Shown in pieces: positions 1 to 51,618 of a stretch of 51,618 nt of DNA (the first letter of the stretch is position 1; the number at the start of each line of letters is the position of its first letter). The translations under genes were made by a program, and so were the position numbers. Source of the DNA: Candidatus Omnitrophota bacterium (GTDB lineage: Bacteria > Omnitrophota > Gorgyraeia > Tantalellales > Tantalellaceae); contig JBDRAX010000043.1 in assembly GCA_043823375.1 (NCBI GenBank), positions 1 to 51,618 on the forward strand, given 5' to 3'. The notes beneath the pieces are model-generated. The model was not told where the DNA came from. It worked only from the letters and a program-made list of their open reading frames with translations, and did not search any database.

Positions 1-89
1 AAAAATTAAGAGCTTTGTGGTTTAGGGGGAAGGAATAAGAAATTTTATTTAAAACGAGGGGCTGCCTCGGAGAAGGAACGTTTTTTCTC

Positions 90-989
90 TTGACGATCAT
101 CTCAATGGGTGACCCCTTTCTTGCTTCGGCTATAATAGATCAGATCGCCGTATTTTTGAAGGCTGGAAAAGTAAACGCGGATAAGATCGAGCCTGTCCAG
201 AGAGTATTAATGGAAGATAAAGACTGGGTAGCCGAATTCCTGCGACCAAAAGTATGGGCAAGAGTAGATAACGACATAGTTCCGGGTAAGGTTGATGTGG
301 AAGAAATATTGAAAAAAGTCCTGGCATACCTCAGGGCGGAACACAGAAGATCTGGAACTGAAATGTCCGAAAGAGAATTTATTATGCGTGGATTGTTGCG
401 TCTTACCGACCGGGAAGCAGTGGAAATAGCCGGCACAATGGATGATGGGGAAAAACTATTAATAGACGCTACGGCTGTATTGCCCGTGGAATACCGGAAA
501 AACAGAATGGATACACGGGTTTTGATATCAGCTTTAGATGCCGCGGGATATGGGCAAATGGCATTGAGGGGGTTCGATGAAAAATCCGCTCTGGTTTTTT
601 CCGAAAAGATAACTTTTGAACACGGATTGGGTGTGTTATTGCCGAAGCTCGTCAAATCGGGGATCAGGGTTGCTGTGATAGCGGGAAATGACAGGGAAAG
701 GCATCTTATAGAAGAGCTTAACGCTCTGGAACTTGAGGATGAAGGGGCGAAAATTATTTGTGCGGAGAATCTCGCGGAAGCCGCGGCAACCATGAAAGGT
801 ATAGCAAGATTTTACTATTTCAAAACTGATAGCGATGTTGAGGAAACCATCCCCGCGAACGTTGATGTGGTTGAATCCCTCCTGGTTAAACAGATTATCG
901 AAGCTCTGGGCAAAGCATCGGGTCTTGTCGCCGAAGACATGATAGAGAAACTCCATGAGGCCGCAAGAATGTTCGCAACCGCCGCATAA
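90..989 (+). CDS. hypothetical protein; possibly a stand-alone copy of the C-terminal module shared by the downstream giant proteins
   Basis: 299-aa ORF starting at TTG 90, with an in-frame ATG at 105 that lies inside the 23-nt repeat. An in-frame stop at 36-38 shows it is not the tail of a longer gene. I recognise no named family. The last ~110 aa (IRVAVIAGNDRERHLIEELNAL...EKLHEAARMFATAA) loosely resemble the tails of the 31387 and 25275 proteins. Confidence 0.55.
   Translation: MTIISMGDPFLASAIIDQIAVFLKAGKVNADKIEPVQRVLMEDKDWVAEFLRPKVWARVDNDIVPGKVDVEEILKKVLAYLRAEHRRSGTEMSEREFIMRGLLRLTDREAVEIAGTMDDGEKLLIDATAVLPVEYRKNRMDTRVLISALDAAGYGQMALRGFDEKSALVFSEKITFEHGLGVLLPKLVKSGIRVAVIAGNDRERHLIEELNALELEDEGAKIICAENLAEAAATMKGIARFYYFKTDSDVEETIPANVDVVESLLVKQIIEALGKASGLVAEDMIEKLHEAARMFATAA
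97..119. repeat. 23-nt direct repeat, copy 1 (tcatctcaatgggtgaccccttt)
   Basis: Exact 23-nt match to 3384-3406. Contains the palindromic core GGGTGACCC. Confidence 0.9.
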
Positions 990-1019
990 GCAAAATGAAG
1001 AATGAAGAGCAATGGGTGA

Positions 1020-1056
1020 CTCCTTTTTTGTTTGACCCCTTTTTTGTTCAAGCAGC
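1020..1056. repeat. degenerate, internally duplicated copy of the same repeat
   Basis: caatgggtgacTccttttttg (1020-1040) matches 3390-3410 at 20 of 21 positions. It is followed by a second partial copy, tgaccccttttttg (1043-1056). It lies 31 nt after the stop of ORF 90-989. Confidence 0.8.
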
Positions 1057-1439
1057 GCCCTGCGCCTCCAAAAGGTATCGATAATACTCTGTGCTACCAC
1101 AGTATGTGGGATCCGATGTCTATCGTCCGGCTATTTATCGCAGGCGGTCGCATGTTCGCACGTGAAGATTATTTTTGGCTGGTGGAAGCCATATATACAA
1201 TGTACGAACGACAACCTTCCCGCGGGCTCACCCGGCTTCCGCGGAAATATTATTGTGTGTACAAGCGGTGCGCCTCGGAAGATATCTCCACCGACGCCGG
1301 CATAAACAGGGATTTTTACACCAACTACCCCGCCTTAGGGGCTATTTAAGAATTATCGATTGACAAAGGAAGTGCTCCATTATAGAATTGTATATCATTT
1401 AACGAAGTGCCAGATATTGGAATTTGAGGAAAGGAAACA

Positions 1440-2225
1440 ATGACACTAAACAAGTATACCAACCTATCAAAGGATGAGCTGTATCTCATTTCACGGACAG
1501 AGTTTGAGAAGCAAAGGCTTATAACCACTGCCTTTGCGCAGAAACTCTTTACCAATAAAAACAAGGCGTCCAAGGTATTAACCTCGCTTACCAGAAAAGG
1601 CCGGCTGATCCAGCTTGAAAAGGGCAAGTATATTCTCGTCCCCATCAAGGCTCCCAACCAGCAATGGACGCCCAACGAGTTTTTGGTGGCAAGCCTTTGG
1701 ATGGGTGATACCGCCTACTACGTCGGTTACTTCACCATGTACAACTATTGGGGCTTTACGGAGCAGGTGCCGCAGACGGTCTTTGTGCCGAATGTGGAGA
1801 AATCGAGGACAAAGATAATCGGCGGAGTGAAGTATCAGGCGGTAAAGATCGACCGGAAGAAATATTACGGCACCGAGATCATCACCATAGACGATCAGAA
1901 TGTGTGCATCAGCGACAAGGAGCGGACGCTGGTGGATTTTATTTATAAGCCCGTCGGTTCCCGAGAGGCCATTGAAGAGGTATTAAAGAGCAACCTCAAA
2001 AAAATAGATGTTGATAAGTTCATAGAGTACCTTTGCTGCTTCCCCGTTGTTTCCGTGCGGCAGAGGGCCGGGTATTATCTGGCAAAGTTTGACTGGCTCA
2101 AGCCACGATTGAGAAAATTAAAAAGATCGATCGCAAGCCGCAATACCTACGTCGTGCTCGATCCGTCAAGCTCGTCCCGCAAGGGCGCTGTAAACAACGA
2201 CTGGAGGATCATTGTTAATCGATAG
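1440..2225 (+). CDS. abiEi: type IV toxin-antitoxin system AbiEi-family antitoxin (wHTH transcriptional regulator)
   Basis: 261 aa. The N-terminal wHTH-like segment (ISRTEFEKQRLITTAFAQKLF...KVLTSLTRKGRLIQLEKGKYILVP) is typical of AbiEi. GGAAAGGAAAC precedes the ATG. The gene overlaps the downstream AbiEii gene by 14 nt. Confidence 0.85.
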   Translation: MTLNKYTNLSKDELYLISRTEFEKQRLITTAFAQKLFTNKNKASKVLTSLTRKGRLIQLEKGKYILVPIKAPNQQWTPNEFLVASLWMGDTAYYVGYFTMYNYWGFTEQVPQTVFVPNVEKSRTKIIGGVKYQAVKIDRKKYYGTEIITIDDQNVCISDKERTLVDFIYKPVGSREAIEEVLKSNLKKIDVDKFIEYLCCFPVVSVRQRAGYYLAKFDWLKPRLRKLKRSIASRNTYVVLDPSSSSRKGAVNNDWRIIVNR

Positions 2226-3084
2226 AGAGAAGCTCAAAGATATCATTCCCGCTATAGCCAGTGAGCATAAGTTCCGCCCCGGTATTGTGGAGAAGGACTA
2301 CTACCTGACCGTTGTCCTCAACAATATCGAAGCGCTCTTAAGCGACAAGATCGTTTTTAAAGGCGGTACCCTGTTAAATAAAGTTCATTTAAACTATCAC
2401 CGGTTGAGCGAAGACCTTGATTTCACCTATTACGGCAAAGAGGATCTTTCTTCACGTTCACAGAGATCCAAGGCCATAACTGCGATCCGTAACAAAATGC
2501 CCGAGTTCCTTAAAAAGCTCAATCTCACGAGCGACATGCCCGAGGGCGAAGGGTTCAACAACTCCACGCAGTATGTCTTTAACATCAAGTACCCGTCTTT
2601 TATCACGGCCAAGGATGAAAATATCAAGATAGAGATAGGGTTGCGGCAGAGCCCTATCGATAAGCCGGTGCATAACGTCATCAAGCATTTCTACAAAGAC
2701 CCTTTCACCGGAGAGGATCTCATCCCGGCCGGCAAGATATTGTCCTTATCTTTCAATGAAGCGGTTGCGGAGAAACTCAAGGCAGCCATCACCCGTAGAG
2801 ACGTCGCCATACGTGACTACTATGACCTGTGGCACATAGACCAAGCCAAGTTTAACTTTACCGACAAGAAGTTTATCGATCTTTTTAAAAAGAAACTCGC
2901 CGGAGAAGAGTATGCCGGCGAGTACCGGAACAATTTCGGGCTGTCTCAAATAAAGATTGATCTTCTGCGCCGTTGTGTGGAGACAGATTTGATCCCGGTG
3001 ATACGGGCCGGTGAGAAGTTTGATCTGGATAGAATGTTTAAGAGGTTTAATATCCTGTTTTCAGATAAGGCTTTTGAGCGATAA
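2212..3084 (+). CDS. abiEii: AbiEii/AbiGii-family nucleotidyltransferase toxin
   Basis: 290 aa with the family motifs IVEKDYYL, FKGGTLLNK and RLSEDLDF. TTG start overlaps abiEi, which is the classic TA operon arrangement. Confidence 0.88.
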   Translation: MLIDREKLKDIIPAIASEHKFRPGIVEKDYYLTVVLNNIEALLSDKIVFKGGTLLNKVHLNYHRLSEDLDFTYYGKEDLSSRSQRSKAITAIRNKMPEFLKKLNLTSDMPEGEGFNNSTQYVFNIKYPSFITAKDENIKIEIGLRQSPIDKPVHNVIKHFYKDPFTGEDLIPAGKILSLSFNEAVAEKLKAAITRRDVAIRDYYDLWHIDQAKFNFTDKKFIDLFKKKLAGEEYAGEYRNNFGLSQIKIDLLRRCVETDLIPVIRAGEKFDLDRMFKRFNILFSDKAFER

Positions 3085-3105
3085 AAGATATACGCAAGGA
3101 GCGAT

Positions 3106-3359
3106 ATGAAAAAGAAAAACACCAACGGCAAAGAATTGGACTTTGAGGCCAAGCTCTGGCATGCGGCGGATAAGATGCGCAACAATATGGACGCCGCTGA
3201 ACTGAATACAAGCACATCGTGCTCGGGCTCATATTCCTTAAATACATCTCCGACGCTTTCAAAGAGATGTTCGAGAAGCTGTTGGCTGCCAAGGGAGCGA
3301 ATCCGGAAGACTCGGACGAATACAGGGTGAAAGAAAAGAAGGGTGCTATAAAGATGTGA
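3106..3359 (+). pseudogene. hsdM: type I restriction-modification methyltransferase HsdM, N-terminal stub (frameshifted and truncated)
   Basis: [32 protein letters not shown] is followed, in another frame, by [26 protein letters not shown]...DEYR, which is the HsdM_N signature. Removing 5 nt (e.g. 3202-3206, ctgaa) restores the frame. After DEYR the sequence diverges and stops at 3357-3359, and no methyltransferase core follows. Confidence 0.8.
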
Positions 3360-3383
3360 AAAGATATCTGGGGAGAATTAACT

Positions 3384-3410
3384 TCATCTCAATGGGTGAC
3401 CCCTTTTTTG
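3384..3410. repeat. 23-nt direct repeat, copy 3
   Basis: Exact match to 97-119. It lies about 25 nt after the end of the hsdM remnant. Confidence 0.9.
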
Positions 3411-3441
3411 GAATGCGGCAAGATTAGGAAAGGAGAATATT

Positions 3442-4374
3442 ATGCCTTTATTTGAAATATCAGGCCAGAAGTTAACCCCTGTTGAGCAAACTAATTTCAA
3501 TATAGAAAAGGAATTGCAGGGCTTAATCGAAAAAAATCTCGGTACTATATTTAACTGCCAATTTATAGTATCCGAATTTACTACCGGTGCTTTACACGCT
3601 GGGAGGATCGATACCCTTGCTTTGTCAGAAGATAGTAATCCCGTGATAATCGAATATAAAAAAATTGAATCGTCAGATCTTATAAATCAAAGTTTATTTT
3701 ATCTGTCATGGATTCAGGATCATAGGGGTGATTTTGAGATCGCTGTCCAAAAACAGATAGGGCATAAAATAGAAGTTGATTGGAGTGACATCCGGGTTAT
3801 TTGTATGGCGCCAAACTATAAAAAGTATGACTTGCACGCAGTACAGGTGATGGGAGCAAATATCGAATTGTGGAAATATCGCAGGTTTTCGAATTCAACA
3901 ATTTATCTTGAAGAAGTATTTAAGAAGTCATGCTCTCTGTCAGAAATGGGTAACGCGAATAAGAATCCTGTAATGGTTGCGGCAGGGAAAAAAGCGTTTC
4001 AAACAAGGATGTTAGGGGGCCATAGTTTCGAAAAAACGCTTGAAGGAAAGCCGGCCAAAATTAAAGAATTAGCCTTATCTATTCAGGATTATATAATGGG
4101 GCTTGACGCGTCAATGGAACAATCGCCCAAGAAATATTATATTGCGTACAAAATTTCTCAAAATATCGTATGCATGGAAATTCAAAAGAAAAATATACGA
4201 TTATTTCTAAAATTGTCGCCATCTGATATTCATACCGCGCCTGACAACTATAAAGACGTTAGCAATATAGGCCACTTTGGAACAGGTGATGTGGAATTTA
4301 CAATCACCTCGGAAAAAGATTTAGAAATCGTCAAACCTTATATCGAGATGGCGTATAGAAAAGTCGGGAGTTGA
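3442..4374 (+). CDS. PD-(D/E)xK nuclease-like N-terminal domain + DUF5655-like C-terminal domain protein
   Basis: 310 aa with RBS AGGAAAGGAG. The N-terminus (EKELQGLIEKNL...GRIDTLALSEDSNPVIIEYKK) has a D...E-x-K pattern like NucS/DUF91-type nucleases. The C-terminus (KKYYIAYKISQNIVCMEIQKKNIRLFLKL) looks like DUF5655. Such proteins commonly sit next to RM loci. Confidence 0.7.
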   Translation: MPLFEISGQKLTPVEQTNFNIEKELQGLIEKNLGTIFNCQFIVSEFTTGALHAGRIDTLALSEDSNPVIIEYKKIESSDLINQSLFYLSWIQDHRGDFEIAVQKQIGHKIEVDWSDIRVICMAPNYKKYDLHAVQVMGANIELWKYRRFSNSTIYLEEVFKKSCSLSEMGNANKNPVMVAAGKKAFQTRMLGGHSFEKTLEGKPAKIKELALSIQDYIMGLDASMEQSPKKYYIAYKISQNIVCMEIQKKNIRLFLKLSPSDIHTAPDNYKDVSNIGHFGTGDVEFTITSEKDLEIVKPYIEMAYRKVGS

Positions 4375-4476
4375 AACGGTGATAACGGGGGCAAGCCGCG
4401 GGGATGTCTGGGTTATATCGTCAGGCTGTAAGTGAAATGAAAAAGAAAGAAGGGTGTTACGGGGAAGTTAAAAAAT

Positions 4477-4944
4477 GTGTGCGGTCTGCGTAGTTCTTAT
4501 TTGCGGCTTGACCCCATCTCTGGGATACTGATTTGTATTGCTGTACTTTTATGCGCGGGCGGTAATGCCATGGGTAGCGGGCTTGATACATATATCTATA
4601 AAGCAAAACGCGGAATAAAATCATATGTGGAGCTTTCGGGAGATCTTTCCCCCGGCGGCAGCAGGATCCATTTTGAAGGTGACGCGGGGGCAAAAGAAGA
4701 AGCAATCGAGATGCTTGATGCGGTTCTTAAGACTCAGGGCGATTTCGGCGTTTATGGGGATTTAAGCGGGGGATTGAGTGCCTTAGCCAGCGGCTATCAT
4801 GTGAAAATTATCGACAGGGAAACAAGCCTGATGGTTTCCATTTATCCGGAGAGCGGAACAGGCCATGACTTCGCCTTTACCATAGAAAAGACGACGAAAA
4901 CACTGGAAAATCCTGTAGTGGGAGAAATCACGCTACTGGAATAG
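4477..4944 (+). CDS. hypothetical protein (possibly exported; start uncertain)
   Basis: 155-aa ORF with one N-terminal hydrophobic stretch (ILICIAVLLCAGG). No convincing RBS and no recognised family. Confidence 0.3.
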   Translation: MCGLRSSYLRLDPISGILICIAVLLCAGGNAMGSGLDTYIYKAKRGIKSYVELSGDLSPGGSRIHFEGDAGAKEEAIEMLDAVLKTQGDFGVYGDLSGGLSALASGYHVKIIDRETSLMVSIYPESGTGHDFAFTIEKTTKTLENPVVGEITLLE

Positions 4945-5181
4945 AGCACTTGTATGTGGCTCAAGTTTATCACTGTGCGTCCTCAGGTGAAAACTGATTC
5001 CTTCCTGTAAACTGAGATGATATAATGCCGTAATTAAAGCCGGCATGAAATTCGCGCTACTATGTGTTACTATTAGTTGTAGACGATTTTAAAACAGCCG
5101 GGTTCGGGTAACGGGGAAGGCTTAAAAGGCCCACAGGATAACGCGGGACATTGCGGGTGTGCTTTTTTTAAAGGAGATGTG

Positions 5182-5592
5182 ATGAAGAAAACGGGATTTT
5201 ATGAGTTGAAACGGGTTTTTGAGACTTTGCACGGGCCGAATGGGTGTGTCTGGGACAAAGAGCAGACGCATCAGTCTCTGGTTAAGTCTCTGAGAGAAGA
5301 AACCAGGGAATTGATCCAGGCTATAAAAAGTGAAGATCCTGAGCATATGAAAGAGGAACTGGGGGATGTTTTACTGCAGGTAATGTTTCATGCCCAGATC
5401 GCGTCTAAAGAAAAGAAGTTTGATATTGAAGATGTTATCGATGTATTGATTAAAAAATTGAAACGCAGGCATCCGCATGTATTCGGGAAGGCAAAGGTGA
5501 AGTCCAGCGCTCAGGTCGTGCGCAACTGGAATAAGATCAAAGCCATGGAGAAGAAAAACGGGCCCGCGGGAAAGTATTCGAAAAGAACATGA
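5182..5592 (+). CDS. mazG: MazG-family nucleoside triphosphate pyrophosphohydrolase
   Basis: Motifs: LHGPNGCVWDKEQTHQSL, EETRELIQAI, EELGDVLLQVMFHAQIA, KLKRRHPHVFG. AGGAG lies 5 nt before ATG 5182. The ORF track starts at the in-frame GTG 5179. Confidence 0.9.
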   Translation: MKKTGFYELKRVFETLHGPNGCVWDKEQTHQSLVKSLREETRELIQAIKSEDPEHMKEELGDVLLQVMFHAQIASKEKKFDIEDVIDVLIKKLKRRHPHVFGKAKVKSSAQVVRNWNKIKAMEKKNGPAGKYSKRT

Positions 5593-6602
5593 ATATGTTT
5601 TACGGATCCGAAAGGCCTTTTAAAAAAAATAAAATAGGCGTATTAAAAGGTGTAGTTACTCCTGAAAAGGCTTTGCGCCACGCTGAAATGCTGTCGAACA
5701 GTGTGAGGAATAAATACAGGCACTTGAAGAAACGTTTTCGCAAAGCCAATATAGAATGCTTCAGGCTTTATGACTGGGATAGCCCGGAAATACGTATAGT
5801 GGTGGATTGGTATGCCGGGCACCTGGCGGTAGCGGAATATGAAAGGCTGCAGACAGGCCCGGAATATCTGCCGCAGATGGCGGAGGCCGCGGCGCTCGCG
5901 TTGAATGTGCCTATGGAAAATGTCCATATAAAAAAAAGGCGGACAAAAGTAACTGAAGGAGAGCGCTACAGCAGGCTTGACTCTGAAGGCAAGCGTATTG
6001 AGGTGAGAGAGGGGGATCTGAAATTTCTGGTGAATCTTACGGATTTTCTGGACACAGGATTATTTTCTGACCATCGCCAGACCCGGGGCATTATCCGTAA
6101 GATGTCGGAAGGTAAGGATTTTTTGAATCTTTTCGCGTATACGGGAGCATTTACCTGCGCGGCCGCTCTTGGCAACGCGCGGAGCACTGTTACTGTAGAC
6201 CGTTCGGAGACATATATAAACTGGACGCGTGATAATCTTGAGCTTAACGGCCTCTGGAGTGAGAGGCATAAACTTGTGCGGTCCGATGTCCTGAGGTATT
6301 TGGAGCGCGCGTATAAGGAAGATCAGAGGTTTGACCTTGTTTTTGTGGACCCTCCATCTTTTTATAATGAAAAGTCGACAGGAGCCGATTTTGATATAAA
6401 CCGCGATCATCCGGATTTGATAAAGAATGTATTACAAGTCACGCGTCCGGGGGCGGATCTGTTTTTTTCCACAAATCATCAGAGGTTTGAGCCGAGGTTT
6501 GACTCTCTTGATGTAAAAAAAATCATCGCGCTAACCCCAAAAACAATTCCTGAGGATTATAGAAACCGAAATATCCACCATTGCTGGCATATGCTGGTAT
6601 AA
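5589..6602 (+). CDS. class I SAM-dependent rRNA methyltransferase (RlmK / RlmL C-terminal-domain-like)
   Basis: 337 aa. Contains LVNLTDFLDTGLFSDHRQTR, FLNLFAYTGAFTCAAA and FDLVFVDPPSF (the DPPxF motif). The start overlaps the mazG stop as ATGA. Confidence 0.85.
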   Translation: MNMFYGSERPFKKNKIGVLKGVVTPEKALRHAEMLSNSVRNKYRHLKKRFRKANIECFRLYDWDSPEIRIVVDWYAGHLAVAEYERLQTGPEYLPQMAEAAALALNVPMENVHIKKRRTKVTEGERYSRLDSEGKRIEVREGDLKFLVNLTDFLDTGLFSDHRQTRGIIRKMSEGKDFLNLFAYTGAFTCAAALGNARSTVTVDRSETYINWTRDNLELNGLWSERHKLVRSDVLRYLERAYKEDQRFDLVFVDPPSFYNEKSTGADFDINRDHPDLIKNVLQVTRPGADLFFSTNHQRFEPRFDSLDVKKIIALTPKTIPEDYRNRNIHHCWHMLV

Positions 6603-6674
6603 AGCGCGAAACCATGTGGTCAAGGCGCGAATAAGGACTTTACGGGTATGAAATAGTACGGTAACAGGAGATTT

Positions 6675-6899
6675 ATGAAGGAACGGATATCGAAAGATCC
6701 ATTGCATGGGGTTACTCTTGAGATGATGCTGAACAGGTTGGTGGCGCAGTACGGATGGGAGGAGATGGGGAGGATCGTCAGTATCAGGTGTTTTCAAAAA
6801 GATCCCAGTATCAAATCCAGCCTGACATTTTTGAGAAGGACTCCCTGGGCCAGAAAAAAAGTAGAAGATCTTTTTGTCAGGACTGAAACAGGATCGTAA
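6675..6899 (+). CDS. VF530/DUF2132-family putative DNA-binding protein
   Basis: 74 aa. [25 protein letters not shown]...[28 protein letters not shown] matches the DUF2132 signature. Confidence 0.85.
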
Positions 6900-7167
6900 G
6901 ATCCGGAACAAGACGCTATTTATCAAGGGGATAGCCCTCTTCGTAGTCGTAGAATATAACCATGCCAAGAACAGTCAAAAGATCCATATCAGATAACCCG
7001 GCGCGGGAATTATAGGGAAGGGATGTTCCGTGTTAAAGACGAGGAGCAATGTGGCGGAGTCTGACCCTTCTGGTTCTTGTCTTGGGCATATTGGGTGTGT
7101 ATACTATTTAAATATGCCGTAATGGCAGGCGTTCAGTTCTCTGTCCGTTAACTATGGAGGTGAAAAG

Positions 7168-8577
7168 ATGGAACAAAGCCCTTCAAATCGTCCACAACTG
7201 AGTGTTTTTATGCTCGCGATGATGAACGTGGCGATTATCATGAATCTCAGGGGTTTGCCCCTGATGGCCAAGGAAGGCCTCGCGATGATCTTCTTTCTTC
7301 TTTTTACAACGATCATTTTTCTGCTGCCGACGTCCCTTGTTTCCGCGGAGTTGGCCACGGGGTGGCCGGTAGGAGGCGGGGTATACAGGTGGGTCAAGGA
7401 GGCCTTCGGGGGGCGTATGGGTTTTGTGGCCATCTGGCTGCAGTGGATCCAGAATGTTATCTGGTATCCGACGATACTGGCGTTTGCCGCCGGAGCTTTG
7501 TCTTATCTTTTTCTTAACCCGGCCCTCGCGGGCAACAAGCTTTTCAATCTTATCGTGATCCTTGCCGCTTACTGGGGGGCCACGCTGATGAACTTCCGCG
7601 GCATGAAGACCTCGGGCTGGCTGACAACCGCGGGTGTTCTCGGGGGTACTATTTTTCCGGCTGTGCTTATTATAGCGCTCGGTATCGTGTGGTGGGCAAA
7701 GGGTAACCCGATGGAGTTCACGCTTACTTCGCACAGCATTTTTCCTGATTTCAGCAATTTTGACAATATATCTTTCCTCGCGGGGGTCATTCTGCTTTTC
7801 GCGGGGATGGAGGTTTCGGCCGTGCACGCGATGGAAGTTAAAAACCCCAAACGTAATTATCCGATAGCCATATTCCTCGCGGGGGCGATCATAGTGACCA
7901 TATTCACTCTCAGCGCGTTATCCATAGCGGCTGTCATCCCTGTGCAGAAGATCAGCCTTACCGCGGGCATTATGCAGGGGTTTAATGACCTGCTGCGCCT
8001 CTTTAACCTGGATTGGCTGCTTCCCGCTATAGGTTTTCTTGTGGCGTTCGGAGCGATAGGGGCTGTAACGGCGTGGATAATAGGCCCGAGCAAAGGGCTT
8101 CTGGCCACCGCTAAAGACGGGGACCTCCCGCCTTACCTGGCGAAAGTGAATAAGAACGGCGTGCCGACACGCATATTGTTCATCCAGGCGGTCATTGTAA
8201 CGGCCATCGCGCTGGTCTATCTTCTGATGCCTAATGTGAGCAGCGCGTTCTTCCTGCTTACCGCTCTCACGGCTATTCTTTATCTCATAATGTATATCAT
8301 GCTTTTCGCGGCGGCTATCAGGCTGCGTTACTCACAGCCTGACGTACACCGCGCGTATGAGGTTCCCGGGGGAAAACCCGGCATGTGGATAGTATCCGGT
8401 ATAGGGATACTCGGGGCTCTGTTCGCGATAACAGTGGGGTTTTTCCCGCCGTCGCAGATCAAAGTCGGCAGCCCCGCTTTTTATGTGATATTTCTTGTCG
8501 TGGGGATTGTGGTATTTGTGCTGGCGCCCCTGGTGATCAATCTTTTCAAACGCCCGGAATGGGTATCTAAGGATTAA
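7168..8577 (+). CDS. gadC: glutamate:GABA antiporter (APC superfamily, GadC-like), copy 1
   Basis: 469-aa polytopic membrane protein. FPDFSNF...FAGMEVSAVHAMEVKNPKRNYPIAIF and GPSKGLL...LPPYLAKVNKNGVP parallel E. coli GadC. RBS GGAGGTG. The gene lies immediately upstream of gadB. Confidence 0.85.
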   Translation: MEQSPSNRPQLSVFMLAMMNVAIIMNLRGLPLMAKEGLAMIFFLLFTTIIFLLPTSLVSAELATGWPVGGGVYRWVKEAFGGRMGFVAIWLQWIQNVIWYPTILAFAAGALSYLFLNPALAGNKLFNLIVILAAYWGATLMNFRGMKTSGWLTTAGVLGGTIFPAVLIIALGIVWWAKGNPMEFTLTSHSIFPDFSNFDNISFLAGVILLFAGMEVSAVHAMEVKNPKRNYPIAIFLAGAIIVTIFTLSALSIAAVIPVQKISLTAGIMQGFNDLLRLFNLDWLLPAIGFLVAFGAIGAVTAWIIGPSKGLLATAKDGDLPPYLAKVNKNGVPTRILFIQAVIVTAIALVYLLMPNVSSAFFLLTALTAILYLIMYIMLFAAAIRLRYSQPDVHRAYEVPGGKPGMWIVSGIGILGALFAITVGFFPPSQIKVGSPAFYVIFLVVGIVVFVLAPLVINLFKRPEWVSKD

Positions 8578-8588
8578 AGGAGGAGAAC

Positions 8589-9992
8589 ATGTTGTCCAGA
8601 CAGGTAAAACTCAAAGGGGCCCGGGATTCGGAAAAAGTCCTTACGCCTACGTATGCTTCCCGCGAATTGAATCAGGCAGTGCCGAAATACGAAATGCCCG
8701 AGAAGGAGATGCTTCCGAAGACGGCGTATAATATCGTGCATGATGAGCTTATGCTGGACGGTAATTCCCGGCTTAATCTCGCGACGTTCGTGACGACATG
8801 GATGGAGCCGGAGGCGAGAAAGCTGATGTCAGAGACATTCGACAAGAACATGATCGATAAAGATGAATATCCTCAGACAGCGGAGCTTGAGCTGCGCTGC
8901 GTGAACATGCTTTCGCGCCTTTATCACGCTCCGGAAGAGGGCACGGCCTGCGGCTGTTCGACGATCGGGTCCAGCGAAGCGGTCATGCTGGGAGGGATGG
9001 CGCTGAAATGGAAGTGGCGCGAGCGCATGAAAGCAAAGGGAAAGCCGGCCGATAAGCCTAATCTGGTCATGGGCGTCGACGTCCAGATATGCTGGGAAAA
9101 GTTCTGCCGTTACTGGGATATCGAGCCGCGTATCATCCCTATGGAAAAAGGCCGCTGCATTGTGAACGCGGAGGAGGTCATAAAGCGCGTAGACGAGAAT
9201 ACCATAGGCGTAGCCGTTATCATGGGTACGACATTCACCGGGCAGTACGAACCGGTCGAGGAGATCAACAACGCGCTCGATAAGCTCAACAGCGAGACCG
9301 GCTGGGACGTGCCGATACACGTTGACGGCGCCAGCGGCGGTTTCGTCGCGCCTTTTATACAACCCGGGCTGAAATGGGATTTCCGGCTGAAGTGGGTGAA
9401 GTCCATAAATGCTTCGGGGCATAAGTACGGGCTGGTCTATCCCGGGGTGGGATGGATCATATGGCGCGAGTGGGAGGAACTGCCGAAGGACCTTGTCTTT
9501 TACGTCAACTACCTCGGCGGGGAGATGCCGACTTTCGCCATCAATTTTTCGCGGCCCGGCAACCAGATAGTAGCGCAGTATTATAACTTTCTCAGGCTGG
9601 GTAAGGAGGGTTACACGCGCATCATGCGGTCGCTGCGTGATACTGCTTTGTATCTTTCGGGCGAGATCGCGAAACTTGGGCCTTTCGAGCTCTTGACCGA
9701 CGGGAGCGACATCCCTGTTTTCGCTTTCAAGCTCAAAGAGGAGACTAATTTTACGGTATTCGACATATCAGAAATGGTCCGCGATAGAGGGTGGCTCATA
9801 CCGGCGTACACCATGCCGGAGAACATCCAGGATGTGGCTGTACTCCGCATAGTGGTCAAGGAGGGTTTCAGCAGGGACATGGCGGACCTCTTGATATCGG
9901 ACATTAAGCGCGTACTGAAGCATTTCGCGGAACAGCCGGGGCATAAGCCTACAAGGCCGGCAAAAAAAGATAAATACCGTAAACATTGTTAG
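8589..9992 (+). CDS. gadB: glutamate decarboxylase (PLP-dependent)
   Basis: 467 aa. Contains NLATFVTTWMEPEA, DEYPQTAELE.RCVNML and the PLP-lysine motif SINASGHKYGLVYPGVGW. RBS AAGGAGGAG. Confidence 0.95.
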   Translation: MLSRQVKLKGARDSEKVLTPTYASRELNQAVPKYEMPEKEMLPKTAYNIVHDELMLDGNSRLNLATFVTTWMEPEARKLMSETFDKNMIDKDEYPQTAELELRCVNMLSRLYHAPEEGTACGCSTIGSSEAVMLGGMALKWKWRERMKAKGKPADKPNLVMGVDVQICWEKFCRYWDIEPRIIPMEKGRCIVNAEEVIKRVDENTIGVAVIMGTTFTGQYEPVEEINNALDKLNSETGWDVPIHVDGASGGFVAPFIQPGLKWDFRLKWVKSINASGHKYGLVYPGVGWIIWREWEELPKDLVFYVNYLGGEMPTFAINFSRPGNQIVAQYYNFLRLGKEGYTRIMRSLRDTALYLSGEIAKLGPFELLTDGSDIPVFAFKLKEETNFTVFDISEMVRDRGWLIPAYTMPENIQDVAVLRIVVKEGFSRDMADLLISDIKRVLKHFAEQPGHKPTRPAKKDKYRKHC

Positions 9993-10004
9993 AAAGGGAC
10001 GGAC

Positions 10005-11429
10005 TTGGAAAGGACATCTGCCGCGCCTGAGAAAGGCAAGATCGGTTTTTTCGTGCTGGCCATGCTCAACGTGGCCATTATTTGCACGCTGAGGGGCCTG
10101 CCGGTGATGGCAAAAGAGGGCTTCGCGCTTATCTTCTACTATGCCGCGGCGGCAGTTCTTTTTCTTATCCCGGTCTCCCTTGTCACGGCGGAACTCGCTA
10201 CCGGTTGGCCTCCCGAGGGCCCCGGTGGCGTCTATGTGTGGGTGAATGAGGCGTTCGGCCGGCGCCTTGGGTTCCTCGCCATATGGCTCCAGTGGATACA
10301 GAACGTTATATGGTATCCCACGGCGCTTTCCTTTCTCGCCGCTACTCTGGCGTATATTTACGACCCCGCTCTTGCCGGCAATAAATTGTACCTGATAGTT
10401 GTGATACTGGCCGCTTACTGGGGGGGCACGTTCGCTAATTTCCGGGGAATGAAGACTTCAGGTGCTATAAGCGCTGTTGGGGTCATCTGCGGTATTTTTA
10501 TCCCAGGCATGTTCATCATTGTTCTGGGCGCTCTGTGGTTTATGCAGGGGAACGTGTCGGAGGTCGTATTTTCCGCCCGGAAGCTCATACCGGACGTGAC
10601 TAATATCGATAACATCGTACTGTTCGCGGGGGCGCTTTTAATATTTTCAGGGATAGAGGTCTCGGGCGTTCATTCGCAGGAGGTAAGAGATCCCGGGAGG
10701 GATTATCCCCGGGCGATATTTATTTCGGCCGCAATAGCTATTGCTGTTTTGACCATGGGGTCCCTTGCTATCGCTGTAGTGGTTCCCCAGAAGGACATAA
10801 GCCTCGTAGCCGGCCTAATGGAAGCGTTCAGGCTTTTGCTCGACAAGTTCGGGCTCAGGTGGCTTATCCCGCTGATAGCCATACTGATCACAATGGGGTC
10901 GATAGGGGAGTTGAGTTCCTGGATAATCGGGCCGAGCAAGGGGCTTTTAAGTACCGCCAGGCACGGGCACATCCCGCCGTTTTTGCGGAAGGTGAACGCT
11001 GAAAAAGTGCCTGTTAATATCCTTCTCGCGCAGGCTGTTATCGTCACACTGCTGGCGTTCGTCTTTCTTCTCATGCCTACGGTGAGCGGTTCTTACTGGA
11101 TACTTTCAGCGCTGTGCGTAATACTTTATCTTGTCATGTATCTTTTTCTTTACGCGGCCGTGATAAGGCTGCGTTATTCCAAACCCGGCGTCCCGAGAGC
11201 CTATAAGATACCGGGAGGTTTTGCCGGTATCTGGATAGTAGCGGGGACGGGGTTCCTCGGCGCGCTCGCCACGCTGGTAATAAGCTTTTTCCCTCCGTCA
11301 CAGCTTAAAACAGGGAATAAGTTTTTTTATGAAAGCTTCCTCATAGCGGGGACACTCCTTATGTGTTCCATACCTTTTGTCCTGGGGTTTTTCCGCAGGC
11401 CGTCATGGGCGGCTGAAAAGGGGACATGA
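10005..11429 (+). CDS. gadC: glutamate:GABA antiporter (GadC-like), copy 2
   Basis: 474 aa and collinear with the 7168 protein (LAMLNVAII.TLRGLP.MAKEG, LQWIQNVIWYPT, GPSKGLL). TTG start 12 nt after the gadB stop. Confidence 0.85.
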   Translation: MERTSAAPEKGKIGFFVLAMLNVAIICTLRGLPVMAKEGFALIFYYAAAAVLFLIPVSLVTAELATGWPPEGPGGVYVWVNEAFGRRLGFLAIWLQWIQNVIWYPTALSFLAATLAYIYDPALAGNKLYLIVVILAAYWGGTFANFRGMKTSGAISAVGVICGIFIPGMFIIVLGALWFMQGNVSEVVFSARKLIPDVTNIDNIVLFAGALLIFSGIEVSGVHSQEVRDPGRDYPRAIFISAAIAIAVLTMGSLAIAVVVPQKDISLVAGLMEAFRLLLDKFGLRWLIPLIAILITMGSIGELSSWIIGPSKGLLSTARHGHIPPFLRKVNAEKVPVNILLAQAVIVTLLAFVFLLMPTVSGSYWILSALCVILYLVMYLFLYAAVIRLRYSKPGVPRAYKIPGGFAGIWIVAGTGFLGALATLVISFFPPSQLKTGNKFFYESFLIAGTLLMCSIPFVLGFFRRPSWAAEKGT

Positions 11430-11617
11430 AGATGGGGCGTATATTAGTTCTACGTTATACATAAGATTTCGGAGCGCCATTTAATATCACGAATCTTAAT
11501 GGCGGATTAACAAAACAGGTTAAGCCGATATTTGTAATACAACTTTAATAAATAAATAGTTTCAGTATAAGATGTTTTTCTCCGCGAGCAGTTTTTTCGC
11601 GCTGAACGTGAATATTT

Positions 11618-12529
11618 TCATTGTTTTTCATGCCACGCTGACCATTTATCCGCGTCCCTTCCGAAATCTTCTCCTGTCAGAGACTTTAAAGATGAGAGGG
11701 CGGACAGCTGAACGTCTTTGAAATTATCTTTGAGGGCTGTTATCAGCGCGGGTATAGCCTTTTTGTCGCCTGTCTCTCCCAGTGCCGCGGCAGAGGCCTG
11801 GCGTACGCCGTTGTCGTTGTCCTCCGTGACAGATACTATCAGTATTTCTAACGAATCTTTATCTTTTATCCTGCCGAGGGCCTTTGCGGCAAACGCTCTT
11901 ACGCCCGGGGATCTATCTTCTGATAAGGCTTTTCTCAGGGCGGGAGCGGTTGCCGGGTCAGATTTCGCGAACATGAGCTCAGCGGAGGCGATCCGTACGC
12001 TTTCCGTGCTGTCGTCCAGAAGTTTTAAAGCGCCCGCGGGTACGGTATCTGTTCCATAGACAAGGAGCGCTTTCAGGGCGGCTTCCCTGACCGAAGGTTC
12101 TTCGTCTCCGAGGGCTTCCACTGTCGCGGGTAAAGCCGCGTTGTCCGCTATCTCTTCCAGGGCTTTGCACGCGGCCACGCGCACCTTGAAAGATCGGTTC
12201 TTCAGTGCCCTGATCAGTTCGGGTACAGCGCTTTTCGCGTCCATTTCCCCGAGGAGGTTGCAGGCAAGTACCTTTGTCTCGAACTCCACGTCTTTCTTTT
12301 TTAATACTTCCGTTATGTACGGCACCGCGTCCGGGCCTATGTTCTTGAGCTCTCTGTAGCCGTCTCTTTTTGTGCCCCTTGCCTGGCTTTCCAGTTTTTC
12401 CACGCCTCTTTCGATCTTTTTTATCTGTATGGAAGAAAGTTCCTCCCCGGCCGGGCAGGATAAGGTATCGAGATACAACAGCGATACGCAAAAGAAAAGA
12501 ACTGATACGCGGCGGATGTATTTTTTCAT
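11618..12529 (-). CDS. secreted HEAT-repeat (PBS-lyase HEAT-like) protein
   Basis: 303 aa with an N-terminal signal-like segment (MKKYIRRVSVLFFCVSLLYL). Repeated ~30-aa units (VR.AA..ALG.I.D..A.P.L...L.D) are typical of HEAT_2/PBS-lyase repeats. RBS AAAGGAGG. Confidence 0.8.
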   Translation of the reverse strand: MKKYIRRVSVLFFCVSLLYLDTLSCPAGEELSSIQIKKIERGVEKLESQARGTKRDGYRELKNIGPDAVPYITEVLKKKDVEFETKVLACNLLGEMDAKSAVPELIRALKNRSFKVRVAACKALEEIADNAALPATVEALGDEEPSVREAALKALLVYGTDTVPAGALKLLDDSTESVRIASAELMFAKSDPATAPALRKALSEDRSPGVRAFAAKALGRIKDKDSLEILIVSVTEDNDNGVRQASAAALGETGDKKAIPALITALKDNFKDVQLSALSSLKSLTGEDFGRDADKWSAWHEKQ

Positions 12530-12810
12530 TTAGAGCCTCCTTTTTCCGGAATATGGAATATGTTTTTCGCGCGAAGAACTATACCGCGATATAAAACCCT
12601 GGAAATAAGTATACCATATTGTAAAGGGCAGGATAAGGCGCGGCGTGGGATAAATATAGATATTGAGGTATCAGAGCGGAAAAATATTTTGCCGGGCATG
12701 ACAGGCCATCCGGCCAGGATAATTCCGGAAGCCTGACGGCGCTCATGATAGAGCTTTTTGTCACCGGGCTTGTGCTATCAGCCGCCAGCCGGAACTGACA
12801 CGCGCGCCGG

Positions 12811-12870
12811 GAAAAGAACTTCGGGGGCAGGGGTTGAGTCCGCCCCCCGAAGTTCTTTTCGTTTTTTTTA
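12811..12870 (+). terminator. intrinsic terminator-like hairpin + T-tract with no annotated upstream + strand gene
   Basis: The arm gaaaagaacttcgggggc (12811-12828) pairs with gccccccgaagttcttttc (12842-12860), giving about 18 bp with a 1-nt bulge. gtttttttt follows at 12861-12869. Confidence 0.6.
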
Positions 12871-12910
12871 GAGAATATTATTCCCGGGGCCGCCGTATCC
12901 CTCCCTGAAT

Positions 12911-12938
12911 TTGCTTAGAACTCAGAGTATGGTAAAAT
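12911..12938 (+). promoter_or_regulatory. sigma70-like promoter for the 1823-aa gene
   Basis: TTGCTT (12911-12916), a 16-nt spacer, then an extended -10 TGgTAAAAT (12930-12938). Confidence 0.45.
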
Positions 12939-13105
12939 ATATCAGGGATGCCGGAATAAAATAATAAACAGAAAAAAAGGGGGGAGAAATCGCTTAAGTC
13001 TCAGAAACAAGACCCCATTTATGAAGCGGACAGATCTCGATCAATAAAAAGGCCATAAAGTCTTTTACTCACGCCAAAAATAAAAAGCGGGAAAGGTGGA
13101 CTGTA

Positions 13106-16100
13106 ATGAAAAAGAAGAATATCTCAGTGGGTTCATTAAGCTTAAGTTTGTCCATGCTTATTTTCATGATACTGGCGTCTGTGCTTCTGCCATGCGGCGC
13201 GTACGCGCAGAACGGCGCGGGTTACGATGACGCTATCCCGCTTTCGACCGGCGAAACGGTTTCCGGATCGGTCGGGCTTAACAGCACGAAATATTATTCG
13301 TTCCGTCTGGAAAGCGGGCAAAGCGCGAAGATCACCATGCAGCCGGTTGGAAGCGATAAGGACCTTTACATAGACGGCCCGGCCGGGGGACAGATAGGTG
13401 TAAGCGGGAACCAGAATACGGAACTTGAACAGTGTGATATCGCCGCTTCGGAAAGCGGCACATACTACGCCCGTGTGCATGGTTTCACCGAAGGGCTTTT
13501 CACTATTAACGTCGCGGTTAAAGGGGGCGCCGCTCAGCCCGCGTCATCCGCCGCCGCGCAGACAGACGGGGGTTTTTTCGGCGCTATGCCTCTTTCGGGC
13601 ACTCATACCGCGTCTATCAGCGCCGGGCAAAAGCATTATTACTGGTTTGAACTTTCTACGGGGCAGACCGCGGCTGTACGCCTGTCAGCGTCATCATGGG
13701 ACCAGGACCTCTATCTTTACAGCGCGCCTGACGAAGGGGCGCTTATCCAGATCAGCGGCAACCAGCGGGGCCAGTCCGAAGAGGTCAGTGTGACAGCCTC
13801 GGCTGATACGAGGTATTATGTAAAGGTAGACGGCTGTGAAACCGGCCCGTACACTTTAACCCTGTCTATCGAAGGCGGGGAGGAACCCGCGATCCAGCCG
13901 AAGGCTTCGGTTTCGGGCGGCTTTATGAACGCTGCTCCGCTTTCGGGAACGCTTACGACACTTATCAGTACCGGGCAAAAGCATTATTACTGGTTTGAAC
14001 TTTCCCGGGGGCAGAGCGCGACCGTGTCCATGCCGGCTTCTCAGTCTGACCAGGACCTCTACATTTACAGCGCGCCTGACGAGGGATCGCCTATCCAGGT
14101 CAGCGGCAATCAGCGGGGGCAGTCCGAAGAGGTCAGCGTGACAGCCGCGGCTGATACGAAATATTATGTGAAGGTGGACGGCTTTGAGGCGGGTACATAC
14201 ACATTGAATTTATCGGTCTCAGGCGGCCCAGGGCAGCCGGCCGCGCCGGCCGCCGGGTCCGCCCCGTCACCGGACAAAGACACTGTTCCCGTCAGTGTAA
14301 TACTGACGTCTCATACGGATAAAAATAAAAGGGCCGATAACCGGCCCAGATTTCACTGGAAAATAGAACCTGAAACTCCCGGCATAGCCGTGAAATATCG
14401 CGTTTATATCGGCACAGACCCCAATAACATGAAACCGCTTTACAACAATAACCTGATCAGCGAACCTTACTGCGATACGGATAAGCCGCTCTTCTATGAT
14501 ACCACGTATTACTGGAAGGTCCGCGCCTTTAACGCGGCCGGGGCCGTTCTTGGGGAAAGCGAAACAGCCGAGATCATCACGCTTTTTCCCAATGAGGATA
14601 CGATCAAGCTTTCCAACCCCATCAGCGTAGATCTTTTTGAAGGGGAGGCGCTGAAGATATGGTTTGACACCCCTGACATCTATTCGATGAAATTGCATTT
14701 TGAGTATATAAAAGCCGCGCCGGAATGGAGCGCGGTCCAGGTCACTGATCCAAAAGGGGCCGTAGCATGGGAAATAAGCGTTACAGAGATAGAAGACATG
14801 TATTCCGCGCCCCTTTCCGGGAATACATGTTTTTTACAGATCCGGAGGGCTAATGAGGACGATCCTGTCAGTTATTCCATTGACCTGATAAACTATAGCA
14901 TAAAAGATCCGTCCGTTAAGTTGACTGAAGCGAATGTCCACTATGAGATAGTATCCAGGCCCGAAGCCCCTGCCCCGGAAACCGTTGACGCGCGGAACGA
15001 TTTTCCCGAAAAACGCGTCATGTTGAAATATCCTGCAGACGGACAGGAGTTTGACAGTTTTATGGACGTTCAGTTCCGGTGGCAGGCGGATAAAGAGGGG
15101 ACAAGGCCGCAGTATTACAGCTTTTATATAGGTACCGTCCCGGACACTCTTTCCTTGAGAATGGATTCTATCCTTGCCCAGATGTATACGATATCGTCCC
15201 GGGAGATGAGCTCCCTTCTCGATGACAACCGGCGGCTGTACTGGTGCGTAAGCTGTACTTACTATGATCCCGTATCCAATAGTTCCATTACAACCCGCAG
15301 CCCGGTCAGGAGTTTTTCGTTCAAGGAACCAGATAAACCCGTGGTCCGGCTCACGCGGCCTTACCCTGACAGCAAAAATGTCTCGCCGAAATTGACTTTT
15401 CACTGGGCCGTGGACCCTTCGGAGTTCCGTTTTTACCGTTCGCGGTTATTACTCGGCAAAACGCCCGAACAACTCGAACCCATCACGCCGCTTATATCCG
15501 AGTTCTATTACAGTATGGATAAGGACTCTCTCGAATATGACACGACGTACTTCTGGAAGGCGCGGGTATTCGCTCCGGAAGGGAAGGACCCTGTAGCTGA
15601 AAGCGAAGTGTTCAGTTTCCGTACTGAATCCCGGCCATGGATAGAAGTTATCCTTGAGCCCGCGGAACTCGAGAAGATAAACCGGGCCGGCCTGCTCCCG
15701 GGCCAGGCGATAAAGGTCACGCTGCCGGGATCGTCCATGAATAAAGCCTATTTCAGTGAGATCCGCTGTACCGCTGACTGGGGCCTGGTCCAGATAGTCG
15801 ATAGTTCCGGCGGGATCTTGTGGGAAAGGCGCGCTGCTATTCCCGATGTGTACACAGATGTATTCGACGGGCCTTCGTTCATCATAAGGACGCGAAAGAC
15901 GAAAGAAGAAGATGAGGCTTCGTATACTATCACGAAACTTTATTATAAGGGCGCGGACAGCGTTATATTTTCGCGGGATGTCCAGATCGAGATCGTCGGG
16001 GACCCGGTTTCAGGAAAGGACGAAAGCGAGACTTTTAAAACCACCAATGACCCCTGCTCCGGTATAGAAGAGGCCCGGGTAAGGCTTAACCGTCCTGACG

Positions 16101-18577
16101 CCGGGAAGCGGTTTTCCTACAGTACCGATATAAGGTTCAGCTGGAGCGTCGATACCCGCGGGATACCTTACGATACATGTGATTACTCGCTTTATGCCGG
16201 CGCTTCAAAAGAAACCATGGCCGAGTTCTCGGGGCTCAAGAACGCCGGATATAACCTCGGTGCGCGCGAGATAGAACGCCTCCTTGGCCCTGACGAAAAA
16301 GAACGGAAGATCATTTGGCAGGTCAAAGCGGTATATACGATAAAAGGCCAGCCTGGCCAGTATAAGGCGTTTTGCAGTCCTCCGCGGGACTTTTTCGTGG
16401 ATCCCCCGGTGAAGCCGTCTATTATCCTGAACAAACCCGACGACAACGCGAAAAATATTATTGCCGGGCCTGTCATTTCCTGGAGGATAAGTTCCGGGCT
16501 CACGGGAGTGTCATACCGTTCCCGGCTTTTTATGGGAAAAGACAAAGAAAATATGGCCCCTGTAAGCCCTAAGATAGATACGTCTTATTTCAGCCTCGCG
16601 GACAGGCCTCTTGACCCGGACACGACGTATTTCTGGCAGATAAAGCTTTATGACCATATCAGTGATGACCCGGTCGCGGAAAGCGGGACGCGGAGTTTCA
16701 AGACAGAGGCCGAGGGCTGGAAAGAGATCGTACTCGAGGAGCCGGAGCTCGGCCTGATCAACCGGACGGACCTGCCGGCATCAAAAGTTCTCAGGGTCGA
16801 GGTGCCGTGCGGTTACGTAAAAGTTAATTTCGCTGACGTTTTGACTGCCCCGGATAAGGCCTGGGTAGAGATAACGGATACTGCCGGTATGCTTTTATGG
16901 CAGATAAGCGGGTCCGTGTATGATGTAAAAAGCAAACCTGTATCAGGAGGGATCTTCAATATCCGCGGGAACAAAACCTCTATGGAGGATGAGCTGAAAT
17001 ACGATATAGATAAACTGTATTACAGGGAGGCGGGAAAAACACTTACATCCTCCGACGTGAAAATAACTATACGAGACGATCCCGCGGGCGCCATGGAAAA
17101 CGCCGTTAACCTGGAAGAGAAAGAAACACCTCTTGAGGATGTGGTTGAGGCGCGTGTTGACCTGAAACTCCCCGAGAGCGAAGCAGGAGTGCCTTATGGG
17201 GCCCCGGTTACTTTCTCATGGGAGGTTGACACCGAAGGGCTTGATTACGACACATTCTCTTTTGACCTTTATGTCGGTACTGATACGAAAAAAATGTTCT
17301 CCGTGGAAAACCTGGAAACATCGAGTTATACGCTTTCCCCGCGGGATATAGAAGGTATCCTTGAGAACAGCCCGGACCGCTGGCTTTACTGGTCCGTGCA
17401 GTGCAGATCCTCCGTACGGGGCGAGCCCGGTACGGTCCGCGTGTTCCGAAGCCCCGTAAGATCGTTTCTCGCCCGCAGGGAAGTAACTCCGGTGGTAACG
17501 CTGGAAACTCCGTCCAATAACGAGTCAGGGGTCTACAGAAGCACTCAGCTGCGCTGGAATGTCAAAGACGCCGATACAGGAGAATCCCTCAGCGGGGTAT
17601 CGTACAGATCTCAGGTATTCCTTTCCGAAGAAGGGAAACCATTGGCGGCTATCAGCCAGCCGCTTGATTATTGGCTGTATTCACTGAAATTGCATGTGCT
17701 TGAATTCGACAGGTCCTATCAGTGGATGATAAAAGTGATCGATCCCGCGCGGAACAAAGTTGTGGCGGAAAGCCCGGTATGGCATTTTTCCACAGAGAAA
17801 CAGATGGTGATCTATTATAAAAAAGCAGAAAAAAACGTCGCGGAGATCATAAAGAAAGCCAAAGAGGAAAAATCCCGGGAGGGGGATACCGTAAAAAAAA
17901 CAGATCAACCCCCCGTACGTCCCGAAACGCTTACGGAAAGGCCGCCGCAAGTTCCCGCGCTTACTAAGAAGGAACCGGCGGAAAGAAAGGTCGATATGAC
18001 AAAACTTATAGGCTCTCTCGAGACTGTTTCAAACAGGAATAAGCCTGTCGTAATGCCCCCTCCCGTTGTAAGCGGAGGCGGCGGCGCGGGCGCAGGTTCC
18101 GCCGCGGCCGCGGGAAAACAGCCCTCGTACGATCCCAACCCGGAAATAGAACGCGTTACTGCGCTGGCAGGGAAAGTGCAGTTCCCGAATATTTTCAAGA
18201 ACCCCGACGGTTTCAGGAGCGGGCTTAACCAGCTAATCGGTTATTTCAGGGAGCTATCCCAAATAGTGAGGGCGTATAAAAGCGGCGTGACCGCGGCGAA
18301 CCTTGAAAAGCTCCGGGATCTCGCTAACACCGAGAGGGCGAAAGCCAGGGATCTGATAAGAGCTCTCGAGAACAGTAAATACGCGCGGATAAAGAACCAG
18401 ACACTTAAGCCGCTTACGGATCTGGAGGCGGAAGCCACGAAACTGGCGGAACTCTCTGGCGGCGCTGTAAACAGGCAAACTTCAGTCGATACGCGGGAAT
18501 ATGAAGAAAATAAAAAGAAGATAGAACGGGAAACAAAAAAACAATTGAAGGAACTCGACGCCCTGTACAAACGGTAA
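13106..18577 (+). CDS. giant secreted repeat protein: 3x pre-peptidase C-terminal (PPC)-like domains, 3 supermodules of Fn3-like/beta-sandwich domains, C-terminal coiled coil
   Basis: 1823 aa. Signal peptide ...LLPCGAYA|QNG. Three units of the type A.PLS.G......I..G.KHYYWFEL..GQ......DQDLY.Y...(PPC-like). These are followed by repeating Fn3-like units ending ..TTYYWKVRA/TTYFWQIKL..., interleaved with W..VQ(V/I)(T/V)D..G domains. Then a K/E/P-rich linker, a GGGGAGAGSAAAAG stretch and a heptad-rich tail. RBS AAAGGTGG. Confidence 0.9.
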   Translation: MKKKNISVGSLSLSLSMLIFMILASVLLPCGAYAQNGAGYDDAIPLSTGETVSGSVGLNSTKYYSFRLESGQSAKITMQPVGSDKDLYIDGPAGGQIGVSGNQNTELEQCDIAASESGTYYARVHGFTEGLFTINVAVKGGAAQPASSAAAQTDGGFFGAMPLSGTHTASISAGQKHYYWFELSTGQTAAVRLSASSWDQDLYLYSAPDEGALIQISGNQRGQSEEVSVTASADTRYYVKVDGCETGPYTLTLSIEGGEEPAIQPKASVSGGFMNAAPLSGTLTTLISTGQKHYYWFELSRGQSATVSMPASQSDQDLYIYSAPDEGSPIQVSGNQRGQSEEVSVTAAADTKYYVKVDGFEAGTYTLNLSVSGGPGQPAAPAAGSAPSPDKDTVPVSVILTSHTDKNKRADNRPRFHWKIEPETPGIAVKYRVYIGTDPNNMKPLYNNNLISEPYCDTDKPLFYDTTYYWKVRAFNAAGAVLGESETAEIITLFPNEDTIKLSNPISVDLFEGEALKIWFDTPDIYSMKLHFEYIKAAPEWSAVQVTDPKGAVAWEISVTEIEDMYSAPLSGNTCFLQIRRANEDDPVSYSIDLINYSIKDPSVKLTEANVHYEIVSRPEAPAPETVDARNDFPEKRVMLKYPADGQEFDSFMDVQFRWQADKEGTRPQYYSFYIGTVPDTLSLRMDSILAQMYTISSREMSSLLDDNRRLYWCVSCTYYDPVSNSSITTRSPVRSFSFKEPDKPVVRLTRPYPDSKNVSPKLTFHWAVDPSEFRFYRSRLLLGKTPEQLEPITPLISEFYYSMDKDSLEYDTTYFWKARVFAPEGKDPVAESEVFSFRTESRPWIEVILEPAELEKINRAGLLPGQAIKVTLPGSSMNKAYFSEIRCTADWGLVQIVDSSGGILWERRAAIPDVYTDVFDGPSFIIRTRKTKEEDEASYTITKLYYKGADSVIFSRDVQIEIVGDPVSGKDESETFKTTNDPCSGIEEARVRLNRPDAGKRFSYSTDIRFSWSVDTRGIPYDTCDYSLYAGASKETMAEFSGLKNAGYNLGAREIERLLGPDEKERKIIWQVKAVYTIKGQPGQYKAFCSPPRDFFVDPPVKPSIILNKPDDNAKNIIAGPVISWRISSGLTGVSYRSRLFMGKDKENMAPVSPKIDTSYFSLADRPLDPDTTYFWQIKLYDHISDDPVAESGTRSFKTEAEGWKEIVLEEPELGLINRTDLPASKVLRVEVPCGYVKVNFADVLTAPDKAWVEITDTAGMLLWQISGSVYDVKSKPVSGGIFNIRGNKTSMEDELKYDIDKLYYREAGKTLTSSDVKITIRDDPAGAMENAVNLEEKETPLEDVVEARVDLKLPESEAGVPYGAPVTFSWEVDTEGLDYDTFSFDLYVGTDTKKMFSVENLETSSYTLSPRDIEGILENSPDRWLYWSVQCRSSVRGEPGTVRVFRSPVRSFLARREVTPVVTLETPSNNESGVYRSTQLRWNVKDADTGESLSGVSYRSQVFLSEEGKPLAAISQPLDYWLYSLKLHVLEFDRSYQWMIKVIDPARNKVVAESPVWHFSTEKQMVIYYKKAEKNVAEIIKKAKEEKSREGDTVKKTDQPPVRPETLTERPPQVPALTKKEPAERKVDMTKLIGSLETVSNRNKPVVMPPPVVSGGGGAGAGSAAAAGKQPSYDPNPEIERVTALAGKVQFPNIFKNPDGFRSGLNQLIGYFRELSQIVRAYKSGVTAANLEKLRDLANTERAKARDLIRALENSKYARIKNQTLKPLTDLEAEATKLAELSGGAVNRQTSVDTREYEENKKKIERETKKQLKELDALYKR
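13569..14264 (+). repeat. 348-bp in-frame tandem duplication (PPC-like domains 2 and 3)
   Basis: gggcaaaagcattattactggtttgaactttc occurs at 13625 and at 13973, a period of 348 nt. The two units are roughly 85% identical at the nucleotide level by eye. Confidence 0.85.
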
Positions 18578-18737
18578 AAAAATATGAATAGAAACGCGGG
18601 CTAGTATTTCGAAAAAAGGCGGCCGCGGAGTATTCAAAGTCACGCGCCTGAGGTAAGAGGAACTATAACATGATCATGTTTTGTGTCACCCGGCCTGACC
18701 CCGGCTTTTGTTTGCTGTCCGCTTTTTTCGCGCGGCG

Positions 18738-18766
18738 TTGACTATCGTTTTATGGCAAAGTATACT
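18738..18766 (+). promoter_or_regulatory. sigma70-like promoter
   Basis: TTGACT (18738-18743), a 17-nt spacer, then TATACT (18761-18766). It lies 56 nt upstream of the small ORF at 18823. Confidence 0.55.
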
Positions 18767-18822
18767 GGTGTTTAAGCCGGGATAAAATATCCCTCTCTAA
18801 TATAAAAAAAGGAGGAGCACCC

Positions 18823-18930
18823 ATGGGCGATAAAGGCAGGAAAGATAAGAATAAGCACGACAAACAGGTAAACAAAGCAAAAAACGCGAAAAATGAAGCA
18901 AACAGGAAAAAACAGGAAAAACCGGCATAG
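18823..18930 (+). CDS. small lysine-rich basic protein (35 aa), hypothetical
   Basis: MGDKGRKDKNKHDKQVNKAKNAKNEANRKKQEKPA*. A strong SD, AAAGGAGGAG, ends 6 nt before the ATG, and the gene has its own promoter. It falls below the ORF-track length cut-off. Confidence 0.4.
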   Translation: MGDKGRKDKNKHDKQVNKAKNAKNEANRKKQEKPA

Positions 18931-19245
18931 TAAAAAAAGAGCAGAGAAAATCCGGTCTAAGTGCCTGCCTGAAAAGCAAAAGCCGGTTTTTACTTTTCCC
19001 GAAGAGGCAAAGATCTTACGCCCGAACATAAGTTTTGGTTTAAGCACTCCTTTACATATTTGCCACGAGTACGATCGGTTTATGTCTGAGCGCTTTCCCC
19101 GGGTTAATTTCAGGGTCACCAAAGGAGCGGCAAAATCGTATTCTTTTATATGATTATTCATTAGATATCTCTGAGGTTACCGTCGAGTCTTGTCAGGGAG
19201 AGCGCGGATAAAGTATTAACTTAACAAAACAGCCAGGGGGAAGGG

Positions 19246-20472
19246 ATGAACTTCGCGGTTGATTATTTAGGGAAGAAATTCGAAAATCCGTTCGTGATCG
19301 CTTCGTCTCCGCCTGTCGCTGACAGTGATATGATCTCAAGGGCGTTTGATGCCGGATGGGCGGGTGTCGTTACGAAAACGCTTATACAGGAGCCGGTAAA
19401 GAATTTAAAGAATCGTTTCGCGTCATGTAAAATAGGTAAAGATATTTTCGCTTTTGAAAATATCGAGCTTCTCAGTGAGAACAGCCCGGAACAGTGGTAT
19501 CGGGATATCCGTTTACTTAAGAAAAGGTTCCCGGAAAAGATAGTTATCGGCAGTATAATGGGCGACGCGAAAAGCGGGGAACAATGGGTCCGGCTCGCTT
19601 CAGGCTGCCAGGATGCCGGTTGCGACATGATAGAGCTTAATTTTTCATGCCCCCATGGTTATCCTGAAAAGGGAAAAGGGTCAGCTATCGGCCAGAACCC
19701 CGAGTTTTCTTCATTGATCACAGGGTGGATCAAAAGTGAAAGAAGCGTAACTATTCCCATTATTCCCAAATTGACCGGAGCGGTAGCGGATATTTCCCAT
19801 ATCGGCCGCGCCGTTAAGGACGCGGGCGCGGACGGCATTTGCGCTATAAACAGTTTCCCGTCAATAATGGGGTTTGACCTTGATACGTTAAAGCCTTTGC
19901 CGAACGTTGCGGGCTATACCACTCCGGGCGGATATTCCGGGCCGGGCCTTAAGCCTATCGCGCTCAGATGCGTATCGGATCTTGTAAAGAACCCGAATCT
20001 GCCGGTTATGGGCGGTGGAGGGATCTCGTCAGGCAAAGACGCGGCGGAGTTTATTCTCGCGGGTGCTTCTGTGCTTCAAATATGCACGGCGGTAATGCTG
20101 CGCGGCTATTCAGTTGTATCGGGAATGCTGGCTGAACTTGAAGAATTCATGGAAAAGCATAAATTTTCCGGGATAAATGATTTTCTGGGAGCAGGCAACA
20201 ATATGATCCGCGGGTATTCCGAACTCGATATGGATTATTCCGTAAAAGCGTTTGTCGATCCGGATAAATGTTCAGGCTGCGGAAAATGTTTTGTTTCTTG
20301 CAGGGACGCCGCGTACCAGGCGATCGAAATGAGAGATAACCGGGCAATTGTAGATGCCGGTAAATGTAAGGGGTGTTCATTGTGCTGTCAGATATGCGCG
20401 GATAACGCGATTAAAATGGTTCAGTTGACTGATAAAATGTTGTATCCGGGCTCATACAATGGCTTGGGATAA
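19246..20472 (+). CDS. preA: dihydropyrimidine dehydrogenase subunit PreA-like (DHOD-fold flavoprotein with C-terminal 2x[4Fe-4S] ferredoxin domain)
   Basis: 408 aa. Contains FENPFVIASSPP, AGWAGVVTKTL, ELNFSCPHG and GGGISSGKDAAEF, plus two CxxCxxCxxxC clusters (CSGCGKCFVSC and CKGCSLCCQIC). No preT partner lies adjacent. Confidence 0.8.
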   Translation: MNFAVDYLGKKFENPFVIASSPPVADSDMISRAFDAGWAGVVTKTLIQEPVKNLKNRFASCKIGKDIFAFENIELLSENSPEQWYRDIRLLKKRFPEKIVIGSIMGDAKSGEQWVRLASGCQDAGCDMIELNFSCPHGYPEKGKGSAIGQNPEFSSLITGWIKSERSVTIPIIPKLTGAVADISHIGRAVKDAGADGICAINSFPSIMGFDLDTLKPLPNVAGYTTPGGYSGPGLKPIALRCVSDLVKNPNLPVMGGGGISSGKDAAEFILAGASVLQICTAVMLRGYSVVSGMLAELEEFMEKHKFSGINDFLGAGNNMIRGYSELDMDYSVKAFVDPDKCSGCGKCFVSCRDAAYQAIEMRDNRAIVDAGKCKGCSLCCQICADNAIKMVQLTDKMLYPGSYNGLG

Positions 20473-20543
20473 CGCGTTCAGGAACAGAATGGTGTTCGTT
20501 CCTGTTATTCAAAGAGACAGGGCGTAAGCGTCGGGAGGAAGAC

Positions 20544-21566
20544 ATGACATGTTCTTTAAGTGTTTCCAGGGATTTTTTTAATTATTATTTTGTCAAATGG
20601 GGCTTGAAAGAAAAAAGCCGGTTAACGCTGAATACTCATCCTGACCCGATAGTTCTCAGTATAAATGCCGGGCAGGTAAAATACAGTAAAGGGTTGCTTA
20701 AGTCTATATTCAGGCTGGTGAGGAATAAAAATATCAGATATTACGCGGATACCGGTAAAATTTCGGTATATAGCCGGGATCAGAGATCCAGTATGGAAAT
20801 GGAGCTGGACATCGATGCTTTAGAAACAGTCGAGGCGATGTTGTCCTGCGGCGGAAAATGTGAAGACGTTGAGCGCGATCTGTTCATGATAACATTCGAT
20901 AACGATCTGAAATTTTTGATACGAAAAGTTCCTGTGGCGGACATTGCGACTTTGAAAGAAACTATGCTTGACGGGGAGTATGCTTTTCTTTATCCGTATG
21001 TAAAAGGGAAAGCGGTTCTTGATATCGGCGCGTATATAGGCGATACCTCGATCATGTTCTGTTTAAATGGAGCTAAAACAATAGCGGCATATGAACCGGA
21101 CCCCCTCTTGTTCGATATATGTTCGAGAAACATCAGGTTAAATGGTATGGCGTCGAAAATTGATGTAAGGAACTATGGTGTGAGCGATAAAGAAGGCCTT
21201 ATCAATGAAAAAGGGTATAGTTTTATAGGCCCCGAACTTTTATTTGACAGGGAAAAACATTTTATTTCCGGGGAAACTCGGATGAAAATATTATCTTTCT
21301 CGAAAATCATCGAACAAATGCAGGAAATAGACGTGCTTAAAATGGATTGTGAGGGCGCGGAGTTCCCGGCGATCCTTTCTACCCCTCCGGGCCTTTTAAA
21401 GAGAATAACGGCGATCGGCATGGAATGTCACGATGACCCTGAACCTCTGATCGATCATCTGAAAAAGGCTGGCTTCAAAGTTGAGATCAAGAAAGAAATA
21501 AAAACGCGGGATAAACATTTGACGATCCTGTTTGCCGCGCGGGACAGGGATACAACGCGGAAATAA
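20544..21566 (+). CDS. FkbM-family SAM-dependent methyltransferase
   Basis: 340 aa. Contains VLDIGAYIGDTSIMF, AYEPDP..F and IDVLKMDCEGAEF, typical of Methyltransf_21/FkbM. The N-terminal ~150 aa are unassigned. Confidence 0.8.
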   Translation: MTCSLSVSRDFFNYYFVKWGLKEKSRLTLNTHPDPIVLSINAGQVKYSKGLLKSIFRLVRNKNIRYYADTGKISVYSRDQRSSMEMELDIDALETVEAMLSCGGKCEDVERDLFMITFDNDLKFLIRKVPVADIATLKETMLDGEYAFLYPYVKGKAVLDIGAYIGDTSIMFCLNGAKTIAAYEPDPLLFDICSRNIRLNGMASKIDVRNYGVSDKEGLINEKGYSFIGPELLFDREKHFISGETRMKILSFSKIIEQMQEIDVLKMDCEGAEFPAILSTPPGLLKRITAIGMECHDDPEPLIDHLKKAGFKVEIKKEIKTRDKHLTILFAARDRDTTRK

Positions 21567-21904
21567 ATGGTATCAAATTTAATCTTTTTTTTTGAGCGTA
21601 GTGTATTTAATATCAATGATCCGCGAATCGTGTAACCGGATAGAAACCAGAGAAGTTTTCAATATATTTCCAATCCCATATTTTTTTAATCCTAACACGT
21701 TCTTTAGAAACTATCAAAAAGCGCGTCGCGTATTAGTTTTAAAAAAATATATTTTGGTTGGATATGTCAGTAAAACAAAGAGAAATGCGGGTTAAAAAAG
21801 AAAAGGCTGTTGGTGTGCTATCCTTTATCTTGTTTTTTTTGTAAGATTGAACAAAGATCGGGAAGAGGCACAGCTCCCCCCTGGCTTGGCATTTAGCTTT
21901 TGGA

Positions 21905-21933
21905 TTGAAAAATAGATTATGTTTTGTTATAAT
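21905..21933 (+). promoter_or_regulatory. near-consensus sigma70 promoter abutting the start codon of the 1147-aa gene
   Basis: TTGAAA (21905-21910), a 17-nt spacer, then TATAAT (21928-21933). ATG 21943 begins only 10 nt after the -10 hexamer and no SD is present. Confidence 0.5.
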
Positions 21934-21942
21934 TAGAATGTT

Positions 21943-24900
21943 ATGATAAGAAGAAGTAAGAAAATTCATAATTATCGTAAACTCATTACAACCGTACTTG
22001 CGGTTGTTTTTTTGTCTGATACTTGTTGCCATGGTTTGGCAATTCAACCCGCGTCAAATAATCTTCCGGTCAGAAATGATATCCAGCGTATATTGAAAGA
22101 GGAACATTTTGATCCGCGTAAAATCTCGAAAAGTATCAAGAATGTTCTGGATCGAGAAAACACTTCCCGGGGCAGACAGCAGGAGCTCTATAAGTTGATG
22201 GCTTTATACAATATAGATCAGGAATATTTCACGCGTATATGGAATTCCGTTGTTTTGCAGGGGTGCAACAGCGATGTAGCACAGCTTGAAGATCTGGAAA
22301 GATTGTTAGATCAGATACAAAATAATATTTTGCGTAAAATAAGAAAACTGGATCTAAGCGTGGATGAAGCTGTGCTGCGGTCAGGTACCGCGCTTTGTGA
22401 GTGGGCGGCAGAGTGCCGGGATGCCGATAAGAAAAAACTCAGGGTGTTGCATGTCCTGGGAGTGCCATATGATAAGACCGGAAGCGGTATGGTCGCGTGT
22501 AATATTACGTCGGAGCAGGGAAAGTGCGGCGATGAATGGAAACTGTGCTGCGCCGATTATGAACCCAGCGGGAAAGAAAATATTGAAACTATACTCTTTA
22601 CCGCTGGGCAGGGAGATCCGCTTGATGGCGCCGTAAGTTTTCCGGTGCCTACGTACTCAAAAGGTATGCCGTTCACGCATATCAGGTATAGCGAGATGAG
22701 CGAATTACAGCTTGTCGAGTTCTGCGAGAAATATCACGCGTTCCTGAAAAATGTAATAGAAACATATAAGCCGGATATAATAAATACGAACCATCTGTTC
22801 CTGCTGAATCCCATAGTTGAAATTATAGCTCCGTGGGTGCCTGTCGTCTGCACAACGCATGGGACAGAAGAAAAAATGCTCAGAGATCACCCTGAAATGA
22901 AGGGGCTTGTGACAAAAGGGGCACTGAAGGTAGATAAGGTTTTCTGCGTGTCCGACTCTCTAAAAAAGGAAGTTCAGGAAATATACGGCGTGGCTCCCGA
23001 CAGGGTCGCTTTGACGGAGAATGGTTTCGATGGCCTTTTATTTCAGCCGAGAGAATTATCCAGAAAAGATGTTCTGGCCAAATATGGTATTAGTGACGAA
23101 TTTGACAAGATAGTTTTATACGCGGGGAAATACAGCGAATGGAAAGGTATAGAATTTTTGATAGAAGCGGCCGCGCGGAATAACGCGGGGAGCGGGAGGA
23201 AAGTTTTGACTCTTATCGCCGGAGGCGGGTCGCGTGAATTGTACGATAAATACCGCGGTATAGTGTCCGGGCATTCGGCCGGTAACTATATCAAGTTCAT
23301 AGAATTATACGGTAACAGGCAGACGGAAATCAGTGAGCTCATGAACATATCGGATGTTTTTGTCCTCCCAAGCTTTTCGGAACCTTTTGGTATGGTTTTA
23401 CTGGAAGCCATGGCTTGCGGCATGCGCGTTGTGGCCGCTGACAGAGGCGGGCCTCCGATGTTTGTGGGAAAAGATCTGATAGATAAGGGCCTTGCGAAGC
23501 TGGTCAGGCCCGTAAAACTGGATGATCGCGGTAACGCTGATATCCGGGATCTTGATAATTATGTTTCCGCGTTGAGTGAAGGGGTTCTCGATGTTATAAA
23601 TACTCCCGAAAATCCGGGTGAAAGAGATATGATCTCAAAGTCCGTCGGGCAGAGGAGATGGGAAGCAGTATATAGGAAAATAAGGGAGGAATATAAAGAC
23701 GCGATAGAACGCAGGATGAACAGATACCTGATGGTGCCTCTGGATTCTGCTTTTTCGGGGATCGTGGAATTATGCGGCGGTAAAGCTCTGGGGTTAAACA
23801 GAATTAATGATCTCCGGATGGAGGGGTTTAATGTCCCCGGGGGGCAGGTGATCACGACCCTGGCTTTCAGACATTTTATCGGAAGTAACGATGCGCTCAA
23901 AACTAAAGTATTAATGCTGGATAAAATTTCGAAAGATTTATGCGATATAAGTGGACAGGATGAACGCGGTGGACGTGCCAGCGTATTGCGGGAGGAGCTC
24001 GCGCGGCTGAGCGGGGAGATAAGAGACGCGGTTTTTGAAAGTGAACTTCCGGCGGATATAAAGAAAGCGATAAAAGACTATTACAGTGTTTCCGGGAAAA
24101 AACTTTTTGCCGTTAGGAGTTCCGCCGTAGATGAGGATACCGAAGACGACGCCGCCGCGGGCAGATATCATACGGAATTAAATGTGGTTTCTTGTGAAAA
24201 AATGGAGGAGGCGTTAAAGACCGTATGGGCGTCTTTTTTTTCCGATAACGCTGTCGCGATAAGGAATGAAAAGAGAAACGGCGCGATCAAAAAAAATGAA
24301 AACCCGGACAGGTATCTGAATTCCGGCGCCAGGATGGCCGTGATACTGCAGGAGATGGTGAATTCCGAGGCTTCCGGTATTTCATATAATGTTAATGTCG
24401 AAAACGGCCTTGAAGAAATAGTGATAGAAGCGGTTAAGGGTTACGGCGATGATTTCGCGAGCGGAGATATAACTCCCGATTTCTGGAGGTTCAAATATGA
24501 CAAACGAGAAGAGCGGCCGGTTCTCCTGGAAGAGATAATAAGGGGCAAGCCTTATTTAAGGGAGAAGTCGACGCGGGACGAGCCCGCGTTGACCCGCACG
24601 CGGGCGGCGCTTCTTTCTGGCGTATTGCAGAAAATAGCGGATCGGTTTAAAGAAGTACACGGTATACAGTACCTGGATTTTGAGTTTACTTTCGATGAGG
24701 CGGGAAAGCTGTATATCCTGCAGGCGAGGCCTTTGACAGTTGTGCCTTATTCTGTCTTTAATCCGGTTTGTGACGGAGTGAAGAGAGAGGCCGCTGAGGA
24801 TGTCCCTTATGTGGAATTGAACGGTGTTGCCGGATACCCGGGTGTCGCTTCGGGAAGGCTTGTCATTGTGGATAATCCCGGGGACTTTCCCTCGTACGTT

Positions 24901-25386
24901 AATCTTGAGGAAGCCTCACGGCTGATAAAAGAAGGAGACATTTTATGTACCCCCACAGTGAATGTGGGGTGGACGCGTCTTTTTGATAAATTGGCGGGAG
25001 TAATAGCGGAAAGAGGGGGGATGACGTCACATACGGCTACAATCGCGAGACAGAAAGGGGTCCCGGCGCTTGTGGGCGCGAAGAACGCGATAGCACAGCT
25101 CAGGAAAATGAATATGCGGGAAGTTACTCTTGACGTTTATAACCAGATTGTATACGAAGGGAACGTTGAAACAGAAAAAATGCCGCTTAATGATATATTG
25201 TGGCGAGTCCCGGAAGCAGGCAGGGATTACAACAGAAATGAACCATCCCATTTTGTGGATTCAAAAGGGAAAGAGTGGGTAAGAAACCGGTGTATCCTCT
25301 TGGAAATCTTTTGTGTGATATTTCGTACAAGGGGATGCTTAAGATCTTTGAGCTTTTCCCCGGGGTTGACCTTCCGATGTTCATGA
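21943..25386 (+). CDS. giant anchored protein 1a: N-terminal hydrophobic anchor + GT4 glycosyltransferase + PPDK/PEP-synthase-type ATP-grasp (PPDK_N) + phosphohistidine swivel domain
   Basis: 1147 aa. Anchor KLITTVLAVVFLSDTCC. GT4 region from about 22438 to 23700 (LRVLHVLG..., EPFGMVLLEAMACGMRVVAADRGGP). PPDK_N from about 23740 to 24745 (CGGKALGLNRI, FAVRSSAVDEDTEDDAAAG, LDFEFTF...LYILQARPLT). Swivel from about 24822 to 25160 (GGMTSHTATIARQKGVPALVG; His codon 25030-25032). Confidence 0.85.
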   Translation: MIRRSKKIHNYRKLITTVLAVVFLSDTCCHGLAIQPASNNLPVRNDIQRILKEEHFDPRKISKSIKNVLDRENTSRGRQQELYKLMALYNIDQEYFTRIWNSVVLQGCNSDVAQLEDLERLLDQIQNNILRKIRKLDLSVDEAVLRSGTALCEWAAECRDADKKKLRVLHVLGVPYDKTGSGMVACNITSEQGKCGDEWKLCCADYEPSGKENIETILFTAGQGDPLDGAVSFPVPTYSKGMPFTHIRYSEMSELQLVEFCEKYHAFLKNVIETYKPDIINTNHLFLLNPIVEIIAPWVPVVCTTHGTEEKMLRDHPEMKGLVTKGALKVDKVFCVSDSLKKEVQEIYGVAPDRVALTENGFDGLLFQPRELSRKDVLAKYGISDEFDKIVLYAGKYSEWKGIEFLIEAAARNNAGSGRKVLTLIAGGGSRELYDKYRGIVSGHSAGNYIKFIELYGNRQTEISELMNISDVFVLPSFSEPFGMVLLEAMACGMRVVAADRGGPPMFVGKDLIDKGLAKLVRPVKLDDRGNADIRDLDNYVSALSEGVLDVINTPENPGERDMISKSVGQRRWEAVYRKIREEYKDAIERRMNRYLMVPLDSAFSGIVELCGGKALGLNRINDLRMEGFNVPGGQVITTLAFRHFIGSNDALKTKVLMLDKISKDLCDISGQDERGGRASVLREELARLSGEIRDAVFESELPADIKKAIKDYYSVSGKKLFAVRSSAVDEDTEDDAAAGRYHTELNVVSCEKMEEALKTVWASFFSDNAVAIRNEKRNGAIKKNENPDRYLNSGARMAVILQEMVNSEASGISYNVNVENGLEEIVIEAVKGYGDDFASGDITPDFWRFKYDKREERPVLLEEIIRGKPYLREKSTRDEPALTRTRAALLSGVLQKIADRFKEVHGIQYLDFEFTFDEAGKLYILQARPLTVVPYSVFNPVCDGVKREAAEDVPYVELNGVAGYPGVASGRLVIVDNPGDFPSYVNLEEASRLIKEGDILCTPTVNVGWTRLFDKLAGVIAERGGMTSHTATIARQKGVPALVGAKNAIAQLRKMNMREVTLDVYNQIVYEGNVETEKMPLNDILWRVPEAGRDYNRNEPSHFVDSKGKEWVRNRCILLEIFCVIFRTRGCLRSLSFSPGLTFRCS

Positions 25387-28013
25387 AAGGTAATGTACTG
25401 TACGTGGGATATGAGGAACTGTTAACCGTTCCGGATAAAATATACGAACGCGGGACGGATTTTATAGAAACGTTTTTTAAAGACAGAAAAAGGACGATAA
25501 ACAGGTTAAAGGACTACGCCGGCATGGAAAGCCTTAACGCCGGTAATATAGAAGATTTTTTCAAAGTTTATGTAATGGCGATGATGCATATGCATTTAAG
25601 AGCCGGTTTCAGGAGAAGGGTTGCCTTAAGGAAAAGAGGGGAAGTTATCGCGGCTCTTCCAGGGGGTATCAGAAATATTCTCACGTATATGCTGGCAATG
25701 AACGCGCCTTCGGAAGAGAACATGAATAGTGAGGCTGACACCGCGTTCAGCCGGATCCTCGGGGATTTGTCAGGTGAGGAAAAAGCGTTTTTGCTTAATA
25801 AGGATGAAATAGAGGTTGTCAGAATCCTGCCGGAGAGATACCCGGGATTATATGGAGAGCTGGAAAGATTCCTCAAAAATTACAGGATTACCCGTCTCCA
25901 GAGAGATGACTGGGATGCCCCGTTAATGTGGAGGCACGTTATATCCATGATTAAAGACGCTTTGAAAAGCGGTGATAGCTCCCGCGGGGGGGACATGGTA
26001 TACCGCGGAATGGAAGGGTTTAAATTATTTATTGAGAGCCTTAAACCGGAAATATTGAAGTCTGCCCCTGAAATGGATTTCGACGAATTCACTCGGGTTA
26101 TCATGCTTTCGGAAGAACAGAGTATCCAGGTTGAGAATGAGCGGCAGGTCTACCAGAAAGTTTTATTTTCGATGAAAGACAAACTTTTATCTCTGGGCGC
26201 GCTCCTGAGAGAAAGAGGGGTATTAAAAAGCGGCGATACTTTGCTTTCTCATACGATGGAGGAAGTAACAGGAATGGTTCAGATCGCTGATTCCGGGGCT
26301 ATAGCCGCGGCGGATGAAAAAGGGCGGGACGATGATATAGTGTCTTCTGAAGAAATACGTTTTATGGAGGTGCATCCTACAAACAGGTGCAACCTGCGGA
26401 ACACAAAGGCATGCAGCGGTATTTGCACATACGACAGCTTCCATTCCGCGGCTAAGACGCTCCCTTTTAACGCGATAGAGAGGATAGCGCGGTATAATCC
26501 GGAATATATACTGATAGCAGGAGGAGGTGAGCCCGCGTTATATGATTGTGAGGGGAAAGATTTTTCCGATTTTATACTCGAGATGAGGAAGTATCTGCCG
26601 GATACCAGGATGGAGCTGTGTACAAATGGAGTCAAATACATTAAAGAGGAATGCCATCCCGAAATATCTTCCATAAGGGTCAGCCTTCACGGATATTCAG
26701 AACATGAGTGCGCGTGGCACGCTGTAAAAAGCTGGAAAAATTTGTGGCGGTATTTTACGGAAAGTCCCATAGCGGAAATATGGGTAACTTACAGAATAAA
26801 CAAGGACAATTATCTCGAGGCCGCGCATTTAGCTGAAAAGTTATGGATGACCTGGCAGGAAAAAGTAAAGGAAGATCCGGTTTTAGGAAAGAAAGAGTTC
26901 GGGTTTAAAATAATCTGTGAAGCGGACGACAGGGAGGAATTTGTTACAGATCCCTATCACGCTTCTTCGCTTGATTTAAATATGCGGAGGTTGTGGCGTG
27001 AAAAAATAAACGGGATCAAAGAGGCGGGAAGCGGTTTTGGTAAATTCCTTGCCGATATGGAAGATGGGCATCTTGCTTCGAATTTTACTCTGCCGCCTGA
27101 AATAATAACAGGTATTTTTCCACAGCGCGGAACGGCGCCATGTTCGAAATGTTTTCTCGCCGGGGATTACGCCCTTTTCGCGGCAGATGGGGACATCTAT
27201 CCATGCTGCATAATGACGGCACAGTCGAAAAACCGTTACGGCAGTGTATTTTCCGATCCCGCTGACATATTTGAGGCCAGGAAAAAATTGGCCAGGGACG
27301 CATATCCGGCGTGTAAGGCGGGGTGCAGGCTTCACGACACCGTGGTGGGTAAACTTGTGAGAAAAAGGATCGAGGAAAAAAAGAGAGATCGGGCGTTGAG
27401 ATCGGACAATTCCCGGTATGTAATTAACGAAGACAGAAAAGCGTATTTAACTTATGACATGAAAAGCCTGGGACAGTTGAAGGATGAAGGTATGATAACG
27501 CGAGGCAAGTATGTGATCTGGTATAATCCCGAAAAACTGCCGGAGCAATATGCGGATATTCTAAGACAATATGCCGGTTTGCTTGAGCGCGAGCAAGGAG
27601 TAAAGATAACGATCGCGCCATTTTCAGGAGAGAGGTCCAGGTTTAAGGGATCTCTTCTGGCGGTTGATTATAAAAACGCGGATTATACCGGAGAAAGCGT
27701 TATCGATGTGGATACCGAATGCGGTATAGAGAACTATCTTTTAAGGATCACGGGGATTTTAAATATGGCTATGGCAATAGCGACGATTCCATCAGGTACG
27801 GATGACAAAACGCTTATGCTGGAATATGAATATATAGTCATGTTTGTGAAACAGCAGTATCATTCCATTATGGGAGAAGAATATGACCTTTTCCAGAAAG
27901 GGAAGACCGCTTACGAAAATTTGCGTTGTATTGTCCTGCGCCTGCCGGGAATGTATAAGATAGACAGTGTTGAGATATATCAGTATAACAATATCGTAAA
28001 GAAAGCTTTATAG
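25275..28013 (+). CDS. giant protein 1b: PEP-synthase-type helical linker-like region + radical-SAM/SPASM-like core + shared C-terminal module
   Basis: 912 aa from GTG 25275. Alternative starts are ATG 25377 and ATG 25383, the latter forming an ATGA overlap with the upstream stop. rSAM-like elements: TNRCNLRNTKACSGICTY, LIAGGGEPALY, MELCTNG and IRVSLHG, then CSKCFLAG...ADGDIYPCC. The tail from about 27500 is shared with the 952-aa protein. There is no N-terminal anchor. Confidence 0.8.
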   Translation: MGKKPVYPLGNLLCDISYKGMLKIFELFPGVDLPMFMKGNVLYVGYEELLTVPDKIYERGTDFIETFFKDRKRTINRLKDYAGMESLNAGNIEDFFKVYVMAMMHMHLRAGFRRRVALRKRGEVIAALPGGIRNILTYMLAMNAPSEENMNSEADTAFSRILGDLSGEEKAFLLNKDEIEVVRILPERYPGLYGELERFLKNYRITRLQRDDWDAPLMWRHVISMIKDALKSGDSSRGGDMVYRGMEGFKLFIESLKPEILKSAPEMDFDEFTRVIMLSEEQSIQVENERQVYQKVLFSMKDKLLSLGALLRERGVLKSGDTLLSHTMEEVTGMVQIADSGAIAAADEKGRDDDIVSSEEIRFMEVHPTNRCNLRNTKACSGICTYDSFHSAAKTLPFNAIERIARYNPEYILIAGGGEPALYDCEGKDFSDFILEMRKYLPDTRMELCTNGVKYIKEECHPEISSIRVSLHGYSEHECAWHAVKSWKNLWRYFTESPIAEIWVTYRINKDNYLEAAHLAEKLWMTWQEKVKEDPVLGKKEFGFKIICEADDREEFVTDPYHASSLDLNMRRLWREKINGIKEAGSGFGKFLADMEDGHLASNFTLPPEIITGIFPQRGTAPCSKCFLAGDYALFAADGDIYPCCIMTAQSKNRYGSVFSDPADIFEARKKLARDAYPACKAGCRLHDTVVGKLVRKRIEEKKRDRALRSDNSRYVINEDRKAYLTYDMKSLGQLKDEGMITRGKYVIWYNPEKLPEQYADILRQYAGLLEREQGVKITIAPFSGERSRFKGSLLAVDYKNADYTGESVIDVDTECGIENYLLRITGILNMAMAIATIPSGTDDKTLMLEYEYIVMFVKQQYHSIMGEEYDLFQKGKTAYENLRCIVLRLPGMYKIDSVEIYQYNNIVKKAL

Positions 28014-28411
28014 CGGTTAGCTCAGAAAGAGTTTTATCTCCTTTACGGATTCGGTACTTTTCCAGTTATATAGTGATCCTTCAGCAGGTTAGTTTTATTT
28101 CAGAAAGAGATTTGTCCGGGGATTTGAAAGATAGAAAAGACATAGAAAACGTTACGAGGGAAGTAATAATTCATCTTTTTTGAGGCAGGGGATATAACTG
28201 GAAACAACAGCAGTTTCTTAATGATGATCTGTCTCAGATATTGAGAAACGCGTTATCGAACATACGGGAACCGTTTCTTACGTTTCTTTTACTGTTTAGC
28301 GTTTCTGGCGCGGGTATCGCGCGCCGCGCGGGCACTGCGATTGAGAATAAATCTGAATGTTCTACCTTTGTCTTGCCAAGAAGAATTAGCGTATCCATAT
28401 GTTGAAAGGTG

Positions 28412-28440
28412 TTGACTTTTTGGCATGAATATCGTATAAT
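28412..28440 (+). promoter_or_regulatory. consensus-like sigma70 promoter of the arsR-family operon
   Basis: TTGACT (28412-28417), a 17-nt spacer, then TATAAT (28435-28440). Confidence 0.65.
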
Positions 28441-28456
28441 CCGGATAATACGATAT
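28429..28456. promoter_or_regulatory. 9-bp perfect inverted repeat (candidate ArsR-family operator) overlapping the -10 box
   Basis: atatcgtat (28429-28437), a 10-nt spacer, then atacgatat (28448-28456). It sits between the promoter and the RBS AAGGAGGG. Confidence 0.5.
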
Positions 28457-28466
28457 AAGGAGGGTT

Positions 28467-28742
28467 ATGCCGATAGATTATGCCAGGGACGCTGAGGTTT
28501 TGAAAGCTGTGGCTCATCCTGTACGCTTGAGGATAGTTCAGGGGCTTATGAGGAACGAGTGTAATGTCACAAAGATAGTCCGGGCGCTTGGGCTGCCGCA
28601 ATCGACGGTTTCCCAGCATCTCGGGGTTCTGAGGGCCGCGGGGATACTTGTTCCAAGGAAGAGCGGCGTGAAGACGTGTTATCAAGTCGTGGACGGGCGG
28701 GTTATGAAGATCATTGAGGTATTTGAAAATAAAAGGGGATGA
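28467..28742 (+). CDS. ArsR/SmtB-family transcriptional regulator
   Basis: 91 aa. LKAVAHPVRLRIVQGL...CNVTKIVRALGLPQSTVSQHLGVLRAAGIL is the canonical ArsR wHTH. Confidence 0.9.
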   Translation: MPIDYARDAEVLKAVAHPVRLRIVQGLMRNECNVTKIVRALGLPQSTVSQHLGVLRAAGILVPRKSGVKTCYQVVDGRVMKIIEVFENKRG

Positions 28743-28748
28743 TAGAAA

Positions 28749-31196
28749 ATGAAACTTATAATAGTGGGCGGTGTCGCGGGCGGAGCGGCCGCGGCGGCAA
28801 GGGCGCGGCGGCTTGATGAGAGGGCGGAGATAATAGTGTTTGAGCGCGGAGAGTATATTTCTTTCGCGAATTGCGGCCTTCCATATTACGCGGGCGGGGT
28901 TATCAAAGAAAGGGAAAGGCTTCTCATACAGACGCCCGAGGGTTTCAGTGAACAGTTTGATCTGAAAGTCCGGACGCGGAGCGAAGTGGTAAGTATAGAC
29001 AGGGAAAAAAAAGAAGTTCGGGTAGTTGATAAAAAGTCAGGGAAAGAATATGACGAAACATATGATAAGCTTATACTTTCACCGGGCGCGGCGCCGATAA
29101 GGCCGCCTTTTGAGGGCGCGGATCTGGATGTTGTGCATGTGGTGAGGGCTCTTACGGATATAGACAGGATAAAAGCGGAGATAGATTCAGGCGTAGTCAG
29201 AAGGGCTGTCGTTGTCGGCGCGGGTTTCATAGGCATAGAGATGGCGGAAAATCTGACTGAACGTAAGATAGAGACGCATCTTGTGGAAAGGCTCGACCAG
29301 GTAATGCCGCCTTTTGACAAGGATATGGCGGTCATACTTAACAGACAGCTCGCGTTCCACGGAGTGAGGCTGTACTTGAAGGATGAAGTGCGGAAAATAC
29401 GAAAAAGCGCGGAAGGAGCCATAGTCGAGACTTCATCGGGAAAAAACATAGTGTGTGACATGGTGATACTTTGCGCGGGTGTGAGGCCGGAGTTAAAACT
29501 CGCGAAGGAGGCGGGGATAGAGACAGGTAAGTACGGCATAGTTACCAACGAGAAAATGATGACATCCGATAAGGATATTTACGCGATCGGGGATGTGGTG
29601 GAGGTTGTTAACCCTGTTACGAAGAAGAAGCATTATGTGCCTCTCGCGTGGCCGGCGGCTAAACAGGGAGTGGTAGCCGCGAATAATATTTTCGGCAAGG
29701 ATGATTCCTATAAAGGGACATACGGCACATCTGTCGTGAAAGTATTCACGCTTACCGCCGCCATGAGCGGTGCGTCGGAAAAAGTCTTGAAAGCGGAAGG
29801 GATACCTTACGGGAAAATATATACCCACCCCGCGAACCATGCCGGATATTATCCTGGCGCCATGCAGATGTGCGTGAAACTTTTATTCTCTCCGGACAGC
29901 GGCAGGATTTTAGGAACGCAGATAATCGGGCATGAAGGCACGGATAAAAGAGTAGATATACTTTCTGTGGCGATAAAACACGGTCTTACGGTTTACGACC
30001 TTTCGGAGATGGAATTATGTTACGCCCCGCCTTACGGTTCGGCTAAAGACGCGGTCAATCTCGCGGGAATGGCGGCGGTAAATCATCTTGAAGGATTCAG
30101 CCCGCTTACGCACTGGGAGGAACTCGGCGGCGAAGAGTTCCTGCTCGACGTGAGGACAAAAGAGGAGCTTGAAAAAGGGCGGGTGAAGAATTCCGTGAAC
30201 ATACCGCTTAATGAATTAAGAGGCAGGTTGAGAGATCTCCCTGCCGATAAGGAAATAGCGGTTTTCTGTCAGGTGGGGATACGCGGGCATCTGGCCGCGC
30301 GCGTACTTCTCCAGAACGGGTACAGAGTAAAGAATATCTCGGGCGGGTATCTGACATATTTGAATTATCAGGACGCGTATGTCCTGGATTCTTCAGCCGC
30401 CCTGGATGAGGGGAGAATAGCTGAGACTTTCTGCACGGCGCCCACGGGAAAACCGGCCGGCGGTTTTAAGGGGGCAGTCAGGGAAATAGACGCGAGGGGC
30501 CTCCAGTGCCCGGGGCCTGTTGTTAAACTGAAGGAAGCGATGGGATCCGTTGAGCATGGAGATATCGTGAAAATAAAGTCCAGCGATATGGGTTTCGCGA
30601 TGGATATACCGAAATGGTGCCAGTCATCCGGGAATGTTCTTGTCAGCCTTACCGCGGAACCTGACGGGACAACGGCTTTTGTCATGAAGGGAGTTAAGGA
30701 CAAAAAGCGCGAGGATGTGCCGGGCGGCCGGGGTACCACTATAGTTGTTTTTTCGCAGGACATGGACAAGGTAATGGCGTCTTTGATAATAGCACGGTCA
30801 GCGGCTTCAACAGGAGGGAAGGTCAGTATGTTCTTTACTTTCTGGGGATTGAACGCGCTTAAGAGAAAGCCGTCGGTTAAGGCCTCAAAAGATTTTCTGT
30901 CGCGGATGTTTGGTTTCATGCTTCCATCGTCGATCTCCGATCTGAAACTGTCGAAGATGAATATGCTGGGCGCCGGCACAGGTATAATGAAGTATATAAT
31001 GCGGAAAAAAAACGTGACAAGCCTTGATGAAATGCTGAAGGGCGCGGTCAGCGACGGCGTCGAAATCGTGGCGTGCTCAATGAGCATGGATGTCATGGGG
31101 ATAAAGAAAGAAGAGCTTATTGACGGCGTAAAAATAGGCGGAGCCGCGTATTATGTATCCGTCGCGGCGGCTTCCAATCATAATTTGTTTATATAA
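28749..31196 (+). CDS. CoA-disulfide/persulfide reductase-like flavoprotein fused to rhodanese, TusA-like and DsrE-like domains
   Basis: 815 aa. Contains IIVGGVAGGAAAA (FAD binding), the redox Cys in SFANCGLPYY (codon 28872-28874), the rhodanese loop VFCQVGIRG, the TusA motif GLQCPGPVVKLKEAM, and a C-terminal DsrE/DrsE-like segment (IVVFSQDMDKVMASLIIA...FFTFWGL...CSMSMDVMG). Confidence 0.9.
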   Translation: MKLIIVGGVAGGAAAAARARRLDERAEIIVFERGEYISFANCGLPYYAGGVIKERERLLIQTPEGFSEQFDLKVRTRSEVVSIDREKKEVRVVDKKSGKEYDETYDKLILSPGAAPIRPPFEGADLDVVHVVRALTDIDRIKAEIDSGVVRRAVVVGAGFIGIEMAENLTERKIETHLVERLDQVMPPFDKDMAVILNRQLAFHGVRLYLKDEVRKIRKSAEGAIVETSSGKNIVCDMVILCAGVRPELKLAKEAGIETGKYGIVTNEKMMTSDKDIYAIGDVVEVVNPVTKKKHYVPLAWPAAKQGVVAANNIFGKDDSYKGTYGTSVVKVFTLTAAMSGASEKVLKAEGIPYGKIYTHPANHAGYYPGAMQMCVKLLFSPDSGRILGTQIIGHEGTDKRVDILSVAIKHGLTVYDLSEMELCYAPPYGSAKDAVNLAGMAAVNHLEGFSPLTHWEELGGEEFLLDVRTKEELEKGRVKNSVNIPLNELRGRLRDLPADKEIAVFCQVGIRGHLAARVLLQNGYRVKNISGGYLTYLNYQDAYVLDSSAALDEGRIAETFCTAPTGKPAGGFKGAVREIDARGLQCPGPVVKLKEAMGSVEHGDIVKIKSSDMGFAMDIPKWCQSSGNVLVSLTAEPDGTTAFVMKGVKDKKREDVPGGRGTTIVVFSQDMDKVMASLIIARSAASTGGKVSMFFTFWGLNALKRKPSVKASKDFLSRMFGFMLPSSISDLKLSKMNMLGAGTGIMKYIMRKKNVTSLDEMLKGAVSDGVEIVACSMSMDVMGIKKEELIDGVKIGGAAYYVSVAAASNHNLFI

Positions 31197-31208
31197 CGTA
31201 AAAACCAT

Positions 31209-31255
31209 TTAACCCGCATTTCTCACTACGACTGTTTGTGAGAAATGCGGGTTAA
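31209..31255 (+). terminator. perfect 18-bp stem-loop 13 nt after the stop codon (terminator-like, no U-tract)
   Basis: ttaacccgcatttctcac (31209-31226) pairs perfectly with gtgagaaatgcgggttaa (31238-31255), with an 11-nt loop between them. Confidence 0.5.
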
Positions 31256-31312
31256 GGATTTGCTACTGCAAAAAACCCTTCTGTTAAGTGTCAAAAAGTC
31301 CAGATTTAATGT

Positions 31313-31341
31313 TTGAACTCTAAATTTTGGGCAGGTATAAT
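31313..31341 (+). promoter_or_regulatory. sigma70-like promoter of the 2618-aa gene
   Basis: TTGAAC (31313-31318), a 17-nt spacer, then TATAAT (31336-31341, with a second TATAAT at 31341-31346). The leader is AT-rich and lacks an SD. Confidence 0.5.
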
Positions 31342-31386
31342 ATAATTAAGGCTTATTAAAAGATTTTAGTATTTATTTTACTAATA

Positions 31387-34300
31387 ATGATGATTATGAG
31401 AAAAACAAACGATAAAAAAATGTTTAAAGGCAAAGGCGCGAGGCTGTTATTTAAACAGGCAGTCTCACTAATAACAGCCTCGGTTTTTTTGTGTTTATCC
31501 TGCCAGTACTCTTTTTCCATCTCCGCTATTGAAGCGCCGGCGGAGGTTTTCCGTGTCGATTCTTTTGAATTGCCGGAATATCTGGGTGAGGTCAGGGATA
31601 GATGGCAGGCGCCGGATACCGCGCGCGGGATCGTCATACATATTCAGGACGCGCATTGCGATTACAATAGTCAGCACAGGATAGCGGAGATTATTGGTTT
31701 TGTGACATCGGGATACGGCCCAATGCCGGTAAATCTTGAGGGAGGGGAGGGGGAATATTTTCTTGATGTCTTTGAGGATATACCGGATATGAGAGCGCGC
31801 GAAAAAGTGGCTGACTATTTTGTCAGGGAAGGGCTTCTTAACGGAGGAGAGTTTTTCGCCGTAAATGAGCCCGGTAAGGCGGAACTCTGGGGTATTGAGG
31901 ACGGAATGCTGTATGTGGGAAACCTGGAAATTTACAGGAGGAGCCTGGAGCAAAAACCGGAGGCGGATAAGGCTATCGCCGGGCTTGCGGGTATTTTAAA
32001 TAAGCTTAAAGAAAAACTGTATACTCCCGGTATGCGTGAATTTTCGGCGGAAAGAAATCTTTACAGGGATGAGAAAAAAGAGCTTAAAGAATATTTTCTT
32101 TACTTATCGGCGCGCGCGGCTGAATACGGTATAGGCCTTGGAGACTATCCTGATCTCTTGTCTCTGGGGAAGACCCTCGAAATGGAAAAAGATATAAATT
32201 TTAAACAGGCTGATAATGAGAGGCGGAAATTAATACAGGTATTCAGGGATGGTTTTTCCAGGCAGGAATTAAGTGAGCTTTTGCGAAATACAGCTCTGTT
32301 CAGAGAGGGGAAGCTGTCTGTGCCCGGGTATAACAGATATCTTTTTCGTAAAGCCGGAGAGTCCAGGATCGACGCTCAGAAGGAATTTCCGGAATTGAAT
32401 AAATACTTTGTTTATATCAGCGAATATGAAAAGGCGCGCGCGCGGAAATGCCTTGAAGAGATCAACTCGCTTGAAGGCCGGATCTCAGCGTGTTTAGCCT
32501 CGACAGAAGAAGAAAAACGTCTTTATTCTCTGGATAAGCACCTTGAATACATGAAGAAGCTTTCGGAACTCGGCCTTGTGAAAAAAGAATATGAATATTT
32601 TCGCCGGAACAGGGAACAGTTCCGCGCGTCAGTATATTCAGATTTTATCGGAGAGTACGGGACTGCCGCTGACAGGATGAACATACCGGATGATATAGGG
32701 ATGCTGGACGGGTACCAGGATGATATGCTGAGTTTTTATGAGTATTCTTTTCTTAGGGATGAAGCTTTTATCCGGAACGCGCGTATAGGCGTAAGCCGGA
32801 CGCCAGCGGAACGGTTAAGCCCGGCGTTAATGGTTACTGGAGGGTTCCATACGGAGAACCTTCTCGCGCTTTTTAAGAAGAACGGGATATCGTATGTGTC
32901 TATTATCCCGAAGTTTGAGATAAGGAAAGGAACGGTTAACCCCTATTTTAAGATCCTTGCGGGCGAAAGGACCCCGTTCCTTTCGTCTATAGAAAAAGCT
33001 CTTTTCACGAAAGGCGCTGTTGCCGGGGATAGTGCCGGGCTGAAGCAGGCCGCCGTGACAAAAAGAAATTCGGCCATGCAGATAGCGAGCCTCCTTAATG
33101 TTTTAGGTATCGTTATGGACGCCAGGGACAGTGAACTTTTCAGGATCGGTGTCCAGGCTCTCGCGTACGCGGAAGAACTTAACGGGGCCTTCGCGCTTAA
33201 AACCACGGAACCTGATGAGTACATAGTGTTCAGGAATACGGACGCGGGAGCGGAGTGTTATGCCGCGGCCTTATCCGATAGTGAGGTGGCTCAGCAGGGT
33301 TTAGCAGTAGTGAACAGGGATATGCCTGTAAAACGGGATGACCCTGTTCAGGTTCTGTGGGCTTTTGCCCAGGCCGGGCATGACACCGTGGTATCGGATC
33401 CCCGGAACCATATGTATATTACAACCGCTGACAGCGGGCTTGTAACTGTTATGAGGGAATACTTAAAAAGGGTAAAGGGCGTGGAAATCAGGGAGAGGCT
33501 TGAAAAAGAGATGTTTTATCTTTTGGAAAACAGCAGGAAGTTAAGAGATGGATTTGAAAAACCCAGTATGGTATCGGTGGTAAAGGGCCTTATAGGCCCG
33601 CGCGCGGGCGGGCAAGGGATATATATACCTCTTACGGATGAATACGGCAATGAGTTGAACACGGAACAGCAGGCGAGGGCATTCCTGCATGAACTGACAG
33701 CGGGTGTATATGGAAGAGCGGGGCATGGCGCGGTAAAAGCGTTCGAGGGCGCGGTAATAGACGGAAAAGGAGATATTGGCGCGGCGGAAGATCTTTTGGG
33801 GCAGCCGTATTTTGAACCTGTGTGGCGTGTCGATTCCGCGGTCACGCGTATGGGGATGGAAAGAGATTACTCTTTGGATGATGGGAAAGAGATCGACAGC
33901 AAGCTGTGGGCCCTTTTAGACAAAATTAACAAGGCTGAGAAAAAAGTAAAGTCCGCGGGAACGGCATCCGCTCCTGTAATGGGAAAAATTATTTCTGAAA
34001 CGGGACTTTTTGGGAAGGAAATCGATTCCTACGCGGGAGTTAAAGATACGATAACTAATGTCAAGGCTAAGGGTGGATATTCATACGCGAAAAAATGGGC
34101 GCCCGCGGGGGCATTGGACCCGGTTGTTACTGTAAGCGAAAAAAACGGCGAAAAAATACCACATCCTTCTTATTTCCCCAGGTCCATAATAAAAGGTACC
34201 CGGACAAATGTCGAAGGAGACGAGCTAAGAATGTACCCGGACAGGGAGCTTTTCTCCATTCTGGGAAGAGAAGAAGAGCCTCTGCCTGAGATTGAAAGAG

Positions 34301-37300
34301 AAGCGTCTTTCATATTTTTTTCAAGGCCCGGGGGGTATGTGAACGAGGAAAAGGTGAAAAAGATCAGAGAACAGATAGAAGCGTATAAGCTTCTGCTTGA
34401 CGCTAATTTCGCGGCGCTCGCGCTCATAGACCAGAAACTTACACCGGAGTCTCTTAATTCCATAATAGACGCCGTTGAAAAGATGGTCCTGAACTATGAG
34501 AAATTAACTTCTGATTTTCCAAAATATCTTTTCGGTACAGGGAATTTCAGAGAGAGGTTCAATGAATTTGAGAAACTCAGGCATAAAGGGTATACCGAAA
34601 CGGATCTTGAAAAACCGGAAATACGAAAAATGATAACCGATATTACGGAGCCGGGTTCCGTGCACAGGTTCATTAATGATCTCCACACAAGGAGTACGGA
34701 ACCGCTTTTTACTCTTTCAGAGGATGCTAATATCAGCCTTTCTCTGAGTACGCTTAATAAAAGATTCAATGTGATCGACTGCGGTTCAAGGCCGGTGGTG
34801 GGGGATAATCAGGTGCGCTCTGAACTGCTTAAGATCCTGCTCTCGTCCGTGGATGAATGGCGAAAAAGAGAGGTTGAGGGAAAAGTGGTGTTGTCGGACG
34901 ATATAATGATAATGAGTATAAGGCTCGGTGAACACAGCGCGGAGATGCAGGTTAACCTTGCCGAGGCGGATGAAGGCGGCGGCATACTTTTAAGATACAA
35001 GGATGTGGACCTTACGAAGGAGAAACTTGGCTTAAGGATGAAATTCCTTAAAGGCGTTTTGAAAAAATACGGATTCGATTTCACGACGCCGTCGGCGGAT
35101 TTACTGAATCTTTCGTTTAATAAGGATTCCGGCATGAAAAGCGCGCTGGATATAAGGGAAAAACTGCCGGTTTTACTGAAGTTGCTTTATAATCTTAACA
35201 ATGTCGACATAAATATAAAAGGGGACGACGCGGTAGACGCGGCTGTGAATATTTTTTATGAGACACTGCGTATGCTGCCGGACCAGGAGGTATCCCGCTC
35301 CGACGTTCCGCCGTCAGTAGCGCTTACGGAAGACAGGAGAGAAGCTTTGAACAGTTATCTGAAATCATTAAAGCTGGAACCTGTTCCTGATTCCGAGCCG
35401 TTGCTGACACAGAGAGTAATAGACAGGTATATAAACATTCCTGTTTCCGAGGCCATGGAGAGGGGACAACTTGTTCCCGGCCTGGACGGGATAAGATTTA
35501 ACGCGTTTTATTCGAGCTCGGCGCGTGATATCATCCGCGATCTTCTTAAACACGATGACGGTAAAACACGCGCCGGGAGCGTGAAAATGGCTGAACTGGC
35601 CTCGAGTGTAAGCAGGAATATTATGTTCAGGGATACAGGGATAACCGGTTCACTACTGGCCCGGACGGGTACTTATCTTACAGAACAGGGAAAGGCCTAT
35701 GTGATCACGGCGCTCTGTGACCCGAAAACGGGAAATTTAGTGTTCGCACGAGCCGCGGAGAAAAAAAATGACAATAGTTTTACCCCGGTAACCCCGGAGG
35801 CGTTCGCGGAAGACATTAAGGCAAAGGGTGTGGATCCCGCCAGGATAAACCGGATATTGTCGCAGACAATATCCGATAAGGAAATAGCGGGCGCTATGAT
35901 GAGCCTTTTGCGGGAATGGCCTGAAGCTGAATCCGGTACGGGGGATTTGATGATCCAGGGGTTAAGCGCTTCGCCCGGAGTTTCAGGAGTGTATGAAGTC
36001 ACTTTGGATAAAGGCGCCGTAAAAGAAGGCGCGGGCAATATCCTTCTTGTCCCATATACAACGCCGGAAGATACCGCTCTTTTCGATGATCTGCCAGCTA
36101 TTGTAACAGCAGGGGGAGGGGTATTGAGCCACGCGTCAATTATGGCGAGAGAGAGGCATATCCCGGCTGTTATTCTCAGTAACGCGCGTGAAATAACAGT
36201 TTCAGGCGAAATCGCGTGGGAAATAATTACTTATTCTCCGTTTGAAACGAAAGTTGAAAAGGGCATCACTTTTTCTGACGGCTTAAAGCGTGTGCCTGTG
36301 GTCATAAAACGCGGCGATAAGATAATGGTTGACGGAGATAAAGGCTTGGTTATTATAGCGCGCGGCGGAAGAGAGGCGGATCTTTTTATTCCTGAACATG
36401 GTGCGCGTGTCACTGAAGGCGAGGCCGCGGGTGTTTTCACGAAAGCTGAGATAGTGAAGGGAAAGGAGAATGCGCCGGGCATTATTCCGCTTGAGGGACC
36501 ACATGAAGCGGATATGGTTTTTATCGCGGGAGGAAAGGGGGATAATCTGCGGAGAGTATCGGCGCTGTCGGGAAAGACAGGTTTTAAAGTGCCTCCGGGC
36601 ATGTTTGTCACGTCCCGCGCTTTTTCGGATTTTGTGGAGCGCGCCGGGATAGAAGATAAAATAACCGCGGTTATAGCGCGGCATACAAGGGGTGATGGTA
36701 TTACGATCGCGGAAGTATCCGGGGAGATCGAGAGGCTTTTTCAGGAAGCCGCGCGTACAGAAGCTAAAAAGGCGCTTGAAACGGAGATAGAGAACTTTTT
36801 AGCGGCAAGCCCGGCCCTGGCGGATATCAAGTGGTGGGCCGTGAGGTCTTCCAATATAGCGGAGGATTCCGGGGAGGCTTCGTTTGCCGGAGCCGGGGAA
36901 ACATATCTTTTTGTTAAAAGATCGGAACTCGCGGATATGGTGATCCGGAATTTTGCCACTTTCGCCACAGAAAGAGCGTTGAAATACAGGCTTAGCAAAA
37001 ATCTTAATGAACTTAAGATCAGCCAGCCGGTCGTTATACAGGCCATGATCGATTCGGAAATATCGGGCGTAGTGTTTACGGGTGACCCGCGCGTAACCGA
37101 AGGCGGAAAGGATAAAATAGTGATAAACGCTTCACACGGCCTTGGTGAGGCCGTTGTATCCGGGCGCGTCCAGCCTGACCAGTATATTGTCGATAAATTC
37201 AGCGGCGATGAAATGGAACACGCTTTGATCGGCTCGAAAAGAGTAAAAATGATACAAAGAAAAGAAGGGGGTACGGTTTATGTAAGTAACCCTCCGGGGC

Positions 37301-39243
37301 AGAGGGCGGACAGGGCGCTCGACAGGGAGATGGTCAAAAAGTTAAGTGAGGCTTCGAAGATCATAGAAGAGAGTTACAGGAGGCCAGTTGATATAGAATT
37401 CGGTTTCGTGGGAGGCGATCTTTATATTCTTCAGGCAAGGCCGGTGACTACGGGAATAAACACTTTGGCAGAAAGATTCGTCAGAGAGGCGGATATAAAC
37501 AAGGCCCTTATATGTTATCTGGATTCTGCCGATTTCTATGAGCGGGATATCCTGCCGCGGAGTGTATTCTCGCAAGTCACGGATGTAAAGAGAATATCTT
37601 ATGTGGCGGAAAAAATACGAAAAATATATGAGATCTTGTTTTTGTCCGGACTGGCTGACGGAATGAGCGGAGTGGATGAGTTCCTTGATGTGGGAGTGAA
37701 TGAACAGTACTTTGACAAGATGCAGGATATGATAACAATTGTTTCGTTGTGCGATAACGATGAAGAAGCCGCGCGCGCTTTAATGGAATATGTCGGATCC
37801 GGCGTTCTGGTCGGCGCCGGAAGCAGTCTTATCGGTAAGATAAATGGAAAAGCGCCTGATAAAATAAGGATAAAGGATGACGGAGGAGATGTTATATCGG
37901 TCAATGGCATTGAAATAAAGAAGACAGGGAAGAAGTTTTCCGGGGAGGAGATGGTAAAAAATATCCTTTCATTAATGGGCGCGGGATCTATGGATGATAT
38001 AAAAAATGTACCGGAGTTCAAGAGTGACGGCGGAGAGCTTAACGAGGAGGGTGTATTTATTGAAAAAATTCTTGAGTTTACGCGCGGAGCGGAGATAGTG
38101 CCCATAGAGGACAGGTTTGATATAAAGGGCTGTGTATCAACGTCTGCCGGCGGCAGTGTAATCTATCTGTCGGAACAACTCACGGTTGAGCCTTTTGCCG
38201 TAATACATGAGATGGCTGAGGGTTTTGGAAAGGATATATTCAGCGGAATATTCGCGAAGTATACAGCCCTTAACAGCCATACCCTGACGCGCGGATGCGG
38301 GCAAAAAGTCAGGGATGCGCTGCGGAAGGCTTTTGATCTGGGATCAATGAAGGATCCAAGAAATGTTTCCCCTGACAGGATAGATGAGCTTATTCTGGAA
38401 TTCGGAGCAGAAAGGCGCCTCACGCCCGCGGAAAGAGCTCTTATACAGTACAATATGGACAACGGAGCAACCGGTTTGGATATTCTTTACGGAATACAGG
38501 ACAGGATAAACGCCGGAGCGAACAGGGCGTTGACAGCGAAAATAAAACAGATGAATCAGCGGATGACAGCTGATCTTGTCATGGATATAAAACAGGGATT
38601 TACGGATGTAATTATCTGCCCGGTTGTTTTTGGAATGGAATCGAACATGCAGAAAGTTGAAAATGACTGCGGCAGAAAGTTTGAGCGTAATTACGGGAGT
38701 GGAACAGAAATAGAGACATATGACTTTGAGGCCGAAGACAGGGTAGCCCGGATCATAAGACTCGTTAAGTCTGAGCAGGATAAGTATTCAGCGCCTGAAT
38801 ATAATGATAGATATGTCAGGATAATGATATATCTCAGCGCGGAGGATAAGGAAAAATTTGACGCGAAGCTGAAGGCCAGTCCCGGCCTTGTTCCTGATCC
38901 GGAAAGAATATCTTTTCTCGTGGACCAGATCCCTGAGGACTGTATGTATGACGAAGCGAAGCTCATCGTGGTGAGTAAAGGCCTTTTGAACTACGCGCGC
39001 CTTACTGAAGATTTTAAAATGGACCCTTCTTCTCTTACTGATCTTCAGGGCCGCCTTCTCCGCGGAGTAAGCAGTATGCTCCCGGACCCGGGAGTTATGG
39101 ATAAACTTAAAGACGCTGAGTCCATAGACAATTTTTTTAAGGACATACTCCGCGGTATCCAGTCTCTGCGCCTTACAAAAATAGACTACGAAACAATAAA
39201 AGACTGGGCCGAAGCCCAAGCCGCGATATCCCGCTCCCTGTAG
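31387..39243 (+). CDS. giant anchored protein 2: anchor + IQDAH...GGFH domain + long unassigned regions + swivel domain + PPDK_N ATP-grasp (permuted order) + shared C-terminal module
   Basis: 2618 aa. Anchor LLFKQAVSLITASVFLCLSC. N-terminal domain from about 31600 to 32930. Swivel from about 35950 to 36360 (GGGVLSHASIMARERHIPAV; His codon 36130-36132). PPDK_N from about 36484 to 37455 (AGGKGDNLRRV, WWAVRSSNIAEDSGEASFAGAGET, VDIEFGFVGGDLYILQARPVT). The tail begins at about 38600. Confidence 0.9.
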   Translation: MMIMRKTNDKKMFKGKGARLLFKQAVSLITASVFLCLSCQYSFSISAIEAPAEVFRVDSFELPEYLGEVRDRWQAPDTARGIVIHIQDAHCDYNSQHRIAEIIGFVTSGYGPMPVNLEGGEGEYFLDVFEDIPDMRAREKVADYFVREGLLNGGEFFAVNEPGKAELWGIEDGMLYVGNLEIYRRSLEQKPEADKAIAGLAGILNKLKEKLYTPGMREFSAERNLYRDEKKELKEYFLYLSARAAEYGIGLGDYPDLLSLGKTLEMEKDINFKQADNERRKLIQVFRDGFSRQELSELLRNTALFREGKLSVPGYNRYLFRKAGESRIDAQKEFPELNKYFVYISEYEKARARKCLEEINSLEGRISACLASTEEEKRLYSLDKHLEYMKKLSELGLVKKEYEYFRRNREQFRASVYSDFIGEYGTAADRMNIPDDIGMLDGYQDDMLSFYEYSFLRDEAFIRNARIGVSRTPAERLSPALMVTGGFHTENLLALFKKNGISYVSIIPKFEIRKGTVNPYFKILAGERTPFLSSIEKALFTKGAVAGDSAGLKQAAVTKRNSAMQIASLLNVLGIVMDARDSELFRIGVQALAYAEELNGAFALKTTEPDEYIVFRNTDAGAECYAAALSDSEVAQQGLAVVNRDMPVKRDDPVQVLWAFAQAGHDTVVSDPRNHMYITTADSGLVTVMREYLKRVKGVEIRERLEKEMFYLLENSRKLRDGFEKPSMVSVVKGLIGPRAGGQGIYIPLTDEYGNELNTEQQARAFLHELTAGVYGRAGHGAVKAFEGAVIDGKGDIGAAEDLLGQPYFEPVWRVDSAVTRMGMERDYSLDDGKEIDSKLWALLDKINKAEKKVKSAGTASAPVMGKIISETGLFGKEIDSYAGVKDTITNVKAKGGYSYAKKWAPAGALDPVVTVSEKNGEKIPHPSYFPRSIIKGTRTNVEGDELRMYPDRELFSILGREEEPLPEIEREASFIFFSRPGGYVNEEKVKKIREQIEAYKLLLDANFAALALIDQKLTPESLNSIIDAVEKMVLNYEKLTSDFPKYLFGTGNFRERFNEFEKLRHKGYTETDLEKPEIRKMITDITEPGSVHRFINDLHTRSTEPLFTLSEDANISLSLSTLNKRFNVIDCGSRPVVGDNQVRSELLKILLSSVDEWRKREVEGKVVLSDDIMIMSIRLGEHSAEMQVNLAEADEGGGILLRYKDVDLTKEKLGLRMKFLKGVLKKYGFDFTTPSADLLNLSFNKDSGMKSALDIREKLPVLLKLLYNLNNVDINIKGDDAVDAAVNIFYETLRMLPDQEVSRSDVPPSVALTEDRREALNSYLKSLKLEPVPDSEPLLTQRVIDRYINIPVSEAMERGQLVPGLDGIRFNAFYSSSARDIIRDLLKHDDGKTRAGSVKMAELASSVSRNIMFRDTGITGSLLARTGTYLTEQGKAYVITALCDPKTGNLVFARAAEKKNDNSFTPVTPEAFAEDIKAKGVDPARINRILSQTISDKEIAGAMMSLLREWPEAESGTGDLMIQGLSASPGVSGVYEVTLDKGAVKEGAGNILLVPYTTPEDTALFDDLPAIVTAGGGVLSHASIMARERHIPAVILSNAREITVSGEIAWEIITYSPFETKVEKGITFSDGLKRVPVVIKRGDKIMVDGDKGLVIIARGGREADLFIPEHGARVTEGEAAGVFTKAEIVKGKENAPGIIPLEGPHEADMVFIAGGKGDNLRRVSALSGKTGFKVPPGMFVTSRAFSDFVERAGIEDKITAVIARHTRGDGITIAEVSGEIERLFQEAARTEAKKALETEIENFLAASPALADIKWWAVRSSNIAEDSGEASFAGAGETYLFVKRSELADMVIRNFATFATERALKYRLSKNLNELKISQPVVIQAMIDSEISGVVFTGDPRVTEGGKDKIVINASHGLGEAVVSGRVQPDQYIVDKFSGDEMEHALIGSKRVKMIQRKEGGTVYVSNPPGQRADRALDREMVKKLSEASKIIEESYRRPVDIEFGFVGGDLYILQARPVTTGINTLAERFVREADINKALICYLDSADFYERDILPRSVFSQVTDVKRISYVAEKIRKIYEILFLSGLADGMSGVDEFLDVGVNEQYFDKMQDMITIVSLCDNDEEAARALMEYVGSGVLVGAGSSLIGKINGKAPDKIRIKDDGGDVISVNGIEIKKTGKKFSGEEMVKNILSLMGAGSMDDIKNVPEFKSDGGELNEEGVFIEKILEFTRGAEIVPIEDRFDIKGCVSTSAGGSVIYLSEQLTVEPFAVIHEMAEGFGKDIFSGIFAKYTALNSHTLTRGCGQKVRDALRKAFDLGSMKDPRNVSPDRIDELILEFGAERRLTPAERALIQYNMDNGATGLDILYGIQDRINAGANRALTAKIKQMNQRMTADLVMDIKQGFTDVIICPVVFGMESNMQKVENDCGRKFERNYGSGTEIETYDFEAEDRVARIIRLVKSEQDKYSAPEYNDRYVRIMIYLSAEDKEKFDAKLKASPGLVPDPERISFLVDQIPEDCMYDEAKLIVVSKGLLNYARLTEDFKMDPSSLTDLQGRLLRGVSSMLPDPGVMDKLKDAESIDNFFKDILRGIQSLRLTKIDYETIKDWAEAQAAISRSL

Positions 39244-39399
39244 TCCCACCCGCGACACAACATGATGATGGACGGTTGTAAGCGTAAACCTGTCCCTTAT
39301 CAGGGGAATGCTTGATGCGTTACCCACAAGTCAATATAATGATGTAAAAAAAGTTAACACCTGTCTTTGGTAACATAATTTCCACGAACACGTCATCCG

Positions 39400-39835
39400 C
39401 AATGAATTCAATTTCCCTCGTATTCGTAAACACACCATTATGCCTTCCAGGTAGGGGCGCATTGCATGTGCCCTCCGACCCCGCGGCGAAAATAAAAAAA
39501 TAAGCGGCCAAAAGACGGATGATACCGCATGACGCGTTAATAAGGAGCAGGCAGCCGGATGAAATGCGCTTTGTAATATTGGCGCGATGCGGCCAGGGGC
39601 ACATGCAATGTGCCCCTACCGAGTAGCAATAAACCAATTTCAATTACCGCCCAATAGATGAAGTCAACCTCCCTCGTATTCGTAAACACACCATTATGCC
39701 TTCCAGGTAGGGGCACATTGCATGTGCCCTCCGACCACGCGGCGAAAACAAAAAAACAAGCGGTCAAAAAACGTATAATACCGGATGAAATGCGCTTTGT
39801 AATATTCGCGTGATGTGCCCCTGCCGGCGAAGCAT
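39400..39835. repeat. degenerate ~256-bp tandem duplication carrying three copies of a GGGCACAT-N3-ATGTGCCC hairpin palindrome
   Basis: 39415-39518 and 39671-39773 are about 90% identical, offset by 256 nt. ccggatgaaatgcgctttgtaatatt occurs at 39555 and at 39781. Palindromes lie at 39455-39473, 39596-39616 (inverted orientation) and 39711-39729. Confidence 0.85.
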
Positions 39836-39888
39836 GGCACCATTACGAAATATAAATATGGGTAACACTCGGAGGGAAAGGGATCAAA

Positions 39889-42747
39889 ATGGGCTTGGAT
39901 TTTATAATATTAACAAATATTAATCTTTTTTATATTGCCTCCCAAAATTTATATAATGTTAACAATAATTTTAAATTTAAGATACCAGAAAAGTATTCAA
40001 ATATGAAAATACCGACTTATTCCCTAAAGAAAACGATAAGGGCCATATTCTGTTTGTTCTTTACGGGAACATCTTTGTTTTATCCGCTGGCTGATAACGC
40101 GAATGCCGGGGCTGTTGTTCCGTGCCTTTTGCCGGAATCAGGGCTTTCCGGTTCAGGCCAGGCCATGAGTTTGCAGGCGTCTCTGATTTGCAGGCTTATA
40201 GAAAAAAGGGCGGAATACGGGTTAAAAGAAATATATCTTGATGACATATTCAAGTGGAGAGAGTCATCGGAATATCTTTTCAGAGGCTGTGTATTCGAGA
40301 GAATTTTTGAGGGTAAAAGCCTCGCTCCGGATTCCCGTATATCTCCGGACGAAGTCAGGATAACCATACCTTTTTCCGGTGAATCCATAAGTTATTTTTT
40401 TTATGATCCTACATCTCTTCCTGACGGGGGAGAGGCTGTGGTAAGAATATCTGACGGGCTTTTCAGGCGGATCACTTTCACGCGCCGGTTGAAAGCTCCG
40501 GAGAAGAATGCGGATACTGAGGAAGAAAAACTTAAATTGTCCGCGGGAACAATAGAGGAAATAGAAGGTTTTAAGCTTGGTAAAGGGTTTTTACGCGGCA
40601 TGAAAAATCAGATATCCACATGGCACCTGGACGCTGAGGCAAAAGATCGTCTGGCGTATATCAATGAGTTATTCATGGAGGCAACGGAAGACCTGCCCGA
40701 GACGAGCAGAAAGATTTATGCCCGGATAAACGCCAGAATAAAAGAACTTCTTGATAAGGGTGATATAATGACTTTTGAGTCACTGACAATGGGAGAGGAT
40801 AACTACCTTTTGATGTTCACCCGCGGCGAAAAGATATTCATAGGCGACAGTTTCTTCCCTGTTTCTGAAGGCAAGCGCGAGGCTGCTTTTTTTCTGATAA
40901 AGGCCTTGGCCCGGGCAGTCTATGAGATGCTTTTCGGCCCCGGCGGCGCTGAAGAATTTTTTCCAGGCGGGAAAGATCTCAGCTGTGACAAACAACTTGA
41001 AGAAAAGGCTGTTGAATATGTCAGGTCAAAGATGCCCATGTATAACCCTATGTGTGCTATGGAGTTCTTAGAGGACGAAGGGGAATATGATAAACTTTTC
41101 AAATTCGAGATAAAGGATAATATACTTGAAGCTTTGTTCGGCTGGCGGGACTCTGAGTGGAGGATACCTTCGGAAAGAAAGACAGTTGATGGAGTTGAGA
41201 TAGCGTGGCCTGATGAAAAGTATGCCGCAAGCTTCGGTTTTTTTTATTTCCGGTCATATATGACGCGCGTAAGAGTTAACCTTGACAGTGGTAAGGTCTA
41301 TCTGGTCGAGCCCGGAGGGTATCTTAATGAAGGCGATGTGATAGAACTTGACAGTAAACAGTTTTATTTCGAAAAAGATCCTGACGGTAATGTGACGGTT
41401 TTTTTCAGGAATCTCGCGCGTGAGAGGTTTCCGTACAACGCGCAGATATTGTATAAACTTGTGTACAAACCCTGGACCGAAAAGTGGTCTGCAATATGGC
41501 AAGAAGCTTTTAACGGCGATTTTGATTTAATGCGCAGGGATTGGACACATATCTATAACGCGCAGGGCGATCTATCCATAACAAGGCAGAAACAGCGCGA
41601 TATGAGAAAGATATTCGGCCGGAGCCTCCCGTGGAGCCGGATAGAGCCTTATGACGGTTCCTATTCCGCGATTATAGAAATGCCTGAGGATATGTTCGCT
41701 GAGACAGCGCGCGCGCGGAACAGGATACTTGCTGACTGGCGAATGCTTAAAGAATACACAGGGTACAGGGACGGGGCCTATACTCCGGATGAACTAGATA
41801 ATATGAAATTTAACGTCAGGTTCAGATGCCTGGGGCCCAGGGGAGAAATAGAAAAGAGTATTATCCTGAGAAAAGAGGATTTTATAGATTCAGGCGCTTT
41901 TTTTGATTCAGAGAGCGGACAGTTCGCGGAAAGGATAAAAAAAGAATACCCGGGTTTTGGCAAAGATTTTTCAGCCAGGCTGGAACTTGAGGCACGGAAA
42001 GATTTTTTATCAAAACCCGGGATTGACATGGATGTTACTGTGTATGTGCCCTTTAGCGAACAGGTCGGGGATATATCCATTCTGGCGGAATACGGGCATG
42101 AGTCGGATATATCTTCGGCTGTGGAGCTTATCACAAGGACATGCGCGAGGTCGAGGGAAAAATTTAAGGACAGGCGGGAAACTATATTTATAAGGTATAA
42201 CGACAACCTTTTCAGCGCCGAACAAAAACAGATCATACATGAATACAGAAAACTCCTTATCCGGGCGCTTAAACTTAAGGACAGGGATGTTCGCGTGGCG
42301 CCTTTCGCTTCGGAATATATGAATATCCCCGCTATCAGCCACATTATGCTTGGTATTTACAGGTATAAGTCGCCTGAGCTTAATGACAAGGATCTTTTGG
42401 GGGAGGGCAGTAACGGCAAAGGCTTAATAGCTAAGGCCGCGGAGATCGCGCCTTCCGATCTGCCTGTAACAGCTCTTTTGAACATGGCTCTGGCGGCTTC
42501 TTATATAACTCCGGGCAGGTCGAGTTTTACTCACGACGATCATATCGCCATATCTTTTCTGAAGAAACAGTATTTTTTCTGCACAGGAGAGGAACTGCCC
42601 AATTCCGAACTTCCTCCCGTCGGTAAGCTCCTTAGCGATAAAGACGCCAAAAGGATACATGAGTTATCTTATATTTACATACCGCGTTCGCGCCCTGTCT
42701 CCACTGATTATTTTACCGCTTCACTCCGCGCTTTGATATCCGCCTGA
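39889..42747 (+). CDS. giant anchored protein 3 (unassigned body + shared C-terminal module)
   Basis: 952 aa from ATG 39889, preceded by a GGAGGGAAAGGGA SD-like stretch. An alternative start at ATG 40003 (MKIPTYSLKKTIRAIFCLFFTGTSLF) gives a cleaner basic-then-hydrophobic N-terminus. The tail from about 42120 aligns block-wise with the 912-aa protein tail. Confidence 0.8.
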   Translation: MGLDFIILTNINLFYIASQNLYNVNNNFKFKIPEKYSNMKIPTYSLKKTIRAIFCLFFTGTSLFYPLADNANAGAVVPCLLPESGLSGSGQAMSLQASLICRLIEKRAEYGLKEIYLDDIFKWRESSEYLFRGCVFERIFEGKSLAPDSRISPDEVRITIPFSGESISYFFYDPTSLPDGGEAVVRISDGLFRRITFTRRLKAPEKNADTEEEKLKLSAGTIEEIEGFKLGKGFLRGMKNQISTWHLDAEAKDRLAYINELFMEATEDLPETSRKIYARINARIKELLDKGDIMTFESLTMGEDNYLLMFTRGEKIFIGDSFFPVSEGKREAAFFLIKALARAVYEMLFGPGGAEEFFPGGKDLSCDKQLEEKAVEYVRSKMPMYNPMCAMEFLEDEGEYDKLFKFEIKDNILEALFGWRDSEWRIPSERKTVDGVEIAWPDEKYAASFGFFYFRSYMTRVRVNLDSGKVYLVEPGGYLNEGDVIELDSKQFYFEKDPDGNVTVFFRNLARERFPYNAQILYKLVYKPWTEKWSAIWQEAFNGDFDLMRRDWTHIYNAQGDLSITRQKQRDMRKIFGRSLPWSRIEPYDGSYSAIIEMPEDMFAETARARNRILADWRMLKEYTGYRDGAYTPDELDNMKFNVRFRCLGPRGEIEKSIILRKEDFIDSGAFFDSESGQFAERIKKEYPGFGKDFSARLELEARKDFLSKPGIDMDVTVYVPFSEQVGDISILAEYGHESDISSAVELITRTCARSREKFKDRRETIFIRYNDNLFSAEQKQIIHEYRKLLIRALKLKDRDVRVAPFASEYMNIPAISHIMLGIYRYKSPELNDKDLLGEGSNGKGLIAKAAEIAPSDLPVTALLNMALAASYITPGRSSFTHDDHIAISFLKKQYFFCTGEELPNSELPPVGKLLSDKDAKRIHELSYIYIPRSRPVSTDYFTASLRALISA

Positions 42748-42889
42748 TCTTTGTTTATGTGTTTAAAACCTTCAGGGATCAGAATATGGGCTACTGTATT
42801 TGATTATAACGCTTTTATGTAATATATTTAGTAGTGAGTAGTGGATAGTATTTTTTTTGCCGAAGAATAATTAAAAGGAGGAAGGGATA

Positions 42890-43345
42890 ATGGGAATAAA
42901 AAAACTTTATCATGAGCATACCAATGTTTTCGGATTTGAGATCGACGGCAGGCTTACCGTGGCTGAGATAGAAAAATTCCTTCCGGAACTTGAAGAAGCT
43001 GTCGAGATGTCGCGTAAAAAATTAAGGCTGCTTGTCGATGTTACTAAAATGGCGGGCGCGAATCTGAAATCAGAATGGGAGATCTTTGAATTCCTTAAAA
43101 AACACATAAATGACATCGAATTTATAGCGATTGTCGGCGCCCATTCATGGACAAAAGTCATGAGCGAGATCCTGTCAGAGTCAGTTTTTGTTATGGCTGA
43201 GACGCTGTATTTCAAGCCGGAGCAGATAGAACAGGCCTGGGCATGGCTTACCGGCGCGAGCCACCCCCGCCGTGTGCCTGTGCAAAAGTATATCCACAGC
43301 GATAAAGGGCTCTTTACTAAATACGGCTCTCCGGATTATATATAG
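42890..43345 (+). CDS. STAS/SEC14-like (SpoIIAA-like, DUF3478) domain protein
   Basis: 151 aa. The layout FGFEIDGRLTVAEIEKF.PELEEA......KLRLLVDVT.M.G......WEIF.F...H...IE.IAIVG is typical of the family. Strong RBS AAAGGAGGAAGGG. Confidence 0.75.
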   Translation: MGIKKLYHEHTNVFGFEIDGRLTVAEIEKFLPELEEAVEMSRKKLRLLVDVTKMAGANLKSEWEIFEFLKKHINDIEFIAIVGAHSWTKVMSEILSESVFVMAETLYFKPEQIEQAWAWLTGASHPRRVPVQKYIHSDKGLFTKYGSPDYI

Positions 43346-43617
43346 GACAATTCAGAGGATAGGTTTTACTGTTCTCTTAAGCGCGCGGAAAGTAATAGAT
43401 GTCTAGAAAAAAGCTTTTCTATTTTTAGAAAAAGCTTCGTGTAATGTGATGTTTTGACATGAAAATGCATGTTTTAGGATGGTTTGAGAAATATTAATAG
43501 TGGAGGGCAGGTTGTTTTGTTCTTGTATTTGTATATGCCGCATATTACAATTATTAAGCTTAACGCGAGCATCTCGATCGTAAATATAAAAAGGATTAAA
43601 AAAAAAGGATAATATAA

Positions 43618-44682
43618 ATGGAAAAAAAATTTGAGCTTACAAGCCCGGCGGTGTTTATCGGTAAACAGGGTAATGGTGTGATAAGTTTCGGCTCAGGACA
43701 GCCTGATCTTCCTCCGCCTAAAGAGGCGATAGAAGGGATAGACATAAGGAAAGACTTGAGGTACGGCCTTATCCAGGGGGAACTAGCGCTCAGGGAAGCG
43801 CTGTCAAGGGAATATCCTGATTCCACGGCGGAAAATTTTGTTATTACGAACGGGGCGTCCGAAGCGCTTGATCTTATCTTCCGTTCTTTAGGCAAGGGGA
43901 AGGTGCTTCTTCCCAGGCCTTATTACTATTCATACCCGCCGATAATAAAGCTCGCTGGTATGGAGCCGGTATACACTGATCTTATCGACGGCAGGATAGA
44001 CCTCGATGATTTCAAGAAAAAGGTTAAAGATTGCAGGGCTGTTCTTATCAATTCGCCTTCGAACCCCACGGGGCGCGTCGAATCGATAGAAACACTGAAA
44101 GAAATAGAAAAGATAACCGCTAAACTCGGCATTTATGTAATTTCGGATGAAGTTTATAAGGACCTCATATATGAACGCGAAAATTATCATCTCCATGGCG
44201 AACATGTTATTACCGTGAATTCATTTTCCAAAACCTACGCCATGTGCGGGGTCCGCGTGGGATATTTGTGGAGCAGTGACCAGAAAGTCGCGGACGATGT
44301 CATAGAGCTTAAGACACATACTTCCATGAATACCAACCTTGTCGGGCAGGATATGGCTTTAAGGGCTATGGCGGCGCCGCGGCAGTATGTAATAGATCAG
44401 CAGAACATCTGGCGCGGCAGGAGAGACTTTATTTATAAGGGTTTTCTTGACCTCGGGTTCGAACTCTGGAAACCCGAAGGCGCGTTTTATATCCTTCCGA
44501 AATGTAAAAATTCCAGACAGATGCTTACGACACTTTATCTTGAATACAAAGTGATCGCGTATCTCGGTGAATGGTTCGGAGCCCCGGATCACCTGAGGCT
44601 CAGTTACGCGCTGGATGAAAAGGAAATTGCCAGAGGGCTTGAGCGTATAAAAGACGCGATGAAAAAAGTCAGATGTTTTTAA
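43618..44682 (+). CDS. PLP-dependent aminotransferase, class I/II (AspC-like)
   Basis: 354 aa. Contains FGSGQPD, ITNGASEALD, LINSPSNPTG, ISDEVY and NSFSKTYAMCGVRVGY (PLP lysine). Confidence 0.9.
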   Translation: MEKKFELTSPAVFIGKQGNGVISFGSGQPDLPPPKEAIEGIDIRKDLRYGLIQGELALREALSREYPDSTAENFVITNGASEALDLIFRSLGKGKVLLPRPYYYSYPPIIKLAGMEPVYTDLIDGRIDLDDFKKKVKDCRAVLINSPSNPTGRVESIETLKEIEKITAKLGIYVISDEVYKDLIYERENYHLHGEHVITVNSFSKTYAMCGVRVGYLWSSDQKVADDVIELKTHTSMNTNLVGQDMALRAMAAPRQYVIDQQNIWRGRRDFIYKGFLDLGFELWKPEGAFYILPKCKNSRQMLTTLYLEYKVIAYLGEWFGAPDHLRLSYALDEKEIARGLERIKDAMKKVRCF

Positions 44683-45014
44683 ACATCCGATCATGACGTG
44701 CTCTCGAAAAAAACGGGTTTATCCACACGATCTCCGGCCATGCCGACAATATTATGACGCGTAATCCGGCAGGGGCGGACCCCTTGAGTGTCCGCCTCAA
44801 GCGCGCGGTACGCCCTGCCTTACACGAACAAGCGTTACAACCCACTTCCAGGACCGTGACACATCTACGCTTATTTCTGAAACCCGTCCCGACACATTAA
44901 TTTTAAAAAAGTTAAAAATACAAAATCTAACAAGCTTTGTCTGTTGTTAACTTGACGAAATATATATAATATTCGCATACTTTAAATTTTAAAGAGGTAG
45001 TTTGTGGGTAAATT

Positions 45015-48000
45015 ATGAGTTGTGGGAAAAATAAAAATTTTAATAAGAACAACATTATTAATGTAATTCTATTGGCAGGCTTGTTAATTTGTGGAGAAAA
45101 ATGTGTATTTTCTTCAGATGTCCCTTCAGGCGCTTTGCACGTTCAATCTATTTTTAAGCCGCTGACTGATGTCTCCGGCGCTGAAAATGAAACACAGCTT
45201 GTTCTGGAAACAGCAATGATCCTGTTTTCCATAGACAAATATATCAAACAGGGATGTGAGGTTATTCCTTACAGGGATATAAACTGCGCGATGGACATCT
45301 GGTATCACAATCTTCCGGATACGGAGCATAACAGGACAGTGTTCAAAAGTAAGTCAAGACTGATATCTGTTACCGGAGGCTCTCTTGTTACGGAGAAAGA
45401 CAATTCTGTGAACATATCAGTTGCGGATGAAAACGGGAGGGAACGGAGGTTCAGAATATTTTCACGTCTCAAGGAAATAAAGAACGCTCCGGTATGCCCG
45501 GGCGATCTATCGATCGAAAGGATAAGCGACCTTGAGGATGCCGCGTGTTTTAAGGAAGGCTGTATGTATGATTATAAGGGCCGTTACGACGCGGAAGTGG
45601 AAAAGTTCCTGATGGCCCAGGCACGGGAAGAAGCGGCGCGAAAAGCCGTTGGCGCGGATTCAGAGACCGAAGCTTACCATCTTCTAAAGGACAGCACAAG
45701 GTTTGTGATAACGCGTAACGGCAGAAAGGTTATTTACTCCGGGCTATTAAAATACCACAGAAAAAAAGTAATGGAAATAGCGGCGGTCCTGAACGCGGAA
45801 GTGCCGTTTTACGCCGGGGTAAAGGTGAGCCCCTGTGCGGGATATCTCTTTATCTCGAGATATTATATCCCGCATCCGGGCGCGATGATACCTATTAAGG
45901 AAAAGCCGGGCTCTGAGAAGGCTTGCGGTGAAGAAAAACGGGAGGAATTTTTAGATATATTATTTTATCTTGATAATGACAGGACAAGGTTTGTGAGAAA
46001 TGTCATAAGAAAAATAAAGAGAGCCGCGTCTGATGAAAAGGACCCCTGTCACAAGAGAGCCGTTGAATTGCTTGAGATCGGAGAGAGGCGTGTTATCGAT
46101 AAATTGGATGAACTATACGGCGCTTCATATAACGGGGAGGATCTTAAAAACAGGGTATTTATGTCTCTGGGGATAAGCGGAGAATGGGATGGTGTTCTCC
46201 GTATCCATAAGATACGGAGAGAATTGAGAAATCCGGAGTTTCTCAGTCAGCTTTTCCCTGAATATATAAAAAGCGCGTGTGGGGAAGACATTGACGCGCG
46301 CGGTTTGAATGGCGCGCAGATAGAAGCGGTCGTGAATAAGATCATGAGAGAAGTATTTCTCTTTGTGGTTTCTCCGAGATCATGCCTGAGGGGGCACAGG
46401 GCGGATTTTGAAGCGGAAGAGGCGGCTAAGGAAAGATCCGAACAGCTTATTTCCTGCCATGTGCATCCCTTTCAGACTGCCTTTGAAAAGCTGAATACTC
46501 TTATGATGGAGCGCTTTTTGGTTTATGACAGGAACAAAATAAAAGAGTTCTTTTCCGAGCGGTTACCCGCTGAGCAGCTAGAACAGATCGTCGACGACCA
46601 CCTCGCGTCCCTTGAAGAAGATATGGGAAAAAATGACGAAAGGATAAGGGAGCTTGAGGAACTTATAAACGAGATTAAAAAAAATGGTTTTAAACAAGCG
46701 CGGGACAGTTATCTCAGGATCTTTTCATTTTTTGATTCTGTCGGATTCTCCCGGATACTGAGGCCGTGTTTATCGAATATTGATGAGAGCATAAGAGGCG
46801 AAAATGAAAAGGCCGCTTTTATTATATATCTTCTGTCGGAACGGGCGAATACATTGAGGAGAATAAAGAGAGAGCTCGGGGATGTATATCGCGCTATTAC
46901 GGATACGCGGGATTTTATATCAAGGGGCAATGTTCCTTCCGGTGACATAATAGAACATCTGACGTTTTCCGGTTTTTTTCATGATTCGGGTACTTTCGCG
47001 AGGAGCGAAAAAGACGCCGAGCATGAGTCAGAATACCGTATAATTTCAGAGTCAGGCCAAGCCCTGGATGAGATCCTTTCTATTATCGAAAATCCTCTGG
47101 GTACATCGTTTATTATAAGCTATAGAGAAGATTCCGGAACCGTTATTAATCAGGATACAGAGTGGGGCCTCAGGCTTTCCTGTTTTAACAGATATCAAAT
47201 TGGGCGGGGCATCGAAGGCAGATACCGTATAGTAGGTAACAGGGATCTTTCCAGTGGTGAAAGCCTCGACACTTTCAATTATGTTTTCTGGGAACAGAAG
47301 TTTGATTCTGTTATGCCATTCAGGAATTTTAACAGATCCACGTTTTTCCCTTCTGTTGTCGTAAAGGAAAAAGGATCCGGCCGATATTTTCAGATGCTTC
47401 CCCGTGATCCCGCGTCATGGAAAGATAAACGATACGCCGGGCAAATGATCTTTCTCATGGAGAACGGTTTCCCCGGGCTTGTCTTTAAAAACGATACTGT
47501 TGACGGTAAAGAAGTTCTTCTTATCGAGATTTTTCCGCGCGTCGATATACTCAGCAATGAAAAGAAAAAATATATCAGACAGGCGGCTTTCCGCGCCCGT
47601 AAGGGGATGCTGGAAATCGTGGATATTATGAAAGCGGCGGAATCTTTTTACAGAACAGGGCGGATCTTGTACAGGGCGGCTAAAAACGGTCTTAAGATCG
47701 ATAAGGCTTTCAGGGAAGAACTCGAACTGGAGGAATCAATACAAAAGCTGTTGGATATTGAAGGCCTGATAAGAGAAGGGATAGACCTTGAGCTTGAAGA
47801 CGTAATAAAGAAAAAGTTGCTTGCCGGAGATACGGTTTTGTACAGATACAACACGATTTTTAAAGAGATGGCCCGCCAGATAGCCCCCCCCGGAAAAAGG
47901 CTCGCTTTTGTCGGAAAAGTTTTAACCGCGGATGATAAAAATGACCTGACTCCGGAAAAGCTTCACGCGTTGAGGCAGGAAGTAGAATCAACCGGGAATG

Positions 48001-48968
48001 GGGACTCTGAGTTCAGCCGGGTTGAACAGGAAGAAATATTTGAGGCGCCCTTCTCCGGGGAAATAGCGGCCGTAAAACTTAATAACCCGCATAAAAGCGT
48101 TTTCTCGATCGTTCAGAAACTCGGTTACATTACGCGTTTTCTTTCCGATGCGGAAAAAAACGTGAAACATAATGGGTCTGCCGCTGTTATGCCGGGGGTC
48201 GATATAGTTATCGACAATACTTTTATATCCGGAAGAGATTTTGAAGATAGCGCTAAAACGGTCGCTTATCTTATAATGCTGTGTGAAAAAAAAAGACATC
48301 CGGGCGTTAACTATGTTTTTAAACAGCTGTTTAAAAAGGACGCCGATACCATGGGACAAGAACTCCTGTTAGATATCAGTAATGCCGCGGAAGCGTCAAA
48401 GATCGCCTCTCGGGTAAAAGAGATAATACGAGATGATGGCCATTTATTCCTCGATAGAGCGGGCGTGGACGGCCTTATCGGAAGGATACGGTCTTCTTTG
48501 AGCGGCGCGGATTTTGAAATACCGGTCCTTAACGGGGAGTGGCTCAGGTGGCGCAAGCGCGCGGGTATCGGGCTGAAGGAGAAAGAGTACCCGGTCGCTA
48601 TTGACGGATTTACGTCAGAGCCCGGCGGCGCCCTTTTTTCCCGTTCTGTCGAGGCGGCTCTCGCGACAGCTTTATGCAAGTCCGTTCTCCTGAGATGTCA
48701 GCGTAGAATGATTACGGGTACGGCTTTTGAAAAAGATTTTTCGGACGTAAAGGAAAGAACCGTGGAGGAACTCAATGAGATATATTCTCTTGTATACGGG
48801 ACGGCTTTTTCGATAACGGAAAATACGGTCGAGTATATGATATATCCGGGCGCGGATAAAAGGCTCGACCTGGCTATTGGTCTCGCGCTCCCTCCGGCGG
48901 CAAGGTTTAACCCGCGTGAGACCCGGGACCTCCACGAAATAACCAGAGACGCTTCTATGTCAGCGTAA
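45015..48968 (+). CDS. giant anchored protein 4 (unassigned body, weak match to the shared C-terminal module)
   Basis: 1317 aa. The N-terminus is MSCGKNKNFNKNNIINVILLAGLLICG. I recognise no catalytic motif. The C-terminal end ...IGLALPPAARFNPRETRDLHEITRDASMSA resembles the termini of the other giant proteins. Confidence 0.85.
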   Translation: MSCGKNKNFNKNNIINVILLAGLLICGEKCVFSSDVPSGALHVQSIFKPLTDVSGAENETQLVLETAMILFSIDKYIKQGCEVIPYRDINCAMDIWYHNLPDTEHNRTVFKSKSRLISVTGGSLVTEKDNSVNISVADENGRERRFRIFSRLKEIKNAPVCPGDLSIERISDLEDAACFKEGCMYDYKGRYDAEVEKFLMAQAREEAARKAVGADSETEAYHLLKDSTRFVITRNGRKVIYSGLLKYHRKKVMEIAAVLNAEVPFYAGVKVSPCAGYLFISRYYIPHPGAMIPIKEKPGSEKACGEEKREEFLDILFYLDNDRTRFVRNVIRKIKRAASDEKDPCHKRAVELLEIGERRVIDKLDELYGASYNGEDLKNRVFMSLGISGEWDGVLRIHKIRRELRNPEFLSQLFPEYIKSACGEDIDARGLNGAQIEAVVNKIMREVFLFVVSPRSCLRGHRADFEAEEAAKERSEQLISCHVHPFQTAFEKLNTLMMERFLVYDRNKIKEFFSERLPAEQLEQIVDDHLASLEEDMGKNDERIRELEELINEIKKNGFKQARDSYLRIFSFFDSVGFSRILRPCLSNIDESIRGENEKAAFIIYLLSERANTLRRIKRELGDVYRAITDTRDFISRGNVPSGDIIEHLTFSGFFHDSGTFARSEKDAEHESEYRIISESGQALDEILSIIENPLGTSFIISYREDSGTVINQDTEWGLRLSCFNRYQIGRGIEGRYRIVGNRDLSSGESLDTFNYVFWEQKFDSVMPFRNFNRSTFFPSVVVKEKGSGRYFQMLPRDPASWKDKRYAGQMIFLMENGFPGLVFKNDTVDGKEVLLIEIFPRVDILSNEKKKYIRQAAFRARKGMLEIVDIMKAAESFYRTGRILYRAAKNGLKIDKAFREELELEESIQKLLDIEGLIREGIDLELEDVIKKKLLAGDTVLYRYNTIFKEMARQIAPPGKRLAFVGKVLTADDKNDLTPEKLHALRQEVESTGNGDSEFSRVEQEEIFEAPFSGEIAAVKLNNPHKSVFSIVQKLGYITRFLSDAEKNVKHNGSAAVMPGVDIVIDNTFISGRDFEDSAKTVAYLIMLCEKKRHPGVNYVFKQLFKKDADTMGQELLLDISNAAEASKIASRVKEIIRDDGHLFLDRAGVDGLIGRIRSSLSGADFEIPVLNGEWLRWRKRAGIGLKEKEYPVAIDGFTSEPGGALFSRSVEAALATALCKSVLLRCQRRMITGTAFEKDFSDVKERTVEELNEIYSLVYGTAFSITENTVEYMIYPGADKRLDLAIGLALPPAARFNPRETRDLHEITRDASMSA

Positions 48969-49127
48969 ACGGCCGCCTGGATATTATTTTTTTTATCCGA
49001 TGTTTTTCCGCCTGAGATCATTTGTATCCCTGATCTCCAATCTGGTTATTGCGCGGAAAACTGGAAGAAAACCGAATATATAAAATAAGCATGGCAATAA
49101 CTTGCTGACGCGGATCGATACGCGCCT

Positions 49128-50144
49128 TTACCCGCACGATTCTCCGGGGATGAGCGAAGCTTGTATTGTTATTGTATTAGCCTGTTTTTTTCCATCAAGC
49201 ACATTGATAAGTAATGAGGCTGTTTCAATGCCGATCTGTTCAAAAGGGAAGGCGATAGAGCTTAGCCGCGGGCGGGTCATGGTGCCTATTTTTAAGCCGT
49301 CGAATCCGATCAGGTTTATGTCGCGCGGGCATGTTATGCCGTATTTCGGCAGGTTAATGAGCATATTAACCGCTATTTCATCATTCAGAGAAAATACGCC
49401 GGCCGGGAATTTAACGGTTCTTTTTATTGCTTCAATAGCCTGGATCCCGGATAAGAACGTGAACGGAAGTTCGATATTTTTGATTTCGGCTCGGATCTTT
49501 TCATTCTTTTTGAAGAACCCGTAAAAACCTTTTTTTCGAACTTCTGAGTGTAAAGATTTTCCCTGATCGGAGATGAGTATGAGATCTCTATAGCCTTTTT
49601 CAGAGAGTATTTTCGCTCCAAGCGCTCCAGCATGTTTATGATCAAGCAGTATATTATAGAAATTTTTATGTTCTATTTTATTGTCTATACTCACGACAGG
49701 GAAATTGTAATTTTTTAAAAGCTCGAAGGGTATTTCGAGCTTTTTGCAGTAAGGAGATAAAATTAATCCCGCTGTTTCATGATCGAGAAGCCGCCTGAAA
49801 ATTTCATCCGCCGTATAGTCAATTTGTATGGGCAGTATGGTTAGAGTGTACTCAGAGTCTATAATGACTTTGCTGAGCCCTTTTAGTATCTCCATGTAGT
49901 ACTCGTTGTAAAATATAGAGTCCATACCCACGGGAAGTATGAATGTGAGATTCGTGAGCTTCTGTTTTTTCAGGTTGCGCGCCTGTATATCGGGTTTGAA
50001 TCCTTCCTTTTTGACCAGGTCGAAAACCTTGTTTCTTGTGGATTCTTTGACCATATGCTCTGTTCTTTTGCTGAGCGCCCTTGAAACAGTCGAAGCGTTT
50101 ATCCCCAGTTTTCCAGCTATGTATTTCAGATTTTTCTTTTTCAT
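49128..50144 (-). CDS. LacI-family transcriptional regulator
   Basis: 338 aa. The N-terminal HTH is LKYIAGKLGINASTVSRALS. The C-terminal half has the periplasmic-binding-protein-like fold pattern. Confidence 0.9.
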   Translation of the reverse strand: MKKKNLKYIAGKLGINASTVSRALSKRTEHMVKESTRNKVFDLVKKEGFKPDIQARNLKKQKLTNLTFILPVGMDSIFYNEYYMEILKGLSKVIIDSEYTLTILPIQIDYTADEIFRRLLDHETAGLILSPYCKKLEIPFELLKNYNFPVVSIDNKIEHKNFYNILLDHKHAGALGAKILSEKGYRDLILISDQGKSLHSEVRKKGFYGFFKKNEKIRAEIKNIELPFTFLSGIQAIEAIKRTVKFPAGVFSLNDEIAVNMLINLPKYGITCPRDINLIGFDGLKIGTMTRPRLSSIAFPFEQIGIETASLLINVLDGKKQANTITIQASLIPGESCG

Positions 50145-50365
50145 GATTATGTTCCGGTTCTAATTTAATATCGGGCGAACGATTACTTAGTAAACTATGA
50201 TAGCGAGTATAATAAATATCCGCGACAGTATCAATAAAAAATTTTATCACGGAGATGAAATATATCCGTGGTAAAAACCAACGGGACCATCCGGAATGAC
50301 GGGGGGGATCCCATCAGTAATATGCCGGATATAGCCGATTTCAACGTGAGTATCGGGATAAAAAT

Positions 50366-50824
50366 TCAGCCTCCAAAAAATATTTTTACAACCAGCTTGC
50401 GTACTGTTCCGGACAGGCCGGCGCTTCGCCCGGGCCGGTGAAAGTCCTCGGGATAAAAAACCGCGAAAAGTCCTGGCTCAAGTATTATGGAAGAGTATTC
50501 TTCCGGGGGGTGGATAAAAAGGATATCTTTTTCTCCGCTGTATTCTTCTTTGACCTGAAAATTCGTGAGGTGTGTTATGTCTATTCGTTCTTTGCCTTCC
50601 AGCAATATCTGCACATCTATATATTTCCTGTGCGCTTCGAACGGATGAAGTGGCCCGTTTCCCGGGGTGTATTCCGATATTGACGCGTACATGGACGCGC
50701 CGTCCATCTCATATCTCGCGCTCCGCGCTCCGGGCGCGGTTTCCATGGCGAACCGTACGGCGTCCGCGAGTCGCGGGCACGCTTTTGAATATAATTCCGA
50801 ATTGGAGATCCTGTCATAGATCAT
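50366..50824 (-). CDS. YhcH/YjgK/YiaL (DUF386) family protein
   Basis: 152 aa. Contains FEAHRKYIDVQILLEGKERI and AVFYPEDFHRPG, typical of the EbgC/YhcH cupin family. It lies upstream of the LacI gene on the same strand. Confidence 0.85.
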   Translation of the reverse strand: MIYDRISNSELYSKACPRLADAVRFAMETAPGARSARYEMDGASMYASISEYTPGNGPLHPFEAHRKYIDVQILLEGKERIDITHLTNFQVKEEYSGEKDILFIHPPEEYSSIILEPGLFAVFYPEDFHRPGRSAGLSGTVRKLVVKIFFGG

Positions 50825-50919
50825 TTGGGGCCTTCCTTTCCTGATATTGTGGTATTATATACGATAAACGCGCGGGCGGCAACGGATATAAAATGTGTTC
50901 ATAACGGGAGGAGCGGGGT

Positions 50920-51498
50920 ATGGGAAAAAAAGTGATGGTTATTTCAGGAAGCCCGGTGAAAAACGGCAATACGTCCATACTGGTCGAATGGTTCAGGGAG
51001 GGGGCTCTCGCGGGAGGGGCGGATGTGGAGGTTATAGACGCGGCGAGGCTTAAATATAAATCGAACGGTTGCGCGTCATGCCGCTTGTGCCAGAAGAGCG
51101 ATAAATATGAATGTGTTATCGCGGACGACGCGAGGCCGGTCCTTGCGCGCATGGCGTACGCGGGCGCGATAGTATTCGCTACGCCGCTTTATTTTTTTTC
51201 CGCGAGCGCGCAGACAAAACTCGTGTTTGACAGGATGTTTTCCCTGTATAAGTGGGATAACGATGCGGGCACAATGAAAACTCCCCTCAAGGGTAAGAGT
51301 TTGTTCCTTATGGCCAGCGCTTATGAGGATGCCGGGCTTAGCGCCCTCGAGAAACCTTTTGCCATGACAGCCGATTATACGGGGATGAAGTTCGAGTCGC
51401 TTTTAGTGGCTAACGCCGGTGTTTCCGGAAGTATGAACGGCAGGCTGGATATACGAGATAAGGCCGTGGAACTGGGAAGAAAAGCGGCGGGGTATTGA
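50920..51498 (+). CDS. flavodoxin-like NAD(P)H-dependent FMN reductase family protein
   Basis: 192 aa. KVMVISGSPVKNGNTS is the N-terminal FMN-phosphate loop, and IVFATPLYFFSASAQ is also present. Confidence 0.85.
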   Translation: MGKKVMVISGSPVKNGNTSILVEWFREGALAGGADVEVIDAARLKYKSNGCASCRLCQKSDKYECVIADDARPVLARMAYAGAIVFATPLYFFSASAQTKLVFDRMFSLYKWDNDAGTMKTPLKGKSLFLMASAYEDAGLSALEKPFAMTADYTGMKFESLLVANAGVSGSMNGRLDIRDKAVELGRKAAGY

Positions 51499-51531
51499 AC
51501 AGGGTATTTTTGAAGAAGATGTTGCCGGAGA

Positions 51532-51618
51532 ATGAAAACGCGTAATTACCGTAAATACGGGAAGGCACCGTCTAATGTTGTGCCTGTCCACGGCGGGCCG
51601 GGGTTTTACTCCGGGACG
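51532..51618 (+). CDS. alpha/beta hydrolase, 5' partial (runs off the window)
   Basis: MKTRNYRKYGKAPSNVVPVHGGPGFYSGT. The HGGPG oxyanion motif is characteristic of proline-iminopeptidase-type alpha/beta hydrolases. Only 29 codons are visible. Confidence 0.45.
   Translation, partial: MKTRNYRKYGKAPSNVVPVHGGPGFYSGT

What the first reader, a model, noticed from the sequence alone, without database searches (positions are those of the whole stretch)
21943..48968. Cluster of giant, N-terminally anchored multidomain proteins that share an unrecognised C-terminal module
Four very long + strand units (21943-28013 as 1147+912 aa, 31387-39243 as 2618 aa, 39889-42747 as 952 aa, 45015-48968 as 1317 aa) each begin with a basic stretch followed by a single hydrophobic segment: KLITTVLAVVFLSDTCC, LLFKQAVSLITASVFLCLSC, KKTIRAIFCLFFTGTSLF and NNIINVILLAGLLICG. 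Each ends in a related tail. Between the 912- and 952-aa proteins I can see four collinear blocks: YN-x10-I-x3-Y-x2-LL, APF(S/A)(G/S)E, LNMA(M/L)A, and F(V/L)K(Q/K)QY-x4-GEE. A similar h-x-h-P...(A/L) terminus follows these blocks. The 2618-aa tail (VSKGLLNYARL...LRLTKIDYETIKDW...ISRSL) and the 1317-aa tail (IGLALPPAARFNPRETRDLHEI...SMSA) match more weakly. I cannot assign the tail to any named domain. The catalytic parts spread over the set are a GT4 glycosyltransferase, two ATP-grasp/phosphohistidine pairs and a radical-SAM/SPASM-like core. Embedded STAS, aminotransferase and sulfur-relay genes accompany them. This looks like a dedicated envelope-associated modification or biosynthesis machine rather than adhesins. 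The common tail could act as a docking, assembly or sorting element.
Basis: partly seen in the sequence, partly recalled or inferred. Interest (0 to 1): 0.85.

Follow-up and report, generated by a model that had tools for sequence, protein, structure and literature searches.

The report
Conserved tail domain on Omnitrophota enzymes
Two of the four big proteins (and, more weakly, the other two) end in a previously undescribed tail domain that hundreds of modular enzymes, apparently from the uncultured phylum Omnitrophota, also carry at their very end, probably as a common address or docking tag.

Summary
The ORFs, N-terminal hydrophobic segments and quoted motif blocks are all present. The shared tail is confirmed for two proteins only. 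These are gene A (21943-28013, one gene split by a frameshift near 25282) and gene C (40003-42747).

A profile of their last ~170 aa finds 251 protein clusters among 1.84 billion. In all 150 listed hits the match sits at the extreme C-terminus of proteins 87-5727 aa long, and 133 of those 150 end in Ala. The domain has no Pfam, NCBIfam or PDB relative. AlphaFold2 folds it confidently (pLDDT 94.8) and Foldseek finds no significant neighbour.

Gene D shares only the last ~70 aa (terminal window ranks 1/637). Gene B shares only a ~40-aa terminal strand-helix element (rank 23/1287). ORF 90-989 is not supported.

Gene A also carries the family's conserved leader (…CYGLATLPASQNP…). Gene B carries a ~500-aa N-module typical of 2-6 kaa Omnitrophota proteins. 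Cargo enzymes vary widely between members and flanking genes are not conserved. This therefore looks like a modular family with a common terminal tag rather than one biosynthetic machine.

The docking or sorting role is inferred, not shown.

The parts
21943..28013 (+). Gene A. One ~2040-aa gene split by a frameshift at ~25281-25284. Order: leader, GT4, PPDK_N, PEP-utilizers, rSAM/SPASM-like region, tail.
   Evidence: ORFs 21943-25386 and 25275-28013. tblastn of the fusion homologue P0006 runs from frame 1 to frame 3 at 25281-25284. Pfam domains.
21964..22098 (+). Gene A leader (aa 8-52): basic stretch, hydrophobic segment (aa 14-32), then ...SDTCCHGLAIQPASNNLPVRND. This is the family-wide leader ...CYGLATLPASQNPxxKR.
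   Evidence: hhalign probability 96.8%, E 3e-10 to the leader+head alignment, aa 8-52 only. hmmsearch E 2.3e-12. Hydrophobicity.
22735..23532 (+). Gene A GT4 glycosyltransferase cargo domain (aa 265-530).
   Evidence: Pfam Glyco_transf_4 1.5e-12, Glycos_transf_1 3e-25.
23767..25140 (+). Gene A PPDK_N ATP-grasp (aa 609-934) and PEP-utilizers swivel domain (aa 995-1066).
   Evidence: Pfam 6.2e-51 and 8.1e-19. NCBIfam PEP synthase/PigC/RPH-type partial hits, all below cut-off.
26352..27344 (+). Gene A radical-SAM/SPASM-like region (912-aa ORF aa ~360-690). Has CX7CX3C, GGGEP and a C-terminal Cys cluster.
   Evidence: NCBIfam HxsC E 2.6e-5, far below cut-off. Invariant Cys and GGGEP in alignment A9. 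Homologue P0004 is named 'radical SAM protein' by NCBI. No Pfam or PDB hit.
27501..28010 (+). Gene A tail domain (aa 743-912 of the 912-aa ORF). Ends ...KKAL, three residues short of the family's ...ALxAA end.
   Evidence: Family HMM E 1.5e-47. AF2 pLDDT 94.8, pTM 0.90. No significant Foldseek hit.
31387..39243 (+). Gene B, 2618 aa. Order: hydrophobic N-terminal segment (aa 20-38), N-module, unknown region, PEP-utilizers (aa 1550-1653), PPDK_N (aa 1713-2024), unknown C-terminal region.
   Evidence: ORF, Pfam, hydrophobicity.
31522..33030 (+). Gene B N-module (aa 46-548). Conserved at the N-terminus of 2.2-6.3 kaa proteins; four of the 23 hits are labelled Candidatus Omnitrophica MAGs by a source. 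Invariant residues in the order H...E...R...GGxH.
   Evidence: BLASTP 1e-14 to 1e-97 to P0007-P0029, always at their N-termini. Alignment A8. AF2 pLDDT 88.2. Weak ChaN/Tiki Pfam hits in 3 of 14 members.
39127..39240 (+). Gene B terminal element (last 38 aa): ...FKDILRGIQSLRLTKIDYETIKDWAEAQAAISRSL. Weakly similar to the last strand and helix of the tail domain.
   Evidence: hhalign P 3.7e-4, in register with both C-termini, probability 36%. Terminal window ranks 23 of 1287. Not detected by HMMER.
40003..42747 (+). Gene C, 914 aa from M39 of ORF 39889-42747. Has a hydrophobic N-terminal segment, an N-domain shared with P0002, an unknown middle and a tail.
   Evidence: Gene call P0001. BLASTP to P0002 43% over aa 80-174, E 1.7e-13. 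The similar P0155 N-terminus is by eye only. No Pfam or NCBIfam hit.
42172..42744 (+). Gene C tail domain (ORF aa 762-952). A divergent family member with an insertion; ends ...LRALISA.
   Evidence: Family HMM E 2.5e-20, HMM positions 5-173 aligned to the exact C-terminus. Smith-Waterman z 10.4 against the gene A tail.
45015..48968 (+). Gene D, 1317 aa. Has an N-terminal hydrophobic segment (aa 14-32). No homologue or family was found.
   Evidence: ORF. No Pfam or NCBIfam hit. No hit in the word-based protein search.
48744..48965 (+). Gene D C-terminal ~70 aa: ...VEELNEIYSLVYGTAFS...LDLAIGLALPPAARFNPRETRDLHEITRDASMSA. Weakly matches the C-terminal 40% of the tail domain.
   Evidence: Family HMM positions 100-169 aligned to aa 1244-1313, iE 0.62. 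Leave-one-out terminal profile score 8.3 at the exact C-terminus. Terminal window ranks 1 of 637.
28749..31196 (+). Embedded stand-alone gene: Pyr_redox_2/Pyr_redox_dim, Rhodanese, TusA and DsrE fusion. Not part of the family.
   Evidence: Pfam. No counterpart next to family genes in other loci.
42890..44682 (+). Embedded STAS (SpoIIAA-like, 42890-43345) and class I/II aminotransferase (43618-44682). Not conserved neighbours of the family.
   Evidence: Pfam. Other loci.

Best explanation
**What is shown**
- The region holds four members of a superfamily of modular proteins that appears to be specific to Omnitrophota.
- In these proteins, variable enzyme 'cargo' lies between a conserved N-terminal Sec-type leader/anchor and a conserved C-terminal module.
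- Genes A and C end in a complete ~170-190-aa alpha/beta tail domain. Its N-terminal half is thioredoxin-like without a CxxC motif. It is followed by a helical part, a final strand with an invariant Pro, and a terminal helix that in most family members runs to an ...ALxAA carboxy-terminus.
- Gene D keeps only about the last 70 aa of this domain. Gene B keeps only the ~40-aa strand-helix end. Gene B instead has the giant-protein N-module.

**What is inferred**
- The tail is non-catalytic. Together with the leader it acts as a common address or docking tag.
- The tag brings many different enzymes to one envelope-associated site or partner. The logic resembles dockerins on cellulosomal enzymes or the C-terminal domain of type IX secretion cargo.
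- The partner is unknown. The N-module giants encoded next door are candidates.
- The window cluster is a local accumulation of paralogous family members, not a single pathway.
For: **The tail family is real**
- 251 clusters match at E <= 1e-3 and 164 at E <= 1e-10 among 1.84e9 representatives.
- Of 150 matches, 144 end within 3 aa of the protein's C-terminus. 133 of 150 end in Ala.
- Host proteins range from 87 to 5727 aa.

**The tail is a compact domain with no known relative**
- AF2 gives pLDDT 94.8 and pTM 0.90.
- There is no Pfam or NCBIfam hit and no PDB sequence hit.
- No Foldseek hit reaches E <= 1e-3. The only resemblance is ~70 columns of thioredoxin-like fold.

**It does not look catalytic**
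- Only Y24, N88 and P149 are invariant in 36 sequences.
- The family's frequent Cys and GEGH motif are missing from both window copies.

**Cargo is variable**
- 52 different Pfam families were found in 40 members, and no family occurs in more than 6 of them.

**Leader and tail are coupled**
- The conserved leader ...CYGLATLPASQNPxxKR plus a ~230-aa head was found in 51 domain matches among the 150 tail-bearing proteins searched. It is present in every tail gene with an intact N-terminus in the GTDB and metagenome loci.
- Gene A has this leader.

**Phylum**
- 6 of 7 GTDB loci are Candidatus Omnitrophota MAGs.

**Synteny with N-module giants**
- A giant gene with the N-module lies directly adjacent on the same strand in L008, L014 and L022; in the window genes B and C are adjacent.

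**A terminal element is shared beyond the full domain**
- Terminal window ranks 1/637 for gene D, 1/596 for P0002, 1/565 for the LpxC-domain protein of L001, 1/202 for L022a and 23/1287 for gene B.
- In a leave-one-out test the best hit fell at the exact C-terminus in 7 of 21 proteins, against ~0.06 expected by chance.
Against: - No receptor, protease or transporter is linked to the family. Flanking genes are unrelated between loci.
- Roughly a quarter to a third of full-length-like members show no N-terminal hydrophobic segment. These may have wrong gene starts or may be truly leaderless. If leaderless, the tail cannot be a tag that depends on export.
- Much of the cargo needs ATP, SAM, NAD or Fe-S reduction: PPDK_N, kinases, methyltransferases, rSAM. 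This fits badly with a periplasmic or surface location.
- The AF2 model has the terminal helix packed at high confidence. The C-terminus may be structural rather than a free recognition peptide. Gene A lacks the terminal xAA altogether.
- For gene B the tail relation rests on weak statistics (P ~0.02 and 4e-4).
- No prediction of the tail in complex with another protein could be run.
Confidence: 0.5

Rival explanations
1. The tail is a C-terminal secretion or translocation signal domain. The leader takes the protein across the inner membrane. The tail is then recognised by a dedicated exporter. The cytoplasmic-type enzymes act outside the cell or inside a host or prey cell, as an 'effectorome' of a host-dependent bacterium.
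For: - The leader has signal-peptide-like n, h and c regions, with small residues in ...YGLA at -3/-1 and a conserved sequence just after it.
- Positive charges are concentrated before the hydrophobic stretch (read by eye).
- The cargo needs ATP or SAM, which is available only in a cytoplasm.
- Omnitrophota are described as host-dependent or predatory. Their giant multi-enzyme proteins are mostly predicted to have a signal peptide and/or TM helices, and are flanked by T2SS/T4P genes (papers 10.1101/2023.11.21.568195 and 10.64898/2026.06.07.730766).
- The strictly terminal position and the small-residue carboxy-terminus fit recognition of a free C-terminus.
Against: - No secretion genes lie next to the family loci examined.
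- The tail is not a beta-sandwich like the T9SS CTD, and no RTX or T1SS features appear in Pfam.
- Some members appear to lack a leader.
- No signal-peptide predictor was available, so cleavage is a guess.
Confidence: 0.2
2. The proteins are membrane-tethered cytoplasmic enzymes. The tail is an intracellular oligomerisation, stabilising or autoregulatory domain, or a degradation-control tag ending in AA like ssrA-type degrons. It is not an address tag.
For: - The cargo cofactor needs (ATP, SAM, Fe-S) fit the cytoplasm.
- The tail is a compact globular domain whose terminal helix is part of the fold.
- Some members have no leader.
- The ...ALxAA end resembles the ...ALAA end of the ssrA tag (resemblance from memory, not tested).
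Against: - The charge distribution around the leader, read by eye, suggests an N-in/C-out orientation.
- Leader plus head are strongly coupled to the tail across loci.
- A degron would not need a conserved 170-aa domain.
- The window's gene A lacks the AA end.
Confidence: 0.22
3. One reading: the cluster 21943-48968, including the STAS, aminotransferase and sulfur-relay genes, is one dedicated envelope modification or biosynthesis pathway, and the tail assembles its enzymes.
For: - All genes from 13106 to 48968 are co-directional.
- The enzymes present could in principle act on one glycoconjugate: GT4, two dikinase-like modules, an rSAM-like region, an aminotransferase and an FkbM methyltransferase.
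Against: - None of the accessory genes recurs beside family genes in the 26 other loci.
- Cargo differs in nearly every member.
- Intergenic gaps of 140-740 bp argue against tight operon coupling.
Confidence: 0.07
4. The tail is itself an enzyme or a redox/cofactor module with a thioredoxin-like fold, and supplies a common chemical step to all cargo.
For: - The N-terminal ~70 aa resemble thioredoxin-fold proteins.
- Many members have a conserved Cys and a GEGH motif.
Against: - Foldseek E-values are all > 1e-3 and TM-scores <= 0.35.
- There is no CxxC motif.
- The Cys and His are absent from both window copies and are not invariant.
Confidence: 0.05

Closest known systems
Multi-enzyme long proteins of Omnitrophota ('Archaeovorins', West-Roberts et al. 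2023, bioRxiv 10.1101/2023.11.21.568195; 'class 1 multi-enzyme metabolic clusters', Nielsen & Lui 2026, bioRxiv 10.64898/2026.06.07.730766)
   Same: - Same phylum, by homologues and loci.
- An N-terminal signal peptide or TM.
- Many unrelated enzyme domains in one polypeptide. PPDK_N, GT1/GT4, radical SAM, methyltransferases and NUDIX are listed for those giants too.
- Gene B shares its N-module with 2-6 kaa proteins of this kind.
   Different: - The window proteins are 0.9-2.6 kaa, not the >= 10 kaa of the 2026 catalogue (the 2023 paper treats proteins of >30,000 aa).
- In the sections and term searches I read, the papers do not describe a conserved leader, head, N-module or C-terminal tail domain.
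- SecA-like and C39 domains, reported for the giants, were not found here.
Dockerin-bearing cellulosomal enzymes
   Same: The logic is the same: an N-terminal signal peptide, variable catalytic modules and a common C-terminal non-catalytic module present on many paralogues.
   Different: - There is no dockerin Pfam hit.
- The tail is a 170-aa alpha/beta domain, not a ~70-aa duplicated Ca-binding loop-helix.
- No cohesin-like partner is known.
- The cargo is not made of CAZymes.
Type IX secretion cargo C-terminal domain (CTD)
   Same: An N-terminal Sec signal, variable cargo and a conserved domain at the extreme C-terminus of many otherwise unrelated proteins in one phylum.
   Different: - The CTD is a ~80-100-aa Ig-like beta-sandwich (PMC11285876 abstract). 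The tail has 5 strands and 6 helices.
- No T9SS genes were seen nearby.
- The phylum differs.
LapA-type T1SS adhesins (N-terminal retention module plus C-terminal secretion signal)
   Same: Large proteins with conserved functional elements at both termini and a variable middle. The secretion signal depends on the extreme C-terminus. (From general knowledge.)
   Different: - No RTX repeats or T1SS genes were detected.
- T1SS substrates lack a Sec-type hydrophobic leader.
- The tail is a folded domain, not a short unstructured signal.
PEP synthase / rifampin phosphotransferase / PigC-type dikinase modules (cargo of genes A and B)
   Same: PPDK_N ATP-grasp plus a PEP-utilizers phosphohistidine swivel domain.
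   Different: - All NCBIfam scores are far below the equivalog cut-offs, for example 208 against 598.
- The PEP/pyruvate-binding domain is absent.
- The domain order is permuted in gene B (swivel before ATP-grasp).
- The modules are fused to GT4 and rSAM-like domains.
Tiki/TraB/ChaN/erythromycin-esterase superfamily (for the gene B N-module only)
   Same: - Invariant residues occur in the order H...E...R...GGxH. That this matches the superfamily's motif order is recalled from memory.
- Pfam ChaN (PF04187, 'Tiki superfamily') hits 3 of 14 members.
- EreC and Bcr135 appear among the weak Foldseek hits.
   Different: - All hits are non-significant: best Pfam E 0.007, Foldseek E 0.6-1.8.
- A ~300-aa all-helical insertion splits the core.

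Membership tests
New tail-domain family (defined here by alignment A2/A4 and the 150-sequence HMM) | Significant match to the ~174-position profile, ending at the protein's C-terminus | tested here: met
   Gene A E 1.5e-47 and gene C E 2.5e-20, both aligned to the last residue. Gene D gives only iE 0.62 over HMM positions 100-169. Gene B and ORF 90-989 are not detected.
New tail-domain family | Family leader (hydrophobic segment followed by ...CYGLATLPASQNPxxKR) and ~230-aa head domain at the N-terminus | tested here: inconclusive
   Gene A has the leader (hhalign 96.8%, aa 8-52) but not the head. Gene C has a different leader and N-domain, shared with P0002 by BLASTP and with P0155 by eye. 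Genes B and D give no match.
Omnitrophota giant multi-enzyme proteins (>= 10 kaa catalogue of Nielsen & Lui 2026; >30 kaa giants of West-Roberts 2023) | Length >= 10,000 aa | tested here: not met
   Lengths are ~2040, 2618, 914 and 1317 aa.
Omnitrophota giant multi-enzyme proteins | Several unrelated enzyme Pfams in one polypeptide, plus an N-terminal signal peptide or TM helix | tested here: met
   Gene A has GT4, PPDK_N, PEP-utilizers and an rSAM-like region. Gene B has PEP-utilizers and PPDK_N. N-terminal hydrophobic segments are present. Genes C and D have no recognisable enzyme domain.
Omnitrophota giant multi-enzyme proteins | Encoded by Omnitrophota | tested here: inconclusive
   The window's source is unknown. 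Homologues and related loci are almost all Candidatus Omnitrophota/Omnitrophica MAGs.
T9SS C-terminal domain | Ig-like 3+4 beta-sandwich of ~80-100 aa | tested here: not met
   The AF2 model is alpha/beta with 5 strands and 6 helices over 170 aa. No CTD Pfam or NCBIfam hit.
Dockerin | Match to dockerin type I (PF00404), a duplicated Ca-binding segment | tested here: not met
   No Pfam hit in any of 36 tails at E <= 1.
Sortase/exosortase-type C-terminal sorting signals (LPXTG, PEP-CTERM and similar) | A motif followed by a C-terminal TM helix and a basic tail | tested here: not met
   No hydrophobic segment at the C-terminus of any of the four proteins. The proteins end in an amphipathic helix.
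ssrA-like C-terminal degron | A free ...LAA-COOH recognised by ClpX or SspB | not testable with these tools
   The family end is ...ALxAA: 80 of 150 have Ala and 47 of 150 have Ser at the penultimate position, and 133 of 150 end in Ala. This is a resemblance only. Gene A ends ...KKAL.
Radical SAM / SPASM (gene A cargo) | CX3CX2C cluster motif and a match to PF04055 or a SPASM model above threshold | tested here: not met
   No Pfam hit. The motif is CX7CX3C. NCBIfam HxsC scores 23 bits against a cut-off of 268. The GGGEP motif and a Cys-rich C-terminal part are present, so the region is 'rSAM-like' only.
PEP synthase / PPDK (cargo of genes A and B) | ATP-grasp, swivel His domain and PEP/pyruvate-binding TIM barrel, scoring above the equivalog cut-off | tested here: not met
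   Only the first two domains are present. Scores are 208 and 260 bits against a cut-off of 598.
Tiki/TraB/ChaN/EreA superfamily (gene B N-module) | Significant profile or fold match, with conserved motifs in the order H/E/R/GxxH | tested here: inconclusive
   The motif order is present. PF04187 hits 3 of 14 members, best E 0.007. Foldseek to EreC gives E 1.6 and TM 0.17.
Anti-phage defence systems | Match to a PADLOC model | tested here: not met
   No hit for genes A-D or the STAS protein. Only the Pfam GT4-conflict family overlaps the GT4 domain, at 1.2e-8.

The most novel reading that the evidence does not exclude
The leader (with or without the head) and the tail together define a previously unrecognised protein-sorting route in Omnitrophota. 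A folded ~170-aa C-terminal domain with a small-residue carboxy-terminus is read by an unknown envelope machine. That machine docks or exports a polymorphic repertoire of cytoplasmic-type enzymes (kinases, dikinases, methyltransferases, rSAM, GTs), possibly onto the giant N-module proteins or into host or prey cells. This would give a sequence handle for listing the whole 'effectorome' of these host-dependent bacteria.
Probability: 0.2. Interest if true: 0.9.

Novelty: new variant of a known kind. Interest (0 to 1): 0.72.

Why it matters
Omnitrophota are uncultured, host-dependent or predatory bacteria known for huge multi-enzyme proteins. Where these proteins sit and how they assemble is not understood. 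Published analyses note the paradox of ATP- and SAM-dependent enzymes behind signal peptides.

A conserved terminal tag found on hundreds of such proteins is a concrete handle on this problem.
- It lets one list the members in any genome.
- It allows a search for the co-distributed receptor or exporter.
- It gives specific experiments: tail deletion, pull-downs, terminal proteomics.

The tail is also a confidently folding domain with no Pfam, NCBIfam or PDB relative. The same holds for the head and for the ~500-aa N-module. All three are candidates for new family definitions.

Tried and rejected
**Searches that found nothing or too little**
- Pairwise BLASTP and Smith-Waterman among all tails found only the A/C pair.
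- jackhmmer from the gene C tail on local sequences stalled at three sequences.
- A two-sequence HMM found nothing else in the window.
- A MAFFT alignment of 23 C-termini was too noisy to use.
- hhalign of 16 giants' tails (120 or 180 aa) against the family gave no signal. There is therefore no evidence that the giants carry the full domain.
- Iterative HMM extension recruited only P0011 and gene D. Gene D's improved E-value after inclusion is circular and is not used as evidence.

**Ideas tested and dropped**
- Leader type against tail similarity: only a weak association (0.40 within types, 0.34 between), so I dropped it as an argument.
- Repeated linker motifs that might mark polyprotein cleavage sites: present in several giants but absent from the window proteins.
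- Defence-system reading: no PADLOC hits.

**Annotation attempts that failed**
- PDB sequence searches for the N-module, the rSAM-like region and the tail were all empty or insignificant.
- The window's source record could not be retrieved.
- The first related-loci run failed because the alignment was too diverse. I repeated it with 7 close sequences, so the genome and metagenome loci are biased towards the consensus-like subfamily.

**Method note**
- One homologous-protein query was a concatenation of gene D, the non-PPDK parts of gene B and the gene A N-terminus. I re-mapped its hits to the individual proteins by BLASTP.

Full report
**1. What is in the window**

The four + strand units exist as described. 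The 1147-aa and 912-aa ORFs are two halves of one gene. P0006, a homologue that fuses PPDK_N, PEP-utilizers and the rSAM-like region, aligns by tblastn in frame 1 up to nt 25284. It continues in frame 3 from nt 25281. I call the units:
- gene A: 21943-28013
- gene B: 31387-39243
- gene C: 40003-42747 (its gene call starts at M39 of the ORF)
- gene D: 45015-48968

Each begins with basic residues and one hydrophobic segment.

Pfam confirms the following:
- GT4, PPDK_N and PEP-utilizers in gene A
- PEP-utilizers followed by PPDK_N in gene B
- the SpoIIAA-like STAS protein
- the class I/II aminotransferase
- a Pyr_redox_2/Rhodanese/TusA/DsrE fusion

Genes C and D, the 912-aa half of gene A, and most of gene B have no Pfam or NCBIfam family.

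The 'rSAM/SPASM-like core' is only weakly supported. NCBIfam HxsC gives E = 2.6e-5, far below its cut-off. There is a non-canonical CX7CX3C motif, a GGGEP motif and a Cys-rich end. There is no Pfam or PDB hit.

**2. Is the tail shared?**

For genes A and C, yes.
- The last 250 aa give Smith-Waterman z = 10.4 against shuffles. Every other pair, including controls, gives z < 1.5, except one unrelated pair.

I searched a profile of the two tails plus the tail of P0004 (an Omnitrophica MAG homologue of gene A) against 1.84 billion representative proteins.
- It found 251 proteins at E <= 1e-3 and 164 at E <= 1e-10.
- All 150 listed matches lie at the extreme C-terminus. 102 end on the last residue and 144 within 3 residues.
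- Host proteins are 87-5727 aa long. There is one tail per protein, with a single exception that has two matched stretches.
- The consensus ends ...IVLxLPKSxRxxxxxIEEYNRLAKEALxAA. 133 of 150 end in Ala.

Against a local HMM of these 150 tails:
- Gene A scores E = 1.5e-47 and gene C scores E = 2.5e-20.
- Gene D is matched only weakly (iE 0.62), but in register: HMM positions 100-169 align to aa 1244-1313 of 1317.
- Gene B and ORF 90-989 are not detected.

I then ran a cleaner test. It uses a profile of the last 48 aa built from tail-family members only. It scores all 46-aa windows of each protein and ranks the terminal window.

| Protein | Rank of terminal window |
|---|---|
| Gene D | 1 of 637 |
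| Gene B | 23 of 1287 |
| ORF 90-989 | 29 of 128 |
| Control o13106 | P = 0.09 |
| Control o28749 | P = 0.62 |
| Control o43618 | P = 0.43 |

Further points on the terminal element:
- Seven C-termini of gene-B-like and P0002-like proteins align without gaps when right-justified...h(R/K)Ix(P/K)ID(F/Y/W)xE(I/V)(K/R)(D/E)(W/F/Y)xxA.... As a profile they match the family's terminal 48 aa in register (hhalign P = 3.7e-4, probability 36%).
- A leave-one-out profile of terminal 40-mers places its best hit on the exact C-terminus in 7 of 21 proteins, against ~0.06 expected by chance.
- hhalign of longer giant tails against the family gives nothing.

In summary, the full domain is in genes A and C. Gene D has its last ~70 aa. 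Gene B has only a ~40-aa strand-helix end, weakly supported. ORF 90-989 is unsupported.

**3. What the tail is**
- It matches no Pfam family in any of 36 members, no NCBIfam model and no PDB sequence.
- With a 36-sequence alignment, AlphaFold2 gives pLDDT 94.8 and pTM 0.90. The fold order is strand, helix, three strands, four helices, strand, terminal helix.
- Foldseek finds no match at E <= 1e-3 in the PDB or BFVD. TM-scores are <= 0.35. Only the first ~70 residues resemble thioredoxin-fold proteins such as NDUFA2 and mL43.
- Only Y24, N88 and P149 are invariant.
- The Cys and GEGH motif common in the family are missing from both window copies.
- I therefore read it as a structural or binding domain, not an enzyme. 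This is an inference.

**4. The family around it**

N-terminal parts:
- Many members start with a strikingly conserved leader: basic residues, ~15 hydrophobic residues, then ...(C)CYGLATLPASQNPxxKR. A ~230-aa head domain follows.
- Gene A has exactly this leader (hhalign 96.8%, aa 8-52) but not the head.
- Gene C has another leader and N-domain, shared with P0002 (BLASTP) and, by eye, with P0155.
- Of 92 full-length-like members, 55 pass a strict hydrophobicity cut-off and several more carry the motif. About a quarter to a third show none.

Cargo:
- It is extremely varied. 52 Pfam families were found in 40 members and none occurs in more than 6 of them. They include SAM methyltransferases, radical SAM, DHQ synthase, adenylate kinase, PPDK_N, epimerases, GT1, PGM, ROK and PRTases.

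Distribution and neighbours:
- GTDB genomes holding the consensus-like tail are Candidatus Omnitrophota MAGs in 6 of 7 cases.
- In 26 further loci, every tail gene with an intact 5' end also has the leader plus head.
- Flanking genes are unrelated housekeeping genes.
- The one recurrent neighbour is a giant gene with the gene-B-type N-module. It lies directly adjacent on the same strand in L008, L014 and L022. L022 has three family genes in a row. In the window, genes B and C are adjacent. I could not calibrate how surprising this is, because the copy number per genome is unknown.

**5. Gene B's N-module**
- Residues ~50-540 match the N-termini of 23 proteins of 2.2-6.3 kaa; four are labelled Omnitrophica MAGs and most carry no source name. 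BLASTP E-values run from 1e-14 to 1e-97. Those proteins carry isocitrate lyase, malate synthase, kinases, glycogen phosphorylase, M48, NUDIX, Fic and others.
- The invariant residues are H45, Q51, E73, G74, R412, G440, G441 and H443.
- AF2 (pLDDT 88.2) shows a small alpha/beta core split by a ~300-aa helical insertion.
- There is no significant Foldseek or PDB hit.
- Pfam ChaN ('Tiki superfamily') hits 3 of 14 members at best E = 0.007. EreC and Bcr135 appear among the weak fold hits.
- Membership in the Tiki/TraB/ChaN/erythromycin-esterase superfamily is a lead, not a result.

**6. How it most likely works**

Shown:
- A conserved, folded, strictly C-terminal domain.
- A conserved leader.
- Interchangeable cargo.
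- Restriction to one phylum.
- Several paralogues with different leader and tail subtypes in one 27-kb stretch.

Inferred:
- The termini form a common address or docking tag that takes different enzymes to one envelope-associated place or partner, as dockerins or T9SS CTDs do.

The leader looks like a Sec signal peptide with a possible SPase I site after YGLA. This is by eye; no predictor was available. That reading creates the same paradox that Nielsen & Lui (2026) note for the largest Omnitrophota proteins. ATP-, SAM- and Fe-S-dependent enzymes would lie outside the cytoplasm. Three resolutions are possible:
- delivery into host or prey cells (secretion-signal rival, ~0.2)
- an uncleaved anchor with the enzymes on the cytoplasmic face and a regulatory or oligomerising tail (~0.22)
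- docking onto the neighbouring giants

None can be decided with the tools at hand. A single dedicated biosynthetic pathway is unlikely (~0.07) and a catalytic tail is unlikely (~0.05).

**7. Comparison with what is known, and novelty**

The proteins belong to the recognised phenomenon of multi-enzyme long proteins in Omnitrophota (West-Roberts 2023; Nielsen & Lui 2026). They are 4-100 times shorter than the catalogued giants.

In the sections and term searches I read, those papers do not mention a conserved leader, head, N-module or tail. Two further literature searches found nothing.

The tail fails the defining features of T9SS CTDs, dockerins and sortase- or exosortase-type signals (see the membership table). 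It 'works like' a terminal targeting or docking module but is not a member of any known family. I therefore class it as a new variant of a known kind.

**8. Verdict**

| Claim | Confidence |
|---|---|
| The tail family is real, in no family or structure library searched, and present in genes A and C | ~0.95 |
| Genes D and B share its terminal element | ~0.75 (D), ~0.5 (B) |
| The tail is an address or docking tag | ~0.5 |

Interest is 0.72.

Noticed in passing
window 25270-25295: A single-nucleotide frameshift splits gene A into the 1147-aa and 912-aa ORFs. The homologue P0006 reads through the junction (...GKEWVR|KKPVYPL...). It could be an assembly error, a pseudogene lesion or programmed.
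   Followed up: partly
window 31522-33030 (gene B aa 46-548): A ~500-aa N-module conserved at the N-terminus of 2.2-6.3 kaa multi-enzyme proteins, several from Omnitrophica MAGs. Invariant residues occur in the order H...E...R...GGxH. It has a small alpha/beta core split by a ~300-aa helical insertion. It may be a divergent Tiki/TraB/ChaN/erythromycin-esterase-type domain. It is not in Pfam.
   Followed up: partly
homologues P0008, P0017, P0018, P0025, P0027, P0029 (not in the window): Short motifs repeat between domains of several giants: TDASGAAPE x5-7, GARLA x3-6, RSEVR x7-9, RSELR x7. They look like linker or cleavage-site repeats of polyproteins. No such repeats occur in the window proteins.
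   Followed up: no
L022 1-10519; L008; L014: Tail-family genes and N-module giant genes lie directly adjacent on the same strand in three unrelated metagenome or MAG loci, as genes B and C do in the window. L022 has three such genes in a row, each with a related C-terminal end (...IDFGEI(K/R)(E/D)(W/F)...(K/E)AL in the two giants; ...IEEYNTMARKALVAA in the tail gene).
   Followed up: partly
L001 2790-6308: An 1173-aa LpxC-domain protein lies just downstream of the gene A homologue P0004. It ends ...LIRLLPIAPIDAENMKKIFERARNIMTAA, close to the end of P0002. Its terminal window ranks 1 of 565 with the tail-family profile. The terminal element therefore occurs on proteins that lack the full tail domain.
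   Followed up: partly
window 26352-27344: The rSAM-like region has an unusual invariant CX7CX3C motif instead of CX3CX2C, together with GGGEP and a Cys-rich SPASM-like end. It escapes Pfam and has no PDB sequence relative.
   Followed up: partly
window 90-989: A 299-aa ORF with no family hit ends ...HEAARMFATAA, like family C-termini. An in-frame stop lies just upstream, so it does not run off the contig. The statistical tests do not support membership.
   Followed up: yes
window 1440-3084: An AbiEi antitoxin / AbiEii nucleotidyltransferase toxin pair (type IV TA / abortive infection).
   Followed up: no
window 7168-11429: Two paralogous amino-acid permeases (53% identical) flank a PLP-dependent decarboxylase. 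The arrangement resembles a gad-type acid-resistance module. The local GC (0.51-0.54) is higher than in the giant-gene region (0.43-0.48).
   Followed up: no
window 13106-18577: An 1823-aa protein with a typical signal peptide, three PPC pre-peptidase C-terminal domains and an Ig-like domain. It ends in a Lys/Glu-rich coil. It is not a member of the tail family.
   Followed up: no

Follow-up and report, generated by a model that had tools for sequence, protein, structure and literature searches.

What does a single Omnitrophota protein do with a glycosyltransferase and a PEP-synthase-type kinase in one chain? The initial annotation of the window (the whole stretch of 51,618 nucleotides analysed here) had the protein end after its phosphohistidine swivel domain, and proposed that phosphorylation is coupled directly to glycosyl transfer onto an envelope or polymer substrate. 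Our results show that this is half of the chain only, as an acceptor domain, a radical SAM domain and a C-terminal domain follow the swivel (Table 1). We favour, with a probability of roughly 0.6, a fused three-enzyme tailoring pathway that would act on a small sugar-, cyclitol- or nucleoside-like substrate and is carried as cargo in an Omnitrophota-type chassis, defined here as the signal-like N-terminus plus the shared C-terminal domain.

Table 1. Features of the gene and its surroundings, in window positions.
Feature	Position	Strand	Basis or remark
Sigma-70-like promoter match (11/12, extended -10)	21905..21933	+	Ends 10 nt 5' of the start codon
Whole gene	21943..28013	+	~2,023 aa; in the window, two overlapping ORFs (21943..25386 and 25275..28013)
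Signal-peptide-like N-terminus (basic start, then hydrophobic stretch, residues 14-32)	21943..22038	+	By eye and hydropathy
Helical linker ahead of GT4	22063..22422	+	Aligns with the matching region of P0061 and G291
GT4 (GT-B) glycosyltransferase	22429..23718	+	Pfam and residue checks
PEP-synthase-type ATP-grasp (PF01326)	23767..24744	+	Pfam and conserved residues
Phosphohistidine swivel domain (PF00391)	24805..25179	+	Predicted catalytic His1030 at 25030-25032
Helical acceptor domain, RPH rifampin-binding-domain type	25195..26294	+	Structure comparison; no Pfam match
Break of the reading frame by one base in the assembly of the window	25280..25281	+	Extra base in public-run contigs; continuous homologues
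Radical SAM domain	26343..27368	+	Structural matches and Cys motifs
C-terminal domain without assigned function	27420..28013	+	Sequence shared within the genome; also present in P0061 and the G291 orthologue

The union of GT4, ATP-grasp and phospho-His swivel in one chain, as first described, is borne out by Pfam matches above the cut-offs. PF13439 (residues 265–363, E = 1.5e-12), PF00534 (385–510, E = 3e-25) and PF13692 all identify the GT4 domain, which contains the N-terminal Gly loop (G180/G182), H306, K396/K401 and the Ex7E motif (E480, E488). All named GT4 subfamilies listed in NCBIfam (BshA, MshA, GlgA-type and others) score far below their cut-offs, and the nearest stand-alone GT4 (Acetoanaerobium, L035) is an unannotated record that offers no substrate hint. 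In the kinase, PF01326 (PPDK_N) matches residues 609–934 (E = 6e-51) and PF00391 residues 995–1066 (E = 8e-19). The ATP-grasp residues K614, R725, E914 and Q927 occupy conserved RPH/PpsA positions, the first two being equivalent to Lys22 and Arg117 of RPH. Also in agreement with the initial annotation, the kinase is not a PpsA or PPDK. The PEP/pyruvate barrel PF02896 is matched three times in the genome, each time on a contig other than this one, and the NCBIfam PEP synthase models score only 200–208 against cut-offs of 598–740. The model for rifampin phosphotransferase (NF041857) reaches 154 bits against a cut-off of 999.

Contrary to the initial annotation, the kinase does not lack a third domain; it has a different one. 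Pfam gave no match for the 912-aa downstream ORF, and a sequence search of the helical domain against the PDB returned only noise. Structure comparison, on the other hand, points to RPH. For a model of the orthologous domain of L037 (pLDDT 89.8), the best match was RPH 5hv1, residues 322–720 (Z = 11.2, 324 aligned residues, rmsd 7.1, 10% identity; runner-up structure Z = 7.1), a match of moderate strength given that Z values below 13 can be common among helical bundles. RPH also filled all top six rows of a Foldseek search with the acceptor domain (best E = 0.036), 28/30 Atlas matches fell in Rph_4th clusters, and hhalign gave a probability of 55%. A deep-alignment hhalign comparison with RPH (probability 100) was discounted for this domain, because the shared ATP-grasp dominates it. 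Judged by its domains, the kinase belongs with the RPH-type small-molecule dikinases, but its domains are arranged as ATP-grasp, His, acceptor, compared to ATP-grasp, acceptor, His in clade A RPH. Our literature search did not find this order for RPH-type dikinases. The expectation that the phospho-His serves a non-pyruvate acceptor, as in RPH, thus gains a candidate acceptor domain from sequence and model comparison.

The acceptor site itself deviates from RPH. Val-Glu at 26130–26135 aligns with RPH Arg666-Glu667, and Arg at 26142–26144 with Lys670. The position of Arg666, which is essential in RPH, is Val in nine of nine cassette members, so the acceptor-site chemistry may be altered or impaired; of 113 other aligned segments, 79 have Arg or Lys there. 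The Glu/Asp and the basic residue of this motif (block 9) are kept. The acceptor-domain profile matches ~170 representative clusters, and among 150 representatives (many of them fragments) only 11 carry this radical SAM domain and three a GT4 in the same chain, so that the parts also occur apart. When 301 genomes of the class were searched with the helical domain, G291 (E = 1e-66) was the sole match apart from a weak one in G040 (E = 2e-4), which belongs to a helicase-like protein and was not considered further.

The radical SAM domain likewise escaped Pfam: PF04055 had no match on the window protein, and the canonical Cx3Cx2C motif is absent. Yet, its core fold resembles SkfB (Z = 16.2, rmsd 3.9, 276 aligned residues), BlsE (Z = 14.8) and viperin (Z = 12.8), with a Foldseek E of 9e-6 and an Atlas value of 0.97. 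The Cys motif is Cx7Cx3C (C372, C380 and C384 of ORF-B), and a SPASM/twitch-type C-terminal set is formed by C626, C644, C680 and C684. All three motif Cys align in 21/21 family members and the Cys columns overall are kept in 20–21/21; the Cx7Cx3C spacing occurs in 8/9 cassette members, and the canonical spacing in other members of the family. Fe-S binding and reductive SAM cleavage are predicted activities. Family members that occur without the kinase adjoin sugar enzymes, namely a phosphoglucomutase, a ROK with a dehydroquinate-synthase-like protein, and a GT2/GT4 cluster.

The ends of the chain connect it to other long proteins. Its N-terminal layout resembles that of P0061 and the G291 orthologue, and the C-terminal domain is common to these two and to three other large proteins of the genome (one at window 39889..42747). 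The initial annotation called the protein anchored. A hydrophobic stretch is indeed present near the N-terminus, but it is only moderately hydrophobic (Kyte-Doolittle mean 1.68), and a stretch inside the GT4 domain scores higher (1.9).

Do the three enzymes belong together? Chance concatenation would mean that enzyme domains were shuffled in Omnitrophota long proteins and that three neighbours act independently. GT4 (127/916) and radical SAM (90/916) are among the commonest domains of these proteins (10.64898/2026.06.07.730766), so that chance adjacency inside giants is conceivable. This genome encodes dozens of long multidomain proteins, and upstream of GT4 the window, P0061 (DUF4922-like, E = 0.01) and G291 (GNAT, phosphorylase) each have different cargo. 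In many other proteins the kinase module adjoins NUDIX, CofD, HAD, 2H or no known domain, while the radical SAM domain also occurs without the kinase, for example in P0216. It was found in seven other genomes of 400, five of which have no kinase in the stretch examined.

Nevertheless, we consider chance unlikely. Three proteins show the same domain order, which the initial annotation had proposed to look for elsewhere, in a single chain: P0075, P0002 (39% identity across 972 aa) and P0061 (43% across 1086 aa). Partial cassettes occur in P0071, P0092, P0076 (named Elusimicrobia), P0079, L038 and G291. Order and spacing remain constant at 35–45% identity. Outside the chassis, the trio stands alone in the compact P0075 (~1,500 aa) and P0209, and in L037 it forms adjacent genes, of which the one for GT4 extends into the 5' end of the one for dikinase and radical SAM. 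Trees of GT4 and of radical SAM show the same split between Omnitrophota-type and chassis-free members (FastTree 0.96/0.80 and 0.99/0.99). The kinase tree, which excludes P0075 (short ATP-grasp), agrees in part: it recovers the chassis-free group (0.998) and places the window and P0061 outside it, not as a supported pair. Moreover, the trio recurs in other orders together with a HIT-like domain, as GT4-rSAM-HIT-kinase in P0209, as GT4-HIT-rSAM-kinase in G447 (52,518-aa frame) and also in G442 (54,392-aa frame); the HIT assignment is weak (PDB E = 0.015, DUF4922 E = 0.068) and rests mainly on a Cys pair and a His triad. A HIT-like profile matched neither the DUF4922 region of P0061, which was left out of the HIT-bearing count, nor any ORF of this genome. 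In the HIT-type relatives, both the GT4 and the kinase belong to clades other than those of the same-order cassette. Sequence comparison thus indicates that the GT4-dikinase-radical SAM trio is a unit that travels together. No description of a conserved GT4 fusion of this kind was found in the literature search, in keeping with the initial remark that the combination is not known.

As a special case of the tailoring pathway, the trio might make a weapon, i.e. a nucleotide or nucleoside analogue like a viperin-type antiviral or a blasticidin-type antibiotic, which Omnitrophota may deliver into prey. Viperin, BlsE and AbmM are among the fold neighbours of the radical SAM domain, HIT-type relatives have weak pVip matches (E = 1e-8 to 4e-5), and the partner domains include nucleotide-handling HIT-like, NUDIX and PRTase domains. 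The distribution is patchy (8/401 genomes), and among the neighbours of L037 are a SprT-like protease and an AAA ATPase weakly matching defence models. However, PADLOC gave no match for either window ORF or P0075, viperin (see above) scores below peptide-modifying radical SAM enzymes (Z = 16.2), and a pattern scan of viral contigs returned no relative. We therefore regard a role in conflict as doubtful. Other scans were similarly sparse: in genome contigs, the P0002 pattern gave no match and alignment A4 only G291's contig; A4 found nothing in metagenome contigs, and none of the plasmid records covered 80% of the cassette.

Is the gene intact? In the window it is broken into an upstream ORF of 1147 aa and a downstream ORF in another frame that overlaps it, which could mean a decaying pseudogene, truly frameshifted in the strain. 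The protein also evolves faster than its nearest orthologues (radical SAM branch 0.95 vs 0.33–0.40), and its acceptor motif has lost a His that 7/8 other cassette members keep. These observations are outweighed, in our view, by the public runs. Contigs of two of the four runs (X1 and X2, from one sample) contain an additional base directly behind 25280, at full depth; the X2 contig bridges the site well, and the X1 contig has just 20 letters on one side. The X3 contig begins at 25281 with a loose end compatible with the same base, and X4 has no coverage at the site. The extra base is present in every contig listed there, at low depth and mainly from one sample. Inserting it yields a single chain of 2,023 aa, and six homologues read through the junction without interruption. 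Given the extra base in two runs and the six continuous homologues, the frame break is most likely an assembly error. Furthermore, both ORFs are free of stop codons, all catalytic residues checked are kept, and the promoter match is strong, although it is a consensus match alone in a region with 25 such sites against 12 expected. A pseudogene is accordingly improbable.

Very improbable, too, is the direct coupling proposed at first, in which the phospho-His swings to the GT4 site and serves an envelope or polymer substrate. It would fit the position of GT4, immediately N-terminal to the ATP-grasp in every cassette member, as well as the signal-like N-terminus, and glucan water dikinase offers a precedent for such kinases acting on polymers. 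Yet the phospho-His need not reach GT4, because the swivel is followed by an acceptor domain of its own. This holds for 92/92 representatives with both ATP-grasp and swivel, in a set that had been selected by the acceptor domain itself. GT4 lies in a separate gene in L037, HIT-type relatives have 700–1,800 residues between it and the kinase, a Pfam scan revealed no carbohydrate-binding module, and L036 and L037 carry the same cassette without a signal-like N-terminus. Pyruvate-PEP interconversion, as proposed for such domains in Omnitrophota giants (10.1101/2023.11.21.568195), deserves hardly any credence, as the contig has no barrel, the PEP synthase scores are low, the third domain folds differently and RPH does not use pyruvate (PMC4844700).

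The tailoring pathway that we prefer could operate as follows. By analogy with RPH, the ATP-grasp would bind ATP and pass the beta-phosphate to His1030, with release of AMP and Pi; the swivel would then turn to the acceptor domain, be positioned there by the Glu equivalent to RPH Glu667, and hand the phosphate to an OH or NH group of a small molecule. GT4 has the fold and motif of a retaining enzyme and, from family knowledge, would transfer a sugar from an NDP-sugar. The radical SAM domain with its auxiliary Fe-S cluster might oxidise, dehydrate or epimerise the sugar. Acting in series on one metabolite, the three enzymes would yield a phosphorylated, modified glycoside; their product is probably a phosphorylated sugar compound. 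In HIT-type relatives, the GT4 donor may arise by nucleotidylation of what the dikinase makes. The required cofactors (ATP, NDP-sugar, SAM and reduced Fe-S) point to the cytoplasm, either the cell's own or a host's.

A bolder version can be offered tentatively. The rearranged RPH-type dikinases might be an undescribed family that, together with GT4, an atypical radical SAM enzyme and in some cases a HIT-like nucleotidyltransferase, forms a mobile single-chain pathway; its natural product would be a novel nucleoside analogue or phosphorylated sugar. Predatory Omnitrophota would have captured it into exported proteins whose cargo is active inside prey, and the 'PPDK' of the giants would be small-molecule kinases outside central metabolism.

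How does the window protein compare to known systems? RPH (PMC4844700) shares the ATP-grasp, the phospho-His swivel and a helical acceptor of the same fold, and equivalents of its Lys22, Arg117, His825 and Glu667 are kept. The kinase of the window protein differs in the low identity of its acceptor (~10%), in the replacement of Arg666 by Val and of Lys670 by Arg, and in its fusion to GT4 and radical SAM. PpsA and PPDK provide the closest sequence matches for the ATP-grasp and the central swivel that follows it, but the window protein lacks their TIM barrel and has an RPH-like third domain instead. Small molecules are the substrates of those RPH-type acceptor domains that have been characterised (PMC4844700, PMC12167813, PMC6482885). 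In the two-component phenolic dikinases HpeHI, CreHI and PpsAB (PMC12167813), nature has rearranged the RPH module for other small molecules; these enzymes differ in having two chains, a swivel C-terminal to the acceptor, a catabolic role and neither GT4 nor radical SAM. In phosphoramidon biosynthesis, the PPDK-family kinase and glycosyltransferase TalE/TalC work in series on a small molecule (PMC6482885). For TalE/TalC and Cj1418, a PPDK-family kinase for a small molecule and a glycosyltransferase in the same short pathway are described (PMC6482885), as proposed for the window protein. TalE and TalC are separate genes, and their pathway is described without radical SAM.

The SPASM/twitch enzymes (SkfB, anSME, BlsE, BtrN, SpeY and viperin) share the partial barrel, the Gly-rich SAM motif and the auxiliary Cys set (Z = 10–16), at 11–17% identity and with Cx3Cx2C in place of Cx7Cx3C; no neighbour stands out. 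BlsE, BtrN and SpeY have sugar-modifying roles. The Omnitrophota giants or Archaeovorins share a signal-like N-terminus and GT, PPDK_N and radical SAM cargo (10.1101/2023.11.21.568195; 10.64898/2026.06.07.730766). At ~2,000 aa with few hydrophobic stretches, the window protein is far smaller than Archaeovorin giants (>10–30 kaa), and Pfam scans and hydropathy revealed no SecA-like or C39 domain and no multiple membrane helices in it. Passages of these papers name the domains of giants one by one and treat PPDK_N as a pyruvate/PEP enzyme. The same kinase module occurs in frames of 23, 52 and 54 kaa, i.e. in three of the three frames above 20 kaa examined, and its sequence suggests that the PPDK_N domains of Omnitrophota giants are at least often small-molecule kinases. 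Omnitrophota long proteins are otherwise intractable; the cassette, with stand-alone versions such as P0075, is a small part of them that lends itself to testing. Its radical SAM motif is unusual, and its phospho-glycoside chemistry may be new.

Our results show that the fusion is real, conserved and larger than first described. The GT4 domain of the initial annotation (PF13439, residues 265–363; PF00534, residues 385–510), its PEP-synthase-type ATP-grasp (PPDK_N, residues 609–934) and its phosphohistidine swivel (residues 995–1066, catalytic H1030 kept) were all matched above the Pfam cut-offs. Alignment with homologues showed that GT4 residues E480/E488 and ATP-grasp residues K614/R725/E914/Q927 are also kept. 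All scores with the NCBIfam models for PEP synthase, rifampin phosphotransferase (RPH) and PigC were far under cut-off. The PEP/pyruvate TIM-barrel is indeed absent from the chain (PF02896 occurs three times in the genome, never on this contig). The third kinase domain, however, had been thought lacking, and an RPH-like helical acceptor domain was found after the swivel.

The initially described domains lie in an ORF that overlaps by 112 nt a second ORF in another frame, for which the Pfam scan gave zero matches. Two of the four public runs compared (X1, X2) have an extra base after position 25280 at a depth of 4–5; both represent one sample, possibly the source of the window, and at least 31 letters on both sides of the site are present in the X2 contig only. 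A loose contig end from another study (X3) is compatible with the same extra base, and X4 has no cover there. Six homologues (proteins P0002, P0061, P0075, P0071 and P0092, and the ORF of locus L038) pass the junction in a single frame. Given the extra base and these uninterrupted homologues, the gene most probably encodes a single chain of 2,023 aa. A strong promoter match lies directly upstream of the gene.

Features of the fusion gene and its surroundings
Position	Strand	Feature
1440..3084	+	AbiEi/AbiEii type IV toxin-antitoxin pair, then DUF5655, MazG, methyltransferase
7168..11429	+	PLP decarboxylase between two amino-acid permeases, resembling an acid-resistance decarboxylase-antiporter unit
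13106..18577	+	1823-aa secreted-looking protein: three PPC domains, repeated Ig-like modules
19246..21566	+	DHO_dh + 4Fe-4S gene (dihydropyrimidine-dehydrogenase-like) and FkbM methyltransferase, just upstream of the fusion gene
21943..25386	+	ORF, 1147 aa: GT4, PPDK_N, swivel
25275..28013	+	ORF, 912 aa
28467..31196	+	ArsR regulator, then CoA-disulfide-reductase-type protein fused to rhodanese, TusA, DsrE
31387..39243	+	2618-aa signal-bearing protein, second barrel-less dikinase
39889..42747	+	952 aa, no Pfam match; same C-terminal domain as the fusion
45015..48968	+	1317-aa signal-bearing protein, no Pfam match, different C-terminal type

After the swivel, the chain continues with some 340 helical residues. 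Their nearest ESM Atlas clusters are Rph_4th in 28 of 30 cases, with a score of 0.97 but low recognition, and a four-sequence profile aligned weakly along the catalytic helix of RPH-like proteins (probability 55%, E 1e-4). The acceptor model of the orthologue at locus L037 (66 sequences, pLDDT 89.8, pTM 0.88) had RPH in each of its six best Foldseek rows (E 0.036 at best). Among 48,161 chains, its sole match with Z ≥8 was RPH 5hv1, residues 322–720 (Z 11.2, 324 aligned, rmsd 7.1; next Z 7.1). The window's own model has RPH among its matches, weakly (E 0.003). In the profile-to-RPH alignment, itself weak, all nine cassette members have Glu/Asp at the position of RPH Glu667, Arg at Lys670 and Val at Arg666. 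Arg666 and Glu667 are each described as essential in RPH (PMC4844700); because Arg666 is replaced by Val, the acceptor site of the cassette differs from that of RPH.

The acceptor-domain profile matched 171 representatives at E ≤0.001. Among the 150 matches listed, 92 have both ATP-grasp and swivel; in all 92 the ATP-grasp is followed by the swivel and then the acceptor, and no PEP/pyruvate barrel occurs, although this set was chosen by the acceptor domain and thus shows a uniform order rather than the frequency of the domain. In RPH, by contrast, the His domain is reported to come last (PMC4844700). Thus, this dikinase combines the domain order of PEP synthase with an acceptor domain of RPH type.

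Other dikinases were seen as well. The second one in the window differs in order, with a domain weakly like the C-terminal domain of P0052 (pairwise E 1e-5), then swivel, then PPDK_N. PPDK_N also occurs in a third long protein of this genome (contig C178:3-5717, minus strand), in which the profile search showed no swivel. Locus L040 (613..5984) carries a split dikinase (an ATP-grasp gene and a separate swivel-first gene), an 829-aa protein of no assigned function, a metallo-beta-lactamase-fold gene and a methyltransferase-like gene.

Next after the acceptor comes a radical SAM domain (Atlas 0.97), whose structure comparison (VIA) gave Z 16.2 for SkfB, 15.9 for MoaA, 14.8 for BlsE and 12.8 for viperin. 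PF04055 did not match the window's domain because the motif is Cx7Cx3C, which is present in 8 of 9 cassette members. Across the radical SAM family, the three motif Cys align in 21/21 members and four C-terminal Cys are kept in 20–21 of 21. The last 190 residues form a domain that recurs in three other proteins of the genome and, in addition, in P0061 and in G291, a genome of the same class.

The same domain order was sought in other genomes, and GT4-kinase-radical SAM was found complete in P0002, P0061 and P0075. It is partial in P0071, P0092, P0076 (named Elusimicrobia), P0079, L038 and G291, where its parts are split over two contig ends. P0075 is the cassette alone, without signal-like start, and at L037 the GT4 has its own gene, which overlaps the one for kinase and radical SAM. 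At the other loci inspected, the cassette does not have the DHO_dh/FkbM pair next to it. The GT4 and radical SAM trees place the Omnitrophota-type members (window, P0061, G291) apart from those without signal-like start and shared C-terminal domain; in the kinase tree the latter group has support of 0.998 and the whole cassette clade 0.999. At L037 (1895..10266), the cassette lies in an island-like stretch, flanked by genes for a SprT-like protease, for a ClpB-type AAA ATPase and for another, divergent radical SAM protein. ORFs at L036 (5764..6903), the locus of P0075, and L038 (3917..5827) are listed as '+', whereas six-frame translation puts them on the minus strand, making the L036 ORF head-to-head with the cassette.

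Other relatives carry an extra domain, for which HIT is a weak label: radical SAM-HIT-kinase in P0172, P0176 and P0204, the same preceded by GT4 in P0209, and GT4-HIT-radical SAM-kinase in giant frames of G447 (52,518 aa) and G442 (54,392 aa). In the latter frame (L057, C6:336500-354500), three near-tandem HIT-like copies, 49–58% identical to the G447 copy, surround the radical SAM. Since GT4, radical SAM and kinase of this type each form their own clade, the trio has either been put together on two occasions or is old and became re-fused.

Some results speak against the trio as a unit, since its parts are also found alone. Among the 150 acceptor matches listed, many of them fragments, radical SAM occurs in 11 and GT4 in 3. 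A search of 400 other genomes of the phylum located the radical SAM family in seven: the kinase adjoins it in two, in three it lies within long frames whose examined stretch lacks the kinase, and two have stand-alone genes, one within a glycosyltransferase cluster. Moreover, GT4 (127/916) and radical SAM (90/916) are both reported to be frequent among the long proteins of Omnitrophota (10.64898/2026.06.07.730766). Compared with its nearest relatives, the copy in the window shows faster evolution, and a His present in 7 of the 8 other members is missing from it.

In RPH and HpeHI, the ATP beta-phosphate is transferred to His and carried by the swivel to the acceptor domain, where it is passed on to a small molecule; AMP and Pi are released (PMC4844700, PMC12167813). 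By analogy, the cassette kinase would pass the beta-phosphate via His to a small molecule at its acceptor domain, releasing AMP and Pi; we give such an RPH-type mechanism a probability of about 85%. A pathway shared by GT4, radical SAM and kinase seems reasonably likely, and the three might work one after another on a single compound, a small sugar, cyclitol or nucleoside-like molecule. The analysis shows the domains, folds, residues and co-inheritance; the serial action is what we infer. A precedent is given by TalE and TalC, where a PPDK-family kinase and a glycosyltransferase belong to the same short pathway (PMC6482885). The cofactors needed point to a cytoplasm as the site of action. The Omnitrophota cassette sits between a signal-like start and the shared C-terminal domain, and may either stay in the cell, tethered to a membrane, or reach prey by delivery.

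No example of the GT4-dikinase combination had been known at the outset, and our full-text literature search, whose scope excluded most subscription papers and two preprints' supplements (with a domain catalogue that could list such co-occurrences), found no paper on the cassette or on the ATP-grasp-swivel-acceptor order. Long proteins that begin with a signal-like segment number in the dozens in this genome, in line with descriptions of the phylum (10.1101/2023.11.21.568195; 10.64898/2026.06.07.730766). PPDK_N domains of giant genes have been interpreted as pyruvate/PEP enzymes (10.1101/2023.11.21.568195). An RPH-type domain follows the swivel in all three frames >20 kaa examined (G030, G447, G442), which were found via ATP-grasp or radical SAM rather than the acceptor domain; the weaker ATP-grasp matches of G017 and G002 fall outside this count, and one relative, G009, has an ordinary PEP synthase. 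The cassette kinase is neither PpsA nor PPDK, and it appears to work like RPH, yet is not a rifampin phosphotransferase.
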